Translations under genes and position numbers: made by a program | The notes under the pieces: model-generated | What the model saw: only the letters and a program-made list of their open reading frames with translations | Database searches by the model: none | What the model was told of the DNA's origin: nothing | DNA from: Gemmatimonadota bacterium | GTDB lineage: Bacteria; Gemmatimonadota; Gemmatimonadetes; Gemmatimonadales; GWC2-71-9 | NCBI GenBank assembly: GCA_031382385.1 | Contig: JANMYS010000078.1 | Location: 71,415-135,414, forward strand | Direction: 5' to 3' | DNA: 64,000 nucleotides | Shown: one piece after another, positions 1 through 64,000 of the stretch | Layout of the letters: each line of letters begins with the position of its first letter | How positions within the stretch are numbered: position 1 is the first letter of the stretch

Positions 1-1
1 C

Positions 2-1483
2 CACGCCGAGCTGATCGTGTCGAAGACCGAAGTCGACCTCAAGGACCTCGGCAGCTCCAACGGCACGTTCATCAACGGCAGCCGGGTGACGGAAGGGGTG
101 TTTGCCGCCAACGACTCGGTGACGTTCGGGAAAGTGGTCTTCCAGCTCAAGGGAGCTGAACCGCTCCCGGGGAAGCTGGCCACGACCGGCGGCGGGCTGC
201 CGCAGCAACCGGGCGGGACGATCGTCAAGCAGATCGCGATGAGCGGCGGACTGCCTCCGGTGATGGCCACCGGAAACGAGCTGAAAGACGCCGGCGGCGG
301 CCAGCTCAAGGTCGCCGGCGCCAGCACCGGTGAGCGGCAGGCGCGCAAACTCTCGCTGCTGCTGGATGTGGCACAGAAGCTCTCGGGCGAGCTGGACCTC
401 GACAAGCTGCTGGGCCGGGTGGTGAGCACGACCTTCGAGGTCATGAATGTGGACCGGGTCTCGGTTCTGCTGTCCACCGACACCGGCGATCTCGTCCCAC
501 GCGTCTCCAAGAGCCGGCTCGGCGAGACCAGCTCGCAGCATGTGCCCCGGTCGATCGCCCGGAAGGCGGTGGAGGAGCGGGTCGCCATCCTGAGCGACAA
601 CGCCGCGGCCGACGATCGGTTCAAGGGCGGCCAGTCGATCATGCTGCAGAGCGTCCGCAGCGCCATGTGCATTCCGCTGATGGCAGGCGCGGAGCAGGTC
701 CTCGGCATCCTCTACGTCGACAATCTCACGGCGACCAATTCCTTCAGCGATGAAGACTTGCAGTTCCTGATCGCCTTCGGTGGTGTGGCCGCCATCGCAA
801 TCAAGAACAGCCGTTTCGCCGACCAGATCCAGCGCCAGGCCATGGTCCGCTCCAACTTCGAGCGGTACTTCGCGCCGAATGTCGCCGCTGAGATCGCCGC
901 GCAGCAGGGCACCGTCAAGCTGGGCGGCGACAAGCGGCCGGTCACCATCCTCTTCTCCGACATCCGCGGCTTCACCACGATGTCGGAGCACATGCTCCCC
1001 GATGCGATTGCCGGCCTGCTCTCGGACTACTTCACCGAGATGGTCGACGTCATCTTCAGCCACGGCGGCACGCTCGACAAGTTCATCGGCGACGCCATCA
1101 TGGCGCTGTGGGGCGCCCCCATCCCCCACGCCGACGACCCTGACCGCGCCGTACAGGCCGCCATCCAGATGCAGAAGGCCATTCAGACCCTGAACGTCAA
1201 GTTCAAGGAGGATGGCCGGCCCACCATCAGTGTGGGTATCGGGATCAACTATGGCGAGACCTTCGCCGGCAACATCGGCAGCCATCTTCGGCTGGAATAC
1301 ACCGTCATCGGCGATGCAGTGAATGTCGCCTCGCGGCTCTGCTCCAACGCCGCCGGGGGCGACATTCTCATCAGCGATTCGCTCTACCAGGTCCTCAAGG
1401 AGAAGCCCGAGGTGGAGGCCAGAGACCCGCTCACGGTGAAGAACCGCGCCCAGGCGGTGAAGGTGTGGCGGGTGAAATTGTAG
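2..1483 (+). CDS. FHA-GAF-class III adenylate/guanylate cyclase, 5' end cut by window edge
   Basis: Frame stays open from nt 2 (track ORF 17..1483). N-terminal DLGSSNGTFINGSRV is an FHA core. GAF-like middle block follows. C-terminal cyclase motifs VTILFSDIRGFTTMSE, FIGDAIMALWGAP, YTVIGDAVNVASRL. Confidence 0.9.
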   Translation, partial: HAELIVSKTEVDLKDLGSSNGTFINGSRVTEGVFAANDSVTFGKVVFQLKGAEPLPGKLATTGGGLPQQPGGTIVKQIAMSGGLPPVMATGNELKDAGGGQLKVAGASTGERQARKLSLLLDVAQKLSGELDLDKLLGRVVSTTFEVMNVDRVSVLLSTDTGDLVPRVSKSRLGETSSQHVPRSIARKAVEERVAILSDNAAADDRFKGGQSIMLQSVRSAMCIPLMAGAEQVLGILYVDNLTATNSFSDEDLQFLIAFGGVAAIAIKNSRFADQIQRQAMVRSNFERYFAPNVAAEIAAQQGTVKLGGDKRPVTILFSDIRGFTTMSEHMLPDAIAGLLSDYFTEMVDVIFSHGGTLDKFIGDAIMALWGAPIPHADDPDRAVQAAIQMQKAIQTLNVKFKEDGRPTISVGIGINYGETFAGNIGSHLRLEYTVIGDAVNVASRLCSNAAGGDILISDSLYQVLKEKPEVEARDPLTVKNRAQAVKVWRVKL

Positions 1484-1547
1484 GGAGTAAGGAGTAGGCG
1501 GTAGGCGAAGAAGGCTGACGGCCAACGGCTGACGGCTGACGGCTACC
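1484..1547. repeat. Phased heptamer tract (GGAGTAA/GGCGGTA/GGCTGAC/GGCCAAC units) filling the whole convergent spacer
   Basis: gggagta aggagta ggcggta ggcgaag aaggctg acggcca acggctg acggctg acggcta reads in a constant 7-nt register between the stop codons at 1483 and 1543. Confidence 0.9.
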
Positions 1548-2106
1548 TCCCGAACTCGTACCGCACCCCCGCCTCGTCCAGCAGCCGCAGCACCAGCCGG
1601 ACCGGCAGCCCCATCACCCCGAAGAAGTCTCCCTCGATGCGGTCGACCAGCGCCGCTCCGTAGCCCTGGATCCCGTAGGCTCCCGCCTTGTCCATCGGCT
1701 CACCCGTGGCGATGTAAGCGCGGAGGAATTCATCACCACACCCGCGAAACGTGACCGCGGTGATGTCGGTGGCCTGACGCAGGACGCCGTCGGCCACCAG
1801 CGCGACGGAGGTGATCACCTCGTGGGTCCGGCCCTGCAGGGCGCGCAGCATGCGGAGCGCGTCGGCCGCATCGGTCGGCTTCTCCAGCAGCACTCCCTCC
1901 AGCAGGACCGTGGTGTCGGCACCCAGGACCAGCGCCCCAGGGACGCTCAGCGCCTTTTCCCGCGCCAGCCGCTCCACATACCCGATCGGCGATTCCCCCG
2001 CGCCACGCACCTCCGCGATGTGCGATGGGCGGACCTCGACCCTGATGCCGAGCATCTCGAGCAGCTGTTTGCGACGGGGCGAGGCGGAGGCGAGGATGAG
2101 GGGCAT
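1543..2106 (-). CDS. maf: Maf-like nucleoside triphosphate pyrophosphatase
   Basis: MPLILASASPRRKQLLEMLGI... and GAYGIQG motifs; 187 aa, typical length. Confidence 0.9.
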   Translation of the reverse strand: MPLILASASPRRKQLLEMLGIRVEVRPSHIAEVRGAGESPIGYVERLAREKALSVPGALVLGADTTVLLEGVLLEKPTDAADALRMLRALQGRTHEVITSVALVADGVLRQATDITAVTFRGCGDEFLRAYIATGEPMDKAGAYGIQGYGAALVDRIEGDFFGVMGLPVRLVLRLLDEAGVRYEFGR

Positions 2107-2135
2107 GGGCCAGTCGTGAAGCGTGGAAGGGATTC

Positions 2136-2234
2136 GGGGAACCGGGAACGGGGAACGGGAAGAGCGGTAGGACGGGGATAGCGCCGGGATCAGGTTGCCT
2201 CGGTCTCCCGTTCCCTGTTCCCCGTTCCCCGTTC
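2136..2234. repeat. Inverted GGGGAAC / GTTCCCC heptamer arrays (long hairpin) enclosing the dtd stop codon
   Basis: Left arm ggggaaccgggaacggggaacggga (2136-2160). Right arm tcccgttccctgttccccgttccccgttc (2206-2234). The dtd stop at 2190-2192 lies in the loop. Confidence 0.9.
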
Positions 2235-2669
2235 TCGCTCCAGCATCAGCGTCACCGGCCCATCATTCACCAACTCCACCTGCATGTCGGCGCCGAACTC
2301 CCCCGTCTCCACCCCCAGCCCGCGTGCCTGCAGCTGAGCGACGAACTGCTGGTAGAGGGGTATCGCGACCTCGGGGCGGGCGGCGGCGATGAACGATGGC
2401 CGACGGCCCTTCTCCGCATCCCCATAGAGGGTGAACTGCGACACCACCAGCACGCGGCCCTGCACCTCGGCCAGCGCCAGGTTCATCTTGCCCTCCGCGT
2501 CGCTGAACAGCCGGAGACCGGCGACCTTTTCCGCCATCCAGCCCACCTCCGCCGCGGTGTCGGCATGGGTGAAGCCGACCAGCACGCAGAATCCGCGGCC
2601 GATGCGGCCGCGGAGCGTGCCATCGATGGTGACGGAGGCGCTGGAGACGCGCTGGAGGATGACGCGCAT
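2190..2669 (-). CDS. dtd: D-aminoacyl-tRNA deacylase
   Basis: Internal ATG at 2669 gives MRVILQRVSSASV...SQFTLYGD..KGRRPSF. The upstream 38 codons of track ORF 2190..2783 are non-homologous. The C-terminal tail ERGTGNRERETEAT is encoded by the heptamer repeat. Confidence 0.9.
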   Translation of the reverse strand: MRVILQRVSSASVTIDGTLRGRIGRGFCVLVGFTHADTAAEVGWMAEKVAGLRLFSDAEGKMNLALAEVQGRVLVVSQFTLYGDAEKGRRPSFIAAARPEVAIPLYQQFVAQLQARGLGVETGEFGADMQVELVNDGPVTLMLERERGTGNRERETEAT

Positions 2670-2765
2670 GGGAAGAAGGTAGCCGTCCCGGCTCGCTTGG
2701 CCACCTCCGCGACCACCGGTTTCCTTGGGGCATCCCCCTCGGCACCCCCTGCAAGCGACCAACCG

Positions 2766-4091
2766 ATGAGCCGTGCCTGTCACCGATTGATCACCGCCCC
2801 AGCCCTGCTACTCTGCTGCCTCTCCGCGACCTCCGCCCGGGCACAGGAAGCGGGCGGCGCACCGCTCGCCGGGCGACTGGCCCAGCAGTACTTCACCGAG
2901 GCGGACAGCCTGGCCCGGAAAGATGGCGGCAGGTTGTGGGGGCGTTCTCTCGCTGCACCGCTCCTGCTGGTCGATCGCGACTCGCGCAAGATCGTGGCGA
3001 ACCTGCCGGACCAGGACGGTCATCTCGTGGCCGATGGTCGGCTCTACACCGGCATCCTGCCGCAGTCGCAGAACGTCGCCAACACCGCCTTCGACTGGAG
3101 CGGCAGGCGCTGGACCATGCTGGTCACGCCGCTTCCCCGCGACGCGGCGCAGCGCGCGTCCCTCATGCTGCACGAGATGTGGCACCGGATCCAGGACAGC
3201 CTCGGCTTCCCCGCGGCGAGCCCGACCAATGACCACCTCGATCAGCTCGAGGGACGGACCTGGCTCCGCCTGGAGGGTCATGCCCTGCGTGCCGCCCTCG
3301 AGTCATCCGACCGCCATCGCCGCCAGGCGATTGCCGACGCACTTGCCTTCCGCCGCTTCCGCCACGAGCAGCTCGCGGGCTCCGACAGCAGCGAGCGGCA
3401 GCTCGAGCTGAATGAGGGACTGGCGGAATACACCGGCCTCACGCTCGCGGGCTTCACCGGGCGCGCGGGAGCGCGCGAGGTGGCCGCGCGCCTCGGCGGA
3501 CTCGACACGCTGACCCATCTGGGCCGCTCCTTTGCGTATCTCACGGGCCCCGCCTACGGTCTCCTGCTCGACTGGACCGGCAAGCCCTGGAGATCCACAC
3601 TCACCGCGAATGATGAACTGAGCGCCCGACTCGGCGCCTTGCTCACCATTCCTATCACGGAAGCACCGCTGGCGGAGGTCACCCAACGCGCGACGGCGTA
3701 CGGCTACCGGGAGGTGCGCGACGCCGAGGAAGCGCGCGAACAGACTCGCGCCGCGCGACAGGCCGGACTGCGACAGCGATTCATCGAGGGTCCGGTGCTC
3801 CGGCTCCCTCTCATGGAAATGCGGCTGGGATTCGATCCCGGGAAGGTGGAGCCACTCGACAGCGCGGGAACGGTGTATGGCACGCTGCGGATCGTCGATC
3901 GCTGGGGGGTGCTCGACGTCACCACTGGCGGCGGGCTCGTCCGAGACTGGGCTGAAGCGATCGTGCCTGCGCCCACCGACGCGAACGGCAGCCGGGTCAC
4001 GGGCGAAGGGTGGACGCTGGAGCTTGCGGCGGGCTGGGCGATGGTACCGGGTGCGAGGACTGGAGATTTCCAGCTTCGTGCGCCCCCGTGA
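2766..4091 (+). CDS. Secreted hypothetical protein with HExxH (HEMWH) zinc-peptidase-like motif
   Basis: ATG at 2766 gives signal-like MSRACHRLITAPALLLCCLSATSARAQE. Single HEMWH motif. No family recognised. Confidence 0.6.
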   Translation: MSRACHRLITAPALLLCCLSATSARAQEAGGAPLAGRLAQQYFTEADSLARKDGGRLWGRSLAAPLLLVDRDSRKIVANLPDQDGHLVADGRLYTGILPQSQNVANTAFDWSGRRWTMLVTPLPRDAAQRASLMLHEMWHRIQDSLGFPAASPTNDHLDQLEGRTWLRLEGHALRAALESSDRHRRQAIADALAFRRFRHEQLAGSDSSERQLELNEGLAEYTGLTLAGFTGRAGAREVAARLGGLDTLTHLGRSFAYLTGPAYGLLLDWTGKPWRSTLTANDELSARLGALLTIPITEAPLAEVTQRATAYGYREVRDAEEAREQTRAARQAGLRQRFIEGPVLRLPLMEMRLGFDPGKVEPLDSAGTVYGTLRIVDRWGVLDVTTGGGLVRDWAEAIVPAPTDANGSRVTGEGWTLELAAGWAMVPGARTGDFQLRAPP

Positions 4092-4309
4092 CGTCGCCAG
4101 GGCGACCATGCTGCCTGACGGCTGACCCTTTGATTGTGCACCGGGTGTACCATTCAGGGCATGCCGACCCGACCGCCTTCTCATGTTGAGCTCGACCGCG
4201 TCACCGTGGGACCGGCCGGGAGACCGGCCTTCCGAGTCATGGCGGCAGGGGGAGCGGAGCCACACCGGGATGGGCAGGTGGAGTGGCAGGGATACCGGGG
4301 GCCCGAACC

Positions 4310-6103
4310 ATGACCCGGCGCAACCGCTTGATCGTGGTCGCGGCGGCACTGGCGCTCCTTGCCGCTGGGGGCACCCGCCTCCTCGACAGCCTTCTGGAAC
4401 GGACCCTCCGCGACCCGCTGAACAACTACCTCCGCGATCGCACCCTGCGCCTGCTGCGGGAAGACCGCCCGGAGGGACTGACGATCACCCTGCCGCAGCT
4501 GAACCTGAGCCTGCTCCGGCGGCAGCTGGAGGTGGACGAGATCCGCATTCGCTACGACCACCAGAGCGGCAATCGCTACGTGCGGATGGAAATCACCGTC
4601 CCGGAGCTGATGCTCACCGGGATCGACGTGAGCGATCTGATCTGGCGACGCCAGTTCCAGCTCACCGGCGTGCACCTCGACCACCCCCGCTTCGTGTTGC
4701 TGGATGAAGACACCACCGGCGCCGCCGATTCGAGTGCCACCCCCACTGCCCCCGCCGACGCAGAGAGTGATTCGCTGCCGGACATCTTTCCGGCGCCGGA
4801 TTCCCTGCTCTATCGGGTGGTGGCCGACTGGCTCCCGGACGACGTGCGCGAAGGGCGCATTGAGCATCTGTCAGTGGAACGCGCAACGATCACTTCGACC
4901 GTTCGCCGGGGTGCACGACTGACGGTCGACTCCACCGCCGACCTCACGCTCGCCATCCGCGGGCTGGAGCTCGACAGCACACGGCACCGGGTATTCGAGT
5001 GGGGTACACTCACCGCGAAGACGGTGATTCACGCCACACCGGGCCGGGGCGACAGTCTCGTGCTCGAACAACCCAGCATCACCGTCGTGCCGGAGGACAC
5101 CGCCTATGCCGTCGCCGTTGCGCGCACCGCACCGTGGGATGGGGGCCATGCACTTCGCATCTTCGGATTCAAGCGATCACAGGTCCGGCAGTCGCTCACG
5201 GCGGACTCCATCCTCTACGCGCCGGGCCTGCCGGACTCCCTCTTCTTCCGCGGCGCGCGAACCCGCACCAGCCGTACCCTCGCCGCGGTATATGGGCTCA
5301 CCGTGCGCGGGCTGCCCCAGGATCAGATCCGGCAGCGGCAGGCGGTCGCGCGGCGGATCGAGATCGACAGCGCCACCCTGGATGTGCTGGCCGACCACCG
5401 GCTCCCTTCCCGGCCGCCACACCGGAGCCGACGGCTCTGGCCGGCGCGGTTCGCCGCGCTGGACTGGATGGCGGGAGCAGACACCGTGGTACTCCGCGCG
5501 GGGGCGATCCGCTATGGCGAGATAATGCCGGGACGCGCGACCGCTGCCACCGTCACCTTCGATCAGATTCACGCCACCATCAGCAGCGCCACCAATGGGG
5601 CGGCGCATGGGCTGGAAACCGGACCCGTCGTCCTGGACGCCGAGGCCCGGCTCTTCGGCCACGGTGCGCTCCGCGCGCACTTCGCCATCCCGGTCAGGCG
5701 GGGGCCGCTCGAGGGCCGCATCGAGGGTCGGCTCGGTACCATGCCCCTCGAGGCGTTTGACCGTTTTGTGCTGGTGGCCAACGGTGTGGATATCACCTCG
5801 GGCAAGATGACAGAGGCCGACTTCTGGATGGACCTGGCGGGCGGCCGAGTGAAGGGCCAGTTCAAGGCCATTTGGTCCGATCTCGAGCTCCGCCTGGTGG
5901 ACCCGGTGACCCGCAAGCAGAACCTCGGCCGTAAGCTCAAATCGATGATGGCGGGATTGCTCGTGCGGAAAAACAACCCGGTGGATCGGGCGGGGGTGCC
6001 GCAGACGTTCCCCATCAACTACGTGGTCGGACCGGAGGACACCTTCTGGGGCCTGATCTGGCGCGGGGTGCGCTCCGGGATGATGAAAGCAATGAAGAAA
6101 TAG
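4310..6103 (+). CDS. Membrane-anchored hypothetical protein (AsmA/DUF748-like suspected, not verified)
   Basis: ATG at 4310 gives MTRRNRLIVVAAALALLAAGG, an N-terminal anchor. Long ORF with coding-like high third-position GC. Confidence 0.6.
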   Translation: MTRRNRLIVVAAALALLAAGGTRLLDSLLERTLRDPLNNYLRDRTLRLLREDRPEGLTITLPQLNLSLLRRQLEVDEIRIRYDHQSGNRYVRMEITVPELMLTGIDVSDLIWRRQFQLTGVHLDHPRFVLLDEDTTGAADSSATPTAPADAESDSLPDIFPAPDSLLYRVVADWLPDDVREGRIEHLSVERATITSTVRRGARLTVDSTADLTLAIRGLELDSTRHRVFEWGTLTAKTVIHATPGRGDSLVLEQPSITVVPEDTAYAVAVARTAPWDGGHALRIFGFKRSQVRQSLTADSILYAPGLPDSLFFRGARTRTSRTLAAVYGLTVRGLPQDQIRQRQAVARRIEIDSATLDVLADHRLPSRPPHRSRRLWPARFAALDWMAGADTVVLRAGAIRYGEIMPGRATAATVTFDQIHATISSATNGAAHGLETGPVVLDAEARLFGHGALRAHFAIPVRRGPLEGRIEGRLGTMPLEAFDRFVLVANGVDITSGKMTEADFWMDLAGGRVKGQFKAIWSDLELRLVDPVTRKQNLGRKLKSMMAGLLVRKNNPVDRAGVPQTFPINYVVGPEDTFWGLIWRGVRSGMMKAMKK

Positions 6104-6110
6104 GCGCGCG

Positions 6111-7937
6111 CTACTCCACCGTCACGCTCTTGGCCAGATTGCGCGGCTGGTCGACGTTGCACCCGCGCCGGACCGCCACGTAATAGGCGAAGAGCTGCAG
6201 CGGGATGATGGTCAGAATGGGCGTCAGCAGGTCCATGGTCTCGGGAATCGTGAACGTGGCCTGGGCCAGCTTCCGCAGCTGGTCATCGCCTTCGTTCTTG
6301 ATGGCGATCACCTGGCCACCCCGGGCCCGGACCTCCTCGACGTTCGAGACGATCTTGCCGTACACCGCGTCGCGCGGGGCGAGGAAGATGACCGGCATGT
6401 TCTCGTCGATCAGCGCGATCGGGCCATGCTTCATCTCCGCGGCGGGGTAGCCTTCCGCGTGGATGTAGGAGATCTCCTTGAGCTTGAGCGCACCTTCCAG
6501 CGCGACGGGAAAGTTGACCCCGCGCCCCAGGTAGAGGGCGTTGTTGGCCCGCCAGAGCCGATCGGACAGCGCCTCGACCTCATCGGCCCGGTCCAGGATC
6601 TCGCGGATCTGGTCCGGCAGCGCCCGCAGCGCCTGGATGATCTGGCGGCCCTGCAGGATGCTCAGGTGACGCAGCCGGCCAAAGCGCAGCGTGATCAGCG
6701 CCAGCGCGATCACCTGGCTAGTGAAGGCCTTGGTGCTGGCGACGCCCACTTCCGGGCCGGCGTGCAGGTAGATGCCGCCGTCGACTTCCCGCGCGATACT
6801 CGAGCCCACCACGTTCACGATGCCGAGGGTCCGGGCCCCGCGCCGCTTGGCCTCACGGATGGCCGCCAGGGTGTCTGCGGTCTCGCCGGACTGCGAAATG
6901 CCGATGACCAGCGTCCGGTCGTCGATGACCGGGTTGCGGTAGCGGAACTCGGAGGCGTACTCGACCTCGACCGGAATACGGGCGAGCTCCTCCAGCATGT
7001 ACTCGCCGATCAGGCCGGAGTGCCACGAAGTGCCGCAGGCGGTGATCACGATCCGGTTGATCTTCTTGATATCGTCATCGGTCAGGTTGAGCCCGCTGAC
7101 GCGCGCCGTGCCCTCCTCGTCCAGCAGATGCCCGCGCATGGTGTTCCGCACGGTATCCGGCTGCTCGAAGATCTCCTTCAGCATGAAGTGGTCGTAGCCG
7201 CCGCGCTCGATCGTGGCGAGGTCCCAGTCGATCTGGTTGACCTCCTTCTCGATCCGCGTCGCCGAGAGGTCGCGGACATGATAGCCACTGCGGGTAAGGA
7301 CGACCATCTCGCCGTCATCGAGATAGACCACGGAGCGGGTGTGCGCCAGGATCGCCGAGGCATCCGAGGCAACGAACCACTCGCCGTCGCCCACACCCAC
7401 CAGCAGCGGTGAGCCTTTCCGCGCCGCGACCAGCACATCCGGCTCGGACTCGGAGATGACGGCGATTCCGTAGGCACCATCGACCTCGCGCAGCGCCTGA
7501 GCGACCGCCTCTTCGAGATTGCCCTTGTAGCACTCCCCCACCAGGTGCGCGAGCACCTCGGTATCGGTCTCGGACTTGAAGGTGTGACCGCGCTGCAGCA
7601 GGACCTTCTTGATCGCACCGGAATTCTCGATGATGCCGTTGTGGATCAGCGCGATCTTCCCGCTCTGGTCCATGTGCGGGTGCGCGTTGATCGCCGTCGG
7701 CGGACCATGGGTGGCCCAGCGGGTGTGCCCGATGCCGATCGTGCCCTTCGGCATGTCCCGATCGAGCAGGCTTTCGAGCGCGGAGAGCTTGCCCGACTCC
7801 TTGACCACGACGAGGCCGCGCCCATTGAGGATCGCCACACCGGACGAGTCATAGCCCCGATACTCGAGGCGCCGGAGCCCCTCGATCAGCAGGCCAGTCG
7901 CCTGACGCGGGCCGATATAGCCGACGATGCCGCACAT
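6111..7937 (-). CDS. glmS: Glutamine--fructose-6-phosphate aminotransferase
   Basis: MCGIVGYIG N-terminal nucleophile, two SIS domains, C-terminal ...NLAKSVTVE; 608 aa. Confidence 0.97.
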   Translation of the reverse strand: MCGIVGYIGPRQATGLLIEGLRRLEYRGYDSSGVAILNGRGLVVVKESGKLSALESLLDRDMPKGTIGIGHTRWATHGPPTAINAHPHMDQSGKIALIHNGIIENSGAIKKVLLQRGHTFKSETDTEVLAHLVGECYKGNLEEAVAQALREVDGAYGIAVISESEPDVLVAARKGSPLLVGVGDGEWFVASDASAILAHTRSVVYLDDGEMVVLTRSGYHVRDLSATRIEKEVNQIDWDLATIERGGYDHFMLKEIFEQPDTVRNTMRGHLLDEEGTARVSGLNLTDDDIKKINRIVITACGTSWHSGLIGEYMLEELARIPVEVEYASEFRYRNPVIDDRTLVIGISQSGETADTLAAIREAKRRGARTLGIVNVVGSSIAREVDGGIYLHAGPEVGVASTKAFTSQVIALALITLRFGRLRHLSILQGRQIIQALRALPDQIREILDRADEVEALSDRLWRANNALYLGRGVNFPVALEGALKLKEISYIHAEGYPAAEMKHGPIALIDENMPVIFLAPRDAVYGKIVSNVEEVRARGGQVIAIKNEGDDQLRKLAQATFTIPETMDLLTPILTIIPLQLFAYYVAVRRGCNVDQPRNLAKSVTVE

Positions 7938-7946
7938 ACCGGGTCC

Positions 7947-9335
7947 TTACTTCGAGAAGAGTTCGCGACAGGCCGTCACCAGCGTCTCCGCTGCGGCCTG
8001 GGTGGGGGCTTCCGCAATAAACCGCACGATAGGCTCTGTGCCCGATGGTCGAACGTGCACCCATCGGTCGGACCACGCCAGTCGCAACCCGTCGCGCCGA
8101 TCCGGGACCGCCTCAGGGAAACGGGCCAGAAGAGCCGAGTACACTGGAGCTAAATCGTTGCCACGAGGTGCTTTGGCTTTCACAATCCGATACCGGGGTT
8201 GGCTTGCGACGAGCTGCGAGACCGACTGCCCCGTAGCGGCGAGGAGGTGCAGGATCAGTGCCACACCAACCGGCGCGTCCCGTCCGATATGCAGGGAGGG
8301 TAGAATCACCCCGCCATTGCCCTCGCCGCCGATGATCGCCCCCTCATCCCGGATGGTCCGGGCCACATTCGCCTCACCCACCGGCGCCCGAACGAACCGG
8401 GCCCCATTCAGCCGTGCCGCATCCTCCACCACCAGACTGGTCGAGAGGTTCGAGACCACGACCGGAGCGTTCGCCTGACCCGCAACGGGCGGAGCTGGAG
8501 CTCCGCCCCTACCAAGCATTGCCCGGACCGCGAGCGCCAGCGTGTAATCCTCGCCGATCGGTTCGCCCAGCTCATTCACCAGCGCCAGCCGGTCCACATC
8601 GGGATCAACCGCCAGGCCGATGTCGGCGCCACTCTCCCGGACAAGACGCGCCAGGTCGCCGATGTTCTCAGGCAGGGGCTCGGGCGGGTGGGGAAACTTC
8701 CCATCCGCCTCCAGGTTGATCCCGTGCACCCGGCAGCCAAGGCGTTCGAGCAACGGCGGAATGGCCAGGCCGCCGGCACCACGCACGCAGTCGAGCGCGA
8801 CGGTAAAACGGCGCCGTCGGATCGCGGCGACGTCGATCATGGGGAGCGCGAGCACCTGATCGAGATGCCGGGCGATCGCATCGCCATCCTCCCGCACGAC
8901 TCCGACGCCCTCCCAGCCGACCCGCGGCGGCCCCGCCTCGGCCAGAGCGCGTACCGTCGTGCCGTCGGCGCCGTCGAGGAAGATCCCGTCGGGACCCACC
9001 AGCTTGAGAGCATTCCATTCGATGGGATTGTGGCTGGCGGTGAGGATCAGCCCGGCACCGGCGTGATGATGCTCCACCGCCAGCTGCACGGTGGGGGTGG
9101 GGACGATCCCGACATCGATGACGTCAACCCCGACCGACATCAGCCCCGCGATCGCCGCGCGGGCGAACATCGGGCCGCTGGTGCGGGCGTCGCGACCGAG
9201 GACTACCAGCGGCGTGCCATTGGAGCGGGCCCACGCACCCAGGGCCGCGGCGTGACGGGCCACCAGCTCCGGGGTGAGATCCTTGCCGACGATCCCGCGC
9301 ATCCCGGACACACTGATCATGAGAGTATCAGACAT
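7947..9335 (-). CDS. glmM: Phosphohexomutase, GlmM-like (phosphoglucosamine mutase candidate)
   Basis: SVSGMRGIVG and TASHNP phosphoserine-loop motif. Lies 9 nt downstream of glmS. Substrate specificity is inferred from context. Confidence 0.8.
   Translation of the reverse strand: MSDTLMISVSGMRGIVGKDLTPELVARHAAALGAWARSNGTPLVVLGRDARTSGPMFARAAIAGLMSVGVDVIDVGIVPTPTVQLAVEHHHAGAGLILTASHNPIEWNALKLVGPDGIFLDGADGTTVRALAEAGPPRVGWEGVGVVREDGDAIARHLDQVLALPMIDVAAIRRRRFTVALDCVRGAGGLAIPPLLERLGCRVHGINLEADGKFPHPPEPLPENIGDLARLVRESGADIGLAVDPDVDRLALVNELGEPIGEDYTLALAVRAMLGRGGAPAPPVAGQANAPVVVSNLSTSLVVEDAARLNGARFVRAPVGEANVARTIRDEGAIIGGEGNGGVILPSLHIGRDAPVGVALILHLLAATGQSVSQLVASQPRYRIVKAKAPRGNDLAPVYSALLARFPEAVPDRRDGLRLAWSDRWVHVRPSGTEPIVRFIAEAPTQAAAETLVTACRELFSK
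8487..8513. repeat. 27-nt GC-rich palindromic element copy inside glmM coding sequence
   Basis: gggcggagctggagctccgcccctacc is the exact reverse complement of 21426-21452. It is translated in frame as GRGGAPAPP. Confidence 0.9.
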
Positions 9336-9414
9336 GGCGCAAAGGTAGGACGGGAGGGCGGGGCTGCGGTAGGGCGACAGGCGGTCCCGGGCGGCCGCGA
9401 GACAGGAGTTGGAC

Positions 9415-10470
9415 TCAGCCCACCAGCGGCATCTGCCCGGGGTCCGGGAACTCGGCCTGAAAGGCGGCGACCACTTCGGGGTCGAAGTGGGCCCCGGCGC
9501 AGGTGCGGATCTCTTCGCAGGCGCTTGCCGCGGAAAGCGAGGCGCGGTAGGAACGGTCGGTCGTCATCGCGTCAAAGGCGTCGGCCACGGCGACGATTCG
9601 CGCCGCCCAGGGAATGCGGTTCCCCTCCAGCCGGTCGGGGAAGCCGGCGCCGTCCACCCGTTCATGATGGGACCGCACGATGGACAGCACGGTGGGATTC
9701 TGCCGTCCCAGCGGCGCCAGGATGCGCTCGCCAAGCACGGTATGCTCGGTGATGTGACCGAATTCCTCCAGCGTGAGCGGACCCGGCTTGTGGAGGATGG
9801 CCTCCGGCGTCCCGATCTTGCCGATGTCATGCAGCTCCGCGCCCAGCCGGATGTCCTCCAGCGCCTGCCCGCCGAATCCCATGCGGCTCGCGATTCGGCT
9901 GGCGTAGTGGCTCACCCGGATCGAATGACCCCGGGTATACGGATCCCGCGCATCGAGGGCATGCACCAGGGTCTGCACGCCCTCGAGGAAGAGTTCCTTG
10001 AGCCGGATGGCCTGGTGGTCGACCAACTGTTCCAGATGCTGCTGGTAGAATCGATTCTGCAGCGTGAGGTCGCGCTTCTCCAGCGCTCGCTGGATCCGGG
10101 ACCGGATCTCGCCGAGCAGGGCGGGCTTGGTGATGTAGTCGAGCGCGCCCGCCAGCAGGCACTCCACCGCGGTCTCCGCCTCGCGGACTCCGCTCAGCAT
10201 CACCACCGCCATGTCCGGATGCCGCCGCCGCACCTCCCGCAGCAGGCCGAGCCCGCCCATCCCGGGCATCGAGACGTCCGAGATCAGCAGCGGCAGCTCG
10301 CCGGTCTGCTCGAGGATGGCCAGGGCTTCGGTGCCGGAGCCAGCCTCGAGGCAGGACACGCCCATGCCTTCGAGCACCTGCGCCATGGCCCGGCGCAGCT
10401 CGGCGTCGTCGTCCGCCAGAAGGCAAAGGATTGGCGACTCGGCACTGAACGACGGAATCTGCAGCGGCAT
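9415..10470 (-). CDS. Response regulator receiver + HD-GYP-type phosphohydrolase
   Basis: REC (LLADDD...LLISDVSMPGMGG), then HD domain (HDIGKIG, HHERVDGAGFP). Start set at ATG 10470. The GTG at 10524 is an alternative, with weaker third-position GC upstream. Confidence 0.85.
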   Translation of the reverse strand: MPLQIPSFSAESPILCLLADDDAELRRAMAQVLEGMGVSCLEAGSGTEALAILEQTGELPLLISDVSMPGMGGLGLLREVRRRHPDMAVVMLSGVREAETAVECLLAGALDYITKPALLGEIRSRIQRALEKRDLTLQNRFYQQHLEQLVDHQAIRLKELFLEGVQTLVHALDARDPYTRGHSIRVSHYASRIASRMGFGGQALEDIRLGAELHDIGKIGTPEAILHKPGPLTLEEFGHITEHTVLGERILAPLGRQNPTVLSIVRSHHERVDGAGFPDRLEGNRIPWAARIVAVADAFDAMTTDRSYRASLSAASACEEIRTCAGAHFDPEVVAAFQAEFPDPGQMPLVG

Positions 10471-10590
10471 GGCATCGGACCGCGCGGCGCGAGTGCGACG
10501 GCGCGAAATGTCGGGTGGGGTCACGCAGAACAGTGGGGCCCGTCGGCGCCAATGGCCGTGACGGGGGTCACGCCCTGGCCCGGCCCCGGG

Positions 10591-11655
10591 TCAGACTTCG
10601 ACGGGAAGCAGGCTCAGATCGGGAAAGGCTGCCTTGAATGCCTGCACCACTTCGGGATCGAACTGGCTCGGGGTGCACCGATCCAGCTCTTTCATGGCGT
10701 CGACCGGGAGGCGCGAGTCGCGGTACGCCCGGTTGGTGGTCATGGCGTCGAACGCGTCCACCACGCAGACGATCCGGGCTTCGATGGAGATAGTCTCCCC
10801 CACCAGCTTGTCGGGGAAGCCCCGCCCGTCCATCCGCTCGTGATGGTTGCGGACGATGCGAAGCACGGTGGGATTCTCCCGCGCGAGCGGTGCCAGGATC
10901 CGTTCGCCCAGCACCACATGCTCCGCGATGTGCTGGAACTCCTCGTCGGTGAGCTTGCCGGGCTTGTTGAGGATGGCCTCGCGCGTCCCGATCTTGCCGA
11001 TATCGTGCAACTCCGCTCCGAGCCGGATCTCCTCTAGCCGGTCCCCGGTGAAGCCGAGGCGGATGGCGGTCTGGGCGGCGTAGCGGCTGACCCGGGCGGA
11101 GTGACCGCGGGTGTAGGAGTCCTTGGCTTCCAGCGCATGGGCCAGCGTCTGCACGCCCTGCAGGAAGAGTTCGCGGATCCGGGTCGCCTGCACTCGGACC
11201 CGCAGTTCGAGGTTCTTCTGATAGAAACGCTTCTGCAGCGTGAGGTCCCGCTTCTCCAGTGCCTTGGCGACGCGGACCCGGACCTCCTCCACCATCGCGG
11301 GCTTGGCGATGTAGTCCAGCGCGCCCCGGTCGAGACAGGTCACGGCGGTCTGCACATTGGAGACGCCGCTCAGCATGATCACCGCGGTGTCGGGATAGAG
11401 GTGCAGTACCTCCTCGAGGAAGGCGAGGCCGTTCATCCCCGGCATATTGATGTCGCTGATGATGAGCGGGACTTCGCCCTCCTCCGCCAGCAGCGCCAGC
11501 CCGGCCTCCGCCCCATCGGCTTCCAGCGGGGCGAGCCCCTGCAGCTGGATCACCTTGGCGATGCTGCGACGCACCGCCGCGTCATCGTCCACCACGAGGC
11601 AGCGGGGCGCGAGGGCCTTCGGATCCAGCCGTTCCGCGATCGATTCGAGTAGCAT
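10591..11655 (-). CDS. Response regulator receiver + HD-GYP-type phosphohydrolase (tandem paralogue)
   Basis: MLLESIAERL...VVDDD...IISDINMPGMNG, then HDIGKIG, HHERMDGRGFP. Internal ATG at 11655 chosen over the track start at 11754. Confidence 0.85.
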   Translation of the reverse strand: MLLESIAERLDPKALAPRCLVVDDDAAVRRSIAKVIQLQGLAPLEADGAEAGLALLAEEGEVPLIISDINMPGMNGLAFLEEVLHLYPDTAVIMLSGVSNVQTAVTCLDRGALDYIAKPAMVEEVRVRVAKALEKRDLTLQKRFYQKNLELRVRVQATRIRELFLQGVQTLAHALEAKDSYTRGHSARVSRYAAQTAIRLGFTGDRLEEIRLGAELHDIGKIGTREAILNKPGKLTDEEFQHIAEHVVLGERILAPLARENPTVLRIVRNHHERMDGRGFPDKLVGETISIEARIVCVVDAFDAMTTNRAYRDSRLPVDAMKELDRCTPSQFDPEVVQAFKAAFPDLSLLPVEV

Positions 11656-11747
11656 CAGCCCGCTCCTCCCCCGCCAGTCGACGCCAGTGTGCCTTGCCGG
11701 CCGCGGAGCCGCCGGATTACGTTCCCGCCCTCTCTCACCCCACCCGC

Positions 11748-12911
11748 ATGACACAACTCGCGCCCGACGATCACCCGACCGGCTTTGCCACCCGGGCGGT
11801 CCACGCCGGTCCGGTGCCGGATCCGCTCGCTGGCGCGGTCATGCCGCCGATCTACCAGACCTCGACCTACATCCAGGACGGACTTGGCCGCCACAAGGGC
11901 TACGAGTACGCCCGGACCCAGAATCCGACCCGGGAGGCGCTGGAACGCGCGGTGGCCAGCCTTGAGGGCGGCACCCATGGCTTTGCGTTCGCCTCCGGGC
12001 TCGCCGCGCTCGACACCATCCTGAAGCTGTTCAGCGCGGGCGACCACATCGTCGCCGGCTCCAACCTGTACGGCGGCTCCCACCGCCTGATGGAGCGGGT
12101 GTACGAGCGGCTCGGCCTGCGGTTCACCTTCGTCGACATGCGGGATCCCGCCGCCGTCGCCCGCGTCCTCACGCCGGCGACGCGGATGATCTACGCCGAG
12201 ACGCCGACCAACCCGATGATGTTCCTGACCGATCTCGCCGCCATCGGCGACATCGCTCAGGCGCGCGGGGCGGTCTTTGTGGTCGACAACACCTTTGCCA
12301 CCCCCTATTTCCAGCAGCCCCTCGCACTCGGCGCCGACGTCGTGCTGCACTCCACGACCAAGTATCTCAACGGTCACAGCGACATGATCGGCGGCATGCT
12401 GGTGACCCGGCGTGACGACCTCGCGGAGCGAATCGGCTACCTGCAGAACGCCGCCGGCGGCGTTCCGGGTCCGATGGACTGCTGGCTCTGCCTCCGGGGC
12501 CTCAAGACGCTCCCGCTCCGGATGCGGCAGCATGATGCCAGCGGCCGTGAGATCGCCGAGTGGCTGACGCGGCACAAGCGGGTGAAGCATGTCTACTACC
12601 CCGGCCTCCCGACCCATCCGCAGTACGAACTGGCCAAACGGCAGATGCGCGGGTTCGGCGGCATGATCTCGATCGAGCTGGGCGACGCCGATCTCGCCCG
12701 GCGCGTGGTTGAACGGACCCGGATCTTCGCGCTGGCAGAGTCGCTCGGCGGCGTCGAGAGCCTGATCGGCCATCCGGCCAGCATGACCCACGCGGCGGTG
12801 CCGCTGGCGCTCCGCCAGGAGATGGGACTCACCGACAGCCTGGTGCGACTCTCCTGCGGCATCGAAGACACCGCCGACCTGATGGCGGACCTGGAGCAGG
12901 CCATGGCGTAG
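11748..12911 (+). CDS. Cys/Met-metabolism PLP enzyme (cystathionine gamma-synthase/lyase family)
   Basis: TRAVHAG..., STTKYLNGHSD (PLP lysine), SLGGVESL. ATG at 11748. Confidence 0.9.
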   Translation: MTQLAPDDHPTGFATRAVHAGPVPDPLAGAVMPPIYQTSTYIQDGLGRHKGYEYARTQNPTREALERAVASLEGGTHGFAFASGLAALDTILKLFSAGDHIVAGSNLYGGSHRLMERVYERLGLRFTFVDMRDPAAVARVLTPATRMIYAETPTNPMMFLTDLAAIGDIAQARGAVFVVDNTFATPYFQQPLALGADVVLHSTTKYLNGHSDMIGGMLVTRRDDLAERIGYLQNAAGGVPGPMDCWLCLRGLKTLPLRMRQHDASGREIAEWLTRHKRVKHVYYPGLPTHPQYELAKRQMRGFGGMISIELGDADLARRVVERTRIFALAESLGGVESLIGHPASMTHAAVPLALRQEMGLTDSLVRLSCGIEDTADLMADLEQAMA

Positions 12912-13037
12912 GCGGCTGCATCGGCCTGCCGCGCAACCGCAGCTGCCGACTCCCGCAAACGCACTCGGTAGCCGTCTCACCATGAAACCATCCCCCGGAC
13001 AGGGCGTACGGACCCCGCCCTCAGCCCAGAGACCACG

Positions 13038-14042
13038 ATGACCATGCCCGCCCCGCGCCCCCGGCGCACACTCCCAGAAATCGCCGCCGTGAGCTGGGAG
13101 CACCCCGCCGACCGCGCCGCGCTGCAGGCCCTGCGGTCGGTTCCGGGCTTTGAAGAAATCACGCGCAAGCTCCTGGCATTTCTCGGTGGTGAGCGCGGCA
13201 TCCGGCTGCTGTTCCAGGCCAATGCGGTGCGGGTCGGGCCAACCCAGTTTCCGAAGCTCTGGACCACCCATGTCGAAGTGTGCACGACATTCGACTGGGT
13301 CGAGATCCCCGAGCTCTATGTCTCCCAGACACCAGTGTTCAATGCCGGCGCCTACGGGATCGACCACCCATTTATCGTCCTGCACTCCGCTGCACTTGAA
13401 TTGCTGGACGATGACGAAGTGCGGGTCCTCCTGGCCCATGAGCTGGGGCATGTGATGAGCGGGCATGCGTTCTACCGCACGATCGCCGCGATCCTCTTTC
13501 TGGTGAGCGCCTCCGCCCTGCCCTTTCTGGCCGGTATCGCGTTGCTGCCAGTGCGGTTGGCCTTCCTCGAGTGGTCCCGCAAGGCCGAGCTCTCCGCCGA
13601 TCGGGCCGGCCTGCTCGGCGGGCAGGACCCGCTCGCCTCACAGCGCCTGTTCCTGAACATGGCCGGCGGCGTTCGCCCGCCCCAGTACGCCGGCCAGCTC
13701 GACCTCGACACGTTCATGGCCCAGGCGCACGAGTACACCACCAGCAACGACGGCTTCGATGTGGTCTACAAGGTGATGAGCACCCTGATGCTCACCCATC
13801 CGATGCACACGGTACGGGCCGCTGAGCTGCAGCAGTGGATCGCCGGGGGAGCCTACGACCGGATCCTGCGCGGCGAGTATGTCCGGCGCGGCGCGGCCGG
13901 CGACCGCCCGCTCACCGACGATTTCTCCGCCGCCAAGGAGTATTACGCCGGCGAGGCGAAGGAGACCTTCGGCCAGGTGGTCGATGCAGCCAAGAAGGCC
14001 GCGGGTCGGGTGGGCGACGCCTTCAAGAAGTCACAGAAGTAA
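13038..14042 (+). CDS. M48 family zinc metallopeptidase
   Basis: HELGHVMSGH plus downstream KAELSADRAG glutamate ligand region; hydrophobic segments. Confidence 0.8.
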   Translation: MTMPAPRPRRTLPEIAAVSWEHPADRAALQALRSVPGFEEITRKLLAFLGGERGIRLLFQANAVRVGPTQFPKLWTTHVEVCTTFDWVEIPELYVSQTPVFNAGAYGIDHPFIVLHSAALELLDDDEVRVLLAHELGHVMSGHAFYRTIAAILFLVSASALPFLAGIALLPVRLAFLEWSRKAELSADRAGLLGGQDPLASQRLFLNMAGGVRPPQYAGQLDLDTFMAQAHEYTTSNDGFDVVYKVMSTLMLTHPMHTVRAAELQQWIAGGAYDRILRGEYVRRGAAGDRPLTDDFSAAKEYYAGEAKETFGQVVDAAKKAAGRVGDAFKKSQK

Positions 14043-15313
14043 TGCGGCTGCTGGTCGTCGGCGGCGGGGGCCGGGAGCACGCAATCGTCTCGGCGCTCCA
14101 CCACGAAGACCCCACCGCCACGATCTACTGCGCCCCGGGCAATCCCGGGACCGCCGAGTTCGGCACCAACCTCCCCATCAGTGCCACGGATATCGACCGG
14201 CTGGCCGACGCTGCCGATGCCTACGGTATCGACCTGACGATCGTCGGGCCGGAGGGACCGCTCGCGCTCGGGCTTGCCGATCGCTTGCGGGCCGAAGGCC
14301 GCGTGGTCTTCGGACCGAGCCGCGCGGCGGCGGAGATCGAGGCCTCAAAGGCCTTTTCCAAGGATGTCATGGTGTGCGCGGGCGTGGCGACTGCTGCCAG
14401 CGCCACCTTTACCGACCTGGCCGCCGCGCTGGCGTATGTCGCCGCTCATGCGGAACCGCTGGTGGTAAAGGCGTCGGGACTCGCGGCCGGCAAGGGCGCG
14501 ATAGTCTGCCTCACTCGTCTTGAAGCCGCTGATGCCGTGCGATCGATGCTGGGCGAGAAGAAGTTCGGCACCGCGGGCGAGGTCGTCGTCATCGAGGATT
14601 TCATGCCCGGCGAGGAGCTCTCGCTGCTGGCCATCACCAACGGCAGCGACATCACCCTCCTTCCCGCCGCGCAGGATCACAAGCGCCTCGGTGAGGGCGA
14701 CACCGGCCCCAACACCGGCGGCATGGGCGCCTACAGCCCCGTCGCGCTCGGCACGCCGGAGCTGCTCGACCGCGCGGTGCGCGAGGTGCTGCGACCGACG
14801 CTGATGGAACTGGCGCGGCGCGGCACACCCTACAACGGCGTGCTCTACGCGGGGTTGATGATCGGGCCGGACGGCGGACTCCGGGTGGTGGAGTTCAACT
14901 GCCGCCTGGGCGACCCGGAAACGCAGGTCGTGCTGCCCCTCGTGACCAGCGGCCTGACTCAGTGCCTCTGGCGCACCGCGCGGGGCGAAGCACCCGGGCT
15001 GCTCACGATCGCAGACGCCCACGCCGTCACCACCGTGCTCGCCGCCGAGGGCTATCCCGACGATCCGAAGAAGGGCGCCGCCATCACGATTCCGGCGACC
15101 TTCCCCGCCGGCGTGAGTGTCTTTCACGCCGGCACGGCGCGCGGCGCCGACGGGATCCTCCGCGTGAACGGTGGCCGTGTGCTGAACGTGACCGCCGTAG
15201 CCCCCACCTTCCGCGAGGCCCAGCGCCTCAGCCGGGAAACGGCGGGGCGAATCGAGTACACCGGAAAGGTCTACCGGCGCGACATCGGCTGGCGGGAGGC
15301 AGCCCGCGGCTAG
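14042..15313 (+). CDS. purD: Phosphoribosylamine--glycine ligase
   Basis: ATG 14042 overlaps the upstream TAA (TAATG). MRLLVVGGGGREHAI..., ATP-grasp motifs, GGRVLNVTA. Confidence 0.95.
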   Translation: MRLLVVGGGGREHAIVSALHHEDPTATIYCAPGNPGTAEFGTNLPISATDIDRLADAADAYGIDLTIVGPEGPLALGLADRLRAEGRVVFGPSRAAAEIEASKAFSKDVMVCAGVATAASATFTDLAAALAYVAAHAEPLVVKASGLAAGKGAIVCLTRLEAADAVRSMLGEKKFGTAGEVVVIEDFMPGEELSLLAITNGSDITLLPAAQDHKRLGEGDTGPNTGGMGAYSPVALGTPELLDRAVREVLRPTLMELARRGTPYNGVLYAGLMIGPDGGLRVVEFNCRLGDPETQVVLPLVTSGLTQCLWRTARGEAPGLLTIADAHAVTTVLAAEGYPDDPKKGAAITIPATFPAGVSVFHAGTARGADGILRVNGGRVLNVTAVAPTFREAQRLSRETAGRIEYTGKVYRRDIGWREAARG

Positions 15314-15341
15314 TTCCCTCCCAATCCCGTTCCCATTTCCA

Positions 15342-15379
15342 TTCCCACCCCGTTGGGACCCTCCCAAAGTTTTGGGAAC
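15342..15379 (+). promoter_or_regulatory. Four-half-site palindromic motif TTCCCA-N5-TTGGGA-N3-TCCCAA-N4-TTGGGAAC (copy 1)
   Basis: attcccaccccgttgggaccctcccaaagttttgggaac. Same architecture and orientation-to-gene as the copy at 18973-19010. Lies about 100 nt upstream of the sigma-54-like promoter. Confidence 0.5.
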
Positions 15380-15476
15380 GATCCGATCGATCCGGCTTCC
15401 AATCTCGCCTCGAGAATATCGCTCAAGTCAATATTGGCAAAGTGTTTAGCAAAGAGTTTGGCGGGGAGCTCGTGCG

Positions 15477-15492
15477 TGGCACCCGCCCTGCT
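15477..15492 (+). promoter_or_regulatory. Candidate sigma-54 (-24/-12) promoter upstream of ECF sigma gene
   Basis: TGGCACccgccCTGCT. The GG-to-GC spacing matches the consensus TGGCACG-N4-TTGC. Lies 67 nt upstream of ATG 15559. Confidence 0.45.
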
Positions 15493-15558
15493 TTTACAGG
15501 AGGCGACGCCACGACGGCGTTGAAGTGAGCCCCCGGCCCGCGACGCGAAAGATTCGCC

Positions 15559-16185
15559 ATGTCCACCTCACCTGACACCATCGAGACCCAGCCAGCCACC
15601 ATCGAGGCGCTGCTTCTGCCCGTGCTCGGGCCAGCCTACCGGACCGCTTACCACCTCACCCGCGATGCATGCGACGCCGAGGATGCGGTGCAGCAGGCAG
15701 CGGTCCTGGCCTGCCGCGGCTTCGATGGATTCGAGCAGGGCTCGAACTTCCGGGCCTGGTTCCTCCGGATCGTGACGAACGTCTGTCTCTCCGACTACCG
15801 GCGGCGGCGGCGCTCCCCCGTCGCGCGTTCACTGGACGAGCCAACCGGTGAGAGCGAGCTCACCCCCGCCGAGATGCTTCCGGGGCCGTCGGCGGACCGT
15901 CCCGATATCGGCCTGGTGCAACGGCTGGACGCAGCGCAGATCTCCAGCGCGCTCGCGGCGCTACCGGAGGAGTTCCGTACCGTGACGACGCTGTATTTCG
16001 TGGAGGAGTTGTCGTATCAGGAAATCTCGGAAATCGTGAACTGCCCGATCGGCACGGTGCGCTCGCGGCTGCACCGCGGCCGCAAGCTACTGCAGGCGGC
16101 GCTCCTGGAGCTGGCGGAGGAACGCGGCATCGGGCGGGGGCGGGTGTCGGTGGATGCGGGGGAAGCCACCAGCCTGGTCGCGTGA
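15559..16185 (+). CDS. ECF-type RNA polymerase sigma factor (no adjacent anti-sigma gene)
   Basis: Sigma-70 region 2 (FRAWFLRIVTNVCLSDYRRR) and region 4 (LSYQEISEIVNCPIGTVRSRLHRGRKLL). Confidence 0.9.
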   Translation: MSTSPDTIETQPATIEALLLPVLGPAYRTAYHLTRDACDAEDAVQQAAVLACRGFDGFEQGSNFRAWFLRIVTNVCLSDYRRRRRSPVARSLDEPTGESELTPAEMLPGPSADRPDIGLVQRLDAAQISSALAALPEEFRTVTTLYFVEELSYQEISEIVNCPIGTVRSRLHRGRKLLQAALLELAEERGIGRGRVSVDAGEATSLVA

Positions 16186-16204
16186 CCAGGCTGCACCAGA
16201 AGGT

Positions 16205-18898
16205 TCAGCGGCCGCCTGGCTTGGGGTTGTTGAGCAGCCAGATATCGGACTGGGCTTCCACATGGGAGAAGAGTACCGTTCGCCCGTCTCCACTGATGTC
16301 CTCAACAAGGTCACCCCGATCGAGCTTCAGGAGCGGCTGCAATTGCCCCGTTTCAAGGGTAAGGACGGAGACGAGCGGCGCATTGCCGTCTCGGCCGCCA
16401 CGCGCGACAAAGAGGTGGCGCCCATCCGCCGACCAGCCCAGCGGCTCGAGCAGGGTGGCGGCGACGAGTGGCCGGGCCGCCGTCCCACCGAACGGGGCGA
16501 GCCAGACTCCGCGATTTGTCTCTCGGGCCCAGAAGAACGCGAGCTGCTTGCCGTCAGGCGACACCTTCGGCGCAAAGACAAAACCGGCAGTAGTATCGAT
16601 GGCCACCATGGGTGCGACCTCACCTGTCATCGTATCGACCAGGGAAAATCCGCGATTGCCCGCGACCTGATAGACCACCCGACCATCCTTCAGCCACGTC
16701 AGGACGGCGCTGCTGCGGGCGGAGGGCAGCTGCTTGCGTGTGCCGTTGCGAGGCTGAATCACCGTCACCGATGCCGGTCGCTCCCCGGTTTCCGTGGTCA
16801 CCGCCAGGGCCTCCCCGTCGGCCGACCACCCCAGCCCGACCGCCCCGGCGCTCCCGTCCAGCGGTGCCTCGATCATCGAACGCAGCGGCAAGAGCTGCAC
16901 CGTCCCCTCGCCGTCAGTCACGCGGATGAAGGCGAGCAGGCTGTCGCCGGGCGCGAAGCGGGCGGAGTAGTTGTACGCGGTACCGTTGGTCAGCGCCAAG
17001 GGGGAAGTCCCCGTGGTCGAACGGATCCAGAGGTTTGACGATTTCACCGAGCGCAAGTAGCTGAGGCGACGACCGTCACTGGTGAGGGAAAGGCTGGCTG
17101 CCGTCGGCAGGCCTGGAGTGCGGTCCCCGATGTCGAGCCCTGCCGCCACCTCCTCCGGTGCCCCTTTCCGCTCACAGTCGCCTGAAACATTGAGACGTCG
17201 CAGCGCCTGCAGCGAACCCTCCTGGCGCAGATAGTAGAGCGCGTCTCCTCCGGTGGGCCAGACCGGGGCGCTGAGCTCGACGCTGTCCTGCACCAGCAGG
17301 TGGGTGCTGCGCCCGTCCGTCGACAGGCAGGCGATGGCAGTCCGCCTTGCATCGAACCCGAGCAGCGTCAGCGCGATCCACTTGCCGCGTGGGGCCCACG
17401 CGGCGCCCACCGACCAGCGGAAGCCGGCCGGGGATCGGATGCTCGTGGTGTCGCCCGTCGCGAGATTGCGGATGGAAAGGTCCGCAGTCGAAGCGCGGAA
17501 GCTGGCGAGGGACTGGTCATCGGCGGAAAAAGCGGGATAGTCACCGACCATCGGGGCGATGTAGCGCGGCTGCCCTCCCAGCCGCGGGATCCCACGCACC
17601 ACGGAGATGCCAGGCGCCTCGTAGGCCACGAACCGCAACTCGGTGCCGTCCCGGGACCATGATGGATACCGCAGGTGCAGCCCCATCGTGAGCCAGCGCG
17701 GCATGCCGCCACTGGCCTCCTGCACGCCAAGCCGGGTCGAGTCCCCGGGCCCGCGGGCCACCAGGGCGATGAACTGCCCGTCAGGCGAGAGCGCCGCCTC
17801 GGTGACGGTGCCGAGGATCGTCGCCTGCCGGAGTTCCAGCGGGTGCATCATCATCGTCCGCGCGCCGTTGGCGAGGAGCCCGATAGCGACAAGGCCCAGC
17901 AGTGCCACGGTCACCAGCAGCCAGCGGGGCAGGAGCGGCGATTCCGCGCGCACCGGGCTCACACTCGCCGGCGTCACGCCGCCGGAGGAGGTGCTGAACG
18001 GCTCGAGCTGGGCGACCACTTCGGCCGCGCTCGACCACCGATCGGCCGGCCGCTTGGCCAGGCAGCGCAACAGCACCGCCGCAAGCGCTGGCGGGACTTC
18101 GGGCCGCAAAGTCTCGATGGGTTCGGGATCGTCCAGCACCTGTGCGGTCAGCAGCTCATGGACCGTCGCCCCGGTGAAAGGCGGACGCCCCGTCAGCATC
18201 TCGTAACCCAGAATCCCCAGCGCGTAGATGTCGACCCGGTGATCGAGCGCTGGATCGGCGGTGGCCTGCTCGGGGGCCATGTAGGCCGGCGTGCCAAGCG
18301 CTACGCCCCCGGTCAGCTCCGGAGTTGCGATGACCGAGGCGCTCACCGCTTTCGCGACACCGAAGTCCATCACCACCGCGTGGCGCCCCGTCAGCATGAT
18401 GTTGTCGGGCTTGATATCGCGGTGGACCACCCCTTTCTCGTGGGCATAGGCGAGGGCATCGGCGACATCCGACAGGATGCGGATTACGTCGGTGAGCGGC
18501 AGGCGTCCCTCCCGCGCCAGCCGCGCCCGCAGGCTCTCCCCCTCCACGTACGGCATGACGAAGTAGAGCAACTCGGAGGTCGGCGCCATGGAGTCATGCG
18601 GCCTGTCGCCCCGATCCTGCCAGCCTGTCCAGCCGCCCTGGAACGGGGCACGGCCGGAATCCAGCAGGGGCAGGATATGGGGATGCTGCAGCCGGGCGAT
18701 GACGGCGATTTCGCGCAGGAAGCGCTCGGCGCCGAGTGAGATGGAGAACTCGGGCCGCAGGACCTTGATGGCGACCTGCCGCTGGTGCTTCACATCCTCG
18801 GCCAGGTAGACCTGCGCCATCCCCCCGCCCCCGAGCTCCCGCACAGGCTGGTACCGGTCGCCGAGGGCGACGCGAAGGTGGGCAAAGCTGTCGGTCAT
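16205..18898 (-). CDS. Ser/Thr protein kinase with TM segment and TolB-like beta-propeller C-terminal region
   Basis: Kinase motifs [43 protein letters not shown]. Repeated SPDG/SADG propeller-like blocks. Confidence 0.92.
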
Positions 18899-18972
18899 GA
18901 GTCCGAGTGCTCGAGGGAAGCCGGCCGATCAGGCCCGGTGCTGTCACTACCAACTCCGGGCCCGCCCGGTAA

Positions 18973-19010
18973 GTTCCCAACATCTTGGGAGGGTTCCCAA
19001 CCGAATGGGA
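18973..19010 (-). promoter_or_regulatory. Four-half-site palindromic motif (copy 2, minus orientation)
   Basis: Reverse complement reads TTCCCAttcggTTGGGAacccTCCCAAgatgTTGGGAAC. Lies 75 nt upstream of kinase ATG 18898 and 58 nt upstream of activator ATG 19068. Confidence 0.5.
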
Positions 19011-19067
19011 ACCATCCGGCTCGATCTCGACTTATTGGGGGAGAAGCCCATCCCCCAGGTCCATGAT

Positions 19068-20552
<1,485 letters not shown>

Positions 20553-20597
20553 CAGCAGGCGGTAGGCGGCCCGGGTGGAGGTGCGTACATTCCGCCC

Positions 20598-21422
20598 GTG
20601 CCCGAACTCCCCGAAGTCGAGACGATGGTCCGCGACATCCGGCCTGTCCTGCTCGGCCGCACCATCCGTACGGCGAGCCTATCCCACATCGATGTGCTGC
20701 GTGGCGTCACCCGGCCCCGCCTCCTCGCGGCGCTCACCGGCGCGACGGTCCAGCATGTCTTCCGCCGGGCCAAGCACGCCGTGCTCGACCTGGGCACGCA
20801 TCGGTTCGTGCTCCAGCCGGGCATGAGCGGCAACCTCCTCTACTACAACCGGCCGCTGACCGAGGCAGAGCGGAAGTACGCCGTCCTACGGACCACCCTC
20901 GACGACGGAACGCAGTTCATCTTCCGGGATGTCCGTCGCATCGGAACCCTGCTGCTGCTGAATCCGAGAGGCTGGGAGGCGTACGACCGGGCGCTGGGAC
21001 CGGAGCCGCTGGATCCGGCACTCACACCGGCCGTCTTCATGGCCGGACTCAGGAATTCACGCCAGGCCATCAAGAAGGTGCTGATGGATCAGCGGAAGAT
21101 CGTCGGGGTCGGGAACATCTACGCCAACGAAGCGCTCTTCGCCGCGGGAATCGACCCGTCACGACCGGCCAACAGGGTCCCGCCCGAACGCTACGAACGG
21201 CTCTACCACGAGACCCGTCGTATCCTCCAAGCTGCCATCGACGCCGAGGGCACGACGTTTCGCGATTATCGCACCGGCACCGGGCAGCCGGGCAACTTCC
21301 AGCTCGAGCTCATGGTCTACGAGCGCCAGGGGGAGCCGTGTCGCCACTGCGGCACCCGGCTGGCGGGAACCCACGATATCGACGGGCGGATCACGGTGTT
21401 CTGCTGGCGGTGTCAGGGGTAG
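20598..21422 (+). CDS. mutM: Formamidopyrimidine-DNA glycosylase
   Basis: GTG start gives (M)PELPEVE. C-terminal zinc finger CRHCG...CWRCQ. Confidence 0.93.
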   Translation: MPELPEVETMVRDIRPVLLGRTIRTASLSHIDVLRGVTRPRLLAALTGATVQHVFRRAKHAVLDLGTHRFVLQPGMSGNLLYYNRPLTEAERKYAVLRTTLDDGTQFIFRDVRRIGTLLLLNPRGWEAYDRALGPEPLDPALTPAVFMAGLRNSRQAIKKVLMDQRKIVGVGNIYANEALFAAGIDPSRPANRVPPERYERLYHETRRILQAAIDAEGTTFRDYRTGTGQPGNFQLELMVYERQGEPCRHCGTRLAGTHDIDGRITVFCWRCQG

Positions 21423-21425
21423 CTG

Positions 21426-21452
21426 GGTAGGGGCGGAGCTCCAGCTCCGCCC
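21426..21452 (+). terminator. 27-nt palindromic element copy forming a hairpin 4 nt after the fpg stop (no U-tract)
   Basis: ggtagGGGCGGAGCtccaGCTCCGCCC, a 9-bp GC stem. Exact reverse-complement copy at 8487-8513. Confidence 0.6.
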
Positions 21453-21456
21453 TTCG

Positions 21457-21612
21457 GTGGCGGTAGGCGGTAGGCGGTTGCTGAACGCTGCATGTTTGCT
21501 GCGAACGGCCAACGGCCAATGGCCATTGGCTGACGGCTGATGGCTGACGGCCGACAGCTGCCCCGATATCTTCCACGTATCCGCTGCCACCTGCCACCTG
21601 CTCGCTGCCACC
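21457..21612. repeat. About 155-nt spacer in continuous 7-nt register across five heptamer families
   Basis: ggcggta x3, gctgaac, gctgcat, gcgaacg, gccaacg, gccaatg, gccattg, gctgacg, gctgatg, gctgacg, gccgaca ... ctgccac x3. Contains the 16-nt perfect palindrome gccaatggccattggc (21515-21530). Confidence 0.9.
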
Positions 21613-21615
21613 TTC

Positions 21616-22710
21616 ATGACCACTGCCCTCCGGCTCTCGCTGCCAACCGTGGACCTGCCGACCCTTCGGGAGCGGGTCCGTCGGCTGGCCGAGCCGCGGC
21701 CGGGGGTCTACCGGATGCTGGACGCGATGGGCCGGGTCATCTATGTCGGCAAGGCGCGCCGGCTCCGGCAGCGGGTGCTCTCCTATTTCCGGGCCAGCTA
21801 CCCGGAAGACAAGGCGGCCCGGATCCTCCACGCCGCCGCCGACATCACCTGGGACTACACCCCGAGCGAGTTCGCGGCTTGCCTGACGGAACTGCGCCAG
21901 ATCGCGCGCTGGCGCCCGACCTTCAATCACCAGATGAACCGGGCTCGGCGCACTTTCTTCATCACGGTGTCGAATGGGCCGGCGCCACGCATCGCCGCGA
22001 GTGTGGCCACCAGCCGGGGGGATCAGCGATGGTACGGGCCATTCTCCGCACCAGCCCGGGTGCGGGAGGGCGTCAAGACGCTGAACGACCTGCTGGGCCT
22101 GCGCGACTGCGCGCCGACCATGCCGATCGTCTTCGCGGGACAGATGGACCTCTTCTCCCCCGCGCGCGATGCCGCCTGCATGCGCCACGGCTTCGGCTTC
22201 TGCGCCGGCCCCTGTGCGGCGCTGGTGACCGAAGTGGACTACCTCAGGCGGGTGGGGACGGCGCAGGCTTTCCTCGAAGGCCGCACCATCCAGCCGATCG
22301 ACCGGACCGTGACGGAGATGCAAGCGGCGGCCGACGCCGCGGAGTTCGAGCGGGCGACGAAGTGGCGGGAGCGGTTCGAGACGCTGGAATGGCTGCTGGC
22401 GGCGACGAGTCGGGCCCGGGCCGCGGTAGAGGCACTGACGTTCGTGTATCGGGACCCCGGCGATTTCGGCGACGATCGCGCCTACCTGATCCGCCATGGG
22501 GTGGTGCGCTGCAGCTATCCCTGGCCCTCAACGCCGATCGAGCGGGAGGCCTTTCGCGGCGTGGTGACCGATGAGCTGGCTGCGCCCGCCCCTGCCCCAG
22601 GGCCTCTCCCTTTTCAGCACCTGGACGAAATCCTGCTCATCATGAGCTGGTTCCGGCGTCATCCCGATGCTTTCCGCCGCACCAGCCGGCTCGAGACGTG
22701 GGCGCTTTAG
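21616..22710 (+). CDS. GIY-YIG nuclease with UvrC-like Cys-rich and UVR regions (Cho-like, lacks UvrC C-terminal half)
   Basis: GVYRMLDAMGRVIYVGKARRLRQRVLSYF (GIY-YIG), ACLTELRQIARWRPTFN, UVR-like EFERATKWRERFETLEWL. Only 364 aa. Confidence 0.8.
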   Translation: MTTALRLSLPTVDLPTLRERVRRLAEPRPGVYRMLDAMGRVIYVGKARRLRQRVLSYFRASYPEDKAARILHAAADITWDYTPSEFAACLTELRQIARWRPTFNHQMNRARRTFFITVSNGPAPRIAASVATSRGDQRWYGPFSAPARVREGVKTLNDLLGLRDCAPTMPIVFAGQMDLFSPARDAACMRHGFGFCAGPCAALVTEVDYLRRVGTAQAFLEGRTIQPIDRTVTEMQAAADAAEFERATKWRERFETLEWLLAATSRARAAVEALTFVYRDPGDFGDDRAYLIRHGVVRCSYPWPSTPIEREAFRGVVTDELAAPAPAPGPLPFQHLDEILLIMSWFRRHPDAFRRTSRLETWAL

Positions 22711-22801
22711 GGAATCGCTCGACCGCCGTCGTGGTGGAATCGGGGCTGATCCAGGGAATTATCGAGCACGCGCGGACCAGGCGGGCGGGCCCCCCACCAC
22801 C

Positions 22802-23428
22802 CTAACGGTCGACCACTGCCCACAACTCGGGCCGCCGCTCCACATCCGTGGGCTGGCGAATCCCCGCCGGCCTGGGCCAGGGGAACCAGCCCATCGGCTC
22901 GTTGTCGAAGACCCGGAACGCCAGCCTCGGCGCGCGGGCACCGCCATCGGCGAAGAAGGCCGGATCCAGCCGCATCTCGATTGACCACCCCGCACTGTCG
23001 CCCGTCACCCGCACCTCCCAGCCACCCCCTTCACGCGCCGGGCCGAGCCGCCATTCGGGATCGTCTTGCGGGGCGCGCCACTTTCCGGCGTCGCCCCGAT
23101 AGATCACGCTGCTGTCGGCGACGCGGCGGAAGTGCCATTGAAAATCATCGTGCCCCGGGGCGGGTGTGCCGTCGCCGCGGATATCGATGCTGACCACGAA
23201 GTCATCGCCCCAGTACCAGCTGCTGTCGGCGATCGCAGCGGCGAGATAGATGAAATCCCCATCCCGACGGAGCCAGACCGGAACATTCCCCATCGGCCGT
23301 TCGATGATTGCCGCGGCAGCCCCGTATTCGGCGCTGTCGGCGTGGCCGTCAAAGACGAGCGGGTGCTCCGCTGGTCGGAGCGGGATGGTATCGGTGACGA
23401 GAAGCAGGAGCAGCGGGGTGAGCAGCAT
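22802..23428 (-). CDS. Secreted hypothetical protein (CBM9/DOMON-like fold suspected)
   Basis: Signal-like MLLTPLLLLLVTD, coding-like codon bias. Fold assignment is tentative. Confidence 0.65.
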   Translation of the reverse strand: MLLTPLLLLLVTDTIPLRPAEHPLVFDGHADSAEYGAAAAIIERPMGNVPVWLRRDGDFIYLAAAIADSSWYWGDDFVVSIDIRGDGTPAPGHDDFQWHFRRVADSSVIYRGDAGKWRAPQDDPEWRLGPAREGGGWEVRVTGDSAGWSIEMRLDPAFFADGGARAPRLAFRVFDNEPMGWFPWPRPAGIRQPTDVERRPELWAVVDR

Positions 23429-23434
23429 CTGCGG

Positions 23435-23926
23435 TCAGTCGCCATCCGCGGAGGTGAGCGGCACGAGCCAGGCGCGGGGCGGCAGACCGGACTCGAGCTC
23501 CATGATCCCGACGGAGGGCGGCAGGTCGAAGCGACGCCGGCCCGCCCCACCGGGATTCATCACCGTCACGGTCAGGTCCACCGTGGTGAGCAGTGGCCGG
23601 TGGGTGTGGCCATAGATGATCACGTCGGCGGCGGGATAGGCCTCGTGCAATTTGTCAGGCGTTGGCGCACCGAGCTGATCGCCGTGGAGCAGCACGAAGT
23701 CGAGGCCCTGGATCTGCTGCTCCACCACCCCCGGCAGGTGGGCGCGCAGGTCCCACCCGTCGCAGTTCCCGTAGACCGCGGTGACCGGGGCGATTGCCTC
23801 GAGTTCGATGAGCAGCTCCTGCGGTCCGATGTCGCCGGCATGCAGAATCAGGTCGACCTCGCGGAAGACCTCGAAGACTTCGGGGCGCAGGAGACCGTGG
23901 GTGTCGGCGATGATGCCTAGGCGCAT
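23435..23926 (-). CDS. YfcE/MJ0936-family metallophosphoesterase
   Basis: MRLGIIADTHG, ILHAGDI, YGNCD, LLHGD, GHTH motifs. Confidence 0.88.
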   Translation of the reverse strand: MRLGIIADTHGLLRPEVFEVFREVDLILHAGDIGPQELLIELEAIAPVTAVYGNCDGWDLRAHLPGVVEQQIQGLDFVLLHGDQLGAPTPDKLHEAYPAADVIIYGHTHRPLLTTVDLTVTVMNPGGAGRRRFDLPPSVGIMELESGLPPRAWLVPLTSADGD

Positions 23927-23945
23927 TGGGGGGCTCGAAGTCGAT

Positions 23946-24015
23946 GGCCGTTGGCCGTTGGCCGCTGGCTACGACGGGCTGCACGCCAAGGGCTAAAGGC
24001 CAACGGCTAACGGCC
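23946..24015. repeat. Inverted GTTGGCC / GGCCAAC heptamer arrays between ubiX and the phosphoesterase gene
   Basis: ggccgttggccgttggccgctggc ... gccaagggctaaaggccaacggctaacggcc. The distal 18 nt pair with one mismatch. Confidence 0.85.
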
Positions 24016-24600
24016 TCATCCCTGCCACCGCGGCGCGATGTCGATCTCCAGCCCCAGCTGATCGATCACCCGCTGGACGATGAAGTCGACCAGCTCGCTG
24101 ACCTGGGTGGGCCGGTGGTAGAAACCGGGCGCGGCGGGAATGACGACGGCACCCGCTTCGGTGACGGCGACGAGATTGCGCAGATGAATGAGCGAGAGCG
24201 GCGTCTCGCGCGGCACCAGAATGAGCTTGCGCCGCTCCTTGAGGACCACATCCGCGGCCCGCTCGACCAGCGAGCGACTGGTCCCGCCGGCGATGGCGGC
24301 GACGGTGCCCATGGAGCAGGGACAGATCACCATGCCGGCGGACTTTGTCGATCCCGATGCGGGCTTGGCGCCGCGGTCGCCATCCGGGAAGAAGGTGATG
24401 CTGGACCAGTCGCCGCCGGTCGCGGCGCAGAGCGCCGCTTCATCCGCAACGCCGGTCTCCTCCTTGAGCAGCCGCCAGCCGTGGCTGGAGACGATCAGCC
24501 ACACCGGGACGCGGCGACGCGCCAGGACGTCCAGCAGACGCACCGCGTACGGCGCCCCGGACGCACCGGTGATCGCCACCACGACAGGCAGTTGGCTCAA
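24016..24600 (-). CDS. ubiX: Flavin prenyltransferase UbiX family (MqnM-like)
   Basis: TTG start. (M)SQLPVVVAITGASGAPYAVRLLDVL, CPCSMGT. Confidence 0.92.
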   Translation of the reverse strand: MSQLPVVVAITGASGAPYAVRLLDVLARRRVPVWLIVSSHGWRLLKEETGVADEAALCAATGGDWSSITFFPDGDRGAKPASGSTKSAGMVICPCSMGTVAAIAGGTSRSLVERAADVVLKERRKLILVPRETPLSLIHLRNLVAVTEAGAVVIPAAPGFYHRPTQVSELVDFIVQRVIDQLGLEIDIAPRWQG

Positions 24601-24746
24601 CGGCCGCGACGGTTGGCGGTCGGAGTCTTGAGCGGGCGCCGCTCCGGTTGCGGCGGCGGGACCTTCTGCTGCAGTGCGCCCTTCTCGGGCGCCGGCTTGC
24701 CCCGGCCCCGCACGGGGATCAGCGTTTCCTTCGGTCGTTTCGACAT
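24597..24746 (-). CDS. Candidate 49-aa basic Pro/Arg/Lys-rich small protein translationally coupled to ubiX
   Basis: Not in the ORF track (below its length cut-off). ATG 24746, MSKRPKETLIPVRGRGKPAPEKGALQQKVPPPQPERRPLKTPTANRRGR. Its TGA overlaps the ubiX TTG as TTGA. Third-position GC is high. No clear Shine-Dalgarno sequence. Confidence 0.4.
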   Translation of the reverse strand: MSKRPKETLIPVRGRGKPAPEKGALQQKVPPPQPERRPLKTPTANRRGR

Positions 24747-24761
24747 GGATGGGTCTTTCGT

Positions 24762-25005
24762 CAGAGTTCAGCCATCAGCCATCAGCCGTCAGCCGTCAGC
24801 CATCAGCCATCAGCCGTCAGCCATCAGCCGTCAGCCGTCAGCCGTCAGCCGTCAGCCGTCAGCCATCAGCCGTCAGCCGTCAGCCGTCAGCCATACGCAT
24901 TCAGCACTCAGCATTCAGCGTTTAGCAATCGCCCAATCGCCTAATCGCCTAATCGCCCAATCGCCCAATCGCCCAATCGCCTGATCGCCCAATCACCCCA
25001 TCGCC
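24762..25005. repeat. Composite microsatellite: about 19 x CAGCC(G/A)T, 5 degenerate CAGCNNT units, then 10 x (C/T)AATCGCC octamers
   Basis: Units counted directly: heptamers 24769-24894 and 24895-24929, octamers 24926-25005. Lies between the ubiA stop (25011) and the small ORF start (24746). Confidence 0.95.
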
Positions 25006-25010
25006 CAACC

Positions 25011-25940
25011 TCACCCCACCAACCGATCCACCAGTGCAAAGCCGAACACCGTCACGCTCATCACGCCGTTCATGGTAAAGAACGCGGCATCGAGCTTCGA
25101 CAGATCGCCCGGCTTCACCAGTTGATGCTCCCATGCGAGGATCAGCGTGGCGCAGCCCACGCCGACAAAGAACCAGAGGCCGAAGCCGGCGCTCAGGCCG
25201 AACACCACCAACGCCGGGATCGTCACGCCATGCAGCAGCTTGGCCAGCAGGATGCTGCGCCGCTGGCCGAGGCGGACGACCGCGCTGCGCAGGCCGGCAT
25301 CGCGATCGAAACCCTCATCGGGCAGGGCGTAGAAGATATCAAAGCCCGCCACCCAGGTTGCCACCGCGAGGGTCACGGCGATGAGCACCCACCACGGCTC
25401 GCTCCACCGCCCGGTCACGGCCAGGTAGCCGCCTACCGGCGCCATGGCGAGCGCGACGCCCAGCCAGAGGTGCGGCCAGAAGGTGAACCGCTTGGCGAAG
25501 CTGTAGCCCATCACCCAGAGCAGGGCGACTGGCGCGAGCAGGAAACAGACCGGGTTGAGCTGACTGGCCGCCAGGAGAAAGAGACTGCCGGCGACGAGAA
25601 CCGACACCCATGCCTGCGTGAGGCTGAGCGCGCCGCGAGGCAGCTCGCGGGCACTGGTGCGCGGATTCCGCGCGTCAAACTCGCGATCGGCGATCCGGTT
25701 GAACCCCATCGCCACCCACCGCGCCGCGGAAAAGGCGAGCACGACGAGCAGGACCATCTGCCAGGTGACCGGATGGTCACCCCAGGCGGCCAGCACCCCG
25801 AGCAGCGCGAAGGGCAGTGCAAAGAGAGTGTGCGGCAGCTTGACGAAATTGATGTAGCGGACCAGCAGCGAGGCGCCAGCGAAGGTCTGGCCCTCGGGCG
25901 CAACGACCGGGAACGGGGAACGGGGAACCGGTGTGCTCAT
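25011..25940 (-). CDS. ubiA: UbiA-family aromatic prenyltransferase (4-hydroxybenzoate polyprenyltransferase / MqnP-like)
   Basis: ATG 25940 overlaps the ubiD stop (ATGA). NRIADREFD Asp-rich motif and multiple TM segments. Confidence 0.9.
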   Translation of the reverse strand: MSTPVPRSPFPVVAPEGQTFAGASLLVRYINFVKLPHTLFALPFALLGVLAAWGDHPVTWQMVLLVVLAFSAARWVAMGFNRIADREFDARNPRTSARELPRGALSLTQAWVSVLVAGSLFLLAASQLNPVCFLLAPVALLWVMGYSFAKRFTFWPHLWLGVALAMAPVGGYLAVTGRWSEPWWVLIAVTLAVATWVAGFDIFYALPDEGFDRDAGLRSAVVRLGQRRSILLAKLLHGVTIPALVVFGLSAGFGLWFFVGVGCATLILAWEHQLVKPGDLSKLDAAFFTMNGVMSVTVFGFALVDRLVG

Positions 25941-25978
25941 CGATTCGTCCCGTTCCCTGTTCCCGTTTCCCCGTTCCC
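25909..25978. repeat. Inverted GGGAACG / CGTTCCC arrays forming a hairpin whose loop holds the ubiD-stop/ubiA-start ATGA overlap
   Basis: gggaacggggaacggggaac (25909-25928), loop with tcat at 25937-25940, gtcccgttccctgttcccgtttccccgttccc (25947-25978). Confidence 0.9.
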
Positions 25979-27454
25979 GAGTCGAATCCCCAGCTTCGGC
26001 CACAGCGCATCAACCCGGCGCTTCGTCGCCTCGTCCATGGTGATCAGCGGCGGCCACTCGCGGTGGAAACCCTCTTCTTTCCACTTCCTCGTGCCGTCGA
26101 TCCCCATCTTGCTGCCGTAGGTGAACTGCTGGCTGGCATGATCCAGCACATCGGCCGGTCCCATCGTGAAGCGCACATCCCGCTGCGGGTCGATGTTGTT
26201 CAACGCGATCCACCAGGCCTCGTCCGGATCGCGGACGTCCACCTCCTTGTCGACCACCACGATCACCTTGGCCAGCGACATGAGGCCCTGGCCCCAGAGC
26301 GCGTTCATCACCTTGGACGCCTGGCCGGGGTACTGCTTGTCGATCGAGACGAAGATCAGGTTGTGGAAGATCCCGCAGGCCGGCATGTGGTAGTCCACGA
26401 TCTCCGGCACGGTGAGCTTGAGCAGCGGCAGGAAGACCCGCTCCGTCGCATGCCCGAGGTAGTAGTCCTCCATCGGCGGACGCCCGACCAGCGTCGCGGC
26501 ATAGACCGGCCGCTTCCGCATGGTGACCGCAGTAACGTGGACCAGCGGGTAGTAGTCGGCCAGCGAATAGAACCCGGTGTGATCGCCGAATGGCCCCTCG
26601 AGCACCAGTGGCTCTGCCGGGTCGATGTAGCCCTCGATCACGAACTCGGCTTCGGCCGGCACATCGAGGGCGCACGTCACCGCTTTCGCCAGCTCGACCG
26701 GGGACTTCCGCAGGAAGCCCGCAAAGATGAACTCATCGATCGTCGGGGGCAGCGGGGCCGACCCGGAATACAGACTCGCGGGATCGGCCCCGATCGCGAT
26801 GACGACCGGCATTCGTTCACCCCTCGCCGCCATCTCGCGCCAGTGCGCGGCCCCGACCTTGTGCCGCTGCCAGTGCATCGCCAGCGTGTTCTTCGACAGC
26901 ACCTGGATCCGGTACATGCCGACGTTGCGGATGCCGCGCGAGGGATCCTCGGTGATGACCATCGGCAGCGTGATGTAGCGCCCGCCATCCTGCGGCCAGG
27001 TGGTGAGGAAGGGCAGCCGATCGAGGTCGATCTCCCCGCCCTGCCACACGATCTCCTGACAGGACGGCCGACCACTCCTGGTGCGCGGCGGGAACTTGGC
27101 CACCTCGGCGAGCTTGGGCAGCATCGAGAGCTTGCCGAAGAGCCCGTCGGGCACCTTCAGGTTCAGCAGCTCGCTGATCCGCCCACCGATGGAATCGAGC
27201 TCCTCGACGCCCAGCGCCAGGCACATCCGCCGCATCGAACCATACAGGTTGATGGCGACAGGATACTCGCTGATGGCCCCGCTGGGCAGCACCGGCTGCT
27301 CGAACAGCAGCGCCGGCCCGCCGCCCGGACTCTTCATGCAGCGGTCGGCGATCTCCGCGATCTCGAGATGGGTACGCACCGGTTCCCTGATCCGGACCAG
27401 TTCGCCCGCTTTCTCGATCGCGGCGATGAACTCCTGCAGGCTGTCGAGGCTCAC
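25937..27454 (-). CDS. ubiD: UbiD-family (prFMN-dependent) decarboxylase (MqnL-like)
   Basis: GTG 27454 gives (M)SLDSLQEFIAAIEKAGELVRI.... Family-typical length of about 505 aa. The upstream part of the track ORF is repeat-derived. Confidence 0.92.
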   Translation of the reverse strand: MSLDSLQEFIAAIEKAGELVRIREPVRTHLEIAEIADRCMKSPGGGPALLFEQPVLPSGAISEYPVAINLYGSMRRMCLALGVEELDSIGGRISELLNLKVPDGLFGKLSMLPKLAEVAKFPPRTRSGRPSCQEIVWQGGEIDLDRLPFLTTWPQDGGRYITLPMVITEDPSRGIRNVGMYRIQVLSKNTLAMHWQRHKVGAAHWREMAARGERMPVVIAIGADPASLYSGSAPLPPTIDEFIFAGFLRKSPVELAKAVTCALDVPAEAEFVIEGYIDPAEPLVLEGPFGDHTGFYSLADYYPLVHVTAVTMRKRPVYAATLVGRPPMEDYYLGHATERVFLPLLKLTVPEIVDYHMPACGIFHNLIFVSIDKQYPGQASKVMNALWGQGLMSLAKVIVVVDKEVDVRDPDEAWWIALNNIDPQRDVRFTMGPADVLDHASQQFTYGSKMGIDGTRKWKEEGFHREWPPLITMDEATKRRVDALWPKLGIRLGNGETGTGNGTNR

Positions 27455-27462
27455 GGAAACTC

Positions 27463-27601
27463 GGGGAACGGGGAACGGGGAACGGGGAACGGGCTGAGGA
27501 CCGAACGCGCGGACTCGGCCACGCCCACGCCGATGCCCGGCAGCACGAAACAATACGCCAGAGTGCGCTTCCTGTTCCCCGTTCCCCGTTCCCTGTTCCC
27601 C
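27463..27601. repeat. Inverted (GGGGAAC)4 / (GTTCCCC)4 arrays, 77-nt loop, between ubiE and ubiD
   Basis: ggggaacggggaacggggaacggggaacggg (27463-27493) and cctgttccccgttccccgttccctgttcccc (27571-27601). Confidence 0.95.
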
Positions 27602-27620
27602 AATCGACCGTGCATCGCGC

Positions 27621-28349
27621 TCACCGCCGGGTCCCGACGTGGATCGCGCAGATGCCGCCGAGCAGCAACTGCCAGCGCACCGCGGAGAACCCCTGCACTG
27701 CCATCCGTGCGGCGAGTTGGGGCGGTTCCGGGAAGCTCAGCACCGACGCCGGAAGGTAGGTATACGCGTCGGAGTGCCGGGAAACCAGTCGTCCGATGGA
27801 CGGGAGGACGTGGCGAAAGTAGAGCAGGTAGGCCCCACGCATCGGCTGCCAGGAAGGAGTGGTGAATTCCAGAATCACGAATCGCCCCCCCGGCTTGATG
27901 ACTCGGGCCGCCTCCGCCAGGCCGCGGTCGAGATCGGCCAGGTTCCGCACCCCGAAGCCGACGGTCGCCCCGTCGAATGAGGCATCAGGGAATGGCAGGT
28001 CGAGGGCATCGGCGTTCACCGCGCGGACCCGGGCGGACTTGTTCTGACCCAGCTCGAGCATGGGAAGGACGAAATCAGCACCGATGACTTGCCCGGTAAA
28101 ACCGGGCCGGTCGCCCAATGTGGCCGCGAGATCCAGGGTGCCGGAGCAGAGGTCGAGGTACCGGCCAGCGGGGGCGCGCTCCCAGTCGAGCTCCGCGACG
28201 GCCTGCCGGCGCCAGCGGCGGTCCATATTGAGACTGAGGACGTGATTGAGGAGGTCGTACCGGGGGGCGATCTGGGTGAACATGGCCCGGACGTAGGACC
28301 GCTTCTCTGTGCCGCCCGAAAGCGGTAACTTCCTTTCCGTGACCAACAT
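27621..28349 (-). CDS. ubiE: Demethylmenaquinone/ubiquinone C-methyltransferase
   Basis: VRAMFTQIAPRYDLLNHVLS, DLCSGTLD SAM motif, FGVRN. Confidence 0.92.
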   Translation of the reverse strand: MLVTERKLPLSGGTEKRSYVRAMFTQIAPRYDLLNHVLSLNMDRRWRRQAVAELDWERAPAGRYLDLCSGTLDLAATLGDRPGFTGQVIGADFVLPMLELGQNKSARVRAVNADALDLPFPDASFDGATVGFGVRNLADLDRGLAEAARVIKPGGRFVILEFTTPSWQPMRGAYLLYFRHVLPSIGRLVSRHSDAYTYLPASVLSFPEPPQLAARMAVQGFSAVRWQLLLGGICAIHVGTRR

Positions 28350-28402
28350 AGGCGATGAATGTAGTCCGGTTCAAAGTGGCTTCGCAAGCCGCGTCCTCGC
28401 GC

Positions 28403-29005
28403 ATGGCTGAACGGCTCGACCTCGCATCACTCACGGATCAGGAAATCGTCGCGCTCGCCGTGGAAGGCCGGGAGGCCGCCTACCGCGAGCTGATCCGGCG
28501 TTACGAGCGGCCGGTGTTCTCGCTGATCCTCCGCATGGTCCGCGACCGGCAGCTGGCGGAGGACCTCTCGCAGGAGACCTTCATCAAGGCGCTCAACGCC
28601 ATCGCGACCTACCGGCCGGAGTTCAAGTTTTCCAGCTGGATCTTCAAGATCGCCAACAACGCCGCGATCGATCAGCTGCGGCGACGTTCGGTCCAGACCC
28701 TGTCGCTCGACGGCGCCCCGAACGCCACCACCCCCGACGAGATCGAAGCGACCGTTCTGCAGGTGGGCGATCGGAGCGAGTCGGCGCTGGCCGCCCTCGA
28801 GGCGCGGGAATTGGGCAGCTCCATCGAACGGGCGATCGGCCAGCTGCGCCCCGAATACCGGTCCTGCATTCTGCTGCGCCACGTCGAGGGACTCGCCTAT
28901 GAAGAGATCGCCCAGCTGCTCGATCTCCCGCTCGGCACGGTGAAGACCTATATCCATCGTGCGCGGCATGAACTGCGCGATTCCCTCGCGCACCTGAGAG
29001 ACTGA
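28403..29005 (+). CDS. ECF-type RNA polymerase sigma factor
   Basis: YRELIRRYERPVFSLILRMV (region 2), LAYEEIAQLLDLPLGTVKTYIHRARHEL (region 4). ATG 28403 preferred over 28355. Confidence 0.9.
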   Translation: MAERLDLASLTDQEIVALAVEGREAAYRELIRRYERPVFSLILRMVRDRQLAEDLSQETFIKALNAIATYRPEFKFSSWIFKIANNAAIDQLRRRSVQTLSLDGAPNATTPDEIEATVLQVGDRSESALAALEARELGSSIERAIGQLRPEYRSCILLRHVEGLAYEEIAQLLDLPLGTVKTYIHRARHELRDSLAHLRD

Positions 29006-29040
29006 AACCATGCCTCAGATGAGACCGTAGGTCAGCCCGT

Positions 29041-29853
29041 ATGATGAATTCCCCGCCGCATCTCGTGAATGAAGAGCTCGATCTCTGGCTGGACGGACGT
29101 CTCCCCACCGCTCGCGCGTCCCATCTCGAAACGTGTGAAGAGTGCCGCACCGCCGCGGAAGAAATCCGTGAGGTGACGCAGCAGCTCGCCCGCCTGCCGC
29201 GGGTTTCGCCGACGGCGCTGTTCGCCGACCGGGTCATGGCGCGGGTCACCCGCGTTCCCGCCGCCGCCCACTTCTCCGCCGAGGATCTGGATCTCTGGGT
29301 GGCCGGCATCCTGCCGACGGTCCGGGAAGCGCATCTCCGCGGCTGTGCCGAGTGCCAGGAGCTGGCCGACGCGGAGCGGGTGCTGGTCATGCAGCTGCAG
29401 GCGCTGCCCCTGCTCTCACCCGGGCAGGCGCTGGCGGATCGGGTGATGGCCCAGGTCGATCTCCCGGTCACCTCCCTCGCGAGTGCCTGGCGGTTGTGGC
29501 GCACCCGGCTCGCGGCCACCCCCGAGGGTGTCGGCATCGCGGCCGGCGTCGCGGTCCTGCTCGGTGGGTCGGTCGCTGCCAGCGCCGCGTGGGCCGCCGG
29601 GCACCAGGAACTGATCCTCGGCACCGTGCAGGGCATCCGGGCTCAGGGTGAGCAGTGGTTCTGGCAGGGCATCACCCTGGCCAACAGCGCATTGCAGTCG
29701 CAGGCGTGGTACGCCGCGCTGCGCACCGCGCTCACACCGGGCCGGTTGATTGCCCTCGGCGGCGTGGTGGTCGCGCTGTATGCCGCGGGTGTCCTCACGC
29801 TGCGCCGCCTTATCGCCCTCCCCGGCAGTCAGGCCGCGCGTGCGCTGCCATAG
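29041..29853 (+). CDS. Anti-sigma factor with tandemly duplicated zf-HC2 (ZAS-like) domain and TM segments
   Basis: Two homologous blocks: LDLWLDGRLP..HLETCEEC..LFADRVMARV and LDLWVAGILP..HLRGCAEC..ALADRVMAQV. Hydrophobic segments follow. Confidence 0.8.
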   Translation: MMNSPPHLVNEELDLWLDGRLPTARASHLETCEECRTAAEEIREVTQQLARLPRVSPTALFADRVMARVTRVPAAAHFSAEDLDLWVAGILPTVREAHLRGCAECQELADAERVLVMQLQALPLLSPGQALADRVMAQVDLPVTSLASAWRLWRTRLAATPEGVGIAAGVAVLLGGSVAASAAWAAGHQELILGTVQGIRAQGEQWFWQGITLANSALQSQAWYAALRTALTPGRLIALGGVVVALYAAGVLTLRRLIALPGSQAARALP

Positions 29854-31402
29854 CCTCCTGCTCGGCGCCGCCCTGCTGGCGGGTGCGGCACCGCTGCAGG
29901 CATCCGATGTCCATCGTGATGTCACGCCCGCCTGGAAGTATCGCTTTACCTATCTCACCCAACTGCTGGCTGACGACCAGAATCACGTCGTGAAGGATCA
30001 CGTCGTCTCGCTGGCGACCGACGGCGTCACCATCGTCTTCGAATACACCGATGGCGGCGCGCTGACCCTGGCGCTGGAAGATGGCGCGGTTCGGCTGGAT
30101 GGCAGGACGATCGGCCACTACCCCTCGGGCGGGGCGCTCGAGCTGGCCTGGCGGCGCCTGGCGGTCGAAGTCTCCCGCGTGGAGACGCCAACCGCCCTGG
30201 CCCTGGTGCGCGAGTGGCAGCCCGAAGGACTGTCCAACGATGAAGCGGCCAACGCCGGCCTGTTCCACGAGAAGCTGGCGCAGCTCAGCGCGCCGCCCGG
30301 CACCGCCACGACGCCACAGATGCTGCCCCAGGCGGAACCGGGCGGCCTGTCCATCGATCTCTCCGACCTCAGCGATCCCAATCGGCTCGCGCCTTTGCTG
30401 CGTGCCAGCGCGGGCCTGCATGGTCCCTCGCTCCGCATCACCGTGCCGGATGGAAGCGCGCACGCCGGGCACTTCAGCCTGGGGTCATCCGAACGGATGC
30501 AGGGCCATCTCCTCGTGGTCCGCGGCGACGCCGATATCTATGGCACCGTGATCGGAAACGTTGCCACCGTCGAGGGCAACATCGTGGTGCATCCCGGTGG
30601 CGTGGTCACGGGCGACGTGCTCGCGGTGTCCGGGGTGGTCCGGGATCTCGGCGGCGACATTCGCGGCACGATCCGGACGCTCGATGCCCCACGTCGCACG
30701 GCCGCGCGCGGCACCGCGCAACCTGCCGACGCCCCGGTGTCCGCCTGGACCCGATTCGCCCGCAACGCCGCCGGCACCACGGGGGTGTTCCTGACGCTCC
30801 TGCTGGTGGGGTTCGGCACGGTACTGTTCGCCCGGGTGCCGCTGGAAGTGGTGAGCGATACCGTGCTGCACTCGTTCACCCGCGCACTGCTGGTCGGGCT
30901 GCTGGGTCAGGTGCTGATCCTGCCGACCTTCGGCATGCTGGTGGTGGGGCTGGTGCTGAGTGTCGCGGGCATCCTGCTGGTGCCCTTCGCGGTGATCGTC
31001 TTCGCCCTGCTGCTCATCGTCGCCGTGCTCGGCGGCTTCCTGGCGATCGCGCATGCGATGGGAGAGAGCCTCACCCGGCGTCAGCTGGCGCGGGGTATCT
31101 CGCTCGCCTCGGCCAACAGCTATCGGTACATCGCCGTCGGGCTGGGTGCGGTGGCGCTGCTCTGGCTGTCGTGGGTGCTGTTCGGCTGGGTCCCGGTCGC
31201 GGGGACGCTGATCCTGGCGACGGCGACCCTGGTTACCTGGCTGCTGGCGACGGTGGGTTTTGGAGCGGCACTGCTCTCGCGCGCCGGCTTCCGCGAGCAT
31301 TTCGCCGGCCGCCTGCTGCCGACCGAAGCACTGACCGACGAATATCTCTGGGCAACTCCACAGTTCGGGGTGCACGCGGTGAAGCGGCCGGGGAGAGAGT
31401 AG
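29840..31402 (+). CDS. Membrane protein with bactofilin-like (polymer-forming) beta-helix segment and C-terminal multi-TM block
   Basis: GTG 29840 gives signal-like RCHSLLLGAALLAGAAPLQA. GDADIYGTVIGNVATVEGNIVVHPGGVVTGDVLAVSGVVRDLGGDIRGTI. About 5 TM helices. Overlaps the anti-sigma stop by 14 nt. Confidence 0.7.
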   Translation: MRCHSLLLGAALLAGAAPLQASDVHRDVTPAWKYRFTYLTQLLADDQNHVVKDHVVSLATDGVTIVFEYTDGGALTLALEDGAVRLDGRTIGHYPSGGALELAWRRLAVEVSRVETPTALALVREWQPEGLSNDEAANAGLFHEKLAQLSAPPGTATTPQMLPQAEPGGLSIDLSDLSDPNRLAPLLRASAGLHGPSLRITVPDGSAHAGHFSLGSSERMQGHLLVVRGDADIYGTVIGNVATVEGNIVVHPGGVVTGDVLAVSGVVRDLGGDIRGTIRTLDAPRRTAARGTAQPADAPVSAWTRFARNAAGTTGVFLTLLLVGFGTVLFARVPLEVVSDTVLHSFTRALLVGLLGQVLILPTFGMLVVGLVLSVAGILLVPFAVIVFALLLIVAVLGGFLAIAHAMGESLTRRQLARGISLASANSYRYIAVGLGAVALLWLSWVLFGWVPVAGTLILATATLVTWLLATVGFGAALLSRAGFREHFAGRLLPTEALTDEYLWATPQFGVHAVKRPGRE

Positions 31403-31434
31403 GCGATCGGCGCGAGGGAGTTTGCGGTAGCTCT

Positions 31435-31462
31435 CAGCCTTCAGCCGTCAGCCGTCAGCCGA
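31435..31462. repeat. CAGCCGT heptamer tract (4 units) in convergent spacer
   Basis: cagccttcagccgtcagccgtcagccga. Confidence 0.85.
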
Positions 31463-31549
31463 TTGCACCTACCGTTGTCAGATGGGCCACCGCCTTCGAC
31501 CCGTGACCAGTGGACAGCTCCGAGCGACTATCGGGCACGGAGGCCCGAC

Positions 31550-32308
31550 CTACCCCAGCCGCGCCTTTACCCGCCCACCCACGCCCAGCCCCAGTCGCCG
31601 CGACGCCGAGCCGCCGCGCACCGCAATCTCGACCGTCCCTCCCGAGCCCAGGTACGCCAGCAGTCCGCCCGCTGCCACATCGCCGAACGTCGTGCTGAGC
31701 GGCCCGATGGCGAGCGATTCCGCCTCCAGTACCGCGTAAGGCGGAACCAGGTCGGAGGTCAGGTTGGTCACGAGGTTGCCGTAGCGATCGACATAGATGA
31801 CTTCCCCGACCACCATCTTGCCCTCATAGTGCGGCATGGCGCCGCTGACTCGTCGGGGCACTTCGGCATACGGAGCACCAAGACTGCGGAGGGGCGTGCC
31901 GAGGGCGAGCGCGGCCGCGGCGGGCGCGAAGAGGTCGCGGCCGTGAAAGGTGGCGGAGGCACTCGCCGGGGTGGCGAGGATCGCCGCCTCGATGGCGGTG
32001 CCGCGCAGGATCCCGCTGAAGAGCCCGTTGTCGGGGCCGACCAGGAACTGCCCCGCGGCGGAGAGCGCCAGCGCGTTGCGGCTGGTCCCGACACCCGGAT
32101 CCACCACCGCGAGGTGAACCGTGCCGGGCGGGAACTGCACCCAGCAGCGCCCCAGCACATAGGCCGCTGCCGCGATATCACCTGGCGGGATCTCATGGGT
32201 CAGGTCGACCAGCGTGACCCCGGGGACACGGGAGAGCAGAACTCCCTTCACCTCGCCCACGTAGGCGTCCGTCGTCCCGTAATCGGTGAGCAGGGTTATG
32301 ATAGGCAT
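31550..32308 (-). CDS. SAM hydroxide adenosyltransferase family protein (DUF62; chlorinase/fluorinase-related)
   Basis: MPIITLLTDYGTTDAYVGEVKGV..., VVDPGVGT. ATG 32308 chosen (alternative 32341). Confidence 0.85.
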   Translation of the reverse strand: MPIITLLTDYGTTDAYVGEVKGVLLSRVPGVTLVDLTHEIPPGDIAAAAYVLGRCWVQFPPGTVHLAVVDPGVGTSRNALALSAAGQFLVGPDNGLFSGILRGTAIEAAILATPASASATFHGRDLFAPAAAALALGTPLRSLGAPYAEVPRRVSGAMPHYEGKMVVGEVIYVDRYGNLVTNLTSDLVPPYAVLEAESLAIGPLSTTFGDVAAGGLLAYLGSGGTVEIAVRGGSASRRLGLGVGGRVKARLG

Positions 32309-32383
32309 GCCCGGTAAGGTAAGGGGGAGCTGCTCGGTCATGGACCCCGAGCGCCGGACCTGGACCGCTGTGAGGCATCCAAG

Positions 32384-34237
32384 ATGAAGCACGACGCGGA
32401 TACCGTCCAACTCGAAGCTGCCCTGCGGGGGCGCTACCTGCTGGAGCGGGAGCTGGGTCGCGGCGGCATGGGCATCGTGTATCTCGCGCGTGACCTCGCC
32501 CTCGAGCGCGCCGTCGCCCTCAAGCTGCTGCCCGGCCAGTTCGCCCATCTTCCCGAACTGCGCGCCCGGTTCCTCCGGGAAGCACGCACCGCCGCGGGCC
32601 TGTCACACCCGAACATCGTCCCGGTCTACGCGGTGGAAGAGCACGGGACCGTCGTCTGTTTCATGATGGCCTATGTCTCTGGCGGCACCCTCGCCGCGCG
32701 GGTGCGGGAGGAGGGGCCGCTGCCGCCGGCGGAGGTCTCCCGCCTGATGCAGGAGGTAGCCTGGGCACTGGCCTACGCCCACCAGCACGGGGTCATTCAC
32801 CGCGACGTCAAGCCGGAGAACATTCTGCTCGAGCGGGGCAGTCAGCGCGCCCTGGTCACCGACTTCGGCATCGCGCGGGTGCGGGAGACGGCCGGCGCGA
32901 CGCCGGTGGGCGACCTGCTCGGGACGCCGCGACTCACCAGCCCGGAGCAGGCGGGCGGGGAGCCGGTGGACGGTCGCAGCGACCTCTACTCGCTCGGTGT
33001 GACGGCGTTCTTCGCGCTGACGGGCCGGTACCCCTTCGAGGGCGACAACGCCGGAGCGCTGCTGGCCCAGCACCTCACGATTCCCGCCCCGCCCGTCGCC
33101 ACGCTGCGTCCGGGCATTCCGCACACGCTGGAGGCTGTGATCGACCGTTGCCTGGCGAAGGCTCCCTCCGACCGATTCCCCACCGGGGAAGCGCTCGCGG
33201 CCGCCCTCGCCGCCGGCAGCGCCGTCACCCCGGTTCCACGGACGCTGCACCAGATCACCCACGAGCTCTCCACTTTTGCCATGGACCTCGTGGGGTTTCA
33301 GACGCTTGCCGCGATCGCCATCCTCACGCAACTCCTGACCCGTGACTTCCTTGGCTTCGGATTCCTCTACACCGCGGCGCTCGCCACGCTGATGGTGAGC
33401 CTCCTCGCCCTCCGCGGCATCCATGCAAGTCGGCTCATTCGTGACGCCGCCCGCGAGGGGTGGACCGCCGCAGATCTCGCGGCAGTAGCCGAGCGTGAGG
33501 CCCGCGAACAGTGCGACTCCGGTCCACCGACTGCAGCGCTCACGAAACCGGTGATGCTCTACCTGGCTGGATTTGCCGCCCTCGCGCTCTTCTGGCTCGG
33601 GCCCAAGCAGTGGGACGTGGTACAGAGTTCCGTTCCCCTGGCCCTCCTGGTGGAATTCTTCAGCCTGGCGCTGCCGGTTGCCCTGGGCCGCTGGTTCGGC
33701 GGCGTGCTGGACGCGCCGCGCCATGGGCGGCCCGGACTGCTGACCAGCTTCTTCCTCAAGGCCAAGTCGGGGTGGCTGTTCCGCCTGATGGGGCGGGGAG
33801 CGGCGGCGCGGCCCACCGCTCTCGCACTGCCGGACCAGCCGACCGAGGTGCTCCTGGCCGATCAGGCGAGGACAATTCTGCGGGCGCTTCCGCCCGCGGA
33901 GCAGGAGCGGCTTCGCGCGACCGAGGGGCTGCTCGAGGGACTGGCGCAGAATGCGGCCCTGCTCCGCCAGCGCCTTGGCGTGCTGGACGACGCGGCAGGT
34001 GCCGTCGGCGGACCCGCCACGGCGGAGCGGCGCCAGGTCGGCGAGGAGATCGCCCGGGCGCGCGCGGAGGCCGCCGGTCGGCTGGGAACCACGGTGCATG
34101 CGCTGGAGACGTTGCGGCTCGAATTGCTGCGGGCGCAGGCGGGACTGGGCGGGTCGGACGGTCTAACGGGAAATCTGGCGGAACTCCGCCGCGTCGCCGA
34201 CCAGATCGACGCGGCGCTGGAGACCCGGAAGCTCTAG
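32384..34237 (+). CDS. Ser/Thr protein kinase with multi-TM region and C-terminal coiled-coil-like tail
   Basis: GRGGMGIVYLA, VALKLL, HRDVKPENILL, DFGIAR. Confidence 0.9.
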   Translation: MKHDADTVQLEAALRGRYLLERELGRGGMGIVYLARDLALERAVALKLLPGQFAHLPELRARFLREARTAAGLSHPNIVPVYAVEEHGTVVCFMMAYVSGGTLAARVREEGPLPPAEVSRLMQEVAWALAYAHQHGVIHRDVKPENILLERGSQRALVTDFGIARVRETAGATPVGDLLGTPRLTSPEQAGGEPVDGRSDLYSLGVTAFFALTGRYPFEGDNAGALLAQHLTIPAPPVATLRPGIPHTLEAVIDRCLAKAPSDRFPTGEALAAALAAGSAVTPVPRTLHQITHELSTFAMDLVGFQTLAAIAILTQLLTRDFLGFGFLYTAALATLMVSLLALRGIHASRLIRDAAREGWTAADLAAVAEREAREQCDSGPPTAALTKPVMLYLAGFAALALFWLGPKQWDVVQSSVPLALLVEFFSLALPVALGRWFGGVLDAPRHGRPGLLTSFFLKAKSGWLFRLMGRGAAARPTALALPDQPTEVLLADQARTILRALPPAEQERLRATEGLLEGLAQNAALLRQRLGVLDDAAGAVGGPATAERRQVGEEIARARAEAAGRLGTTVHALETLRLELLRAQAGLGGSDGLTGNLAELRRVADQIDAALETRKL

Positions 34238-34239
34238 CC

Positions 34240-35388
34240 TCAGCCCCGCAGAATGGGGAGCGCGACGGACCGGGTGCCGAGCGAGGCGACCAGCCGCTCG
34301 GCGATGGAGCGGAGCATCGTGGCGGCGGGGCTGGTGGGATCGGCGACGAGAATCGGCTTGCCCCGATCGGCCAGCTCCGCCATCCCCGGCTGCAGCGGTA
34401 CGCTGCCGAGCAGCGGGATCTGCAGTTCTTCGGCGAGCCGCTGGCCGCCGCCGGAGGAGAACAGCTCGAGCCGGAGCCCAGTCGCCGGATCGGTGAAGGC
34501 ACTCATGTTCTCCACGATGCCGGCCAGCGGCACGCTGGTCTTCTCGAACATCTTGGCGCCGCGCAGCGCATCGCCCACGGCGACTTCCTGCGGCGTCGTC
34601 ACGATCACCGCGGTCGTCACCTGGCAGGACTGCACCAGCGACAGTTGCGCGTCGCCGGTGCCGGGCGGCATGTCCACCAGGAAGTAGTCGAGCGTTCCCC
34701 AGTCGACATCCCGCAGGAACTGCTGCACCACCTTCATGATGATCGGCCCGCGCCAGATGGCCGGCGCGTCCCGATCCACCAGAAACCCCAGCGACATCAG
34801 CTTCACACCATAGGCCGTGAGCGGCTGAATCCTGCCCCCGATCACGGCGGGCTTCTCGAAGACGCCGAACATGCGGGGGATGTTGGGGCCGTAGATGTCG
34901 GCGTCCATCAGCCCGACGCGATGCCCTGCCTGGGCCAGCGCGACGGCGAGATTGGCCGTGACCGTGGACTTGCCCACGCCGCCCTTGCCGGACGAGACGG
35001 CGATAATGCGACCCAGGTTAGGGTAGTCGCTGGGGGTCGGCGGCGGCGTCACGAGACCGGCCGCACCGTGTGTCTGGCCCGGCGCAGGCTGTCCGGTTGG
35101 CGCCGCGTGGGTCGTCTTGGCCGGACCGCCGGGATCAACCACGCTGATCCGCAGTTCCTTCGGATCGACCCCTTCGATGGCGCGCACCGCCGCACGCGCC
35201 TCGCGGACCAGCGTTGCGGGATCCTCGCGCGAAAGCAGGAAGGTGAATGACACCTTGCCGTCGGCGGTGACCGCGAGGTCGCGGATCATGCCGGCGGAAA
35301 AGAGATCGTTCTCCAGCCGCGGATTCTGGATGCGGGAGAGCGCGGCGGCGACGGCGGTGGCGAGGGGGTTGGTCAACGGGGGGCTCAA
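34240..35388 (-). CDS. Mrp/ApbC-type Fe-S cluster carrier ATPase with N-terminal DUF59-like domain
   Basis: SSGKGGVGKST, DMPPGTGD. Start uncertain: TTG 35388 or 35376 fits after the nfu stop; track ATG 35523 would overlap nfu by 56 nt. Confidence 0.85.
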   Translation of the reverse strand: MSPPLTNPLATAVAAALSRIQNPRLENDLFSAGMIRDLAVTADGKVSFTFLLSREDPATLVREARAAVRAIEGVDPKELRISVVDPGGPAKTTHAAPTGQPAPGQTHGAAGLVTPPPTPSDYPNLGRIIAVSSGKGGVGKSTVTANLAVALAQAGHRVGLMDADIYGPNIPRMFGVFEKPAVIGGRIQPLTAYGVKLMSLGFLVDRDAPAIWRGPIIMKVVQQFLRDVDWGTLDYFLVDMPPGTGDAQLSLVQSCQVTTAVIVTTPQEVAVGDALRGAKMFEKTSVPLAGIVENMSAFTDPATGLRLELFSSGGGQRLAEELQIPLLGSVPLQPGMAELADRGKPILVADPTSPAATMLRSIAERLVASLGTRSVALPILRG

Positions 35389-35467
35389 GGGCTGGGCTGT
35401 GTAGTGGCGGTGGGTCGGCGCCGGGCGATAGGGAGTAGGCGGATCGCTGAATGCCAAACGCTGAAGG

Positions 35468-35704
35468 CTATACCGAGGCGACTTCCCGGACTTCAGGGAC
35501 GAGCTGCTTGAGCCGGGTCTCAATACCCTGCTTCAGGGTGATCGTCGAGGCGGCGCAGCCATGACAGGTGCCGCCCAGCCGCAGCAGAAGACGGCCGTCA
35601 ATCTCATCAAAGTCCACGACCTCCACACTGCCCTTGTGCGAGGCGATGTAGGGCCGGAGGGTGTCCAGGCTCTGTTCGATGCGGTCGAGCGTTGTATCAG
35701 CCAC
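35468..35704 (-). CDS. NifU C-terminal (Nfu-type) Fe-S scaffold domain protein
   Basis: 78 aa; LGGTCHGCAASTITLKQGIE CxxC motif. Confidence 0.88.
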   Translation of the reverse strand: MADTTLDRIEQSLDTLRPYIASHKGSVEVVDFDEIDGRLLLRLGGTCHGCAASTITLKQGIETRLKQLVPEVREVASV

Positions 35705-35724
35705 GGTGCAACTCCAGCGAGAAG

Positions 35725-35837
35725 CATTCAGCCGTTGGCCATTAGCCGTTGGCCATTAGCACAATTCCCTATTCCCGATCACCTGCTCCCTGCCACCTGC
35801 TCCCTGCCACCTGCCACCTGCCACCTGCTGTACCTGC
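35725..35837. repeat. Phased heptamer tract: CATTAGC/CGTTGGC units then CTGCCAC units
   Basis: cattcag ccgttgg ccattag ccgttgg ccattag ... acctgct ccctgcc acctgct ccctgcc acctgcc acctgcc acctgct. Confidence 0.9.
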
Positions 35838-35858
35838 AGTCAACCACCCTGCCCCGCT

Positions 35859-36887
35859 TCAAGCAAGGCCGTCGCCATTCCCGGCCAGGTACTCCCGCGC
35901 TGCACCCAGAACCTTGGCCTGGACCTCGGCGAGGGATCCCTCCATCGACAGCCCCGACGCCTTGGTATGGCCTCCCCCGCCGAACGGATTGGCAAAGGCG
36001 GCCACGTCGACAGTGCCGACGGAACGGAGCGACACTTTCACCCGGCCGGCGGCAATCTCCCGGAACAGCAGCGCCATCCGCACCCCGGTGATGCTCCGCG
36101 GCACTTCGACGATCCCGTCGAGATCATCGGCGGTGGCGCCGAGTCGCTCGAGCGCTCCGGGGGGCACCGTTACCCACGCCAGCCCATGCTCGTGCTCGAC
36201 GACCAGGGTCTGCAGCGTCTCTCCCAGCAGCCGGGCCCGGCCTTCGGGGGCGCTGGCGTAGACGTCGAGATAGATCTGCTCGGGATCGAGCCCGACCTCC
36301 AGGAGTGCCGCCGCCGTGCGCAACGTCGCCGGCCGGGTGTTGCTGAAGCGGAACCCGCCAGTGTCGGTCAGGATGGCGACGTACAGCGCCCGCGCCGCGA
36401 GCGGGGTGAGCGGCCAGCCGTTGGCCTGCGCAATCTGGAATATCAGCTCGCCGGTCGCCGACGCCTCCGGGTCCACATAGCGCGGGCCGTCGGGGAGGTG
36501 ACCCTGACTCACATGGTGGTCCACGCACGCCACGGTCACGCCGCGGTCCTGCACCGTCTGGCTCAGCATGCCGAGCCGGCCCACATCCGCGATGTCGAGG
36601 ACCAGGATGAGATCGGCCCGGCGCAGTTCCTTTACCGCCTCATGCGTCCTGTCGACACCGGGAAGATCCCGAAACAGGAAGTCGTAGCGCTCCGGGGTGG
36701 GCGTCGGATTGGTGATCACCGCCGTGACGCCCTGGGCGCGCAGCAGGTGCACCAGCCCAACCTCGCTGCCGAGCCCATCGCCATCCGGGTTCACATGAGT
36801 GGTAATGCAGATGCGCTGACCGGGCTTGAGGGCGGCGGCAAAGCTACGGGCGGCGGCGACACGTTCGGGGGCAAGCAGGACTGGCAT
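35859..36887 (-). CDS. nrnA: DHH-family phosphoesterase (NrnA-like oligoribonuclease/pAp phosphatase)
   Basis: HVNPDGDGLGSE, CVDHH, FGGGGH motifs. Confidence 0.85.
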   Translation of the reverse strand: MPVLLAPERVAAARSFAAALKPGQRICITTHVNPDGDGLGSEVGLVHLLRAQGVTAVITNPTPTPERYDFLFRDLPGVDRTHEAVKELRRADLILVLDIADVGRLGMLSQTVQDRGVTVACVDHHVSQGHLPDGPRYVDPEASATGELIFQIAQANGWPLTPLAARALYVAILTDTGGFRFSNTRPATLRTAAALLEVGLDPEQIYLDVYASAPEGRARLLGETLQTLVVEHEHGLAWVTVPPGALERLGATADDLDGIVEVPRSITGVRMALLFREIAAGRVKVSLRSVGTVDVAAFANPFGGGGHTKASGLSMEGSLAEVQAKVLGAAREYLAGNGDGLA

Positions 36888-36965
36888 GAGCGGCGAAGCT
36901 ACACGCTGGGGATGCGAGATGGTAGGGCGGCGGGTGCAGGGGTTGAGGGTTGGCGGCAGGAGAGC

Positions 36966-37041
36966 GGCGGTAGGCGAGTTGCCGTCTACCGCCTACCGCC
37001 TACCGCCTATCGCCTATCGCTTATCGCCCATCGCCTATCTG
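36966..37041. repeat. GGCGGTA hairpin plus 8 x CTA(C/T)CGC heptamers running into the permease stop codon
   Basis: ggcggtaggcg ... cgcctaccgcc inverted pair. ctaccgc x3, ctatcgc x2, ttatcgc, ccatcgc, ctatctg (36986-37041). Confidence 0.9.
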
Positions 37042-38576
37042 CTGTTCAGCTTGCTGTGCTGCTTGCCATACAGGAAGTAGATCGCCAGGCCCAGCGCCAT
37101 CCAGATCGCCAGCCGGAGCCAGGTATCCGTCGGCAGGCCGTACATCATGTAGCCGCAGATGAGGATGCCGAGGATCGGGACCAGCGGGACCAGCGGAGTC
37201 CGGAACGGGCGCGGGAGATCGGGCTGGACCCGCCGCAGCACGATGATGCCGCCGCAGACGATGACGAAGGCCAGCAGCGTGCCGATGGAGACCAGTTCCC
37301 CGAGCAGGCCGATGGGGAACAGTCCGGCGATCAGCGCCGCCACGACACCAGTGACGATGGTGGAGACGTACGGTGTGCGGAATTTCGGGTGCACCTTGCC
37401 GAATACCGCGGGCAGCAGACCGTCGTTCGCCATGGTGAAGAAGATACGCGGCTGCCCCATGAGCATCACGAGCACGACCGAGGCCAAACCGGCGATCGCC
37501 CCGACGTTGATCAGGTAGCCCAGCCACTTGAGTCCGGGACCTGCTCGCTCGATGGCCACGAACACCGGGTGCGGGACGTTGAGATCCTTGTACGGAGCGA
37601 TCCCGGTCATCACCAGCGCCATCAGGATGTAGAGCACCGTGCAGATGGCGAGCGATCCGAGGATGCCGATAGGCAGGTCCTTCTGCGGATTCTTGGCTTC
37701 CTGTGCCGCGGTGGAGACGGCGTCGAATCCGATATAGGCAAAGAAGATCACCCCGGCTCCCCGCAGGATGCCGCTCCAGCCGAAGTGGCCAAATTCCCCG
37801 GTATTGGGCGGGATGAACGGGTGCCAGTTGGCGGTATCGACGTAGAAGAAGCCGAAGCCGATCACCAGCAGCACGATGGCGACCTTCACGTACACCACGA
37901 TGTTGTTGAAGCGGGCCGACTCCTTGATTCCGATCACCAGCAGCGTGGTGAGCAGGACGATCAGTACCATCGCCGGGACGTTGAGGATCCCGTGAATGAT
38001 GTTGAACCCCTGCTCGACGCACTGCGCGATGGGGATCGGCGTGCGGCTGACGGCGTCCACCGTGACGCCACTGGTCGCCGGATCGACGCAGATCTGCGAC
38101 GGCACCAGTGTGTGCGTGCCGACCACGCCGAAGGGCGCGCCGGTGAAGGCCGGCGGCAGGTGAATCCCCAGCTCGGTCATGAGGGCGGTGAAGTACCCGG
38201 ACCAGCCCACTGCCACCGTCGAGGCGGCGAAGAGATACTCGAGGATCAGGTCCCAGCCGATAATCCAGGCGACCAGCTCGCCGAGCGTGGCGTAGCCATA
38301 GGTGTAGGCACTGCCCGCCACCGGAATCATGGAGGCGAACTCGGCATAGCACAGGCCGGCGAAGAGGCAACCGGCACCGGCCAGGACGAAAGAGAGCACG
38401 ATCGCCGGCCCGGCATATTGCGCGGCGGCGGTACCGGTCAGCACGAAGATGCCGGCACCGATGATCGCGCCGATGCCAAGCAGGACCAGGTTGGTGCCGG
38501 TAAGTGCGCGCCTGAGGCTGTGTTCATCGTCCACAGGCATCAGGTCCGACAGTGATTTTGTGCGGAACAGGGACAT
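37035..38576 (-). CDS. APC-superfamily amino acid permease (cationic amino acid transporter-like)
   Basis: [16 protein letters not shown], about 12-14 TM helices; 513 aa. Confidence 0.9.
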
Positions 38577-38722
38577 GGCGTCTCCGTGCGGGGGTGGAAG
38601 AGAACGTTCAGCGTTCGGCAGTCAGCAGGCGGCCGTGGGCCATTGGCCGTTGGCAACTTCGGCACGTGCGCCGCAATCCGCGCCGGCACAGGATGTTCCG
38701 GGCACGGGGCCTCGTGGTACGG

Positions 38723-40222
38723 TTACTTCGGCTCTCCCCGGAGCTCCCGTTGCAGGAGGCTGTGCCGGCGACCATACCCGAAATAGATGACAAACCCGAT
38801 CAGGAGCCAGACGGCGAGCCTGATCCAGGTGTCGCCGGGAAGGGTCAGCATGAGACCGAAGCAGCAGAGGATCCCCATGATCGGTACGAACGGCATGAGC
38901 GGCGTGCGGAAGGGGCGGTCCAGGTCGGGACGCTTCTTGCGCAGGATCCAGACCCCCGCACAGACGAGGATGAAGGCCAGCAGCGTTCCGATATTCACGA
39001 GCTGTCCCAGCAGCTGCAGCGGGAGCGCACCGGCGGCGATCGCCACCACGACGCCGGTGTAGATCGACGAGAGGTACGGCGTACGGAACTTCGGATGCAC
39101 CTTGCCGGCCCAGTGGCCGAGGAGTCCGTCGCGTGACATTGAATAGAACACCCGCGACTGACCCAGCAGCATCACCAGCACGACCGACGCGAGGCCCAGC
39201 ACCGCGCCGATGTCCACCAGCAGCCGGATGATGTAGGGCGCACCGACCTTCTCGAGCGCATATGAGGTGGGCGCCGCGTTGTTGAGCTCCGTATAGTGCA
39301 CCATCCCCGTCAACACCGCCGATACCACCACGTACAGCAGGGTGCAGATGGCCAGCGAACCGAGTATGCCGAATGGCATGTCTCGCTGCGGATCCTTCGC
39401 TTCCTGTGCCGCGGTGCTGACCGCGTCGAACCCGATATAGGCAAAGAAGACCAGCCCGGCCCCCCGCAACACGCCCGACCAGCCGAAGGTGCCCCACTCG
39501 CCGGTATTCGGTGCGATGAAGGGCGTCCAGTTTTCTGGCTTGACGTAGAAGAGCCCGGTCGCCGCCACCAGCAGCACGATCGTGACCTTGATGATCACGA
39601 TGATGCTGTTGACTCTCGATGATTCCTTGATGCCGATCACCAGGATCGTGGAGATGATCGCCACGATCAGGACCGCGGGAAGGTTGACCAGCGCGCCGGT
39701 GAAGTTGAGCCCGCTCCGCGCGCACCCTGCCAGCCCGTCCGTCACGTTGGTGGCGGTGCACCAGACAGTGGGCGAATTGGTGAGCCCCGCTGGGAGCTCG
39801 ACGCCGAACAGCCGGAGGAGCGAAACGAAGTGCCCCGACCAACCCACCGCGACGGTGGAAGCGCCGGCGGCGTACTCCAGCACGAGGTCCCACCCGATGA
39901 TCCAGGCGACCAGTTCGCCCATCGTGGCGTAGGAGTAGGTGTAGGCGCTCCCCGCCACCGGAACAGCACTCGCCATCTCGGCATAACAGAGCCCGGCAAA
40001 GGCACAGGCGATGCCGACGATGATCATCGAGATTGGCACCGCAGGGCCGGCGTGCAGTGCGGCCGCCTGTCCGGTCAGCACGAAGATGCCGGCCCCGATG
40101 ATGCCGCCGATACCGATCGCGAGGAGCGCGCCCCGACCCAGCGTGCGCTGCAAACCGCCTTCGCCGGTATTGTCGGCCTCGGCGCGGAGCGCGGAGATGG
40201 ATTTCGTCGCCCAGAGAGACAC
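38723..40222 (-). CDS. APC-superfamily amino acid permease (tandem paralogue)
   Basis: GTG 40222 gives (M)SLWATKSISAL, parallel to [12 protein letters not shown] of the paralogue. [16 protein letters not shown]. Confidence 0.88.
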   Translation of the reverse strand: MSLWATKSISALRAEADNTGEGGLQRTLGRGALLAIGIGGIIGAGIFVLTGQAAALHAGPAVPISMIIVGIACAFAGLCYAEMASAVPVAGSAYTYSYATMGELVAWIIGWDLVLEYAAGASTVAVGWSGHFVSLLRLFGVELPAGLTNSPTVWCTATNVTDGLAGCARSGLNFTGALVNLPAVLIVAIISTILVIGIKESSRVNSIIVIIKVTIVLLVAATGLFYVKPENWTPFIAPNTGEWGTFGWSGVLRGAGLVFFAYIGFDAVSTAAQEAKDPQRDMPFGILGSLAICTLLYVVVSAVLTGMVHYTELNNAAPTSYALEKVGAPYIIRLLVDIGAVLGLASVVLVMLLGQSRVFYSMSRDGLLGHWAGKVHPKFRTPYLSSIYTGVVVAIAAGALPLQLLGQLVNIGTLLAFILVCAGVWILRKKRPDLDRPFRTPLMPFVPIMGILCCFGLMLTLPGDTWIRLAVWLLIGFVIYFGYGRRHSLLQRELRGEPK

Positions 40223-40282
40223 GGGAGCTCGTGGAGTCGAGGTGGACAAGTTTCCGGCGGTCAGCGCGAAGCAGTTGAAGGT

Positions 40283-40302
40283 CAACGGCTGACGGCTGAC
40301 GG

Positions 40303-40305
<3 letters not shown>
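40283..40305. repeat. ACGGCTG heptamer tract abutting the guaB stop
   Basis: caacggctgacggctgacggcta. The final cta is the guaB TAG on the minus strand. Confidence 0.85.
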
Positions 40306-41865
<1,560 letters not shown>

Positions 41866-42306
41866 CTACATCCCGAACTGCCGCAGGTGATGATCGAGAT
41901 GCTTCCACGCCAGGATGCCCCACTCGGCCGGAGAGAGCGCGCCACACGCCGGATGCGGAGCGAAGACCGTCGCGGTCCCGGCCCGCTCCAGTAACGACTC
42001 ACACTGCGCCAGGTCCGCCGCCCAGTCGCCCGGTGCGGTGGTGAGCATCTCGGGCACGGTCGGCACCTTGCCCGGAGGGGCCTGGAACCCGGTGTGGATG
42101 ACCACCCATCGAACCAGCGTACGGGTGAGAAAGGACCCGCGCGGCCGCGAGGGCAGGTCACCCAGCGCAACCCGGAGCTGGTCCGACAGGTGACAGACCA
42201 TCCGTGGCGCCGTCAGGGTCCCCCAGGAAGGTTGAGTGACGGGCGTGAGCTGTCGCAGGCGAGTGATCAGCGCGGCCCGTGCCGTGGGATCGTGAATCGT
42301 CGGCAT
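41866..42306 (-). CDS. DinB-superfamily / DUF1569-like protein
   Basis: MPTIHDP..., C-terminal WKHLDHHLRQFG His-rich helix typical of the DinB fold. ATG 42306. Confidence 0.7.
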   Translation of the reverse strand: MPTIHDPTARAALITRLRQLTPVTQPSWGTLTAPRMVCHLSDQLRVALGDLPSRPRGSFLTRTLVRWVVIHTGFQAPPGKVPTVPEMLTTAPGDWAADLAQCESLLERAGTATVFAPHPACGALSPAEWGILAWKHLDHHLRQFGM

Positions 42307-42465
42307 CGGGGGTGTTTCCTCCTCACTCGCGTGCGGCGAGCGTTCCCGCACCGCTCGGCCTGGCGGGTCGCGACGCGGCGTGAGCGGATGGACGGGCGGG
42401 GTGAGCTTGCGTTTCGGCGTGGGGGATACGATCCCGCACCCCTGGGTCTCTGGACCAGCAAGAGC

Positions 42466-43929
42466 TCAGGCCGGGCGGTCCCGTTTCCAGATCAGGTACA
42501 CCGGCCACCCCAGCGCGACGATGCCGAGGCCGGGCCAGGTATACAGCGGCTTCTTCACCAGCAGGATCGCCATGAGACCGAGCACGGAAATCATGTAAAG
42601 CGCCGGCAGCCACGGATACCCGAAAGCGCGCACCGGGCGTGGCAGGTCGGGCCGGGTGACCCGGAGCCGGAACAGCGCGAGCGTGGTGAAGAAGTAGAAC
42701 AAGAGCGAGGCGAAGATCACGTAGTCGAGCAGGTTACCGTAGGTCCCGCTCAGGCAGAGCACCATCGCCCATACCGCCTGCGTCACCAGTCCGAACACCG
42801 GGGTCCGGAAGGTCGGATGGAGTGTGCCCGCCTGACGGAAGAAGAGGCCGTCCTGCGCCATGGCGTAATAGACCCTGGGACCGGCAAGCACCAGCCCGTT
42901 CACGCAGCCGAAGGTGGAGAGCATGACGGCGACAGCCATCAGCACGGCCCCCGCCGGCCCGAACATCACCTCGGCTGCGGCCACGCCCACCCGGTCCTGT
43001 GCCGCGTGCTGCAGTCCCCGCGCGAGGGCATCGGCACCCTGCGCGTCGCCGGCAAAGGGCAGAACCTGCAGGTACGCCAGATTGGCCAGCAGGTAGAGCA
43101 GGCACACTACACCGGTGCCGACGCCGAGCGCGAGCGGCAGATTGCGTTTCGGATCCCGCACCTCGGCGGCCGCGAAGGTGACGTTGTTCCACGCGTCGGC
43201 GGAGAAGAGACTGCCGACCATCGCCGCACCGAAGACCGGGATCAGCGCCAGGCTCCAGCTCCCCGTGCCCCAGAAACCCGCGGCATTCGCCGCCGCCACT
43301 TCCGTCCGCCGGCAGAGGGTGAGCCCCAGCGTGATGAGGGCCGCAAGCGCGCCCACCTTGGCGATCGCGAACACCGTCTGTACCCGCGCCCCCAGCGCCA
43401 CGCCACGCACATTCAGCAGGGTCAGGCCGAGCACGACACTGAGCGCGACGAGCCGTTGCCAGGAGAGCCCCAGCTCGATGGTGCCGCCGGGCATGGGCAG
43501 GTGGCCGAACGAGAGGAAGAGGTCCGGGGTGATCCCCGGCAGCAGGACAGCGATGAACTTGCCAAATGCGACCGCCACGGCGGCGATGGTACCCGTCTGG
43601 ATGACCGTGAAGAGGGTCCAGCCGAAGAGGAATCCAACCAGGGGGGAGAGGCCATCGCGCAGGAACACATACTGCCCGCCGGCCGTGGGCATCATGGCGG
43701 CAAGCTCGGCGTACGCCAGCGCACCGGTGACGGTCATCAGCCCGGTCACCAGCCAGATGAGCATCAGGGCACCGGGCCCCCACTCGTTGACCTGGCGCCC
43801 GATATCGGCGGAAACGATGAAGATGCCGGACCCGATCATCGTGCCCACCACCAGCGAGATGGCGGCGAGCGGCCCGATGCCCTGGACGAACTGCGAATCG
43901 CTGGAGGGTGACACCGGTGTGCCGGTCAT
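42466..43929 (-). CDS. APC-superfamily amino acid permease
   Basis: ATG 43929, placed after the upstream stop at 43937. VVGTMIGSGIFIVSADI, 12 TM-like segments. Confidence 0.88.
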   Translation of the reverse strand: MTGTPVSPSSDSQFVQGIGPLAAISLVVGTMIGSGIFIVSADIGRQVNEWGPGALMLIWLVTGLMTVTGALAYAELAAMMPTAGGQYVFLRDGLSPLVGFLFGWTLFTVIQTGTIAAVAVAFGKFIAVLLPGITPDLFLSFGHLPMPGGTIELGLSWQRLVALSVVLGLTLLNVRGVALGARVQTVFAIAKVGALAALITLGLTLCRRTEVAAANAAGFWGTGSWSLALIPVFGAAMVGSLFSADAWNNVTFAAAEVRDPKRNLPLALGVGTGVVCLLYLLANLAYLQVLPFAGDAQGADALARGLQHAAQDRVGVAAAEVMFGPAGAVLMAVAVMLSTFGCVNGLVLAGPRVYYAMAQDGLFFRQAGTLHPTFRTPVFGLVTQAVWAMVLCLSGTYGNLLDYVIFASLLFYFFTTLALFRLRVTRPDLPRPVRAFGYPWLPALYMISVLGLMAILLVKKPLYTWPGLGIVALGWPVYLIWKRDRPA

Positions 43930-43936
43930 GCCCGCG

Positions 43937-44293
43937 TCAGCCGGTCGGCTTGAGCGGCGTGGGGCTGGCGGGCGGAGGGACGGTGGGATCGGTGGAGCTG
44001 GCGGCCTTGACCGCTTCATCGACCACCGCCTGCCCGGCCGCGGCGAGGCCCTTCATCACCTTGGCTGCGCTGTCCATGACGCTCGCCGTCCCGGTGATGG
44101 CCTGCACCGGCAGCTTGGCGGCCCGCATCGTGTCCTCGACGGTCTCGGTGAATTTCGCGAGGAATCCAGTTGGCGCCGCACGCTCGGCGTACTTGCTCTC
44201 GAGGAACTCGACGTAATCGAGTACCTGGTATCCCCGCTCGTCCGGCAGTAGTTCGAGCCGGCGGAGCAGGCGCTGCTTCAGGATCTCATTCAT
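43937..44293 (-). CDS. Hypothetical small protein
   Basis: 118-aa ORF with high third-position GC. ATGA overlap with the upstream gene. No family confidently recognised. Confidence 0.6.
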   Translation of the reverse strand: MNEILKQRLLRRLELLPDERGYQVLDYVEFLESKYAERAAPTGFLAKFTETVEDTMRAAKLPVQAITGTASVMDSAAKVMKGLAAAGQAVVDEAVKAASSTDPTVPPPASPTPLKPTG

Positions 44294-45288
44294 GGGTTCA
44301 ATCCCTCCATGACGCGGACCAGCTCAAGGACTGGCGTCGGCAGGTAGCGGGTGCGCACCGAGCGGACCGTGCCGCGGATGGTGAGCTCCTTGAGCGGGGG
44401 CAGCGCTGCGAATGCGGCCACCTGCTCCGGCGGCACGATCACGTAGACGAACCCCGGTTCCGGCAGCGGGCCACGGGTCAGCAGGTAGGTCCGACCCTCG
44501 GGAATCTCGGGCCGGAGTTCGTCGGCCTTCTGGAGCGCGACGAACTGCACTTTCCATTCGACCACCTGCCCGACGTACTTCCCCGGATTGGCCCGGACCT
44601 CCGCCTGACTTACTCCGACGATGACACCGCCCGCTGCGATCCGCACGGCGCTGTCAGGGACCCAGGCATCCAGCTGCACCCGGGTCCAGCCGCTGGAGCG
44701 GGCCAGCACCCGGAGCGCGGTGCCGCTGTCGACCTGGCCCATGGCAGCGCCGCCGGGCACGAGGGTGAGCGGCGCCCGGCGGGTCAGCTCCGCCGTCTCG
44801 GTACCGGCGGGGAGCGCCGGGATGGCCGTCACAACCGCAGCCGAGGTGAGCGCCTTTTCCGTGATCCACGCGGTGCGCCGTACCCGGGTCCAGTCGCCCC
44901 GGGTCTCCAGCTTCACGAATCCGGCCCCGGTGGAGATCCGGCCGACGCTGTCGCCGGCGGGTGAGCGCCGCAGCGTTTCCGCCGGTCGGCGGGTGACGGC
45001 GACGTTGAACCCGTCGCGATTGATTGTCCCGAGCGAAGCCGTACGGACCCAGCCTTCAAAGGTGACTTCCACGCCGCCGCCGCGCTTGCGGCCCGGCGTC
45101 ACCTCCGCCCGGACAAACAGGGTGCCGAGCACGGGGCCGTTGGCGGTCTTGGTGAAGCGGGCATCCTGCGACAGCACCACGCCGCCCTGCGCCACGACGA
45201 CGCGGGCGCACAGCACGAGTGCCAGCAGCAGAAAGGCTGGTAGGCGGAACGGGGGCGGACTAGATTGGTGCGCGAGACACACGGTCAC
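44290..45288 (-). CDS. Secreted hypothetical protein (SH3b-like repeats suspected)
   Basis: Signal-like LPAFLLLALVLCARVVVAQG. Repeated ..GDWTRV../..SGWTRVQLDAWV.. blocks. Confidence 0.65.
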   Translation of the reverse strand: MTVCLAHQSSPPPFRLPAFLLLALVLCARVVVAQGGVVLSQDARFTKTANGPVLGTLFVRAEVTPGRKRGGGVEVTFEGWVRTASLGTINRDGFNVAVTRRPAETLRRSPAGDSVGRISTGAGFVKLETRGDWTRVRRTAWITEKALTSAAVVTAIPALPAGTETAELTRRAPLTLVPGGAAMGQVDSGTALRVLARSSGWTRVQLDAWVPDSAVRIAAGGVIVGVSQAEVRANPGKYVGQVVEWKVQFVALQKADELRPEIPEGRTYLLTRGPLPEPGFVYVIVPPEQVAAFAALPPLKELTIRGTVRSVRTRYLPTPVLELVRVMEGLNP

Positions 45289-45311
45289 GATTGTAGAGAC
45301 GCCGGAGAGTC

Positions 45312-46868
45312 ATGTCAAACGCGCGGGGCCCCGCGGGGCCGGTAGTCCTGCTGGTTCTGGATGGCTGGGGCTACCGCGAGGTCCGTGAAGGCAACGCGAT
45401 CGAACTCGCCCGGACCCCCGTCTGGCACGGGCTCTGGCAGCAGCAGCCGCGCACCCTCCTGCAGGCCAGTGGGCTCCCCGTCGGACTCCCCGAAGGCCAG
45501 ATGGGCAACAGCGAGGTTGGCCATCTCAACCTCGGCGCCGGCCGGGTCGTCCCGCAGGACCTCGTCCGGATCTCCCAGAGCATCAAGGTCGGTGCATTCT
45601 TCCAGCTCGCGCCGCTGACCGAGTTGTGCGCCCGGCTGCGACAGAGCGGTGGCACCCTGCATCTCATGGGTCTGCTCGGTCCCGGGGGTGTGCATGCGAT
45701 CGACCAGCACCTGCTGGCCTGCGTCGAACTCGGCGTCCGGCTCGGTGTGGCCCGGATCGCCATCCACGGTTTCCTCGACGGGCGCGACACCCTTCCCGCC
45801 ATCGGCGACCAGGTGGTGCGTCAGCTGGAGACCGATCTCGCCCGGAACGCGCCGGGCCGGGCGGCGATCGCCTCGCTGGTCGGCCGCTATTTCTCGATGG
45901 ACCGCGACCGCCGCTGGGAGCGGACCCGCATTGGCTACGATGCCATGGTGCGCGGCATCGGCGCCCGGGCCTCCGATCCGGTCGGCGCGGTGCAGGCGGC
46001 GTTCGCCCGCGGCGAGACCGACGAGTTCGTCAAGCCGATCGTGCTGGAGCGGGATGGTCAGCCCGTCGCCCTGATGCGCGACGGCGATGGCGTCTTCTGC
46101 TTCAACTACCGCAGCGACCGGATGCGCCAGATGGTGCGGGCGCTCATGGTGGAGGGGTTCGACGGGTTCGATGTCGCCGGCCGCCCGCGGCTCGCCATGG
46201 TCACCATGACCCAGTACGACCGGACCTTCAGGGTGCCGCAGGCCTTCCCTCCCTTCACCATGGCGAAGATCGTCGCCGAGGTGCTGGCCGACACCGGGCG
46301 GACCCAGCTGCGGACGGCGGAGACGGAGAAGTATCCCCACGTCACCTACTTCTTCAACGGCGGCTACGAGCCGCCGTACAAGGGGGAGGAGCGGCTGCTG
46401 GTGCCGTCCCAAAAGGTCGCGACCTATGATCTCGCCCCGGAAATGAGCGCGGCGGGCATCACCGATGTCCTGGTGCAGGCGCTGGGGAAAAAGTCGCACG
46501 ACTTCATGCTGTGCAACTTTGCCAATGCGGACATGGTGGGACATACCGGCGTGATGTCGGCGGTGATCCAGGCGGTCGAGACGGTGGATCAGTGCCTCGG
46601 CCGCATCGTCGCCGCGGCGGAGCAGGCCAACGCGACGTTGCTGGTGACCGCCGATCACGGCAACTGCGAACTGATGATCGACCCCGCGACTGGCGGGGTC
46701 CATACCGCGCACACCACCAATCCGGTCCCGTTCGTGGCACTGCGGGCCGGAGCGACAGCGCTGCGCGAGGGCGGGGCGCTGTGTGATGTCGGGCCGACGG
46801 TCCTGCGTCTCCTCGGCATCGAGCCTCCCGACGTCATGACCGGACGCGACCTTCGCGTTCATCCCTGA
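45312..46868 (+). CDS. gpmI: 2,3-bisphosphoglycerate-independent phosphoglycerate mutase
   Basis: VVLLVLDGWGY, NSEVGHLNLGAGR, TADHGN. Confidence 0.96.
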   Translation: MSNARGPAGPVVLLVLDGWGYREVREGNAIELARTPVWHGLWQQQPRTLLQASGLPVGLPEGQMGNSEVGHLNLGAGRVVPQDLVRISQSIKVGAFFQLAPLTELCARLRQSGGTLHLMGLLGPGGVHAIDQHLLACVELGVRLGVARIAIHGFLDGRDTLPAIGDQVVRQLETDLARNAPGRAAIASLVGRYFSMDRDRRWERTRIGYDAMVRGIGARASDPVGAVQAAFARGETDEFVKPIVLERDGQPVALMRDGDGVFCFNYRSDRMRQMVRALMVEGFDGFDVAGRPRLAMVTMTQYDRTFRVPQAFPPFTMAKIVAEVLADTGRTQLRTAETEKYPHVTYFFNGGYEPPYKGEERLLVPSQKVATYDLAPEMSAAGITDVLVQALGKKSHDFMLCNFANADMVGHTGVMSAVIQAVETVDQCLGRIVAAAEQANATLLVTADHGNCELMIDPATGGVHTAHTTNPVPFVALRAGATALREGGALCDVGPTVLRLLGIEPPDVMTGRDLRVHP

Positions 46869-46884
46869 CCCAAGATCGTTGACC

Positions 46885-47598
46885 ATGCGCCTTCCCCTGC
46901 CCTGCCTGCTGTTCCTCCTCACCACGCCGCTCGCCGCCCAGGTGGGACACGATCCCGCCTCGTCGCCCTACCGCGATATTCCCAACGGGAAGACGCTCAC
47001 CGCCCTGGTCGGGGATGTCGGCGGCGACGGGGGCAAGCTCGGCATCGGTCCGCACAACGGACGGTCCTACGGCGGCCGACTCGACCTGCGGATCAGCGGC
47101 CCGGTCCAGTTCGGGCTTGGCTTCAGCCAGGCCAACCTCGAACGGCTGGTGGTGAGCGCGGATGACAGCGTCGCCAAACGCACCACCGGCCCGTTCAAGC
47201 AGACCCTGACCATGATCGAAGCGTCGCTCCAGTTCAACATCACCGGCCGGAAGAGCTGGCATCGGCTGGCGCCCTATGTGAGCGGAACGCTCGGCTGGGC
47301 CCACGGCTCGTCGCTGCCGGCCTCGGCCGCCAAGGACTCGAGCGGCTACAAGTTCGGCTCGAAGATCTACCTCGCCCCCGCCATCGGGCTGCGCATCATC
47401 ATCACCAGCAACGTGCAGCTGCGGCTCGACGCGCGGCAGCTCTTCTGGAAGCTCAAGTATCCGAGCTCCTACACCCGGGACCCGGCGGCGGAACCCAGTC
47501 CCAACGGTGACCTCGCCAATGCGGTGCTCCCGGACGGCAAGCGGGAACAGTGGAGCGGCGCGCGGGAGTTGCGCGCCGGGCTGGGATTCTCGTTCTAG
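46885..47598 (+). CDS. Outer-membrane beta-barrel-like hypothetical protein
   Basis: Signal MRLPLPCLLFLLTTPLAAQ, alternating hydrophobic strands, C-terminal ...GLGFSF. Confidence 0.7.
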   Translation: MRLPLPCLLFLLTTPLAAQVGHDPASSPYRDIPNGKTLTALVGDVGGDGGKLGIGPHNGRSYGGRLDLRISGPVQFGLGFSQANLERLVVSADDSVAKRTTGPFKQTLTMIEASLQFNITGRKSWHRLAPYVSGTLGWAHGSSLPASAAKDSSGYKFGSKIYLAPAIGLRIIITSNVQLRLDARQLFWKLKYPSSYTRDPAAEPSPNGDLANAVLPDGKREQWSGARELRAGLGFSF

Positions 47599-47618
47599 CG
47601 GGAGAGGCCCCGCCCCTC

Positions 47619-48035
47619 ATGCCGACCAGCCTCACTCGTGTGACCGGCTTCCATGCCCAGCATCATCTCTGGATGCCGGCCTGGTCCGCGGAAGAGAACC
47701 GCGCCGCCTTCGGGGCGCTGAGCGAGCCGCACCCGCATGACTATCGCTGCAGCATCACGGTGAGCGGCCCGATGGATCCGGACTCCGGCATGATCTGCGA
47801 CCTGGCGGAGCTCGACCAGATCCTCGACGAGGAGATCCGCGGGCCCTTCGAGGGCCGCCACATCAATCTCGATCATCCCGCCTTTGCCACCGGCCGCCCG
47901 ATCCCCACCTGCGAGGCGCTGGCGCGGTATCTCTTTGGCCGGGTCGCTCACCGACTCCCCGACGGGGTGCGACTGGACCGGCTGCAGGTCGCCGAAGATG
48001 CGACGCTCTCCGCCGAGTGCACCGGTCTCGACTGA
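47619..48035 (+). CDS. queD: 6-carboxytetrahydropterin synthase / PTPS family
   Basis: ATG 47619 with GGAGAGG 12 nt upstream. HPHDY, GMICDLAELD. Confidence 0.82.
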   Translation: MPTSLTRVTGFHAQHHLWMPAWSAEENRAAFGALSEPHPHDYRCSITVSGPMDPDSGMICDLAELDQILDEEIRGPFEGRHINLDHPAFATGRPIPTCEALARYLFGRVAHRLPDGVRLDRLQVAEDATLSAECTGLD

Positions 48036-48151
48036 CGAGACGGCGAGTGCGCTGCATGTGCGCCCATCAGCAGGCGAGGCCGTCTCCCCGGTTCCAGCAC
48101 CTCCCAAACCCATGATCCAGGCCGCGTGATGCAGCATCACCGGAGCGGCGC

Positions 48152-48571
48152 ATGACGCCGGCCCTTGCCGACCTCGGCGCCATCCTGCGCACCAGCCGGA
48201 CGATTGCGGTGGTCGGACTCTCCCCCGACCCGGGGCGACCGAGCCATGAGGTCGCGCGCTATCTGCAGGAGGCGGGGTACACGATCGTGCCGGTGCGACC
48301 TGGCGGCGAACGGATCATGGGCGAGCCGTGTCACCCTGACCTCACCACGGCGGCGGCGGTTGCGGGACCGTTGGACATCGTGAACGTCTTCCGCCGCTCC
48401 GAGGCGATCGCGGGCCTGCGCGACGCCCTGCTGGAAGTGCGGCCGCGGCTGGTCTGGCTGCAGATCGGCGTGCGGGACGAAGCGGTCGCGGAGGAACTGG
48501 AGGCGGTGGGCATTCCCGTCGTCATGGATCGGTGTCTCATGGTGGATCATCCCTGGCTGGTGAGTGCATGA
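48152..48571 (+). CDS. CoA-binding domain protein (YccU-like)
   Basis: SRTIAVVGLSPDPGRPSH...GYTIVPVRP. Confidence 0.82.
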   Translation: MTPALADLGAILRTSRTIAVVGLSPDPGRPSHEVARYLQEAGYTIVPVRPGGERIMGEPCHPDLTTAAAVAGPLDIVNVFRRSEAIAGLRDALLEVRPRLVWLQIGVRDEAVAEELEAVGIPVVMDRCLMVDHPWLVSA

Positions 48572-49368
48572 TGTCCCTTCATTTTCGCTCCGCTGTCACC
48601 CTCTGCATCGTCCTGGCGCCGGCCGGCCTGCGGGCCCAGGCCACCGCCGACCAGGCGCAGCTGGAGTTCACGGTCGGCGTGGGTCAGACGTCGGGCGGCG
48701 GGCAGCTCTGGCGGGTGGGCGCACAACCCTTCGGGACCCAGGGGGCGTATGACACGCTCGCGGTCAGCCGAGCCTTTCGCCGGACCATAAACGTCTCATT
48801 TTCCGGAACGTACTTTCCAGCGAATCACCTCGGATTCGTCGGAGAGGCCCAGCTCCTTGGCCTCGGCACCGAGGATGACTGCGGAATCCAGTTCACCCAG
48901 GGCTCGATCGAGACCTCCGATCTCTGCCGCTCGATCGGCCGGGCGGAGCGAAACGCCACCTCGGTCGCGGTGTCGGTCGGCACGGTGTACCGGATCGGGG
49001 GGCATCAGGCGGTGCATCCCTATCTGCGGCTCGGAGGCGGCATCGTGGTGACCCAGCAGAGCTTCGTGCGGATGCACGGGGAGATCATCGGTGCCGGCGG
49101 TCCCTCCGACCTGACGCTCTTCAAGGACGACCAGAACACGACGGTGAAGCCCTTCGCCCTGTTCGGGGGCGGTGTGGTCGCGGTTGCCGCCAAGGGGATC
49201 CAGTTCCGCTTCGAGGTGCGCGATAACTGGGTCCGGGTTCCCGCGGTCACCGGCCCCACGGTCCAGCAGGGACTCGTCCCGCCGAGCCGCCTGGTGTCGA
49301 AACACCTGCTCAGCTTCATGGTCGGGTTCGACCTTGTGCTGGAACGCAAACGCGGCCGGCGCTACTAG
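48568..49368 (+). CDS. Outer-membrane beta-barrel-like protein, paralogue A
   Basis: ATG 48568 overlaps the upstream TGA. Signal MMSLHFRSAVTLCIVLAPAGLRAQA. Ends DLVLERKRGRRY. Confidence 0.72.
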   Translation: MMSLHFRSAVTLCIVLAPAGLRAQATADQAQLEFTVGVGQTSGGGQLWRVGAQPFGTQGAYDTLAVSRAFRRTINVSFSGTYFPANHLGFVGEAQLLGLGTEDDCGIQFTQGSIETSDLCRSIGRAERNATSVAVSVGTVYRIGGHQAVHPYLRLGGGIVVTQQSFVRMHGEIIGAGGPSDLTLFKDDQNTTVKPFALFGGGVVAVAAKGIQFRFEVRDNWVRVPAVTGPTVQQGLVPPSRLVSKHLLSFMVGFDLVLERKRGRRY

Positions 49369-49373
49369 CGGAG

Positions 49374-50186
49374 GTGCCCCTGGGACCGTTGCCCCGCCTG
49401 GCCTGCACGCTGCCGGGCCTGTTGGCCTGCCTCGCCAGCCCGCTGATGGCGCAGGGGACCGCGGACCAGGCCCGCCTCACCATCGGCGTTGGCCTGATGC
49501 ACACCAGCGGGGGTGGAACGGTATGGGCCGTGCCGGCCCAGCCGATCAGCGTCGATGCGGGGGCCGATGACACACTGGCCCTCGCACGCAATCTGAGCAG
49601 CAGCTTCGGTTTCGTCTTCTCCGCCACGTATGCCCCCGGACGGTACCTTGGCTTCGCAGCCGATGTGCTGGTGACGAGACTGGGCTCTGGCGACCGCTGC
49701 AGGATCGTGCGGACCCGGGGAGCGGCCTTCACCGAGGATCTCTGCGGTTCCCTCGACAACACCGAGTACTCCAGCAGCACATCGATCCTGGCCGCGGGCG
49801 TGATCCTGCGGCCCGGCTTCCAGGGCCCGATCCAGCCCTACGCCCGGCTGATGGGAGGCTTCGGGGTGATACAACAGAGCCTGATCCAGACCGCCGGGTT
49901 CGTGCGGAGCGACAACGGCGTGGCCGACGCGGTGATCTACCGGGACGACGGCGGGACGCTGCTGTCGCCCTACTACGCCGTGGTCATCGGCGCCACGGCG
50001 GCCGCCGGGACGGGATGGCAGTTCCGCTGGGATCTGCGGCAGAGCTATCTCGCGCTACCGGGGATCACCAGCGCCACGATCCGCCAGGGCCTCACGCCCA
50101 GAACCGCGATGCGGGGTCACCATCTCTTCAGCTTCAGTGTCGGGGTCGATATCGTCCTCGAGCGGAAGCGCGGCCGGCGCTACTGA
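49374..50186 (+). CDS. Outer-membrane beta-barrel-like protein, paralogue B
   Basis: GTG start. Signal-like LACTLPGLLACLASPLMAQG. Same QGTADQA..L..GVG start and DIVLERKRGRRY end as paralogue A. Confidence 0.72.
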   Translation: MPLGPLPRLACTLPGLLACLASPLMAQGTADQARLTIGVGLMHTSGGGTVWAVPAQPISVDAGADDTLALARNLSSSFGFVFSATYAPGRYLGFAADVLVTRLGSGDRCRIVRTRGAAFTEDLCGSLDNTEYSSSTSILAAGVILRPGFQGPIQPYARLMGGFGVIQQSLIQTAGFVRSDNGVADAVIYRDDGGTLLSPYYAVVIGATAAAGTGWQFRWDLRQSYLALPGITSATIRQGLTPRTAMRGHHLFSFSVGVDIVLERKRGRRY

Positions 50187-50794
50187 TGCGGGGCGCGATC
50201 CTCGCCGGCGGGCGCTCCGTGCGCTTCGACGGCCGGCCGAAGGGGCTGGAGCGGATCGGCGGCGTGCGCCTCCTCGACCGGCTGGTGACGGCCTTCACCG
50301 AGGCCCTGGGCGAAGCACCGCTGCTGATCGCCAACGATCCCGCGGCCGCCGGCTGGGTGCCTGGGTTGCACCCGGTGGCCGACCTCCGGCCCGGCGCCGG
50401 GGCGGCGGGCGGGCTCCTCACGGCAGTGACCCTGGCGCCGGCACCGGTCGTGGTCGTCGCGTGGGACATGCCCTTCGTCAGCTCGGCGCTGATCCGCGCC
50501 CTCGCCGATGGCCTCATCGGCGTGGATGCCTTCCTGCCGGAAAGCGGCGGGCGGCGAGAGGTGGAACCGCTCTGCGCCGCCTACGGCCCGGCCACCGCCG
50601 CCGCGATCGCCGCCGCCCTCGACCGAGGCGACTTCCGGGCGGTCGGCTTCCATGAAGCGCTCAAAGTCGGTATCCTCACCCTCGAGCGGGTGCGGCAGAT
50701 TGGCGATCCCGCCCTGCTCTTCCTGAACGTGAACACGGCGGATGATCTCCGGGAGGCCGAGAGCCTGTGGCAGCGACACGCATCATCTCGATAG
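50186..50794 (+). CDS. mobA: Molybdenum cofactor guanylyltransferase
   Basis: TGATG overlap. MRGAILAGGRSVRFDGRPKGL. Confidence 0.88.
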   Translation: MRGAILAGGRSVRFDGRPKGLERIGGVRLLDRLVTAFTEALGEAPLLIANDPAAAGWVPGLHPVADLRPGAGAAGGLLTAVTLAPAPVVVVAWDMPFVSSALIRALADGLIGVDAFLPESGGRREVEPLCAAYGPATAAAIAAALDRGDFRAVGFHEALKVGILTLERVRQIGDPALLFLNVNTADDLREAESLWQRHASSR

Positions 50795-51297
50795 TCGGCC
50801 GGAAGAACGCGGGGAAGACCACACTGGCTGTCGCTCTCGCGGATGAATTCGCCCGGAAGGGCCGCCGGGTCATGATGATGAAACACGCCGCGAATCCCGT
50901 GGATGTCGATCGCAACGGCACCGACAGCTACCGGCACATGCACGAAGGCAAGGCGGAGCGGGTGCTGGTCGAGTCGCCCGGGCTGCGCAGCATCATCGAG
51001 CGGCGGGCAGAGCAGGCCGGCCCCGAAGCGCTCGCACGACGCTACTTCGACGGCGCCGACATCGTGCTGGCCGAGGGATTCTCCACCGCCCCGCTCCCAA
51101 AGATCGAGGTCTTCCGCCGCGCGGCGAACGACACGCCGCTCTATCAGGCCTCCCTTCCCGGCGCGGCACTCTGGTGCGCCATCGTCACCGACGACGACCG
51201 GTTCGAGGCCGACTGCACGGTGCTCCGCTTCCGCGACACGATGTGGATGCAACTGCTGGCCGGCATGGCGTGGGAGCGGGCAAAGGTGCTGGAGTAG
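50767..51297 (+). CDS. mobB: Molybdopterin-guanine dinucleotide biosynthesis adapter MobB
   Basis: IISIVGRKNAGKTTL P-loop; 176 aa. Confidence 0.88.
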   Translation: MAATRIISIVGRKNAGKTTLAVALADEFARKGRRVMMMKHAANPVDVDRNGTDSYRHMHEGKAERVLVESPGLRSIIERRAEQAGPEALARRYFDGADIVLAEGFSTAPLPKIEVFRRAANDTPLYQASLPGAALWCAIVTDDDRFEADCTVLRFRDTMWMQLLAGMAWERAKVLE

Positions 51298-51364
51298 GCG
51301 CGGGGCGCGAGGCGAACCGCCCACTCCCACGCGCCTCGCGCCTGTGTTCGCTCCCCACAACGAC

Positions 51365-52618
51365 ATGCCTCCCCTCACCCCCCGCGACGCTGCCCTCCGC
51401 ATCCTGACGGACATCCGCCGTCAGCCGGCGCTGCGCGTTCCCCTCGACGACGCCCTGGATGGCGTCCTCGCCGAGACGGTCATCAGTCCGCTCGATATCC
51501 CGGCATGGGCCAACTCCGCCATGGATGGCTACGCGGTTCGCGCCGAGGATGTGCGGGGCGCGAGCGAGGTCAGCCCCAGGCGCCTCACCGTCGTCGAGCA
51601 GATCCCCGCCGGCACCTTTCCCACCATCGCCATCACGCCGGGTCACTGTGCCCGGATCTTCACCGGTGCCCCGGTGCCGGGCGGGGCGGACAGCGTCATC
51701 CGGCAGGAGGACACCGACCTCGGGACCGCGGTGGTGGCGATCCTCCGGGACCGGGATGCCGGGGTGAATGTCCGTCGCGCCGGGGAGGATGTGCGTCGCG
51801 GAGCGACGGTGCTCGAGGCCGGCACCGAGCTCGGTCCAGCCCAGTTAGGCGTCCTCGCCTCGGTCGCGGTCGCCACGCCGCTGATCTACCGGCGCCCCCG
51901 CGTCGCGATCCTTGGCAGCGGCGACGAGATCGTGGACATCGACCAGCCCGACGAGATCCTGAGCGGACGCAAGATCGCCAGCTCGAATACCCACACCCTG
52001 AGTGCGCTGGTGCGGCGGGCCGGGGGCGAGCCGGTCAGCCTGGGGATCGCGCGGGACACCCCCGAGTCGCTCCGGTCACATCTGGCCGGCGCCGCTGGCT
52101 GCGACCTGCTGATCACCAGTGCGGGGATCAGCGTCGGCGAGCACGACTACATCCGCCAGGTGCTGGGCGAACTCGGCGCCGAGCTCAAGTTCTGGCGGCT
52201 GCGGATGCGCCCGGGCGCGCCGGTGGGATTCGGGCTGCTCGGCGAGATGCCGTGGATCGGGCTGCCGGGCAACCCGGTGAGCACGATGGTTACCTTCGAG
52301 CTCTTCGTGCGGCCCGCCATCCGGAAGATGTCGGGACACACCCGGCCGTTCCGCCGGACGGTGCCGGTCCGCGTCGTCGAAGCGATCACTCTCGGCCCCG
52401 GGCTGCAGCACTTCCTGCGGGTGATCGTCGCACCGACGGAGGACGGCATCCTCGAAGCCCGACTGACTGGCCCGCAGGGCTCGGGCATCCTGAGTTCGAT
52501 GGCGCGGGCGAATGCGCTGCTGATCATTCCCGAAGGCCAGGCGGAGACACCCGCCGGCAGCAGCGCCATGGCGCTCGTGCTGGACGATCCGGTGCACCTG
52601 AGCGAGCCGGGATTCTGA
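51365..52618 (+). CDS. moeA: Molybdopterin molybdenumtransferase
   Basis: ATG 51365. NSAMDGYAVRAEDV, TSAGISVGEHDY. Confidence 0.92.
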   Translation: MPPLTPRDAALRILTDIRRQPALRVPLDDALDGVLAETVISPLDIPAWANSAMDGYAVRAEDVRGASEVSPRRLTVVEQIPAGTFPTIAITPGHCARIFTGAPVPGGADSVIRQEDTDLGTAVVAILRDRDAGVNVRRAGEDVRRGATVLEAGTELGPAQLGVLASVAVATPLIYRRPRVAILGSGDEIVDIDQPDEILSGRKIASSNTHTLSALVRRAGGEPVSLGIARDTPESLRSHLAGAAGCDLLITSAGISVGEHDYIRQVLGELGAELKFWRLRMRPGAPVGFGLLGEMPWIGLPGNPVSTMVTFELFVRPAIRKMSGHTRPFRRTVPVRVVEAITLGPGLQHFLRVIVAPTEDGILEARLTGPQGSGILSSMARANALLIIPEGQAETPAGSSAMALVLDDPVHLSEPGF

Positions 52619-52635
52619 CCCCACTCACTCTGTAC

Positions 52636-53775
52636 GTGGTCTGCACACCCGGCCTCGAGGGACTGGTGGCGGGTGAACTCGGCACCCTCGGGGTGACCGT
52701 CACCGCGACGGAGCCCGGCGGCTGCAGCGCGACCGGTTCGCTGATGGATGTCGCCCGACTCAACCTCGAGCTCCGCATCGCCACCCGGGTCCTGGTGCGG
52801 CGGGCCCACTTTGCGGCCCGCGCGCTCGGCGAGCTGGAGCGCAAGGCCGGCCTGCTGCCGTGGGCCGAATGGCTCCCCGCCGGTCTCCCCGTGGTGCTGC
52901 GAGTGAGCTGCAAGAAGTCGCGGCTCTATCACCAGAAGGCGGTGGCGGAACGGATCGGCAACGCGATCCGGAGCAGCACCGGGCTCGACGCGACCACCGC
53001 CGGCGGCGAGGCCGAAGGCGAGCCCGACAGTGCGGACGATACGCCGCACCAGCTCATCATCGTTCGATTCTACCGCGATGAATGCACCATCAGCTGCGAC
53101 AGCTCCGGCGCGCTGCTGCACCGGCGCGGTTGGCGCCTCGCGACCGCCAAGGCGCCGCTCCGCGAGACGCTCGCCGCGGCGCTGCTCGCAGCCAGTGGCT
53201 GGGATCCCGCGACACCGCTGCTCGACCCCTTCTGCGGCGCCGGCACGATTCCCATCGAAGCGGCCCTGCTCGCCCGCCGGATCGCCCCCAATCTCGAGCG
53301 CCCCGTTGCCTGCGAGCGGTGGCCCGGCTTCGACGCCACGGCGATGGCGGCGCTGCGCGCAGCCGCGCGCGCCAGGGTGCTGCCCGCTGCCCCGGCGGCA
53401 ATCCTCGGCGCGGACCGGGATGCCGGGGCGATCGTCGCGGCCCGGGCCAACGCGGAACGGGCAAGTGTGGGTGCGGATATCGAGTGGCGAGAGGCTGCGA
53501 TCTCCGCGCTGGAGCCGCCGCCCGGTGCGGCAGGCTGCGTCGTGTCCAACCCGCCCTACGGTGTCCGGATCGGCGACACGCGGGACCTGCGGAACCTGTA
53601 CGCCCGACTGGGGACGGTCGCCCGCGAGCAGCTGCGGGGCTGGCAGGTAACGCTGCTCCTGGGAGAGACACCGCTGGAGCGATCGACCGGGCTCTCCCTG
53701 CGCCAGGTGCTCACCACCCGGAACGGCGGCCTGCGAGTGCGCGTGCTCACGGGCCGCGTTCCGGAGGTCCCATAG
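52636..53775 (+). CDS. THUMP-domain SAM-dependent RNA/DNA methyltransferase (RlmL/UPF0020-like)
   Basis: CTPGLEGLVAGEL THUMP N-terminus, DPFCGAGT SAM motif, VVSNPPYG catalytic motif. Start approximate: GTG 52636 is the first canonical start after the moeA stop. Confidence 0.82.
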   Translation: MVCTPGLEGLVAGELGTLGVTVTATEPGGCSATGSLMDVARLNLELRIATRVLVRRAHFAARALGELERKAGLLPWAEWLPAGLPVVLRVSCKKSRLYHQKAVAERIGNAIRSSTGLDATTAGGEAEGEPDSADDTPHQLIIVRFYRDECTISCDSSGALLHRRGWRLATAKAPLRETLAAALLAASGWDPATPLLDPFCGAGTIPIEAALLARRIAPNLERPVACERWPGFDATAMAALRAAARARVLPAAPAAILGADRDAGAIVAARANAERASVGADIEWREAAISALEPPPGAAGCVVSNPPYGVRIGDTRDLRNLYARLGTVAREQLRGWQVTLLLGETPLERSTGLSLRQVLTTRNGGLRVRVLTGRVPEVP

Positions 53776-53959
53776 AAGGAACCGATCGGTTCGATTGACG
53801 GCCCGGGCGTTGACGGCCCATGCCGAGCCTCCTACACTTCCCGCGTCGTGAAGGGGAGTAGCTTGTCCGCCGCGAGGCGGACGGCCCATCGTCAAGACTG
53901 TCGGCCCAGCGGGCCGGCACGGTGCGGCCGGGCGGGTGGCAGAGACCACCATGCAGAGC

Positions 53960-54026
53960 GAGACCTTCAACCTGCCCCGGCGCCCCAGGCTCATCCTGGA
54001 TCGGCCCGGACAGCGTTGAAGGTCTC
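53960..54026 (+). promoter_or_regulatory. 12-bp perfect inverted repeat in the htpX upstream region
   Basis: gagaccttcaac (53960-53971) ... gttgaaggtctc (54015-54026), ending 24 nt before ATG 54050. GGGAGG Shine-Dalgarno sequence at 54039-54044. Confidence 0.5.
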
Positions 54027-54049
54027 TTTGACTTGTACGGGAGGCAGCA

Positions 54050-54889
54050 ATGAACAACGTGAAGACCGCGGTATTGATGGCCGGGATGATCGCCCTGCTG
54101 ATGTCGGCGGGGCAGCTCATGGGAGGCACTCAGGGATTGGTGCTGGGTTCCATCCTGGGCCTCGGCATGAACTTCGTGATGTTCTTCTTCTCCGACAAGA
54201 TGGTGCTCAAGATGTACGGCGCCAGCATCGTGACGGAGCAGGAAGCCCCGGAGCTGTACGCCATGGTCGACCGGCTGCGCCAGCGCGCCGGGCTGCCGAT
54301 GCCGGTCGTCGCGGTGGCCCCGCACGATCAGCCCAACGCCTTTGCCACCGGGCGCAGCCCGGCCAAGGCGGTGGTGGCGGTCACGACCGGGCTGCTGCGG
54401 GTCATGCCCAAGGAAGAGCTCGAAGGCGTGATCGCGCATGAGCTGGCCCACATCAAGAACCGGGACATGCTCACCACCACGATCGCCGCGGGCATGGCCG
54501 GCATGATCGGCAACCTGCCGTGGCTGCTGATGTTCGCCGGCGGGTCCCGCGACAGCGACGACCGCCACCCGATGGCGGACCTCGCGATGGTGATTCTGGC
54601 ACCGGTGGCGGCGATGCTGATTCAGTTCGCGATCTCGCGCCAGCGCGAGTTCGAGGCGGACCGGGTCGGCGCGGAGATCTCCGGGCGGCCGCGCTCGCTC
54701 GCCAACGCTCTCCGGCGGCTGGACCAGGCGGCGCACCAGATCCCGATGAACGTGGCGCCGGCGGCGGCACCGCTCGCCCAGGTCAATCCGCTCGCCGCGA
54801 TGGGCGGCGGCATGATGCGGTGGTTCAGCACCCACCCACCGACCGAAGAACGCGTCGCCGCGCTCGAGGCCATGATGCCGGCGCGCTGA
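54050..54889 (+). CDS. htpX: Protease HtpX (M48)
   Basis: HELAHIKNRD, REFEADRVGAEIS, TM segments, C-terminal THPPTEERV. Confidence 0.93.
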   Translation: MNNVKTAVLMAGMIALLMSAGQLMGGTQGLVLGSILGLGMNFVMFFFSDKMVLKMYGASIVTEQEAPELYAMVDRLRQRAGLPMPVVAVAPHDQPNAFATGRSPAKAVVAVTTGLLRVMPKEELEGVIAHELAHIKNRDMLTTTIAAGMAGMIGNLPWLLMFAGGSRDSDDRHPMADLAMVILAPVAAMLIQFAISRQREFEADRVGAEISGRPRSLANALRRLDQAAHQIPMNVAPAAAPLAQVNPLAAMGGGMMRWFSTHPPTEERVAALEAMMPAR

Positions 54890-55810
54890 GTGCCAGCTCA
54901 CGAGCCGATAGTCTGGCTCACATTCATCGCCGTGGTGGGGACGCTGCTGGTCATCGACCTCGGCGTCCTCAACCGTCGTTCGCATGCCCTCTCACCGGCC
55001 GGAGCACTCCGCTGGAGCGGCGGGGTTGTCGCCATCTCGCTGCTGTTCGGCGCGTTCCTCTGGTGGCAGGCCGGAGAGAGCACCGCTCTGGAGTACTACG
55101 CCGGATATCTGATCGAGCTGTCCCTCAGCGTCGACAACCTCTTCGTTTTCCTGCTGGTCTTCCAGTATTTCGCGGTCCCCGCCGAGCTGCAGCCCCGGGT
55201 CCTCAAGTGGGGCATCTTCGGGGCGATCCTCATGCGCGGGGTGATGATCGGCCTGGGCGCGGTGCTGTTGCAGCGGTTTACTTGGATCACCTGGGTCTTC
55301 GGCGGCATCCTGATCATCACCGCGGTGAAGATGGCGCGGAGCGGTGAGGAACGGATCGAGCCGGAGAAGAACCCGCTGGTACGCCTCGCCCGGCGCCTCC
55401 TGCCGGTCACGCCGGCCTACGAGAACAGCCATTTCTTCGTCCGCAGTCTGACACAGGGCTGGATGGCCACGCCGCTCTTTCTCGTTCTGTTGGTCGTCGA
55501 GTGGAGCGATGTTGTCTTCGCGGTCGACAGCATTCCCGCGGTCTTCGCCGTCACCCGTGACCCCTTCGTGGTCTACGCCTCGAATCTCTTCGCGATCCTC
55601 GGCCTGCGGGCGCTCTTCTTCGTGCTGGCAGGGGCGCTGGACCGGTTCCACTACCTGAAGCCCGGTGTCGCCCTGATCCTGCTGTTCGTCGGCGCCAAGA
55701 TGCTGCTGGGCTACTGGGTGCATATCGCCACCGACCTCTCGCTGGTGGTGATCCTGGCGATTCTCACCGGGGCGGTGGGACTCTCGCTGCTGAGGCCGCG
55801 CACGACCTAG
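54890..55810 (+). CDS. TerC/Alx-family integral membrane protein
   Basis: GTG immediately after the htpX TGA. LSVDNLFVF and DSIPAVFAVT motifs. Confidence 0.9.
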   Translation: MPAHEPIVWLTFIAVVGTLLVIDLGVLNRRSHALSPAGALRWSGGVVAISLLFGAFLWWQAGESTALEYYAGYLIELSLSVDNLFVFLLVFQYFAVPAELQPRVLKWGIFGAILMRGVMIGLGAVLLQRFTWITWVFGGILIITAVKMARSGEERIEPEKNPLVRLARRLLPVTPAYENSHFFVRSLTQGWMATPLFLVLLVVEWSDVVFAVDSIPAVFAVTRDPFVVYASNLFAILGLRALFFVLAGALDRFHYLKPGVALILLFVGAKMLLGYWVHIATDLSLVVILAILTGAVGLSLLRPRTT

Positions 55811-55897
55811 CGCACCACGGCCACGCCATCCCCCGGCGCCCGCCGTTATGATTCCCCACCAGCTCCGCCCGATCCACCATCCCCACGCGTCCGGTCC

Positions 55898-57220
55898 ATG
55901 ACACTTCTCGACCGCCTCGGCCTGCACCGCCCCGACCTGCGCGCGTGGGCGATGTACGACTGGGCCAACTCCGCGATGATCACCACGATTATCACCGCGG
56001 TGTTCCCGATCTACTACTCGAAAGTGGCGGCCGGGACCCTCACGCCGCCGGAAGCGACCTATCGCCTCGCGGTGGCGACCACGATCGGGCTGGTCATCAT
56101 CGCGCTGCTCTCGCCGGTGCTCGGCACGATCGCAGACCAGGCGGCGGCCAAGAAGCGGTTCATGGCCGCCTTCATGGCGCTGGGCGTCCTCGCGGTCGGC
56201 GCGATGTTCTTCATCGAACGGGGCGACTGGGTCCTGGCCTCCGGGCTCTTCATCCTCGCCAACATCGGCGTCAACGGCAGCTTCGTCTTCTATGACGCCT
56301 TCCTGCCGCACATCGCGCGCGAGGACGAGATCGACCGCGTCTCCACCGCCGGCTATGCCCTTGGCTATGTGGGCGGCGGGATCCTGCTGGCGCTGAATCT
56401 GGCGTGGATCCAGAAGCCGGAGTGGTTCGGCCTGCCTCACGGCGAGGGGCTCAGCGCGTCGCAGCTCACCCTGCCGACGCGCCTGGCGTTCCTCTCCGTC
56501 GCCATCTGGTGGGTGGTCTTCTCGATCCCCTTCTTTCGGCGGGTCCCGGAGCCGCCGCGGCATGGCACCGCGACGCGGGTTTCGGTTGTCGCGGCCTTTC
56601 GCAACCTCGGCATCACGTTCCGTCACCTGGGACAGTACCGCCAGGCGCTGCTCATGCTGGTGGCGTTCCTGATCTACAACGACGGAATCGGCACGATCAT
56701 CCGGATGGCGGCGGTCTACGGCACCGAGATCGGCATTCCGCAGAGCGCGCTGATCGCCTCGATCCTGCTGGTGCAGTTCGTCGGCATTCCCTTTGCGTTT
56801 CTGTTCGGGAGTCTGGCGGGACGGATCGGGGCCAAGCGCGCCATCTTCATCGGACTGGTGGCCTACGGCGGGATCAGCGTGCTGGGCTACTACATGACCA
56901 CCGCGACCCACTTCCTGGTGCTCGCCGTCCTGGTCGGCATGGTCCAGGGCGGGACCCAGGCGCTGTCGCGCTCACTCTTCGCCAGCATGATCCCGAAGCG
57001 GCAATCGGCGGAGTTCTTCGGATTCTTCGCGGTGGTGGAAAAATTCGCGGGGATCTTCGGCCCGCTGATCTTCGCGGCGACGCTGGGCATCACCGGCTCC
57101 AGCCGGAATGCCCTGCTTTCGGTCATCGCGTTCTTCGTGGTGGGAGGGGCCCTGCTGCACCTGGTGGATGTGAAGGCGGGCCAGCAGGCGGTCCGGGATC
57201 TCGAGGCACGCGGCGCCTAG
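55898..57220 (+). CDS. MFS transporter, UMF1 (Atg22-like) family
   Basis: WAMYDWANSA N-terminal signature, 12 TM-like segments. Confidence 0.85.
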   Translation: MTLLDRLGLHRPDLRAWAMYDWANSAMITTIITAVFPIYYSKVAAGTLTPPEATYRLAVATTIGLVIIALLSPVLGTIADQAAAKKRFMAAFMALGVLAVGAMFFIERGDWVLASGLFILANIGVNGSFVFYDAFLPHIAREDEIDRVSTAGYALGYVGGGILLALNLAWIQKPEWFGLPHGEGLSASQLTLPTRLAFLSVAIWWVVFSIPFFRRVPEPPRHGTATRVSVVAAFRNLGITFRHLGQYRQALLMLVAFLIYNDGIGTIIRMAAVYGTEIGIPQSALIASILLVQFVGIPFAFLFGSLAGRIGAKRAIFIGLVAYGGISVLGYYMTTATHFLVLAVLVGMVQGGTQALSRSLFASMIPKRQSAEFFGFFAVVEKFAGIFGPLIFAATLGITGSSRNALLSVIAFFVVGGALLHLVDVKAGQQAVRDLEARGA

Positions 57221-58731
57221 CGCGGCGGGCCCGCGCGGAAGGTCAGCTTCACCGGCAGGCGCGCCGCGACCGCCTCGATGGTCACCGCCGCCACGTGACG
57301 ATCCGCCGTAAGCTCGACCGTCCCGCGGCCCCGCGTCGCCTTGATGGTGCCACCCCGGATGACCAGCGCCACCCGGCCAGGCTGCTCGGTACGGGACCAG
57401 CTCCCCGTGAACCGCGCCGGCGTCGGTGCCGCAACATCGATCGTCGCCGAAAAATCCGCCGCCAGCTCCACCCGGACCCCCGTCACTACCTGCGCCGGTT
57501 GTCCGGTCACCGCCAGCGTGCCGCCGCCCTTCGCCGAATCCGACAGCGCATTCAACTGGCCGGCGGTATCCGACGGCAGCTTCCCAGGCTTCCGGCCCCG
57601 GAAGGCGATCACCCAGGTCCCGGCCGCACTGCGTCCGGTGAGATCCGCCTGCGTAAAGCTCTTGCCGTCGCGCAACAGCAGCGTGCCCGTCCCGCTCGTG
57701 CCACCCTTGCCGAAGCCTTCGGTGATTTTCAGATCGATCGTCGCGCTGAGACCGCGCTGGGTCCAGGTCCCACCCAAAGAGATGCGCTCCTCGGCGCCCT
57801 GAATTGACAGGGTGGCTCGGCCATCCCGGCGGAGATCCGCCCGCGCGGCAACCAGCGTACCGGTCGTTCGGCCATTGACGCGGATGTCGCCCTCCCCGAC
57901 CATGGTCACCGCCAGCTTCTCCAGCGCCTTCCCGAAGCTCGCATCATCGGTGGCGTCCTCGTCGGTGCCCTCGAGCGGCAGCCCGGAGGCATCGAAGGTG
58001 AGGATGAACGGATCGCCCCGCACTGTGCCGCTGAGGTTGATCTTGTCCCACCCGTTCTTGCGCGACGTCGTGATCGAGCCGCTGACCTCGGCGTCATCGT
58101 TGCCGTAGCCGTCGAAGTCGACGGTCAGGCTCGGGCTGGTGAGCGAACCGGTCCAGCGCCCGGTGAGGGTATACCGGCTCCTGCCCCACACCCGGAGCTG
58201 TGCTGTGCCGTTGCGCAGCACTTTCAGGCGCCCCTGATTGAGTCGTTCGCTTTCGTCTCCAAGCGTCATCATTCCTTCGCCACCACGGGTCGTGGTGAAC
58301 TGACCCAGGCTCAGGTCGATGTTCGTGGTGACTCCTCTGCCATCGCCACCCCGCGCGCCGAAGGCGAGGGTGAAGTCCCCGTCCCGATTCGATCCCTCGA
58401 AGTTCACCCGGTCGATCGCCGAGGTCCCCCGGAGGTCGGCGCGACCGCTGCCACGGGCCGAGCGGCCAAAGGCACCGTTGATCCGGAGGTTGATCTGACC
58501 ATCAGCGGGATTTCCCGACCAGGTCCCCGCAAAGCTCCAGGTTTGCCGGCCGTGCCCCACCTCGACGGCGAGGATGTTGCCCGCATCCAGCGTGAGGCGC
58601 ACCCGGTCGATCTCCTGGGTGGCGATCCCGTCTCCGGTGACGAGCTCGCCGTTGCCGGTGCTTTCGTAGACTCCAGCCTGCGCCAGCAGCGGGGTGGAGA
58701 GGAGCAGGAGGGCCAAGGGGAAGCGGAGCAT
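57217..58731 (-). CDS. Secreted hypothetical protein with four internal ~120-aa repeats
   Basis: Signal MLRFPLALLLLSTPLLAQA (ATG 58731; 58758 is an alternative). Recurring ..(F/L)(A/T/G)G(T/R/S)W(S/T).. then ..(L/I/V/K)(A/T)F(G/D/R).. blocks at about 120-aa spacing. Confidence 0.75.
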   Translation of the reverse strand: MLRFPLALLLLSTPLLAQAGVYESTGNGELVTGDGIATQEIDRVRLTLDAGNILAVEVGHGRQTWSFAGTWSGNPADGQINLRINGAFGRSARGSGRADLRGTSAIDRVNFEGSNRDGDFTLAFGARGGDGRGVTTNIDLSLGQFTTTRGGEGMMTLGDESERLNQGRLKVLRNGTAQLRVWGRSRYTLTGRWTGSLTSPSLTVDFDGYGNDDAEVSGSITTSRKNGWDKINLSGTVRGDPFILTFDASGLPLEGTDEDATDDASFGKALEKLAVTMVGEGDIRVNGRTTGTLVAARADLRRDGRATLSIQGAEERISLGGTWTQRGLSATIDLKITEGFGKGGTSGTGTLLLRDGKSFTQADLTGRSAAGTWVIAFRGRKPGKLPSDTAGQLNALSDSAKGGGTLAVTGQPAQVVTGVRVELAADFSATIDVAAPTPARFTGSWSRTEQPGRVALVIRGGTIKATRGRGTVELTADRHVAAVTIEAVAARLPVKLTFRAGPPR

Positions 58732-58757
58732 GGTGAGCCGGGGTGAGAGGGGAGCCA

Positions 58758-58814
58758 TCAGCCGTCAGCCGTCAGCCGCCAGACAACGACGTATCGCTGA
58801 CGGCTGACGGCTGA
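58758..58814. repeat. Perfect 19-bp hairpin made of inverted CAGCCGT heptamers
   Basis: tcagccgtcagccgtcagc (58758-58776), 19-nt loop, gctgacggctgacggctga (58796-58814). Confidence 0.95.
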
Positions 58815-59028
58815 ACATCCCACACTTCGCCCACAGCCGTCAAGCGCCCCCCAGACCGGGATCCAACCTCGGCGCCTCTTGTCCCCGCTCCGCCGCCTTT
58901 CTACCTTCCCAGCCATGTCGATTCCGACCGCGCCCACCATGGGGCTGACGCCGTGCATCACGAAGCAGCCCACGCGCGGCGCGTGTCGGCCAGTCTGACG
59001 CTCACCTGTTCCCGAGCTGACTGAGACA

Positions 59029-59057
59029 CCCCGCCGCACCATCCGGCGGGGTTTTTT
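59029..59057 (+). terminator. Intrinsic terminator inside the leader of the DAP operon
   Basis: CCCCGCCG-caccatc-CGGCGGGG followed by TTTTTT. Lies 47 nt upstream of ATG 59105. Unidirectional (U-tract only on the plus strand). Confidence 0.8.
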
Positions 59058-59104
59058 ATCGGCGGATGCCAGGCCCGCCGGCATTCGCTACCGAGAGCGC
59101 CACG

Positions 59105-60145
59105 ATGATCGACCCGATCGACCTCACCCGCGCGCTGGTCGCGCTCGAGACCCCGACTGGCCAGGAAGGCCCGGCGGTGGACCTGCTGGCAGGCCTCCTC
59201 GGGCGGCTGGGCTATCAGGTCACCCGCCAGCCGGTGAGTCCGGGGCGGGACAACCTGTATGCCTGGCGCGAGCCGCCGGTCGTGGTCCTGTCCACCCACC
59301 TCGACTGCGTGCCGCCCTACCTGCCGCTGCACGAAGACGAGACCGACATCCATGGCCGGGGCAGCTGTGACGCGAAGGGTCTGGCCGCCGCGATGGTCGC
59401 AGCGGCGGAACAGCTCGCCGACTCGGGCGAGCGGCGGGTAGGGCTGCTGTTCGTCGTGGGCGAGGAGAATGGATCCGATGGGGCCGCCGCCGCCACATTG
59501 CTGAACCCCAAGGGCCGCTTCCTGATCAACGGCGAGCCCACCGAGAACAAGCTCAGCCTGGGACAGAAGGGCACCCTGAAGGTGGTGATCGAGGCCACAG
59601 GGCGCGCCGCCCATTCGGCCTATGCCGAGGAGGGGCACTCCGCCATCACACCTCTGCTCGATGCGCTCGAGCGGATTCGCCGCATCCCGCTGCCGACCGA
59701 CCCGCTGCTCGGAGCGGGGACGCTGAATATCGGGATCGTGCAGGGGGGGGTCGCGCCGAACGTCTTTGCCCCGTCGGCCCGCGCCGAGCTGCTGTTCCGC
59801 ACCGTCGAGCCCACCGGGGCGCTGCGTGCCGCGGTCACCGCCGCGGCCGGCACGGCGGTGACGGTATCCTTTCCGACCGAGCTGCCCTGCTACAAGAACT
59901 CGTCGCCTCCGCCGGCGGGATGGGCCACGACAGTGGTCAGCTATGCCAGTGACCTGTCAATTCTCACCGGCTGGGGCGAAGGCTATCAGCTTGGACCAGG
60001 CACCATCCGCGTCGCCCATACCAGCCGGGAACGGATCGCAAAGGCGGAGCTGCTCGAAGGGGTGCGACTCTACGTCCAGCTGGCGCGGGACCTGATTGGG
60101 CGGGAGCAGGCGATAGGCGATAGGCGAAGGCAGCACCTGAAATGA
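59105..60145 (+). CDS. M20-family metallopeptidase (ArgE/DapE family; DapE candidate by context)
   Basis: ATG 59105 gives MIDPIDLTRALVALETPTGQEG. HLDCVP, GRGSCDAKG, GEENGSDG. Precedes asd-dapB-dapA-dapD. Confidence 0.85.
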   Translation: MIDPIDLTRALVALETPTGQEGPAVDLLAGLLGRLGYQVTRQPVSPGRDNLYAWREPPVVVLSTHLDCVPPYLPLHEDETDIHGRGSCDAKGLAAAMVAAAEQLADSGERRVGLLFVVGEENGSDGAAAATLLNPKGRFLINGEPTENKLSLGQKGTLKVVIEATGRAAHSAYAEEGHSAITPLLDALERIRRIPLPTDPLLGAGTLNIGIVQGGVAPNVFAPSARAELLFRTVEPTGALRAAVTAAAGTAVTVSFPTELPCYKNSSPPPAGWATTVVSYASDLSILTGWGEGYQLGPGTIRVAHTSRERIAKAELLEGVRLYVQLARDLIGREQAIGDRRRQHLK

Positions 60146-60191
60146 GCCAGCTGAACGCTGACGGCTGACGGCCAACGGCTAACGGCCACTA
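60108..60191. repeat. Phased heptamer tract (AGGCGAT x3 ... GCTGACG/GCCAACG units) spanning the M20 stop and the asd upstream spacer
   Basis: aggcgat aggcgat aggcgaa ggcagca cctgaaa tgagcca gctgaac gctgacg gctgacg gccaacg gctaacg gccacta. Confidence 0.9.
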
Positions 60192-60217
60192 CAAACACTG
60201 TACCACGAGACAGCATC

Positions 60218-61273
60218 ATGGCCCCCAAGATCCCCGTCAGCATCCTCGGCGCCACCGGCACTGTCGGACAGAAGTTCGTCCGGCTGCTGGCCGACCATCC
60301 CTGGTTCGAGATCGCCGCCGTCGCGGCCTCCGAGCAGAGCGCGGGCCAGCGCTATGGCGACCTGGTGCGGTGGCGCGAGACTGTGCCGATCCCGCCGCGG
60401 GTGGCCGCCATGACGCTCGGGCGCTGTGCGCCGCCGCTGCCGGGGCGCATCGCCTTTTCAGCAGTCGAGGCGGAGATCGCCGGCGATGTGGAACAGGCCT
60501 TCGCGCGCGCCGGCGTCTTCGTGGTAACCAATACCAAGAACCACCGGATGGTGCCAGACGTCCCGCTGCTCATCCCCGAAGTGAATGCAGACCACCTCGA
60601 TCTGCTGGTGCGGCAGCAGCGCGAGCGCGGCTGGACCGGCGGCATCGTCGCCAACCCCAACTGCTCCACCGCCGGGCTGGTGCTCGGCACCCTGCCACTG
60701 CACCGCGCGTTCGGCATCGAGAAGATCTTCGTCGCGACTATGCAGGCGGTGAGCGGCGCCGGCTACCCCGGGGTCGCCTCGCTCGACGCACTCGGCAATG
60801 TGATCCCGCATATCGGCGGCGAGGAAGAGAAGATGGAGCAGGAGACGCGGAAGCTCTTCGGCACGATCCGGCAGGAAGCGATCGTCGAAGCGCCGATCAC
60901 CACCAGCGCGCACACCAATCGGGTCCCCGTCGTCGACGGCCACCTGGAAGTCGTCTCACTCGGCTTCAGTCGACGGGTGACGCCGGAGCAGGCCATCACG
61001 GCGCTGAACGACTTCCGCGCGCCCGCCGGTATCGCCGATCTGCCCTCGACCCCGGCCCGCCCGGTGGAGTACGACGTGCGAGCGGACCGGCCGCAGAGCC
61101 GGCTCGACATCGATCGCGGCGCGGGGATGACCGTGACCGTGGGACGGGTGAGGCCCTGCACCCTGCTCGACCTCCGCCTCGTACTACTCTGTCATAACAC
61201 GATCCGGGGCGCCGCCGGCGCGGCGTTGCAGAATGCCGAGTTGCTGGTGCAACGGGGTTATGTGCCGCGATGA
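60218..61273 (+). CDS. asd: Aspartate-semialdehyde dehydrogenase
   Basis: ILGATGTVGQ, NPNCST active-site Cys, LCHNTIRGAAG. Confidence 0.95.
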   Translation: MAPKIPVSILGATGTVGQKFVRLLADHPWFEIAAVAASEQSAGQRYGDLVRWRETVPIPPRVAAMTLGRCAPPLPGRIAFSAVEAEIAGDVEQAFARAGVFVVTNTKNHRMVPDVPLLIPEVNADHLDLLVRQQRERGWTGGIVANPNCSTAGLVLGTLPLHRAFGIEKIFVATMQAVSGAGYPGVASLDALGNVIPHIGGEEEKMEQETRKLFGTIRQEAIVEAPITTSAHTNRVPVVDGHLEVVSLGFSRRVTPEQAITALNDFRAPAGIADLPSTPARPVEYDVRADRPQSRLDIDRGAGMTVTVGRVRPCTLLDLRLVLLCHNTIRGAAGAALQNAELLVQRGYVPR

Positions 61274-61968
61274 AGCTTGCCCTCATCGGTTACGGCAGGA
61301 TGGGCCAGGCCATCGCCCGCCTCGCGGCCGAGCGGGGCCACATCGTCGTGGCGACGGTAAACGGCCAGGACCAGCGTGAGGGCCGGACGCTCACCATGGA
61401 CCGCCTCGCCGGTGCCGATGTGGTGCTCGAGTTCACCCGGCCGGAGGCCGCCGTCGGCAACCTCCTGGCGCTCGCACGGTTGGGTGCACGTGTGGTGACG
61501 GGGACGACCGGCTGGAGCGATGCGCTGCCCGCGGTTTGCCACGCCTTCGAGGCCAGTGACGGCGCACTATTGCACAGCGCCAACTTCTCGCCCGGCGTTC
61601 AGCTCTTCCTGCGCGTGGCGGAAGACCTGGCCCGCCGGTTCGCGGGACGGCCGGAGTTCGCGGCCTATGTCACCGACTTCCACCACGCCGCCAAGCGGGA
61701 TGCCCCCTCTGGCACCGCGCTCCTGCTGCGGGAGCGGCTGCGCCAGGGCGACGCCGCACGCGAGTTTCCCATTAGCAGCACCCGGGCGGGATTCGCTGCC
61801 GGCACGCATGAGGTGGTGTACGACACCGCGTTCGAGACCATTCGCCTGACACACGAGGTGCGCAGCCGCGACGTCTTCGCGGCGGGGGCCCTGAACGCCG
61901 CCGAGTGGCTGCAGGGACGCACCGGCGTCTTTACACTGGACCAGATGCTGTTCGGGGAGGACGCATGA
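61270..61968 (+). CDS. dapB: 4-hydroxy-tetrahydrodipicolinate reductase (short form)
   Basis: ATGA overlap with asd. MKLALIGYGRMGQ, FHHAAKRDAPSGTA. Confidence 0.92.
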   Translation: MKLALIGYGRMGQAIARLAAERGHIVVATVNGQDQREGRTLTMDRLAGADVVLEFTRPEAAVGNLLALARLGARVVTGTTGWSDALPAVCHAFEASDGALLHSANFSPGVQLFLRVAEDLARRFAGRPEFAAYVTDFHHAAKRDAPSGTALLLRERLRQGDAAREFPISSTRAGFAAGTHEVVYDTAFETIRLTHEVRSRDVFAAGALNAAEWLQGRTGVFTLDQMLFGEDA

Positions 61969-62870
61969 CGATTCTCGGAGGGTGCGGCACGGCGCTTGTC
62001 ACCCCGTTCACGCCGGCGGGCGAGCTCGATCTGCCTGCGCTGCAGCGGCTGGTCGAGTGGCAAATCGAGGAGGGCATCGACTTCCTCGTGCCCTGCGGCA
62101 GTACCGGTGAGGCGGCAACCCTGAGCACAGAGGAACGCGAGCGCGTCGTCAGCACCGTCGTCGCCACCGCCCGCGGGCGCGTCCCGGTCATGGCCGGTGC
62201 AACCCACAACGACACCCGCCTCGCCGTCGAGGAAGCCCGCCGCGTCAGCGGACTCGGCGTCACCTGGCTGCTCAGCGCGACACCCTACTACAACCGGCCG
62301 ACGCCGGAGGGTCTGGTCCGCCACTTCACCGCCATCGCCGACGCCGCGACGGTGCCGGTCTGTCTTTACAATGTGCCGGGCCGCACCGGCTGCAACCTGC
62401 GGCCCGAGACGGTGCTGAAACTGTCGGCGCATCCCAACATCATCGGCATCAAGGAATCGTCCGGCGATCTGGCGCAGGTGCAGCACCTGCTGCTCGGGCG
62501 TCCCGAAGGATTTGCCGTCCTCTCCGGCGAGGACTGGATGACGCTGGCCATCATCGCGGCGGGTGGCGGCGGACTGATCTCGGTCGCCTCGAACGAGATT
62601 CCCAAGCTGATGAGCACGCTGGTGCGGCACTGCCTGCGCGGGCGGATCGCGGAGGCGCGCGACATCCTCTACCTCGTCCTGCCGCTGCTGGAGGCCAACT
62701 TCCTCGAGACCAACCCGGGGCCGGTCAAGGCGGCGCTGGCCGCGATGGGCCGGATCGAGAATGTCCTGCGGTTGCCGCTCGTCCCGCTCTCGGAGAGCCG
62801 CCGGGCGCCACTGCTGGCTGCATTGCGTGAGGCCGGCGTCGATGTCACCACCGCGGCGGGCAGCCGATGA
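61965..62870 (+). CDS. dapA: 4-hydroxy-tetrahydrodipicolinate synthase
   Basis: ATGA overlap, GGGGAGG Shine-Dalgarno sequence. TPF, CGSTGEAATLS, GIKESSG (Schiff-base Lys). Confidence 0.95.
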   Translation: MTILGGCGTALVTPFTPAGELDLPALQRLVEWQIEEGIDFLVPCGSTGEAATLSTEERERVVSTVVATARGRVPVMAGATHNDTRLAVEEARRVSGLGVTWLLSATPYYNRPTPEGLVRHFTAIADAATVPVCLYNVPGRTGCNLRPETVLKLSAHPNIIGIKESSGDLAQVQHLLLGRPEGFAVLSGEDWMTLAIIAAGGGGLISVASNEIPKLMSTLVRHCLRGRIAEARDILYLVLPLLEANFLETNPGPVKAALAAMGRIENVLRLPLVPLSESRRAPLLAALREAGVDVTTAAGSR

Positions 62871-63706
62871 GCGACGCACTGGAAGCTGCCATCCTGCGGT
62901 TCGCGGCCGCGGTGCCGGTCGGTGAGGAAGCCGAGGCGCTCGTGGCCTTTCAGCGACTCAGGGATGGACTCAACGCCGGAACCATTCGCTCGGCGGAGCG
63001 CGACGCTCACGGCGCCTGGCATGCCAATGCCTGGGTGAAAGCCGGCATCCTGCTCGGCTTCCGGCTGGGACGCATCCGACCGATGGCTGAAGGCGGGCCG
63101 TTCCCGTTCTACGACAAGGACACCTGGCCACTGCGGTCGGTCGGCCTGGCCGATGGAATCCGCATCGTGCCAGGTGGCACCAGTATCCGCGACGGCTGCT
63201 ACATCGCCCCCGGCACGGTGATCCTGCCACCTGCCTTCGTGAACGCCGGGGCGTACATCGACAGCGGCACGATGGTGGACAGCCATGCGCTGGTCGGCTC
63301 GTGCGCACAGATCGGCAAGCGGGTGCATCTCTCGGCGGGGGTGCAGATCGGCGGCGTGCTCGAGCCGGTCGGCGCCCTGCCGGTGATTATCGAGGATGAC
63401 GTCCTGGTGGGCGGCAACGGGGGCGTCTACGAAGGGACAATCGTGCGGGAGCGCGCGGTGCTCGCCCCCGGTACCATCCTCAGCGGCGGGACGATCGTCT
63501 TCGACCTGGTGCGCAACACCTCCTATCGCCGGGAGGGCGACCGGCCACTCGAGATTCCTGCCGGTGCCGTCGTGGTACCGGGCAGTCGGCCCATCAGTTC
63601 GGGACCGGGCCAGGCGCTCGGCCTCTCGCTCTACGCGCCGGTGATCGTCAAGTACCGCGACGACAAGACCGACACCTCGGTGCGGCTGGAGGATCTGCTG
63701 CGCTGA
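62867..63706 (+). CDS. dapD: Tetrahydrodipicolinate N-succinyltransferase
   Basis: ATGA overlap. Hexapeptide-repeat core, C-terminal VIVKYRDDKTDTSVRLEDLLR. Confidence 0.92.
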   Translation: MSDALEAAILRFAAAVPVGEEAEALVAFQRLRDGLNAGTIRSAERDAHGAWHANAWVKAGILLGFRLGRIRPMAEGGPFPFYDKDTWPLRSVGLADGIRIVPGGTSIRDGCYIAPGTVILPPAFVNAGAYIDSGTMVDSHALVGSCAQIGKRVHLSAGVQIGGVLEPVGALPVIIEDDVLVGGNGGVYEGTIVRERAVLAPGTILSGGTIVFDLVRNTSYRREGDRPLEIPAGAVVVPGSRPISSGPGQALGLSLYAPVIVKYRDDKTDTSVRLEDLLR

Positions 63707-64000
63707 GAGCCTGAGCGCTTGCGGCGATTGAGCCCGCAGATCCTGCCCCCGACACACCTCCCTTCCTCCGGTTCCCCAGGCAGCACGCGAGCGCCACCGC
63801 CCGCGGTGGCAACTGCGTCACCTTCGGTGAGATACGCAGCAGCGCGGCATCGACCTCGCCCTCGCTCCGCCCAACGACCTCCTGTCACAAGATTCACAAT
63901 CACCTGTTCCATCGCCAGGAGTCGGCGGGGGAGGGGAGAGACATTGCCCGGCCCGGGTTCCGTCGATGACCTCGCAACCGTTGCTGGCCCAGTCTCTCAT

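Follow-up and report, generated by a model that had tools for sequence, protein, structure and literature searches.

Tandem heptamers in intergenic spacers

The 64-kb stretch of DNA analysed here (the window) comes from a soil bacterium of the phylum Gemmatimonadota (Gemmatimonadales), and a number of its intergenic spacers carry tandem repeats of 7 nt. How such arrays arise, and whether any of them is more than filler between genes, is the question that the locus raises. TRF reported 25 period-7 arrays, 20 within the non-coding 9% of the window and 5 extending into the ends of coding sequences. Period-7 rows numbered 27 in the window, whereas 30 shuffles of it that preserved the dinucleotides gave 3.2 on average and 9 at most. 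In autocorrelation analysis, spacer match frequencies at lags of 7, 14, 21 and 28 were 0.361, 0.348, 0.344 and 0.339 (baseline approximately 0.28); the lag-7 signal was confined to spacers, and coding sequence showed period 3 alone. The period-7 enrichment of spacers proposed in an initial annotation of this DNA was thus reproduced in the window, both relative to coding sequence and relative to shuffled controls.

Strict period-7 tracts accounted for 13.9% of the bases between genes and for 0.16% of those in coding sequence. They occurred in 12 of the 34 spacers of at least 30 nt (approximately 17–18 by a loose definition), so that the earlier wording "most spacers" was an overstatement. Tract coverage was 15–59% per spacer, and hardly any arrays were found between 41 and 58 kb. 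By spacer type, arrays were present in 9/25 co-directional, 2/3 convergent and 1/6 divergent spacers (small numbers). Neighbouring genes were ubiD/ubiA/ubiX/ubiE-like, IMPDH, Dtd, Maf, ASD, Fpg and permease genes, and the arrays lay mostly 3' of stop codons. The statement that the tracts are not coding applied to most of them, with the exception of 2207–2234, 25909–25928, 25948–25979 and 60108–60131, which are located within the extreme ends of coding sequences.

Units in the window were GGCTGAC, GGCCAAC, GGCGGTA, GGGGAAC, CTGCCAC and GCTGAAT, and at least 5–6 unrelated units occurred in this one genome. GGGGAAC recurred at 4 loci and GGCTGAC-type units at no fewer than 10. The GGCGGTA, GCTGAAT and GGCTGAC/GGCCAAC families are 1–2 substitutions apart and share a common register in several arrays, and the order GGCGGTA-type, GCTGAAY, GGCTGAC was seen at six or more loci. 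Continuity of the 7-nt register across adjoining families, as initially described, was observed at 21455–21560, 24768–24927, 35725–35837 and 36966–37034, but was lost at 1497–1513 and 60128–60150. A common origin had also been proposed from phasing of the units as GG(C/G)NNNN; 58% of random heptamers with this base composition fit that pattern, which therefore carries little information and lends such an origin no statistical support.

In every interval of the initial annotation, tandem copies of the stated unit or of its reverse complement were present (TRF), only 2–3 of them at 1497–1510 and 40283–40305. The intervals 2136–2234, 23946–24015, 25909–25978, 27463–27601 and 58758–58814 were in fact composed of two inverted arms and a non-repeat loop. 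Two classes of array are distinguished here: one-way composite arrays with highly variable copy number, and inverted pairs with 3–5 units per arm.

Composite arrays and copy number

At 1497–1547, a one-way composite array of GGCGGTA-type units followed by five GGCTGAC/GGCCAAC units (TRF 1513–1544, 4.6 copies) occupies the convergent spacer between a cyclase stop and the Maf stop. Three adjoining arrays separate Fpg from a UvrC_M-like gene (21455–21613; TRF; RNAfold z = -5.4), with 3.6 copies of GGCGGTA, 8 units passing in register from GGCCAAC to GGCTGAC with a palindromic centre, and 4.3 copies of CTGCCAC; orthologous arrays were present in L121 and L130 (relatives are given as L numbers). 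The largest array block, from the UbiA stop to a small ORF (24768–25008; TRF), consists of 17.9 copies of CAGCC(G/A)T, the longest array of the window, 4.4 copies of ATTCAGC and 10.4 copies of the octamer CAATCGCC. The octamer array (10 copies, 24926–25008) had been overlooked initially. Between DHH and NifU-like genes (35725–35837; TRF), five GTTGGCC/ATTAGCC units are followed in register by seven CACCTGC/TCCCTGC units, and this spacer was unstructured (RNAfold z = +0.5). Eight units passing from TACCGCC to TATCGCC at 36952–37039 have a short inverted partner, GGCGGTAGGCG (36966–36976; TRF, inverted-repeat search).

Smaller arrays detected by TRF were four copies of TCAGCCG in a convergent spacer (31434–31461), 3.4 copies of GGCCGTT between two amino-acid permease genes (38630–38656) and three copies of ACGGCTG adjoining the IMPDH stop codon (40283–40305). 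At 60108–60188 (TRF), 3.6 copies of GGCGATA lie within the final codons of an M20 peptidase gene, and five GCTGAAC/GCTGACG/GCCAACG units fill the remainder from its stop to the ASD gene. The weakest locus was a degenerate C-rich tract of period 6–7 (TCCCNTT type) directly past a stop codon (15312–15350).

The corresponding spacers of relatives also carried arrays, which differed in copy number and often in unit as well. L121 and L122/L124 are 99.95–100% identical over 13 kb, and their sole large difference, 56 bp, corresponds to exactly seven 8-nt GGGCGATT units (12 versus 5 copies); copy-number differences between strains, which had been suggested as a check, therefore do occur. Family order in the UbiA-to-small-ORF spacer was constant, with copy numbers of 10/4/18 in the window, approximately 23/2/5 in L130 and 2.5/3/3 in L121. 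The metagenomic contigs behind these comparisons are short-read assemblies, which may mis-size long arrays. Array density in L121 was approximately 1 per kb. CAGCCRT arrays showed no orientation bias with respect to transcription (118 loci, many phyla). A separate REP/MITE-like palindrome was also present in relatives.

Inverted pairs and their folding

The longest inverted repeats of the window are heptamer pairs, and these are also its strongest hairpins; inverted-repeat search and RNAfold thus agreed with the initial annotation on this point. The longest (27452–27612), between UbiE and UbiD, has arms of 4.6 GGGGAAC and 4 GTTCCCC units separated by a 77-nt loop (RNAfold z = -5.95). A GTTGGCC/GGCCAAC pair with 94% complementary arms lies between UbiX and a metallophosphoesterase gene (23945–24015; z = -4.5). 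The sole array locus in a divergent spacer (58753–58814) pairs 4.3 CAGCCGT with 2.7 GCTGACG units through 19-nt, 100% complementary arms (whole-spacer z = -6.7). At 2117–2242, GGGGAAC (2135–2161) and GTTCCCC (2206–2234) arms lie on either side of position 2190, where the Dtd stop codon is, and the arm at 2207–2234 codes for a 15-aa tail past the Dtd domain (Pfam Tyr_Deacylase, residues 2–144 of 159). The GGGAACG/CGTTCCC pair at 25908–25979 flanks the overlap of UbiD stop and UbiA start; both arms are translated, as the UbiD tail GNGETGTGNGT and the UbiA N-terminus PVPRSPFP, and the pair was kept in L121, L130 and L131 and missing in L128.

RNAfold z-scores were -4.5 to -6.7 for inverted-pair spacers versus approximately 0 to +2.5 for one-way-array spacers. 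Predicted stems were about 20–31 bp long with loops of 2–115 nt, and pairs of the same family had no common loop sequence. No heptamer hairpin in the window was followed by the T run (U-tract) of a canonical intrinsic terminator, and assignment as terminators was rejected on this ground; the single convincing terminator of the window (59028–59052) is not a heptamer hairpin. Searches of the window gave no Rfam match at gathering threshold and no tRNA or tmRNA. Sense transcripts folded no better than antisense transcripts (antisense slightly better, p = 0.04) and contained few G-U pairs. The sense RNA thus bears no G-U signature of selection, and a process or function at the DNA level would fit equally well.

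The UbiA-UbiX junction

The small ORF next to the largest array block (24597–24746, minus strand) encodes a basic, Pro/Arg-rich peptide of 49 aa and ends in a stop codon that overlaps the start of UbiX; it was called as a gene in relatives and showed a coding signature, with pi3 far above pi1 and pi2. In relatives, its start lies at the base of a stem and the overlap of its stop with the UbiX start recurs; in more distant ones both arms of a heptamer hairpin are inside the ORF. An inverted pair was present at this junction in 42 of 80 related metagenomic loci, built from at least 12 different units. The consensus units of the two arms were perfect complements in 37 of these 42 pairs, and each arm had approximately 4.0–4.6 units. 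Across dozens of lineages the arms kept a length of about 4.5 units, versus 2.5–23 units in unpaired arrays; since the arms are inside the translated small ORF, frame constraint is one contributor to this constancy of copy number.

The unit sequence was swapped in both arms together, with period 7 and arm length retained. Among 25 distinct hairpins, 89.9% of cells were paired, a percentage inflated by fitting the windows sequence by sequence, versus 50.7% in shuffles and 37–54% with slid partners. Cells changed on both sides numbered 286 versus 82 in shuffles, and the observed value was reached in 0 of 500 shuffles. Diversity (pi) was 0.04–0.10 in the arms, 0.25–0.27 in the loops, 0.23–0.34 at third positions of flanking genes and 0.07 at their first and second positions, so that, among pairs with the same type of unit, the arms change no faster than codon positions one and two. 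The arms lack a third-position excess, whereas the adjoining small-ORF tail has one (pi3 0.41–0.44 versus 0.04–0.10). Intermediate states, in which the unit was switched in one arm and the other arm was unchanged, were found in L204 and L211.

At the junction of UbiX and the metallophosphoesterase gene, inverted pairs with six different units occurred across seven related lineages. Some junctions of close relatives such as L133, L134 and L136 were devoid of arrays, and whole arm-loop-arm modules of approximately 90–125 nt were present or absent between stop and start codons in close relatives.

Comparison with known repeats

The arrays are heptanucleotide repeats, with one derived octanucleotide, and of a known kind, as in cyanobacteria (STRR), Xanthomonas and Beggiatoaceae. 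Gemmatimonadales carry them as a trait of the whole lineage, and the clade of the window has unusually many. In kind, the STRR, which had been named as the closest analogue, are a fair comparison. Their units are CCCCAGT, TTGGTCA or CAACAGT, and they belong to heterocystous cyanobacteria; three tandem heptanucleotides have been reported in Calothrix PCC 7601. Membership was rejected, as the units (GGCTGAC, GGGGAAC etc.) and the organism, a member of the Gemmatimonadota, differ. STRR and the TAACTGA repeats of Beggiatoaceae, cyanobacteria and Bacteroidetes resemble the present arrays in that tandem heptamers are scattered through more than 100 spacers, occur patchily in the phylogeny and have spread by a route not yet explained (MacGregor 2015, PMC4679880). 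The reverse complement of TAACTGA, TCAGTTA, resembles TCAGCCG/TCAGCCA. TAACTGA has mostly one orientation, just 5' of start codons, with a single inverted case reported (PMC4679880), whereas the window has arrays in either orientation and many inverted pairs; units and taxon differ as well.

An equivalent in a high-GC lineage had not been known to the initial annotation, but several exist. Heptanucleotides are reported as the most abundant class among the long simple-sequence repeats (LSSR) of Burkholderia, Xanthomonas and actinobacteria (Mrazek, Guo & Shah 2007, summarised in PMC4679880), and GGGACCG and MTYCTGA heptamer sets occur in Geobacter metallireducens (PMC2700814). LSSR have units of 5–11 nt, with heptanucleotides as the commonest class (Mrazek 2007 via PMC4679880; Huang & Mrazek 2014, PMC4060949). 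In these accounts they are tandem heptamers beyond chance, mostly intergenic, sporadic over phyla including high-GC genomes, and ascribed to slippage. The window likewise showed tandem units beyond chance, a preference for non-coding sequence and variation in unit number. Its arrays are far denser (25 over the 64 kb), with several families abutting within one spacer. Position-conserved inverted pairs with covarying arms are not part of the LSSR description in the accounts cited, whose coverage does not extend to Gemmatimonadota.

In Xanthomonas, approximately 185 intergenic GGGAATC arrays, including inverted pairs, vary in length between species (Rehm et al. 2015, PMC4692102). Like the present arrays, these and the Nostoc GGGGA(T/C)T repeats are G-rich heptamers, in a GC-rich genome, of about 4 units, intergenic and partly arranged as inverted pairs, which occupy the same gene gaps in related species at differing lengths and have no link to virulence genes (PMC4692102). 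GGGGAAC is 1–2 substitutions from their units. One family dominates there versus at least 5 here, the focus there is on G-quadruplexes, which most families here cannot form, and covariation or constraint of arms was not part of that analysis (PMC4692102).

Two other classes were rejected by structure. CRISPR arrays, already discounted initially, have repeats of 23–50 nt with unique spacers of about the same length, whereas the present units of 7–8 nt directly abut. REPs are linked to RAYT transposases. A REP is a single imperfect palindrome of 20–40 nt with a GTAG or CGTC head; the arms here are tandem heptamers in variable number that change by whole units, with loops lacking shared sequence, and the view that they are unlike classical REPs was upheld. 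REP/BIME elements and REPINs of proteobacteria resemble them in location and form (Di Nocera et al. 2013, PMC3733652): they are stem-loops found where neighbouring genes are co-directional or convergent and seldom in divergent promoter regions, and they have genome-specific families, with different families in orthologous spacers. The location of the present arrays, 3' or intercistronic and rarely divergent, follows the same pattern (9/25, 2/3 and 1/6; small numbers).

Origin and role of the arrays

We consider it somewhat better than even (probability approximately 0.55) that the arrays are slippage-driven heptanucleotide simple-sequence repeats whose inverted pairs serve at gene junctions as structural elements under selection. 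Strand slippage would give birth to arrays and resize them in place, and the same turnover by gain and loss would keep the units alike; change in copy number itself was observed. One-way composite arrays would essentially be hypervariable filler, free to expand to 18–23 units in truly non-coding spacers, whereas inverted pairs appear exactly at stop/start junctions, where they are predicted to fold into stems. On this reading the inverted pairs are not junk; the UbiA-UbiX pair persists over dozens of lineages with the unit replaced in both arms together and with slowly evolving arms. The stem may be a selected intercistronic element whose role would resemble that of REP/BIME stem-loops or of RNase III-type processing stems, and would act in mRNA processing, stability or translational coupling. 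Template switching between arms, combined with selection for pairing, would maintain arm complementarity. No description of such relatives-wide conservation of hairpins with both arms changing together was found in the literature.

Copy-number polymorphism and turnover, the unbiased orientation of CAGCCRT arrays, the absence of a sense-strand folding advantage, the array-less junctions of L133, L134 and L136 and the one-arm-switched states of L204 and L211 would all fit neutral or selfish repeats without function, whose arms are complementary only through replication template-switching across a quasi-palindrome. We regard this as rather unlikely, since homogenisation within a genome cannot hold arms near-identical between lineages (pi 0.04–0.10 versus neutral-like 0.25–0.44), and arm length is steady where unpaired arrays vary widely.

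That each unit family is a multimeric site for a DNA- or RNA-binding protein, forming a regulon or organising the nucleoid as proposed for Beggiatoaceae TAACTGA, is improbable. The recurrence of few units at many loci, conservation of unit sequence within clades, retention of the periodicity and the repeated family order agree with it, but several unrelated units in one genome and a dozen or more at one junction do not, nor do the two orientations and the unrelated housekeeping neighbours; no candidate binding protein was identified. Still less probable is placement of arm-loop-arm modules by a transposase such as RAYT, in the manner of REP/REPIN or MITE elements. Presence or absence of whole modules, genome-specific families, REP-like location and the separate palindrome in relatives speak for it; against it, arrays change in place by whole units, same-family pairs share no loop, target-site duplications and conserved termini were not seen, and the scanned part of the 56 window genes included no transposase gene.

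Competition between a G-quadruplex of the G arm and the hairpin, as proposed for Xanthomonas GGGAATC and Nostoc GGGGAYT, is very improbable and could concern the GGGGAAC family only, which resembles those heptamers. By sequence, its 4.6 copies at 27462–27493 match the canonical motif (at least four runs of at least three G, 1–7 nt apart) and 2135–2161 approximately so; other families have no G runs, orthologous hairpins use units lacking them (GTGAACA, GCGAGAA, GGATTGC), and the G arm is always paired with a complementary C arm. Phase-variable contingency loci or assembly artefacts can practically be dismissed despite unit-number polymorphism and the mis-sizing of repeats by short-read assemblers, as arrays flank housekeeping genes and mostly follow stops rather than occupying promoters or 5' frames of surface genes, and recur in independent assemblies and samples, including Logan contigs 100% identical to the window across 25909–25979 and, for the CAGCCRT family, long-read and complete chromosomes.

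Slippage alone leaves unexplained why few units recur at many loci per genome and why the period is 7. Tentatively, and with considerable doubt, the inverted heptamer pairs might represent an undescribed class of self-homogenising junction stem elements in Gemmatimonadales. Their stems of tandem 7-nt units, about 30 bp long, would have the unit replaced coordinately in both arms and could sit in a translated small ORF relaying ribosomes from gene to gene; genome-specific units and the strict period of 7 would then be due either to a dedicated trans-acting factor or to some specific property of replication or repair. If true, this would provide a handle on the long-standing puzzle of heptamer dominance among bacterial long simple-sequence repeats, and on how one unit reaches hundreds of spacers.

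Period-7 arrays in the window

Genes were mapped by codon-usage log-odds, and the map was corrected by Pfam matches and the gene calls of relatives. Repeat tracts were detected by autocorrelation, by Tandem Repeats Finder (TRF) and by a strict rule requiring 12 or more matches out of 14 at lag 7. TRF gave 27 period-7 rows, which were merged into 25 arrays; in 30 dinucleotide-preserving shuffles of the window the mean was 3.2 rows and the maximum 9. Arrays lay at or adjoined every position at which the initial annotation, a reading of the sequence only, had placed heptanucleotide families, and the enrichment over shuffled controls holds for the window.

Non-coding sequence makes up about 9% of the window and contains 20 of the 25 arrays (corrected gene map). 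Base-match frequency in spacers was 0.361, 0.348, 0.344 and 0.339 at lags 7, 14, 21 and 28 against a background of about 0.28, and coding sequence of the window showed period 3 only. Strict tracts account for 13.9% of the window's intergenic bases and 0.16% of its coding bases, and none of the other periods from 5 to 11 came near period 7 in tract coverage. The repeats had been described as the material of most spacers. Their preference for spacers was borne out, but of 34 spacers of at least 30 nt a strict tract occurred in 12 and a loose tract in about 17-18, and tracts made up 15-59% of a single spacer. Arrays occupied 9 of the 25 spacers between co-directional genes, 2 of 3 between convergent genes and 1 of 6 between divergent genes. 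Between 41000 and 58000, a 17-kb region of tightly packed, mostly co-directional genes, heptamer arrays are nearly absent, unlike at 1-40 kb and 58-61 kb.

The 7-nt register said to be shared by abutting families persists from one family to the next in four composite arrays; in two it is broken. A common phasing as GG(C/G)NNNN was discarded as a sign of one origin, since 58% of random heptamers with the window's composition can be phased in this way. The same few heptamer units recur over many loci within one genome. A 10-copy octamer array of CAATCGCC at 24926-25008 had been missed. Taken together, the initial observation was partly confirmed and its interpretation partly supported.

On the G-rich strand, a GGCG(G/A)TA-type unit (or octamer) is followed by GCTGAAY and then by GGCTGAC/GGCCAAC at six or more loci, among them 1497-1547, 21455-21560, 24768-25008 and 60108-60186 in the window and 1-151 and 14334-14444 in the related contig L121. 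At 35725-35760 and 38600-38656 the order is reversed, with the GGCCAAC-type unit preceding the GCTGAAY unit.

Unit-wise variation of free arrays

UbiA homologues assign the window to Gemmatimonadota, Gemmatimonadales. Two 1.4-kb Logan unitigs were 100% identical to the window; exact-protein look-ups of IMPDH and GlmS gave no match. For comparison, syntenic loci were taken from L121-L124 (a species at 95% UbiA identity, including GCA_034440415.1), from L130 (GCA_031413355.1) and L131 (a species about 90% identical in nucleotide sequence) and from two more distant genomes, L127 and L128. Over 13 kb, L121 and L122/L124 are 99.95-100% identical, and the sole large difference between them, 56 bp within the UbiE-UbiD spacer, amounts to exactly seven GGGCGATT units (12 vs 5). 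The array that is polymorphic between these near-identical strains is an octamer array. In the spacer between UbiA and a downstream small ORF the families keep one order (octamer, GCTGAAY, GGCTGAC/GGCCAAC), with copy numbers of about 10/4/18 in the window, 23/2/5 in L130 and 2.5/3/3 in L121. From these whole-unit differences among the window, L130, L121 and near-identical strains it follows that free arrays, with units in one direction, change unit-wise and fast. The arrays are spacer-specific and variable by whole units.

Arrays of an octamer (GGGCGATT/GGGCGGTT), with as many as about 23 copies, adjoin heptamers at 24926-25008 in the window, at 22-108 and 3962-4059 in L121 and at 3386-3560 in L130; the octamer unit resembles GGCGATA/GGCGGTA with one additional base.

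Compared with the window, L121 carries an extra 3.3-kb two-gene segment (a 169-aa gene and an S8 peptidase) with both borders in GTCAGCC arrays. The window spacer at 21423-21615 corresponds to the left part of one L121 spacer and the right part of the other (9939-10181 and 13231-13508), joined within GTCAGCC arrays. Judged from these borders, arrays may serve as indel breakpoints. Logan contigs stop within arrays. A REP/MITE-like palindrome (GTCATCCYGAGCGMAGCGARGGATC followed by its inverted copy) was noted in relatives' spacers (L128 534-647, 1767-1907 and 19250-19370; L130 about 6985-7060) and was not seen in the window.

Inverted pairs at gene junctions

Inverted pairs consist of two complementary arms around a loop. 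As the initial annotation had proposed, they predict hairpins: heptamer-array pairs are the longest inverted repeats of the whole window (27452-27612, 2117-2242, 25908-25979, 36952-37020, 58758-58814, 21501-21544 and 23946-24015). Spacers bearing a pair folded with z = -4.5 to -6.7 relative to shuffles, and those bearing one-way arrays with z of about 0 to +2.5. Arms comprise 3-5 units, one-way arrays up to 18-23. The pairs are placed exactly at gene junctions, and two bracket a stop codon or stop/start overlap.

UbiX and the metallophosphoesterase gene are not separated by a spacer in most Gemmatimonadales. An arm-loop-arm module is present at this junction in seven lineages close to the window, with a different unit in each: GTTGGCC (window), AATCAGC (L130), ATTCAGC (L121), GGCCGTT (L127), GTTCCGC (L135), GAGTTCC (L138) and AATTGGT (L137). 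The L137 pair, at about 5450-5560, is AT-rich (AATTGGT/ACCAATT, CAATTTT) in a genome of 64% GC, where relatives have GC-rich units.

Covariation and constraint at the UbiA-UbiX junction

An inverted pair is present between UbiA and UbiX in 42 of 80 metagenomic loci recovered with UbiX; its arms, of about 4.0-4.6 units each, enclose a loop of 2-115 nt. The pairs use at least 12 units, including GGAACGC, GGAATGC, GGGAAAC, GGGATGC, GGGGGAA, GGGGAGA, GGGGAGC, GGGGGAC, GTGAACA, GCGAGAA and GGATTGC, and in 37 of the 42 the consensus unit of one arm is the exact complement of that of the other. Covariation was counted over 25 distinct hairpins with 28 pairs in each, with windows fitted per sequence. 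In these fitted windows 89.9% of cells were paired, compared with 50.7% after shuffling and 37-54% with slid partners, and all 28 pairs showed two-sided change. Cells changed on both sides numbered 286 vs 82 in shuffles, and none of 500 shuffles reached as high a value. Two loci (L204, L211) are intermediate, with one base switched throughout the units of one arm and the other arm unchanged.

Nucleotide diversity was determined for the groups with GGAATGC (10 loci) and GGAACGC (12 loci). It was 0.04-0.10 in the arms, 0.25-0.27 in the loops, 0.23-0.34 at third codon positions of UbiA/UbiX and 0.07 at first and second positions. A small ORF encloses both arms in these relatives; its start overlaps the UbiA stop (ATGA/GTGA) and its stop overlaps the UbiX start. 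The tail of this ORF has a clear coding signature, with pi1/pi2/pi3 of about 0.09/0.05/0.42 (pi3 0.41-0.44; pi1 and pi2 0.04-0.10). The arms, unlike the tail, have no third-position excess and are therefore constrained as nucleotides; by this comparison of diversity, the constraint goes beyond that on the protein. The comparison shows inverted pairs kept in position, period and arm length, with arms that covary and are constrained.

In the window the small ORF (24597-24746, - strand) is unannotated and encodes a basic, Pro/Arg-rich protein of 49 aa, MSKRPKETLIPVRGRGKPAPEKGALQQKVPPPQPERRPLKTPTANRRGR; its stop, too, overlaps the start of UbiX. Conservation of the C-terminus HPKRSPTPNRRGR extends over more than 40 Gemmatimonadales loci. 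Searches of Pfam and NCBIfam gave no match for the protein.

Arrays inside coding ends

The repeats had been regarded as non-coding. The lag-7 signal is indeed found in spacers alone, but five arrays lie within first or last codons (Dtd tail, UbiD tail, UbiA N-terminus, M20 peptidase tail). Dtd carries an array-derived 15-residue tail past its Pfam domain. Stop-free arrays are absorbed into coding ends at 2193-2234, 25909-25979 and 60108-60131; the array-derived UbiD tail reads GNGETGTGNGTNR and the UbiA N-terminus MSTPVPRSPFPVV, and the end of the M20 peptidase gene runs through GGCGATA units. Annotated ends of these four genes are lengthened or moved by arrays, and automatic start and stop calls nearby need care.

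Possible origin and role of arrays and stems

Slippage would account for birth, resizing and homogenisation of arrays, and complementarity of arms could be kept by template switching between them together with selection for pairing. The stems would act on the transcript at gene junctions, in processing, stabilisation or translational coupling, a role likened to that of REP/BIME stem-loops or RNase III stems. For UbiA, the small ORF and UbiX a relay can be proposed, in which the stem hides the initiation region of the small ORF until a ribosome arrives from UbiA. Gain or loss of a unit inside the small ORF would shift the frame, which may explain the fixed copy number at this junction.

Alternatively, the stems may have a role at the DNA level, or their complementarity may be of purely mechanistic origin. 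Against a role in RNA alone, sense transcripts fold no better than antisense transcripts (if anything, the antisense folds better), and G-U pairs are few in stems. A sense-strand RNA signature was accordingly rejected. Action of the stems on the transcript is nevertheless the reading preferred here. Preferential retention of the stop-rich GGCTGAC strand as sense was suggested by the window (8:2) but rejected on the 118 matches listed from other genomes (28 G-sense vs 16 + 22 C-sense). A replication-strand bias was dismissed, as both forms are about equally frequent on the + strand, and a MITE reading, as same-family pairs have no common loop sequence. For a canonical terminator or promoter role, consensus scans performed no better than on shuffles; no T-run follows the heptamer hairpins, the scanned regions contain a single canonical terminator (59028-59052), and Rfam and tRNA scans gave no matches.

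Relation to known repeats

Heptanucleotide repeats have been known from cyanobacterial STRRs onward. According to Mrazek et al. 2007, as summarised in PMC4679880, they are the main class of long simple-sequence repeats in many bacteria and commonest in SSR-rich ones, including high-GC Burkholderia, Xanthomonas and actinobacteria, with slippage, aided by the footprint of the polymerase, put forward as their cause. The supposition that they are new for high-GC lineages is thus wrong. Xanthomonas has about 185 intergenic GGGAATC arrays, mostly of about 4 units and some in inverted pairs; in two species they have the same gene neighbours but differ in length. GGGGA(T/C)T arrays occur in Nostoc (PMC4692102). 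TAACTGA arrays are common to Beggiatoaceae, cyanobacteria and some Bacteroidetes (PMC4679880), and Geobacter metallireducens has GGGACCG and MTYCTGA sets (PMC2700814).

When GTDB representative genomes were scanned for (CAGCCRT)x3.7, at least 118 loci were obtained, those listed belonging to Acidobacteriota, Gemmatimonadota, Planctomycetota, Bacteroidota, Chloroflexota, Actinomycetota, Cyanobacteriota and others. Among the matches listed, orientation relative to genes was unbiased, and an inverted partner within 300 nt was present at 6 of 118, so that inverted pairing was rejected as a general CAGCCRT trait in other phyla. Since heptamer arrays occur in high-GC and many other phyla, the window's repeats are of a known kind and in themselves ordinary for SSR-rich bacteria. 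In the open-access literature searched, including by unit strings and by Gemmatimonadetes with tandem repeats, we found no description of heptamer repeats in Gemmatimonadota, no comparable density and multiplicity of families, and no conserved, covarying and constrained heptamer-array stems or stems in a translated small ORF.

Other spacers

A spacer of divergent appearance contains a possible 27-aa ORF at 58915-58998 (+), followed by the terminator at 59028-59052; from this arrangement, 58915-59052 (+) could be a small gene, leader peptide or sRNA. The 274-nt spacer at 53776-54049 is predicted to be strongly structured (RNAfold z = -4.3) and lacks both heptamers and Rfam matches; TTGACG-17-TACACT at 53810-53838 is promoter-like. 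The predicted fold may represent a leader or riboswitch, as yet undescribed, ahead of the gene at 54050.

Significance

Arrays of this kind fragment short-read assemblies and here conceal a conserved small protein. Origin, dispersal and function of heptamer repeats are a long-standing question, of which this lineage gives a dense, comparative view, as the same junctions can be traced over dozens of uncultured relatives. Free polymorphic arrays set against constrained, covarying stems allow mutational filler to be told from a selected structural element, and the covarying hairpins, with this contrast, offer a tractable system for an old question.

Follow-up and report, generated by a model that had tools for sequence, protein, structure and literature searches.

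Why does one palindromic element of 27 nt occur within the reading frame of glmM and again, letter for letter on the opposite strand, beyond the stop codon of fpg? The window, i.e. the whole stretch of 64,000 nucleotides that was analysed, is located on contig C84 of the assembly G000, a soil Gemmatimonadales MAG of 4.37 Mb in 175 contigs with a G+C content of 67.6% and 2.3% contamination. A direct search of the window placed GGGCGGAGCTGGAGCTCCGCCCCTACC at positions 8487-8513 of the (+) strand and its exact reverse complement at 21426-21452, as a preliminary description of this DNA had reported. No further match with three or fewer mismatches was found elsewhere in the window, and the 27-mer was matched in none of 100 shuffled sequences.

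The first copy lies in a gene of the (−) strand, glmM (7947..9335), which codes for an archaeal-type phosphoglucosamine mutase of 462 amino acids including the Pfam domains PGM_PMM I-IV. The protein scored 487 bits against TIGR03990 (archaeal-type GlmM), the cut-off of which is 439, and all its relatives in the public records belong to Gemmatimonadales MAGs. The gene is located directly upstream of glmS (6111-7937, (−) strand). The second copy follows fpg (20598..21422, (+) strand), encoding a formamidopyrimidine-DNA glycosylase with the Pfam domains Fapy_DNA_glyco and H2TH.

The REP-1 family in the host genome

A search of the whole genome detected 40 copies of the 27-mer at up to two mismatches and, for its 22-nt core, 27 exact and about 15 near copies; the reversed control patterns gave 0 matches in both cases. 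The core is followed by CTACC(C) in essentially all of the approximately 44 copies. Because CTACCC trails nearly every copy, the unit is read on the other strand as GGGTAG followed by a 9-bp stem with a 4-nt loop. The consensus of this family, named REP-1, is GGGTAG-GGGCGGAGC-TCCA-GCTCCGCCC, a unit of 28 nt with a perfect stem. The 28th base is C in 36 of the 40 copies and is missing from the one in glmM, in agreement with the earlier observation that the match between the two copies stops on both sides. The 27-mer belongs to a family of repetitive extragenic palindromes (REPs) with a GTAG tag.

Most copies in G000 are solitary, with about 17 singlets and six doublets. The six pairs are all head-to-head, the GTAG ends pointing outward and the spacers measuring 22-116 nt, and there is no tail-to-tail pair. 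Head-to-tail copies form three to four tandem clusters with periods of 38, 48, and 72-74 nt. These clusters were also considered as CRISPR arrays, a reading that was discarded since the “spacers” are themselves repeated and most REP-1 copies are solitary. The flanks had been proposed as a place to look for target duplications. Such duplications were absent in 37 of the 40 copies, the other three matching by chance over 2 nt; a single long match between flanks was seen, within a tandem array. The lack of target-site duplications is as expected for Y1/HUH transposition. With respect to location, all but three copies in the genome are outside coding sequences or upstream of starts.

REP-1 is not the only palindrome of this kind in G000, which includes about 115 strong GTAG palindromes of several subfamilies, approximately 5% of them intragenic. 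These counts were restricted to stems of at least 9 bp and clustered families because a looser detector, defined as GTAG plus a 7-bp stem, was non-specific (249 matches versus 280 in the reversed-genome control). Three intragenic matches to REP-1 with three mismatches, on C47, C126, and at C146:63322, lack the CTACC tail and were dismissed as chance look-alikes.

The copy downstream of fpg

The copy beyond fpg (21425..21452, (+) strand) has the 28-nt consensus form, consisting of GGGTAG and the palindrome. The stop codon of fpg, TAG, occupies positions 21420-21422, the 27-mer begins 3 nt later, and the two arms of the stem are found at 21431-21439 and 21444-21452. The preliminary description had interpreted this structure as the terminator hairpin of fpg, an interpretation that had to be abandoned. 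The stem is followed by TTCGGTGG, which has no T-run, and a terminator scan made no call at this location; as there is no T-tract 3′ of the stem, the copy is not a canonical terminator.

The orthologous site has kept REP-1 in G043 and is occupied by a heptamer array in G044. The comparison of filled and empty sites at this spacer reveals presence and absence of the element, and the REP boundaries are unreadable there because the heptamer arrays have rebuilt the spacer. REP-1 is patchily spread, being found in 13 of the 39 genomes of the genus in 1 to 40 copies that vary mostly in the hairpin loop. This spread and the presence or absence at the orthologous fpg site can both be considered signs of mobility.

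A RAYT gene flanked by REP-1 copies

A profile search of the G000 contigs with Pfam Y1_Tnp yielded three matches, one of them on contig C54. The corresponding ORF specifies 166 amino acids and includes the motifs RRRLPHW, HVHLVV (HUH), and WQPEYYDRVIR, of which HVH and YYD were read by eye. It scored 80.2 bits against NF047646, “REP-associated tyrosine transposase”, a margin of just 0.2 over the cut-off of 80, and 27 bits against PF01797 (cut-off 23). Its best PDB match was the E. coli TnpA_REP, 4er8_A (E = 1.3e-6), at low identity. The gene is located between 3 + 3 REP-1 copies in inverted orientation with their GTAG ends outward, which is the arrangement of a REPtron.

RAYT homologues with 51-61% identity are present in 11 of the 38 congeners. 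They adjoin REP-1 arrays again in G019 and G051, and in other congeners it is different palindromes with a GTAG head that flank them (GTAGGGGCGGGGCT..., GGGTAGGTCAGGC..., and GTAGCGCCCGAGCG...). Biochemical studies of TnpA_REP from other species described cleavage at CT or CA beside the hairpin, with GTAG acting as the guide (PMC3333891, PMC8266576). The homology to the TnpA_REP proteins of E. coli, S. maltophilia, and Marinomonas (PMC3333891, PMC8266576) suggests that REP-1 is mobilised by the RAYT.

The glmM copy is read in frame in a hypervariable loop

The glmM copy of REP-1 (8487..8513) reads GGTAG-GGGCGGAGC-TCCA-GCTCCGCCC on the sense (−) strand, an exact match to the consensus at 27 of 27 positions. 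Its codons, GGT AGG GGC GGA GCT CCA GCT CCG CCC, are in frame and encode GRGGAPAPP as had been described, corresponding to residues 275-283 of the 462-aa ORF. These residues are part of a loop comprising residues 274-292 (LGRGGAPAPPVAGQANAPV; 8460..8516, (−) strand), which an alignment of about 120 orthologues showed to be bounded by a conserved ...GEDYTLA(x)A(x)RA(x)L helix and an NLSTS strand. Loop length depends on the clade: it is 7 aa in the sister families, genera other than the host genus have 10-12 aa, and the host genus itself, where the loop is hypervariable, has 14-29 aa. Compared with the closest solved structure, PDB 1wqa, GlmM has an 11-residue insertion exactly at this loop. In the AlphaFold2 model (pTM 0.88) residues 275-291 are a coil connecting helix 263-274 to strand 292-296 within domain III, and the pLDDT drops below 50 at residues 277-287. 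The alignment of orthologues upholds the earlier suggestion that this segment is a loop insertion. Hypervariability of the loop among all the relatives prevents an exact reconstruction of the insertion boundaries. GlmM probably keeps its function with the nine-residue insert, and the insert is probably neutral.

The evolutionary history of this copy was followed on a glmM tree that was built with the loop removed and that includes a well-supported clade (G047,(G043,(G000,G044))). The sister species G044, an independent MAG, has REP-1 at the same glmM codons with 25 of 27 matching positions, the two substitutions weakening the stem. The loop of G047 matches REP-1 at 18 of 27 positions without gaps, compared with a third-position identity of 58% over the gene as a whole, and that of G043 includes a 27-mer resembling REP-1, with three mismatches and the tag at the opposite side, plus indels. 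The loop lengths are identical in G000, G044, and G047. Since it is found in independent assemblies the insertion is real; two species or more have inherited it, it predates these species, and it is decaying in the relatives.

The G000 copy is identical to the consensus while the apparently homologous copy of G047 has lost nine of the 27 positions, a difference not expected under simple neutral inheritance. The perfect state of the G000 copy may be due to re-insertion, to conversion, or to constraint.

Other intragenic copies

REP-1 is also found in frame in two other genes of G000. On contig C163 it occupies the linker that joins the kinase domain of a Ser/Thr kinase-TM-PD40 protein to its membrane helix, and it is read there as GRGGAPAPP in the same frame as in glmM. 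In valS (C68:46344) it is read as AGGAGAPPLP, just N-terminal to the sequence PPPNVT...HMGH; this copy is placed inside the gene by the position of the N-terminus of ValRS and by a Pfam match that extends across REP-1. Members of other GTAG subfamilies are in frame at a second site of valS and in genes for a dnaE-like protein (Pol III alpha-like), a Zn-dehydrogenase (Zn-ADH), and a kinase paralogue. Each of the in-frame intragenic copies of G000 has Pfam domains on both sides.

The 28th base is absent from both intragenic REP-1 copies in orientation A, so that they share exactly 27 nt, or nine codons, with the repeat, which fits a filter on length. Four of the five independent in-frame REP-1 copies use two Gly/Ala/Pro-rich frames. 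A rule by which only Gly/Ala/Pro frames survive was rejected since the valS copy of G051 reads VGAELQLRPY; the preference is a trend only.

The same sites harbor different palindromes across the genus

Insertions recur at all three sites examined, i.e. the GlmM loop, the kinase linker, and the ValRS N-terminal loop. The GlmM loop of G009 and G052, of G004, and of G016 includes a two-tier hairpin of about 55 nt with the structure GCCCCTCCCCCGG-CCCCTCCCCAC-NNN-GTGGGGAGGGG-CCGGGGGAGGGGC and folding energies of −63 to −76 kcal/mol (z = −5 to −7 versus other windows of the same gene). This hairpin is a dispersed family found at four to five sites per genome, with no GTAG and no known transposase. 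The full 42-nt palindrome of G009 is unique in that genome and was rejected as the unit of the family, whose only defining features are its two-tier architecture and the inner 27 nt of that palindrome. In G048 the loop harbors a member of a GTAG-type family, GTAGG[G/C]GCCGCAC-AGCT-GTGCGGC[C/G]CCTAC, which is present at eight sites with compensatory changes in the stem. The glmM copy of this family has GTGG...CCAC; GTAG at that place would give a TAG stop in that frame. When mapped onto the glmM tree the palindromes of the loop need at least four independent events, and the density of perfect hairpins with stems of at least 9 bp is 25 to 50 times higher in the loop than elsewhere in the gene.

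In the kinase linker, the REP-1 copy of G000 has as its counterpart in the 89%-identical G043 orthologue the element GTAGGGGCCGCATATATGCGGCCCCTAC (GGTAGGGGCCGCATATATGCGGCCCCTACC), inserted in the same frame and place. This element also occurs in the kinase paralogue of G000, and the linker of the G009 orthologue is occupied by heptamer arrays in inverted orientation. The N-terminal loop of ValRS, for which the baseline is 14-16 aa, includes REP-1 in the G000 clade, in a decayed state in G043 and G047. An independent full REP-1 in another frame is found there in G051; G053 has a sequence resembling REP-1, and G048 has repeats of other kinds. No convincing shared target motif or microhomology was detected at the insertion points among the sites compared. 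On present evidence, the recurrent colonisation of the same loops needs no new mechanism.

Origin of the coding insertions

The explanation that we favor, and in which we have high confidence, is that of a RAYT-mobilised GTAG REP family whose rare in-frame insertions into loops are tolerated. The RAYT on C54 (TnpA_REP, Y1 HUH, IS200/IS605 superfamily) would mobilise, or would have mobilised in the past, REP-1 as single-stranded hairpin DNA, with most insertions occurring between genes and few in coding sequence. The latter would have survived because of their frame-keeping length (27 nt or nine codons in glmM and the kinase gene), a frame free of stops, and a position in a flexible surface loop or linker. 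In this view, the copy in glmM would be an old insertion that is translated as nine extra residues in the disordered loop of domain III. The preliminary description had suggested a small palindrome that is mobile or recombining and that coding sequence is able to accommodate, and the approximately 40 copies, the GTAG tag, the cognate RAYT flanked by REPs, and the loop insertion bear out that proposal.

Two other readings of the glmM copy were considered. It could be an artefact of the assembly, either a mis-joined contig or a repeat wrongly placed in glmM, as G000 is a MAG of 175 contigs and short repeats can confuse assemblers. However, the flanks are two in-frame halves of a single gene that is 80-96% identical to its orthologues over the full length, and the loops of G000, G044, and G047 are equally long. 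An artefact is thus extremely improbable, and misassembly is excluded in practice because the independently assembled G044 has REP-1 at the same codons. Alternatively, a stable stem-loop of DNA or RNA at this place in glmM could be selected for a function such as a translation pause at the boundary of domains II and III or the processing of the glmM-glmS mRNA. Such selection would account for the presence of unrelated and very stable palindromes at the same spot of glmM (−64 to −76 kcal/mol, z = −5 to −7) and for a G000 copy that remains at consensus while that of G047 has decayed. Nevertheless, selection for a function is quite unlikely, given that the loop of most congeners is devoid of any notable hairpin (z about 0) and that the stem has decayed in G044 and G047. 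In addition, the sister families lack the loop, having just 7 aa there, similar inserts occur in unrelated proteins, and the folding energy of the G000 loop is unexceptional overall (z = −1.0).

A further proposal concerns the choice of insertion sites. The loop could be a preferred target where hairpins insert into or replace existing hairpins, or where cleavage or target motifs have been retained, so that one colonisation of a site would be followed by others from different REP families. This proposal is compatible with the favored explanation and extends it; we regard it as possible, though on the doubtful side. The GlmM loop, the kinase linker, and the ValRS loop all show differing palindromes or independent insertions, and within glmM the hairpins are concentrated in the loop by a factor of about 25 to 50. 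Since approximately 5% of the GTAG palindromes of G000 are intragenic, random insertions into the same loop are expected to be rare. Furthermore, the target motif of IS200/IS605-type elements survives excision and is used again, GTAG being the guide (PMC8266576). On the other hand, the insertion points have no common target motif, the two-tier family has neither GTAG nor a known transposase, and a strong filter of tolerance would yield an equal enrichment within the gene. The recurrence can be explained by such a filter, the recurrent loops being among the few places where these proteins accept inserts. The broader proposition that permissive loops of essential proteins are re-usable landing pads, in which hairpin repeats replace one another over time, is somewhat more doubtful still. 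If it were true, the length and sequence of loops in housekeeping proteins such as GlmM, ValRS, and membrane kinases would be driven by transposon turnover rather than by point mutation, and it would be re-insertion or conversion through the resident RAYT that keeps the G000 copy perfect while the sister copies decay.

Relation to known REP systems

The phenomenon is already named and described, that of intragenic GTAG REPs, and there is precedent for every element of it (PMC3733652). Di Nocera, De Gregorio, and Rocco (2013) reported GTAG REP families, REPtrons, head-to-head dimers, and several families per genome (PMC3733652). According to the same work, REPs located wholly within ORFs are most numerous in Opitutus terrae, where a Ser/Thr kinase gene is among the hosts. 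Intragenic REPs, single or as dimers, add 7-30 residues to housekeeping proteins and to proteins of replication and repair (PMC3733652, Additional file 3), and their proposed neutrality was ascribed to positions in flexible linkers or loops. A change of GTAG to GTGG is found in an O. terrae family and in many of the families rich in intragenic copies, and the recB genes of Xanthomonas have different REPs at about the same site (PMC3733652). A palindrome insertion in the phosphomannomutase of R. conorii is at a position other than that of the GlmM loop, and glmM is absent from the published targets (PMC3733652). Our literature search found no paper on REPs in Gemmatimonadetes, and PMC6006769 does not mention the phylum.

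The results described here extend GTAG REP/RAYT systems to the Gemmatimonadales and provide a clean, dated case of a REP inherited in an essential gene, perfect in one species and decaying in its sisters. The three orthologous protein sites with alternating palindrome families constitute a natural data set for distinguishing targeted from filtered REP insertion, which also bears on the share of mobile hairpins in the evolution of protein loops. For annotation, it is of consequence that in GC-rich genomes REP inserts produce Gly/Ala/Pro-rich low-complexity segments and spurious antisense ORFs.

REP-1 shares with the GTAG REP/REPtron systems (PMC3733652, PMC3333891, PMC8266576) a perfect palindrome beside GTAG, tens of dispersed copies, head-to-head dimers, clusters, one RAYT with inverted REPs, and the absence of target-site duplication. 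Several REP families per genome, with some copies intragenic and in frame, are another trait that G000 has in common with them. As in the intragenic REPs of the O. terrae type, a change from GTAG to GTGG is found here, in the glmM copy of G048, and a Ser/Thr kinase is a host. Unlike the intragenic REPs of that report (PMC3733652), those described here recur at the same site in three proteins across a genus of 39 species and involve at least three palindrome families. In form REP-1 is closest to the perfect-palindrome “group 3” of Stenotrophomonas maltophilia, and it differs from published GTAG REPs in its host phylum, which is new with respect to the literature searched, its stem sequence, and its putative RAYT.

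The REP-1 unit of 27-28 nt and the two-tier family of about 55 nt are both shorter than Rickettsia palindromic elements (RPEs) such as RPE-1, which are about 100-150 bp long. The RPEs (cited in PMC3733652) are the classic example of in-frame insertion and resemble REP-1 as palindromes inserted into essential genes without loss of the frame, where they occupy surface-exposed positions compatible with function. RPE-4 and RPE-6 are short units tagged with CGTC and without a dedicated transposase (PMC3733652).

The REPIN-RAYT systems of Pseudomonas (PMC8049555) also have inverted REP doublets and a single-copy RAYT, and differ in that most REP-1 copies are singlets (about 17) and not doublets (6). 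By analogy with those systems (PMC8049555), REP-1 may represent a sequence population that has persisted for a long time near its master sequence.

Sequence features near the glmM loop

In the glmM orthologues L031, L058, L063 and L069, a perfect 9-10-bp hairpin, GGGGCCCGG-TTTGT-CCGGGCCCC, lies about 20 codons past the hypervariable domain III loop. This palindrome is codon-derived rather than inserted: it results from the conserved codons that encode G-A-R-F-V-R-A-P. Within the loop of the source genome, the GCTCCG hexamer that forms part of the 3' arm of the in-frame REP-1 copy (window positions 8487-8513) is found again 21 nt downstream, at 8463-8468, where the loop ends (GCTCCGGTC). This repetition could be due to chance or could be a microhomology trace left by the insertion.

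Heptamer arrays

The spacer located directly 3' of the REP-1 copy that follows fpg (window positions 21457-21612) is made up of phased arrays of three heptamers, (GGCGGTA)n, (CGGCCAA)n and (GGCTGAC)n. The same heptamers, together with the motif 'GCTGAATGCTGAACGC', flank several other REP-1 copies, at C5:26443, C106:38115 and C61:15939.

Heptamer arrays also occur in frame within genes. On contig C106 of the source genome, an open frame of about 1100 codons spanning C106:31355 on the minus strand encodes a Pol III alpha-like protein, which has, besides a REP read as TGRIYAAPT, GTGNGE...SPFPVP-type inserts at three in-frame sites, each the peptide reading of inverted GGGAACG-type heptamer arrays. 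L048 (G009:C264) is the orthologue of the source genome's C163 Ser/Thr kinase, in whose linker REP-1 lies; the juxtamembrane linker of L048 (VGRLGGWAARGANRPIAQSPNR) holds, in frame, inverted heptamer arrays of the form (GGTTGGGC)n ... (CCAATCGC)n. In the source genome, kinases of the Ser/Thr kinase-TM-PD40 beta-propeller type form a strongly expanded family, with about 20 paralogues or loci (for example on C126, C112, C40 and C163), which are often in tandem and have similar counts in the congeners.

Other palindromic families and transposase-like genes

A two-tier hairpin family of about 55 nt, GCCCCTCCCCCGG-CCCCTCCCCAC-NNN-GTGGGGAGGGG-CCGGGGGAGGGGC, is represented by L164-L178 in the congeners G052, G009, G004, G003 and G017. 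Its members lack the GTAG tag, no adjoining transposase was found for them, and inside a gene the hairpin is read as the peptide PLAPSP...GEGAGG.

The RAYT homologue of congener G047 (L152, G047:C59:5935-6408) has an in-frame TGA, and the REP-1 copies that lie inside glmM and valS in this genome have decayed. The source genome includes two more Y1_Tnp-like genes. That at C7:28124-28411 (L011) is flanked by a GTAG palindrome of another kind, GGGTAGGGGTCGACCG-C-CGGTCGACCCCTACCC. The gene at C113:10355-10702 (L009), with the top Pfam score (67 bits), lies between 48-nt inverted repeats that are 85% complementary and similar to the sequence adjoining REP-1 copies on C170.

Follow-up and report, generated by a model that had tools for sequence, protein, structure and literature searches.

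The 244-nt repeat at positions 24762-25005 of the window (the whole 64,000-nt stretch of Gemmatimonadota DNA that was analysed) is, from direct reading of the sequence, a three-part array of 7-mers and 8-mers lying between two genes of menaquinone synthesis. From our analysis, we consider it likely that this array belongs to a known class of polar heptamer/octamer repeats, of which it is an exceptionally expanded example, and that it carries no function specific to its locus. Its membership of the class, its polarity, the order of its unit families and its lability are established, and the comparison of sequences disfavours a regulatory role at the ubiA-ubiX locus.

Structure of the array

Read along the sense strand of the surrounding genes, the array follows the stop codon TGA of ubiA as (GGCGATTG)x10, a stretch of AATGCTG type and (ACGGCTG/ATGGCTG)x18, after which come 22 nt, one degenerate unit among them, and the ATG of a small ORF. 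Its 33 units (18 + 5 + 10), the exact number of which comes from one draft assembly, fall into the following parts:

24762..24894, minus strand: heptamer array of the GGCTGAC family, sense (ACGGCTG/ATGGCTG) x18 plus one degenerate unit
24895..24925, minus strand: short AATGCTG/AACGCTG array of about 4-5 degenerate units, with the junction TTGCTAAACGCTGAATGCTGA...AATGCGT
24926..25005, minus strand: octamer array, sense (GGCGATTG/GGCGATTA) x10, of the commonest octamer family of the genome

The composite of heptamers followed by octamers that the first-pass annotation had reported is thus present over its whole extent. The roughly 19 CAGCC(G/A)T units of that description resolve into 18 contiguous units of exact length at 24769-24894, with the G/A order A A G G A A G A G G G G G A G G G A, and one degenerate heptamer (CAGAGTT) which precedes them at 24762; they belong to the commonest heptamer family of the genome, GGCTGAC, with 119 TRF rows genome-wide. 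The ten octamers (C/T)AATCGCC were also found as described, at 24926-25005, with CAATCGCC in six and the variants TAATCGCC (twice), TGATCGCC, CAATCACC and CCATCGCC. Two readings of the same description do not hold. The five CAGCNNT units at 24895-24925 (ACGCATT, CAGCACT, CAGCATT, CAGCGTT and TAGCAAT), which had been taken for decaying copies, form a family of their own, AATGCTG when read on the sense strand; its junction sequence recurs in sister lineages at the orthologous locus and in a paralogous composite at another place in the genome. The alternation of G and A among the heptamers, which had been offered as a readable history of mutation and duplication, has no higher-order period; read on the sense strand, it is C replaced by T at a CpG.

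TRF scored the parts at 208 (24768-24892, period 7, 17.9 copies, 94% matches), 41 (24897-24927, period 7, 4.4 copies) and 124 (24926-25008, period 8, 10.4 copies). In 30 dinucleotide-preserving shuffles of the window no period scored above 66, against 208 for the array, which is therefore far beyond chance; the real window gave 33 TRF rows and the shuffled windows 6. The stop codon of ubiA (minus strand, 25011-25013) stands 5 nt past the last full octamer, and on the sense strand the array begins within 5 nt of that stop. At the other end, the start of the small ORF lies 15-22 nt from the array (22 nt from the 18-unit tract, counting the one degenerate unit), and there is no complementary C-rich arm in the spacer. 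With TGA or TAG in each of its frames, the sense strand of the array is untranslatable. The C-rich strand is free of stops, and the 352-aa plus-strand ORF at 23926-24984 is a false frame running along it. The same strain is represented by a second, independent assembly (L088, a Logan contig of run SRR20217172), which is 99.96% identical over 2.7 kb and breaks inside the array; it therefore gives independent confirmation of the last 4-5 units and the flank only.

The menaquinone operon and the 49-aa small ORF

The operon makes menaquinone and not ubiquinone, the UbiD homologue passing the TIGR03701 equivalog cut-off. Its genes follow one another on the minus strand as UbiE/MenG, a UbiD-family decarboxylase, a UbiA-family prenyltransferase, the array, a 49-aa ORF, UbiX and a phosphodiesterase, and further heptamer arrays stand between or across them:

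27621..28349, minus strand: UbiE/MenG methyltransferase (PF01209, E = 8e-59; TIGR01934 over cut-off)
27462..27601, unstranded: inverted heptamer pair (CGGGGAA) x4.6 ... (GTTCCCC) x4 in the ubiE-ubiD spacer
25937..27454, minus strand: UbiD-family menaquinone biosynthesis decarboxylase, SCO4490 type (PF01977, PF20695, PF20696; TIGR03701 with 612 bits against a cut-off of 495.9)
25909..25979, unstranded: inverted heptamer pair of GGGAACG / CCCGTTC type, spanning the ubiD stop and the ubiA start, within both coding ends
25011..25940, minus strand: UbiA-family polyprenyltransferase, MqnP-like (PF01040, E = 1.8e-52; TIGR01475 with 269 bits against a cut-off of 180.8)
24597..24746, minus strand: 49-aa small ORF (MSKRPKETLIPVRGRGKP...TANRRGR), its stop overlapping the ubiX start codon (TTGA)
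24016..24600, minus strand: UbiX-family flavin prenyltransferase (PF02441, E = 1.8e-40; NF004685 and TIGR00421 over cut-offs)
23945..24015, unstranded: heptamer arrays TGGCCGT x3.6 and GGCTAAC x3.4, filling the ubiX-phosphodiesterase spacer
23435..23926, minus strand: YfcE-family phosphodiesterase downstream of ubiX (PF12850, E = 6e-33; TIGR00040)

The array had been placed between the ubiA stop and the small ORF/ubiX amid co-oriented genes, which is right, all of them being on the minus strand. The additional remark that these genes are otherwise tightly packed is only partly true: ubiD and ubiA overlap by 4 nt (stop and start), as do the small ORF and ubiX, but heptamer arrays occupy three further junctions of the same operon.

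On comparative sequence grounds, the 49-aa small ORF is evidently a genuine gene. An identical protein is encoded in at least four lineages, with 18 variable nucleotide sites that are all synonymous, and the exact ORF is encoded by many other assemblies. At least 32 of 80 relatives retain the C-terminus KHPxRSPTPNRRGR, with a stop codon overlapping the start of ubiX. In several relatives the start of the ORF, within an ATGA, overlaps the stop of ubiA, and the frame passes through both arms of an inverted heptamer pair. The protein had no Pfam or NCBIfam match. No Shine-Dalgarno-like motif was seen at its start, which is unremarkable since only 34% of the genes of this genome are preceded by one. 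As the TTG start codon of ubiX overlaps the stop of the small ORF (TTGA), the translation of ubiX probably depends on that of the small ORF.

Genome-wide distribution of heptamer and octamer arrays

The genome is a 4.37-Mb Gemmatimonadales draft of 175 contigs (67.6% G+C, 95% complete) whose best UbiA relatives are 80% identical in protein; its genes were called by an iterated hexamer model, consistent with Pfam matches (3,934 genes, 90.3% coding). We found 1,237 blocks of 7/8-mer arrays in it (median 28 nt, 99th percentile 153 nt), among which the ubiA-ubiX block ranks fourth in length. Period 7 dominates the tandem repeats, with 604 rows beside 173 of period 8 at a TRF score of at least 40, and 991 beside 406 at a score of at least 30. 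These arrays are mostly intergenic (922 of 1,397 rows at a score of at least 30, or 66%, against 9.7% non-coding DNA), and period-7/8 arrays cover 8.7% of the non-coding bases. The units at a score of at least 40 belong to 59 canonical heptamer and 28 octamer families, of which a handful dominate (the top ones being ACGGCTG, AACGGGG, ACCTGCC, AACGGCC and AATCGCCC), and the two commonest, ACGGCTG and AATCGCCC, are the units of the ubiA-ubiX array. For period 7 the mode of the class is 3-4 copies, and the ubiA-ubiX array is an outlier, 4-5 times longer than the mode of about four units. The contigs C34, C114 and C13 begin or end in such arrays.

The arrays have a marked polarity. The median distance from the upstream stop codon is 8 nt for arrays that are G-rich on the sense strand against 66 nt for those that are C-rich on it (p = 1.6e-17); 56% of the sense-G-rich arrays start within 10 nt past a stop, and the sense-C-rich arrays sit toward the next start codon. 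The corresponding rule on the plus strand (G-rich left, C-rich right) is valid in convergent and divergent spacers too. Of the sense-G-rich arrays, 14% lie within 30 nt of a start codon, and the ubiA array is among this minority. The polarity could have been an artefact of gene calling, by which stop-free C-rich arrays are absorbed into ORFs; arrays inside called genes show the same end polarity, and we rejected this explanation. Inverted pairs of the same family follow the rule as well, the G-rich arm preceding the C-rich arm in 50 pairs within spacers and following it in 4, with ratios of 72:6 in the whole genome and 16:0 in the loci of 80 relatives.

The order of the families is similarly constrained. 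On the G-rich strand, the octamers come before GGCTGAC-type heptamers in 9:0 cases and before AATGCTG-type heptamers in 5:0, and GGCAGGT comes before GGCTGAC in 13:0. Overall the order holds 60:14, with several pairs at 13:0, 9:0 and 7:0, a tally whose overall p-value is inflated since the order was partly chosen after inspection of the data. The ubiA-ubiX array conforms to both the polarity and the order, and differs only in its extreme length and in the absence of a C-rich partner. The array is not a peculiarity of the quinone operon; it is one of 1,237 blocks and obeys rules that hold across the genome.

Two further explanations of the pattern were not supported. If long arrays in operons were G-rich on the sense strand to avoid Rho loading, an orientation bias would be expected in co-directional spacers, and none was found there (240 sense against 235 antisense; 16 against 8 among blocks of at least 100 nt, p = 0.15). 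If arrays were added distally, in a telomere-like manner, the distal ones would be younger; their matches are 90.0% against 89.6% for the proximal ones (p = 0.58).

Sister lineages, relatives and a paralogous copy

The sister lineages, which are 94.4% identical to the window over ubiD-ubiA and 87-92% identical downstream, keep the three-part layout and the junction TTGCTAAACGCTGAATGCTGA, with 3-6 octamers and 4 terminal heptamers of the related GGCCAAC type. They carry about 70 nt of non-repeat sequence absent from the window, and their gap from ubiA to the small ORF is 187 and 210 nt against 264 nt in the window. Judging by the orthologous sequences, the composite of GGCGATTG octamers, AATGCTG and GGCTGAC-type heptamers was already present in the ancestor common to these lineages, and has since expanded, on the same comparison, to 10 + about 5 + 18 units. 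The lability of copy number that the first-pass annotation anticipated is therefore borne out on an evolutionary time scale, with 18 against 4 heptamers and 10 against 3-6 octamers at about 94% identity of the flanks. Between these lineages, further spacers of the operon have been wholly replaced. Two assemblies of one sister strain, with a single mismatch in 6.1 kb, have 7 and 5 octamers in the ubiE-ubiD spacer, a difference in which an assembly error is possible because of a suspicious 16-nt deletion 77 nt away. In a search for length alleles of the same strain, the junction specific to the window had no match in the metagenomes scanned, where a conserved 20-mer matched only the known sister type, and an exact look-up of the UbiX protein gave no match.

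We then compared the locus in 80 relatives, of which 74 have ubiX in the locus and 68 have ubiA and ubiX within 600 nt of each other. The ubiA-ubiX gap in these relatives ranges from about 0 to about 500 nt and is below 60 nt in 19; 7/8-mer arrays made of unrelated units are present in 28 of the 49 gaps that measure 60-600 nt, with arms usually of about 4 copies (3.6-4.9) and at most 9. A spacer that varies from 0 to about 500 nt and is filled with unrelated units speaks against a conserved regulatory element.

A paralogous composite was found at C161:35817-36000, after an aldehyde dehydrogenase gene, with about 12 octamers and 5 heptamers. Of the junctions TTGCTAAACGCTGAATGCTG and AATGCGTATGGCTG the genome has exactly two copies each, one in the ubiA-ubiX array and one in this composite, and looser forms of the octamer/AATGCTG/GGCTGAC composite stand at C146 and C163. 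The octamer family is also present at the C161-type locus in another species of the genus. For the C161 orthologue, the same-genus genomes that were compared are only 70-78% identical in protein, too distant to date an exchange between the loci.

Predicted RNA structure and regulatory signals

The sense RNA of the spacer has a predicted folding energy of -121.5 kcal/mol (z = -8.2 against shuffles), and the antisense is unstructured (z = +1.2). Nevertheless, arrays with permuted units fold equally well (for 12 heptamers, a mean of -54 against -51.6 kcal/mol), and the predicted fold of the octamers is no better than 79% of permutations. The fold is thus ruled out as a sign of selection or function, and the strong predicted structure is a generic property of G-rich tandem arrays. 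A helix joining the ubiA stop to the small-ORF start in the predicted fold of the window was also discarded as a candidate, being missing in the sister lineages (L081, L086).

Consensus scans of 24700-25050 detected no terminator-like site or U-tract on either strand, and the array is not an intrinsic terminator in this sense. A sigma-70 consensus scan, which is weak evidence in this phylum, detected no promoter-like site in or beside the array. The array had no Rfam match, the only signal being sub-threshold microRNA noise at another hairpin. No quadruplex motif (G3+N1-7 x4) was found on its sense strand, where the motif needs a 13-nt loop and the heptamers carry GG only. In phase-variable contingency loci the repeat sits within a coding frame or amid promoter elements and its unit changes switch a gene on or off, typically at genes for the surface or for host interaction. 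The array is not of this type, as it stands between the stop and the next start of housekeeping quinone genes with no promoter-like site, nor is it a CRISPR, its units being 7-8 nt long, contiguous and free of spacers as against repeats of 24-48 nt with unique spacers.

Origin of the array and alternative explanations

Arrays of this class, which fill gaps between genes across the genome and across the order Gemmatimonadales, would originate, and later lengthen or shorten, through replication slippage or unequal exchange among their 7-8-nt units, and selection or a strand-symmetric mechanism would act as a filter that leaves G-rich sense strands after stops and C-rich sense strands before starts. 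The ubiA-ubiX array would most likely be transcribed within the menaquinone operon as an untranslatable spacer, the RNA of which would be strongly self-paired and would separate ubiA from the small ORF and ubiX. A regulatory function specific to this locus is probably lacking, and at most a generic effect on the stability of RNA 3' ends or on the uncoupling of translation would be expected. Some observations speak against such an origin and role: the array has no complementary C-rich arm, unlike many members of the class; its end 15-22 nt before a start codon is a minority position for a sense-G-rich array; its units are without the four closely spaced G3 tracts by which the published quadruplex-forming repeats are defined; and the fixed family order and the junctions common to unlinked loci are not explained by slippage in situ. 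Given a length of 4-5 times the class mode, a locus-specific factor may have favoured the expansion.

Conceivably, the number of units could change the structure of the mRNA between ubiA and the small ORF and set the ratio of the prenyltransferase to UbiX, providing heritable and reversible variation in expression. The strongly structured sense RNA beside an unstructured antisense, the closeness of the array to a start that has no Shine-Dalgarno-like motif, the probable dependence of ubiX translation on the small ORF and the strong difference in copy number between close lineages would all be consistent with it. We regard it as improbable, however, since permuted arrays fold equally well, the helix between the ubiA stop and the small-ORF start is absent in the sister lineages, the lack of a Shine-Dalgarno-like motif is shared by most genes (34% have one), the target would be a housekeeping quinone pathway, similar arrays stand at hundreds of unrelated junctions, and the junction tolerates spacers of 0-500 nt in relatives. 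By analogy with REP/BIME elements or the G-rich repeats of Xanthomonas, which may act in this manner, the array could instead mark a transcript boundary, as a terminator, a pause site or a protector of 3' ends that splits the ubiE-ubiD-ubiA message from that of the small ORF and ubiX. Throughout the genome, stop codons are where arrays of such polarity begin; a strong structure is predicted for the sense RNA; and in Xanthomonas quadruplex-forming repeats coincide with the start or stop of transcripts more often than control repeats do (PMC4692102). A boundary of this kind nonetheless appears quite unlikely: the scans gave no U-tract or terminator-like consensus, no canonical G-quadruplex motif and no downstream promoter-like site for a restart (the sigma-70 consensus being weak evidence in the phylum), co-directional spacers have no bias between sense and antisense (240 against 235, and 16 against 8 at 100 nt or more), and arrays at four junctions of the operon would fragment it completely.

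Other explanations concern the origin of the sequence itself. The octamer-AATGCTG-GGCTGAC composite may have moved between loci by non-allelic gene conversion or by a templated directional process and expanded afterwards, as the two exact junctions shared by the ubiA-ubiX array and C161, the looser composites at C146 and C163 and the strongly non-random family order would suggest. Against this, the exact junctions are common to two loci only, and other members of the genus or lineage already had the octamer family at each locus, so that common ancestry of the families and convergence are possible; no transposase is associated with the composite, the RAYT-like gene of the genome having another palindrome on its flanks; homogeneity is no greater in distal arrays than in proximal ones; and the order was partly picked after the data had been seen. 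A movement of this kind is, on balance, unlikely. We give equally little credence to a more far-reaching reading, in which a directional templated or cassette-copying process, and not the debris of slippage, would write octamers, AATGCTG and GGCTGAC outward from gene ends, with the ubiA-ubiX array and C161 as two of its products; were it true, the G-rich strand would always run 5'->3' away from the nearest gene, and the small-ORF frame between ubiA and ubiX in the sister lineages would have received both arms of an inverted pair by the same process. Lastly, the repeat could be real and its unit number inflated or collapsed by the assembler. Contigs C34, C114 and C13 begin or end in arrays, the assembly L088 of the same strain breaks inside this one, and the near-identical assemblies of the sister strain differ by two octamers and the nearby 16-nt deletion. 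The contig analysed here, however, runs right through the array and has unique sequence at either end of it; the G/A pattern is irregular, with nothing in it to suggest looping by the assembler; L088 agrees exactly over the last units and the flank; and the same composite is present in sister lineages and in the paralog. Such an artefact is therefore very improbable. An expanded member of the polar repeat class remains the explanation that we prefer.

Significance of the arrays

Taken alone, the array is of little weight, being a very long case of a repeat class already described. As a class, such arrays break assemblies, and several contigs of this genome end in them; their stop-free C-rich strands yield long false frames, like the 352-aa plus-strand ORF noted above, which may mislead annotation. 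The junctions of the operon, which among close relatives vary between overlaps of 4 nt and repeats of 264 nt, offer a clean natural experiment on whether arrays affect operon expression at all. The polarity rule holds in Gemmatimonadota as it does in Xanthomonas and cyanobacteria, and its presence in 80 relatives despite unrelated unit sequences points to a cause that is independent of sequence.

Comparison with known repeat systems

Enterobacterial REP/BIME elements occur in hundreds of intergenic copies, often in operons near stops, and their RNA structures can stabilise the upstream message. REP are imperfect palindromes of 20-40 nt, whereas the ubiA array consists of direct tandem 7/8-mers and is not a REP. 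The genome does have a REP-like palindrome of 22 nt, GGGCGGAGCTGGAGCTCCGCCC, in 44 copies, which flanks both sides of a Y1-transposase-like gene on C54 and is distinct from the heptamers. The STRR of heterocystous cyanobacteria are dispersed tandem heptamers with several families per genome and units such as CCCCAGT, TTGGTCA and CAACAGT. The Gemmatimonadales units differ from these (ACGGCTG, AACGGGG, ACCTGCC, AACGGCC and AATCGCCC), as does the host phylum, and the genome has 67.6% G+C.

In marine Beggiatoaceae, TAACTGA direct repeats stand at many gene junctions with stop codons inside them, and a post-transcriptional role is suspected (MacGregor 2015; PMC4679880). There a single fixed unit is present in 2-6 copies, mostly a few nt upstream of starts, in contrast to the diverse units and the G-rich arrays at stops in Gemmatimonadales. 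Mrazek, Guo and Shah (2007) surveyed long simple sequence repeats (LSSR, units of 5-11 nt); according to the summary in PMC4679880, heptamers outnumber every other class of long SSR, and polymerase slippage was proposed as the source of the repeats. Our arrays resemble the LSSR of that summary in being dominated by heptamers and intergenic; they differ in that Gemmatimonadota lie outside the coverage of the survey as summarised there, and the summary itself gives no polarity or family order (PMC4679880).

The closest likeness is to the G-rich heptamer SSRs described by Rehm et al. (2015; PMC4692102), with the units GGGAATC in Xanthomonas and GGGGA(C/T)T in Nostoc PCC 7120. Those repeats occur in hundreds of copies, are enriched in non-coding DNA and prefer about 4 units; within 50 bp past a stop it is the coding strand that is G-rich, and just upstream of genes the non-coding strand; they form inverted pairs and vary widely in length and sequence at the same spacers of related genomes; and most of them are transcribed, with no link to gene function and no function identified (PMC4692102). 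The Gemmatimonadota arrays share with this class the tandem units of about 7 nt, the non-coding enrichment, the polarity, the inverted pairs, the preference for about 4 units and the variability of spacers. They differ in that the genome has many unit families and not one, octamers, and a fixed family order, in that most units, including those of the ubiA array, are without four closely spaced G3 tracts, and in the host phylum; the ubiA array itself, with its 33 units, also departs in having no complementary arm. We found no report of such arrays in Gemmatimonadota in the literature. In essence, the array belongs to a repeat class that is already described; what differs from the published repeats is the phylum, the many families, the octamers, the fixed order and the absence of a canonical quadruplex motif, and these differences belong to a phenomenon of the whole genome rather than to the ubiA-ubiX array alone.

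A small protein at the ubiA-ubiX junction

Between the gene of the MqnP-like prenyltransferase and that of UbiX lies a short reading frame that had gone unannotated:
24597-24746, minus strand, small unannotated ORF
A small protein of 45-60 aa is conserved at this ubiA-ubiX junction in many Gemmatimonadales, including the relatives L004, L006, L030, L050, L051 and L076, and its C-terminus reads KHPxRSPTPNRRGR. The stop codon of the small ORF overlaps the ubiX start and, in several lineages, its start codon overlaps the ubiA stop. Across four close lineages 18 sites of the ORF differ, all of them synonymous. In several lineages, the middle of the small protein is encoded by both arms of an inverted heptamer pair.

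Inverted pairs and array variation in the operon

Another inverted pair was found at the preceding junction of the operon:
25909-25979, inverted heptamer pair spanning the 4-nt ubiD/ubiA overlap
Here the last residues of UbiD come from one arm and the first residues of UbiA from the other, an arrangement shared by the sister lineage L081. In the sister lineages L086 and L090, the spacer behind the ubiX stop and before the phosphodiesterase gene holds a hairpin with a short loop. It belongs to the rare C-first class (C-rich arm first) and is composed of three AGCCATC units, a loop of a few nt and then CTGATGG-type units. The loop measures 2-15 nt in half of the few C-first pairs of the genome, and the G-first pairs cluster at 45-65 nt.

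The 18 heptamers at 24769-24894 vary at a single position, where the sense strand reads either ACGG or ATGG, and this C-to-T change falls within a CpG; no higher-order period was seen in the order of these heptamer variants. In the ubiE 3′ end and ubiE-ubiD spacer (locus positions ~130-230), assemblies of one sister strain, which show one mismatch across 6.1 kb, differ in the number of GGCGATTG units (seven in L081 versus five in L082/L083), and in L081 a frameshifting deletion of 16 nt lies within the coding end of ubiE. As the two differences offset each other in length, one of the assemblies may be in error.

Consequences for assembly and annotation

Several contigs of the draft genome begin or terminate in long heptamer arrays, which therefore account for part of its fragmentation:
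C34:27-269, long heptamer array
C114:1-173, long heptamer array
C13:1-142, long heptamer array
The C-rich strand of the arrays lacks stop codons and yields long spurious ORFs, for example:
23926-24984, plus strand, false ORF of 352 aa

A REP-like palindrome

Separate from the heptamer arrays, a REP-like 22-nt palindrome, GGGCGGAGCTGGAGCTCCGCCC, occurs in 44 copies genome-wide:
8487-8508, palindrome copy
21431-21452, palindrome copy
C54:5989-6830, Y1-transposase match (PF01797) with flanking palindromes
Three copies stand on each side of the transposase match, which corresponds to the classical REP-RAYT layout.
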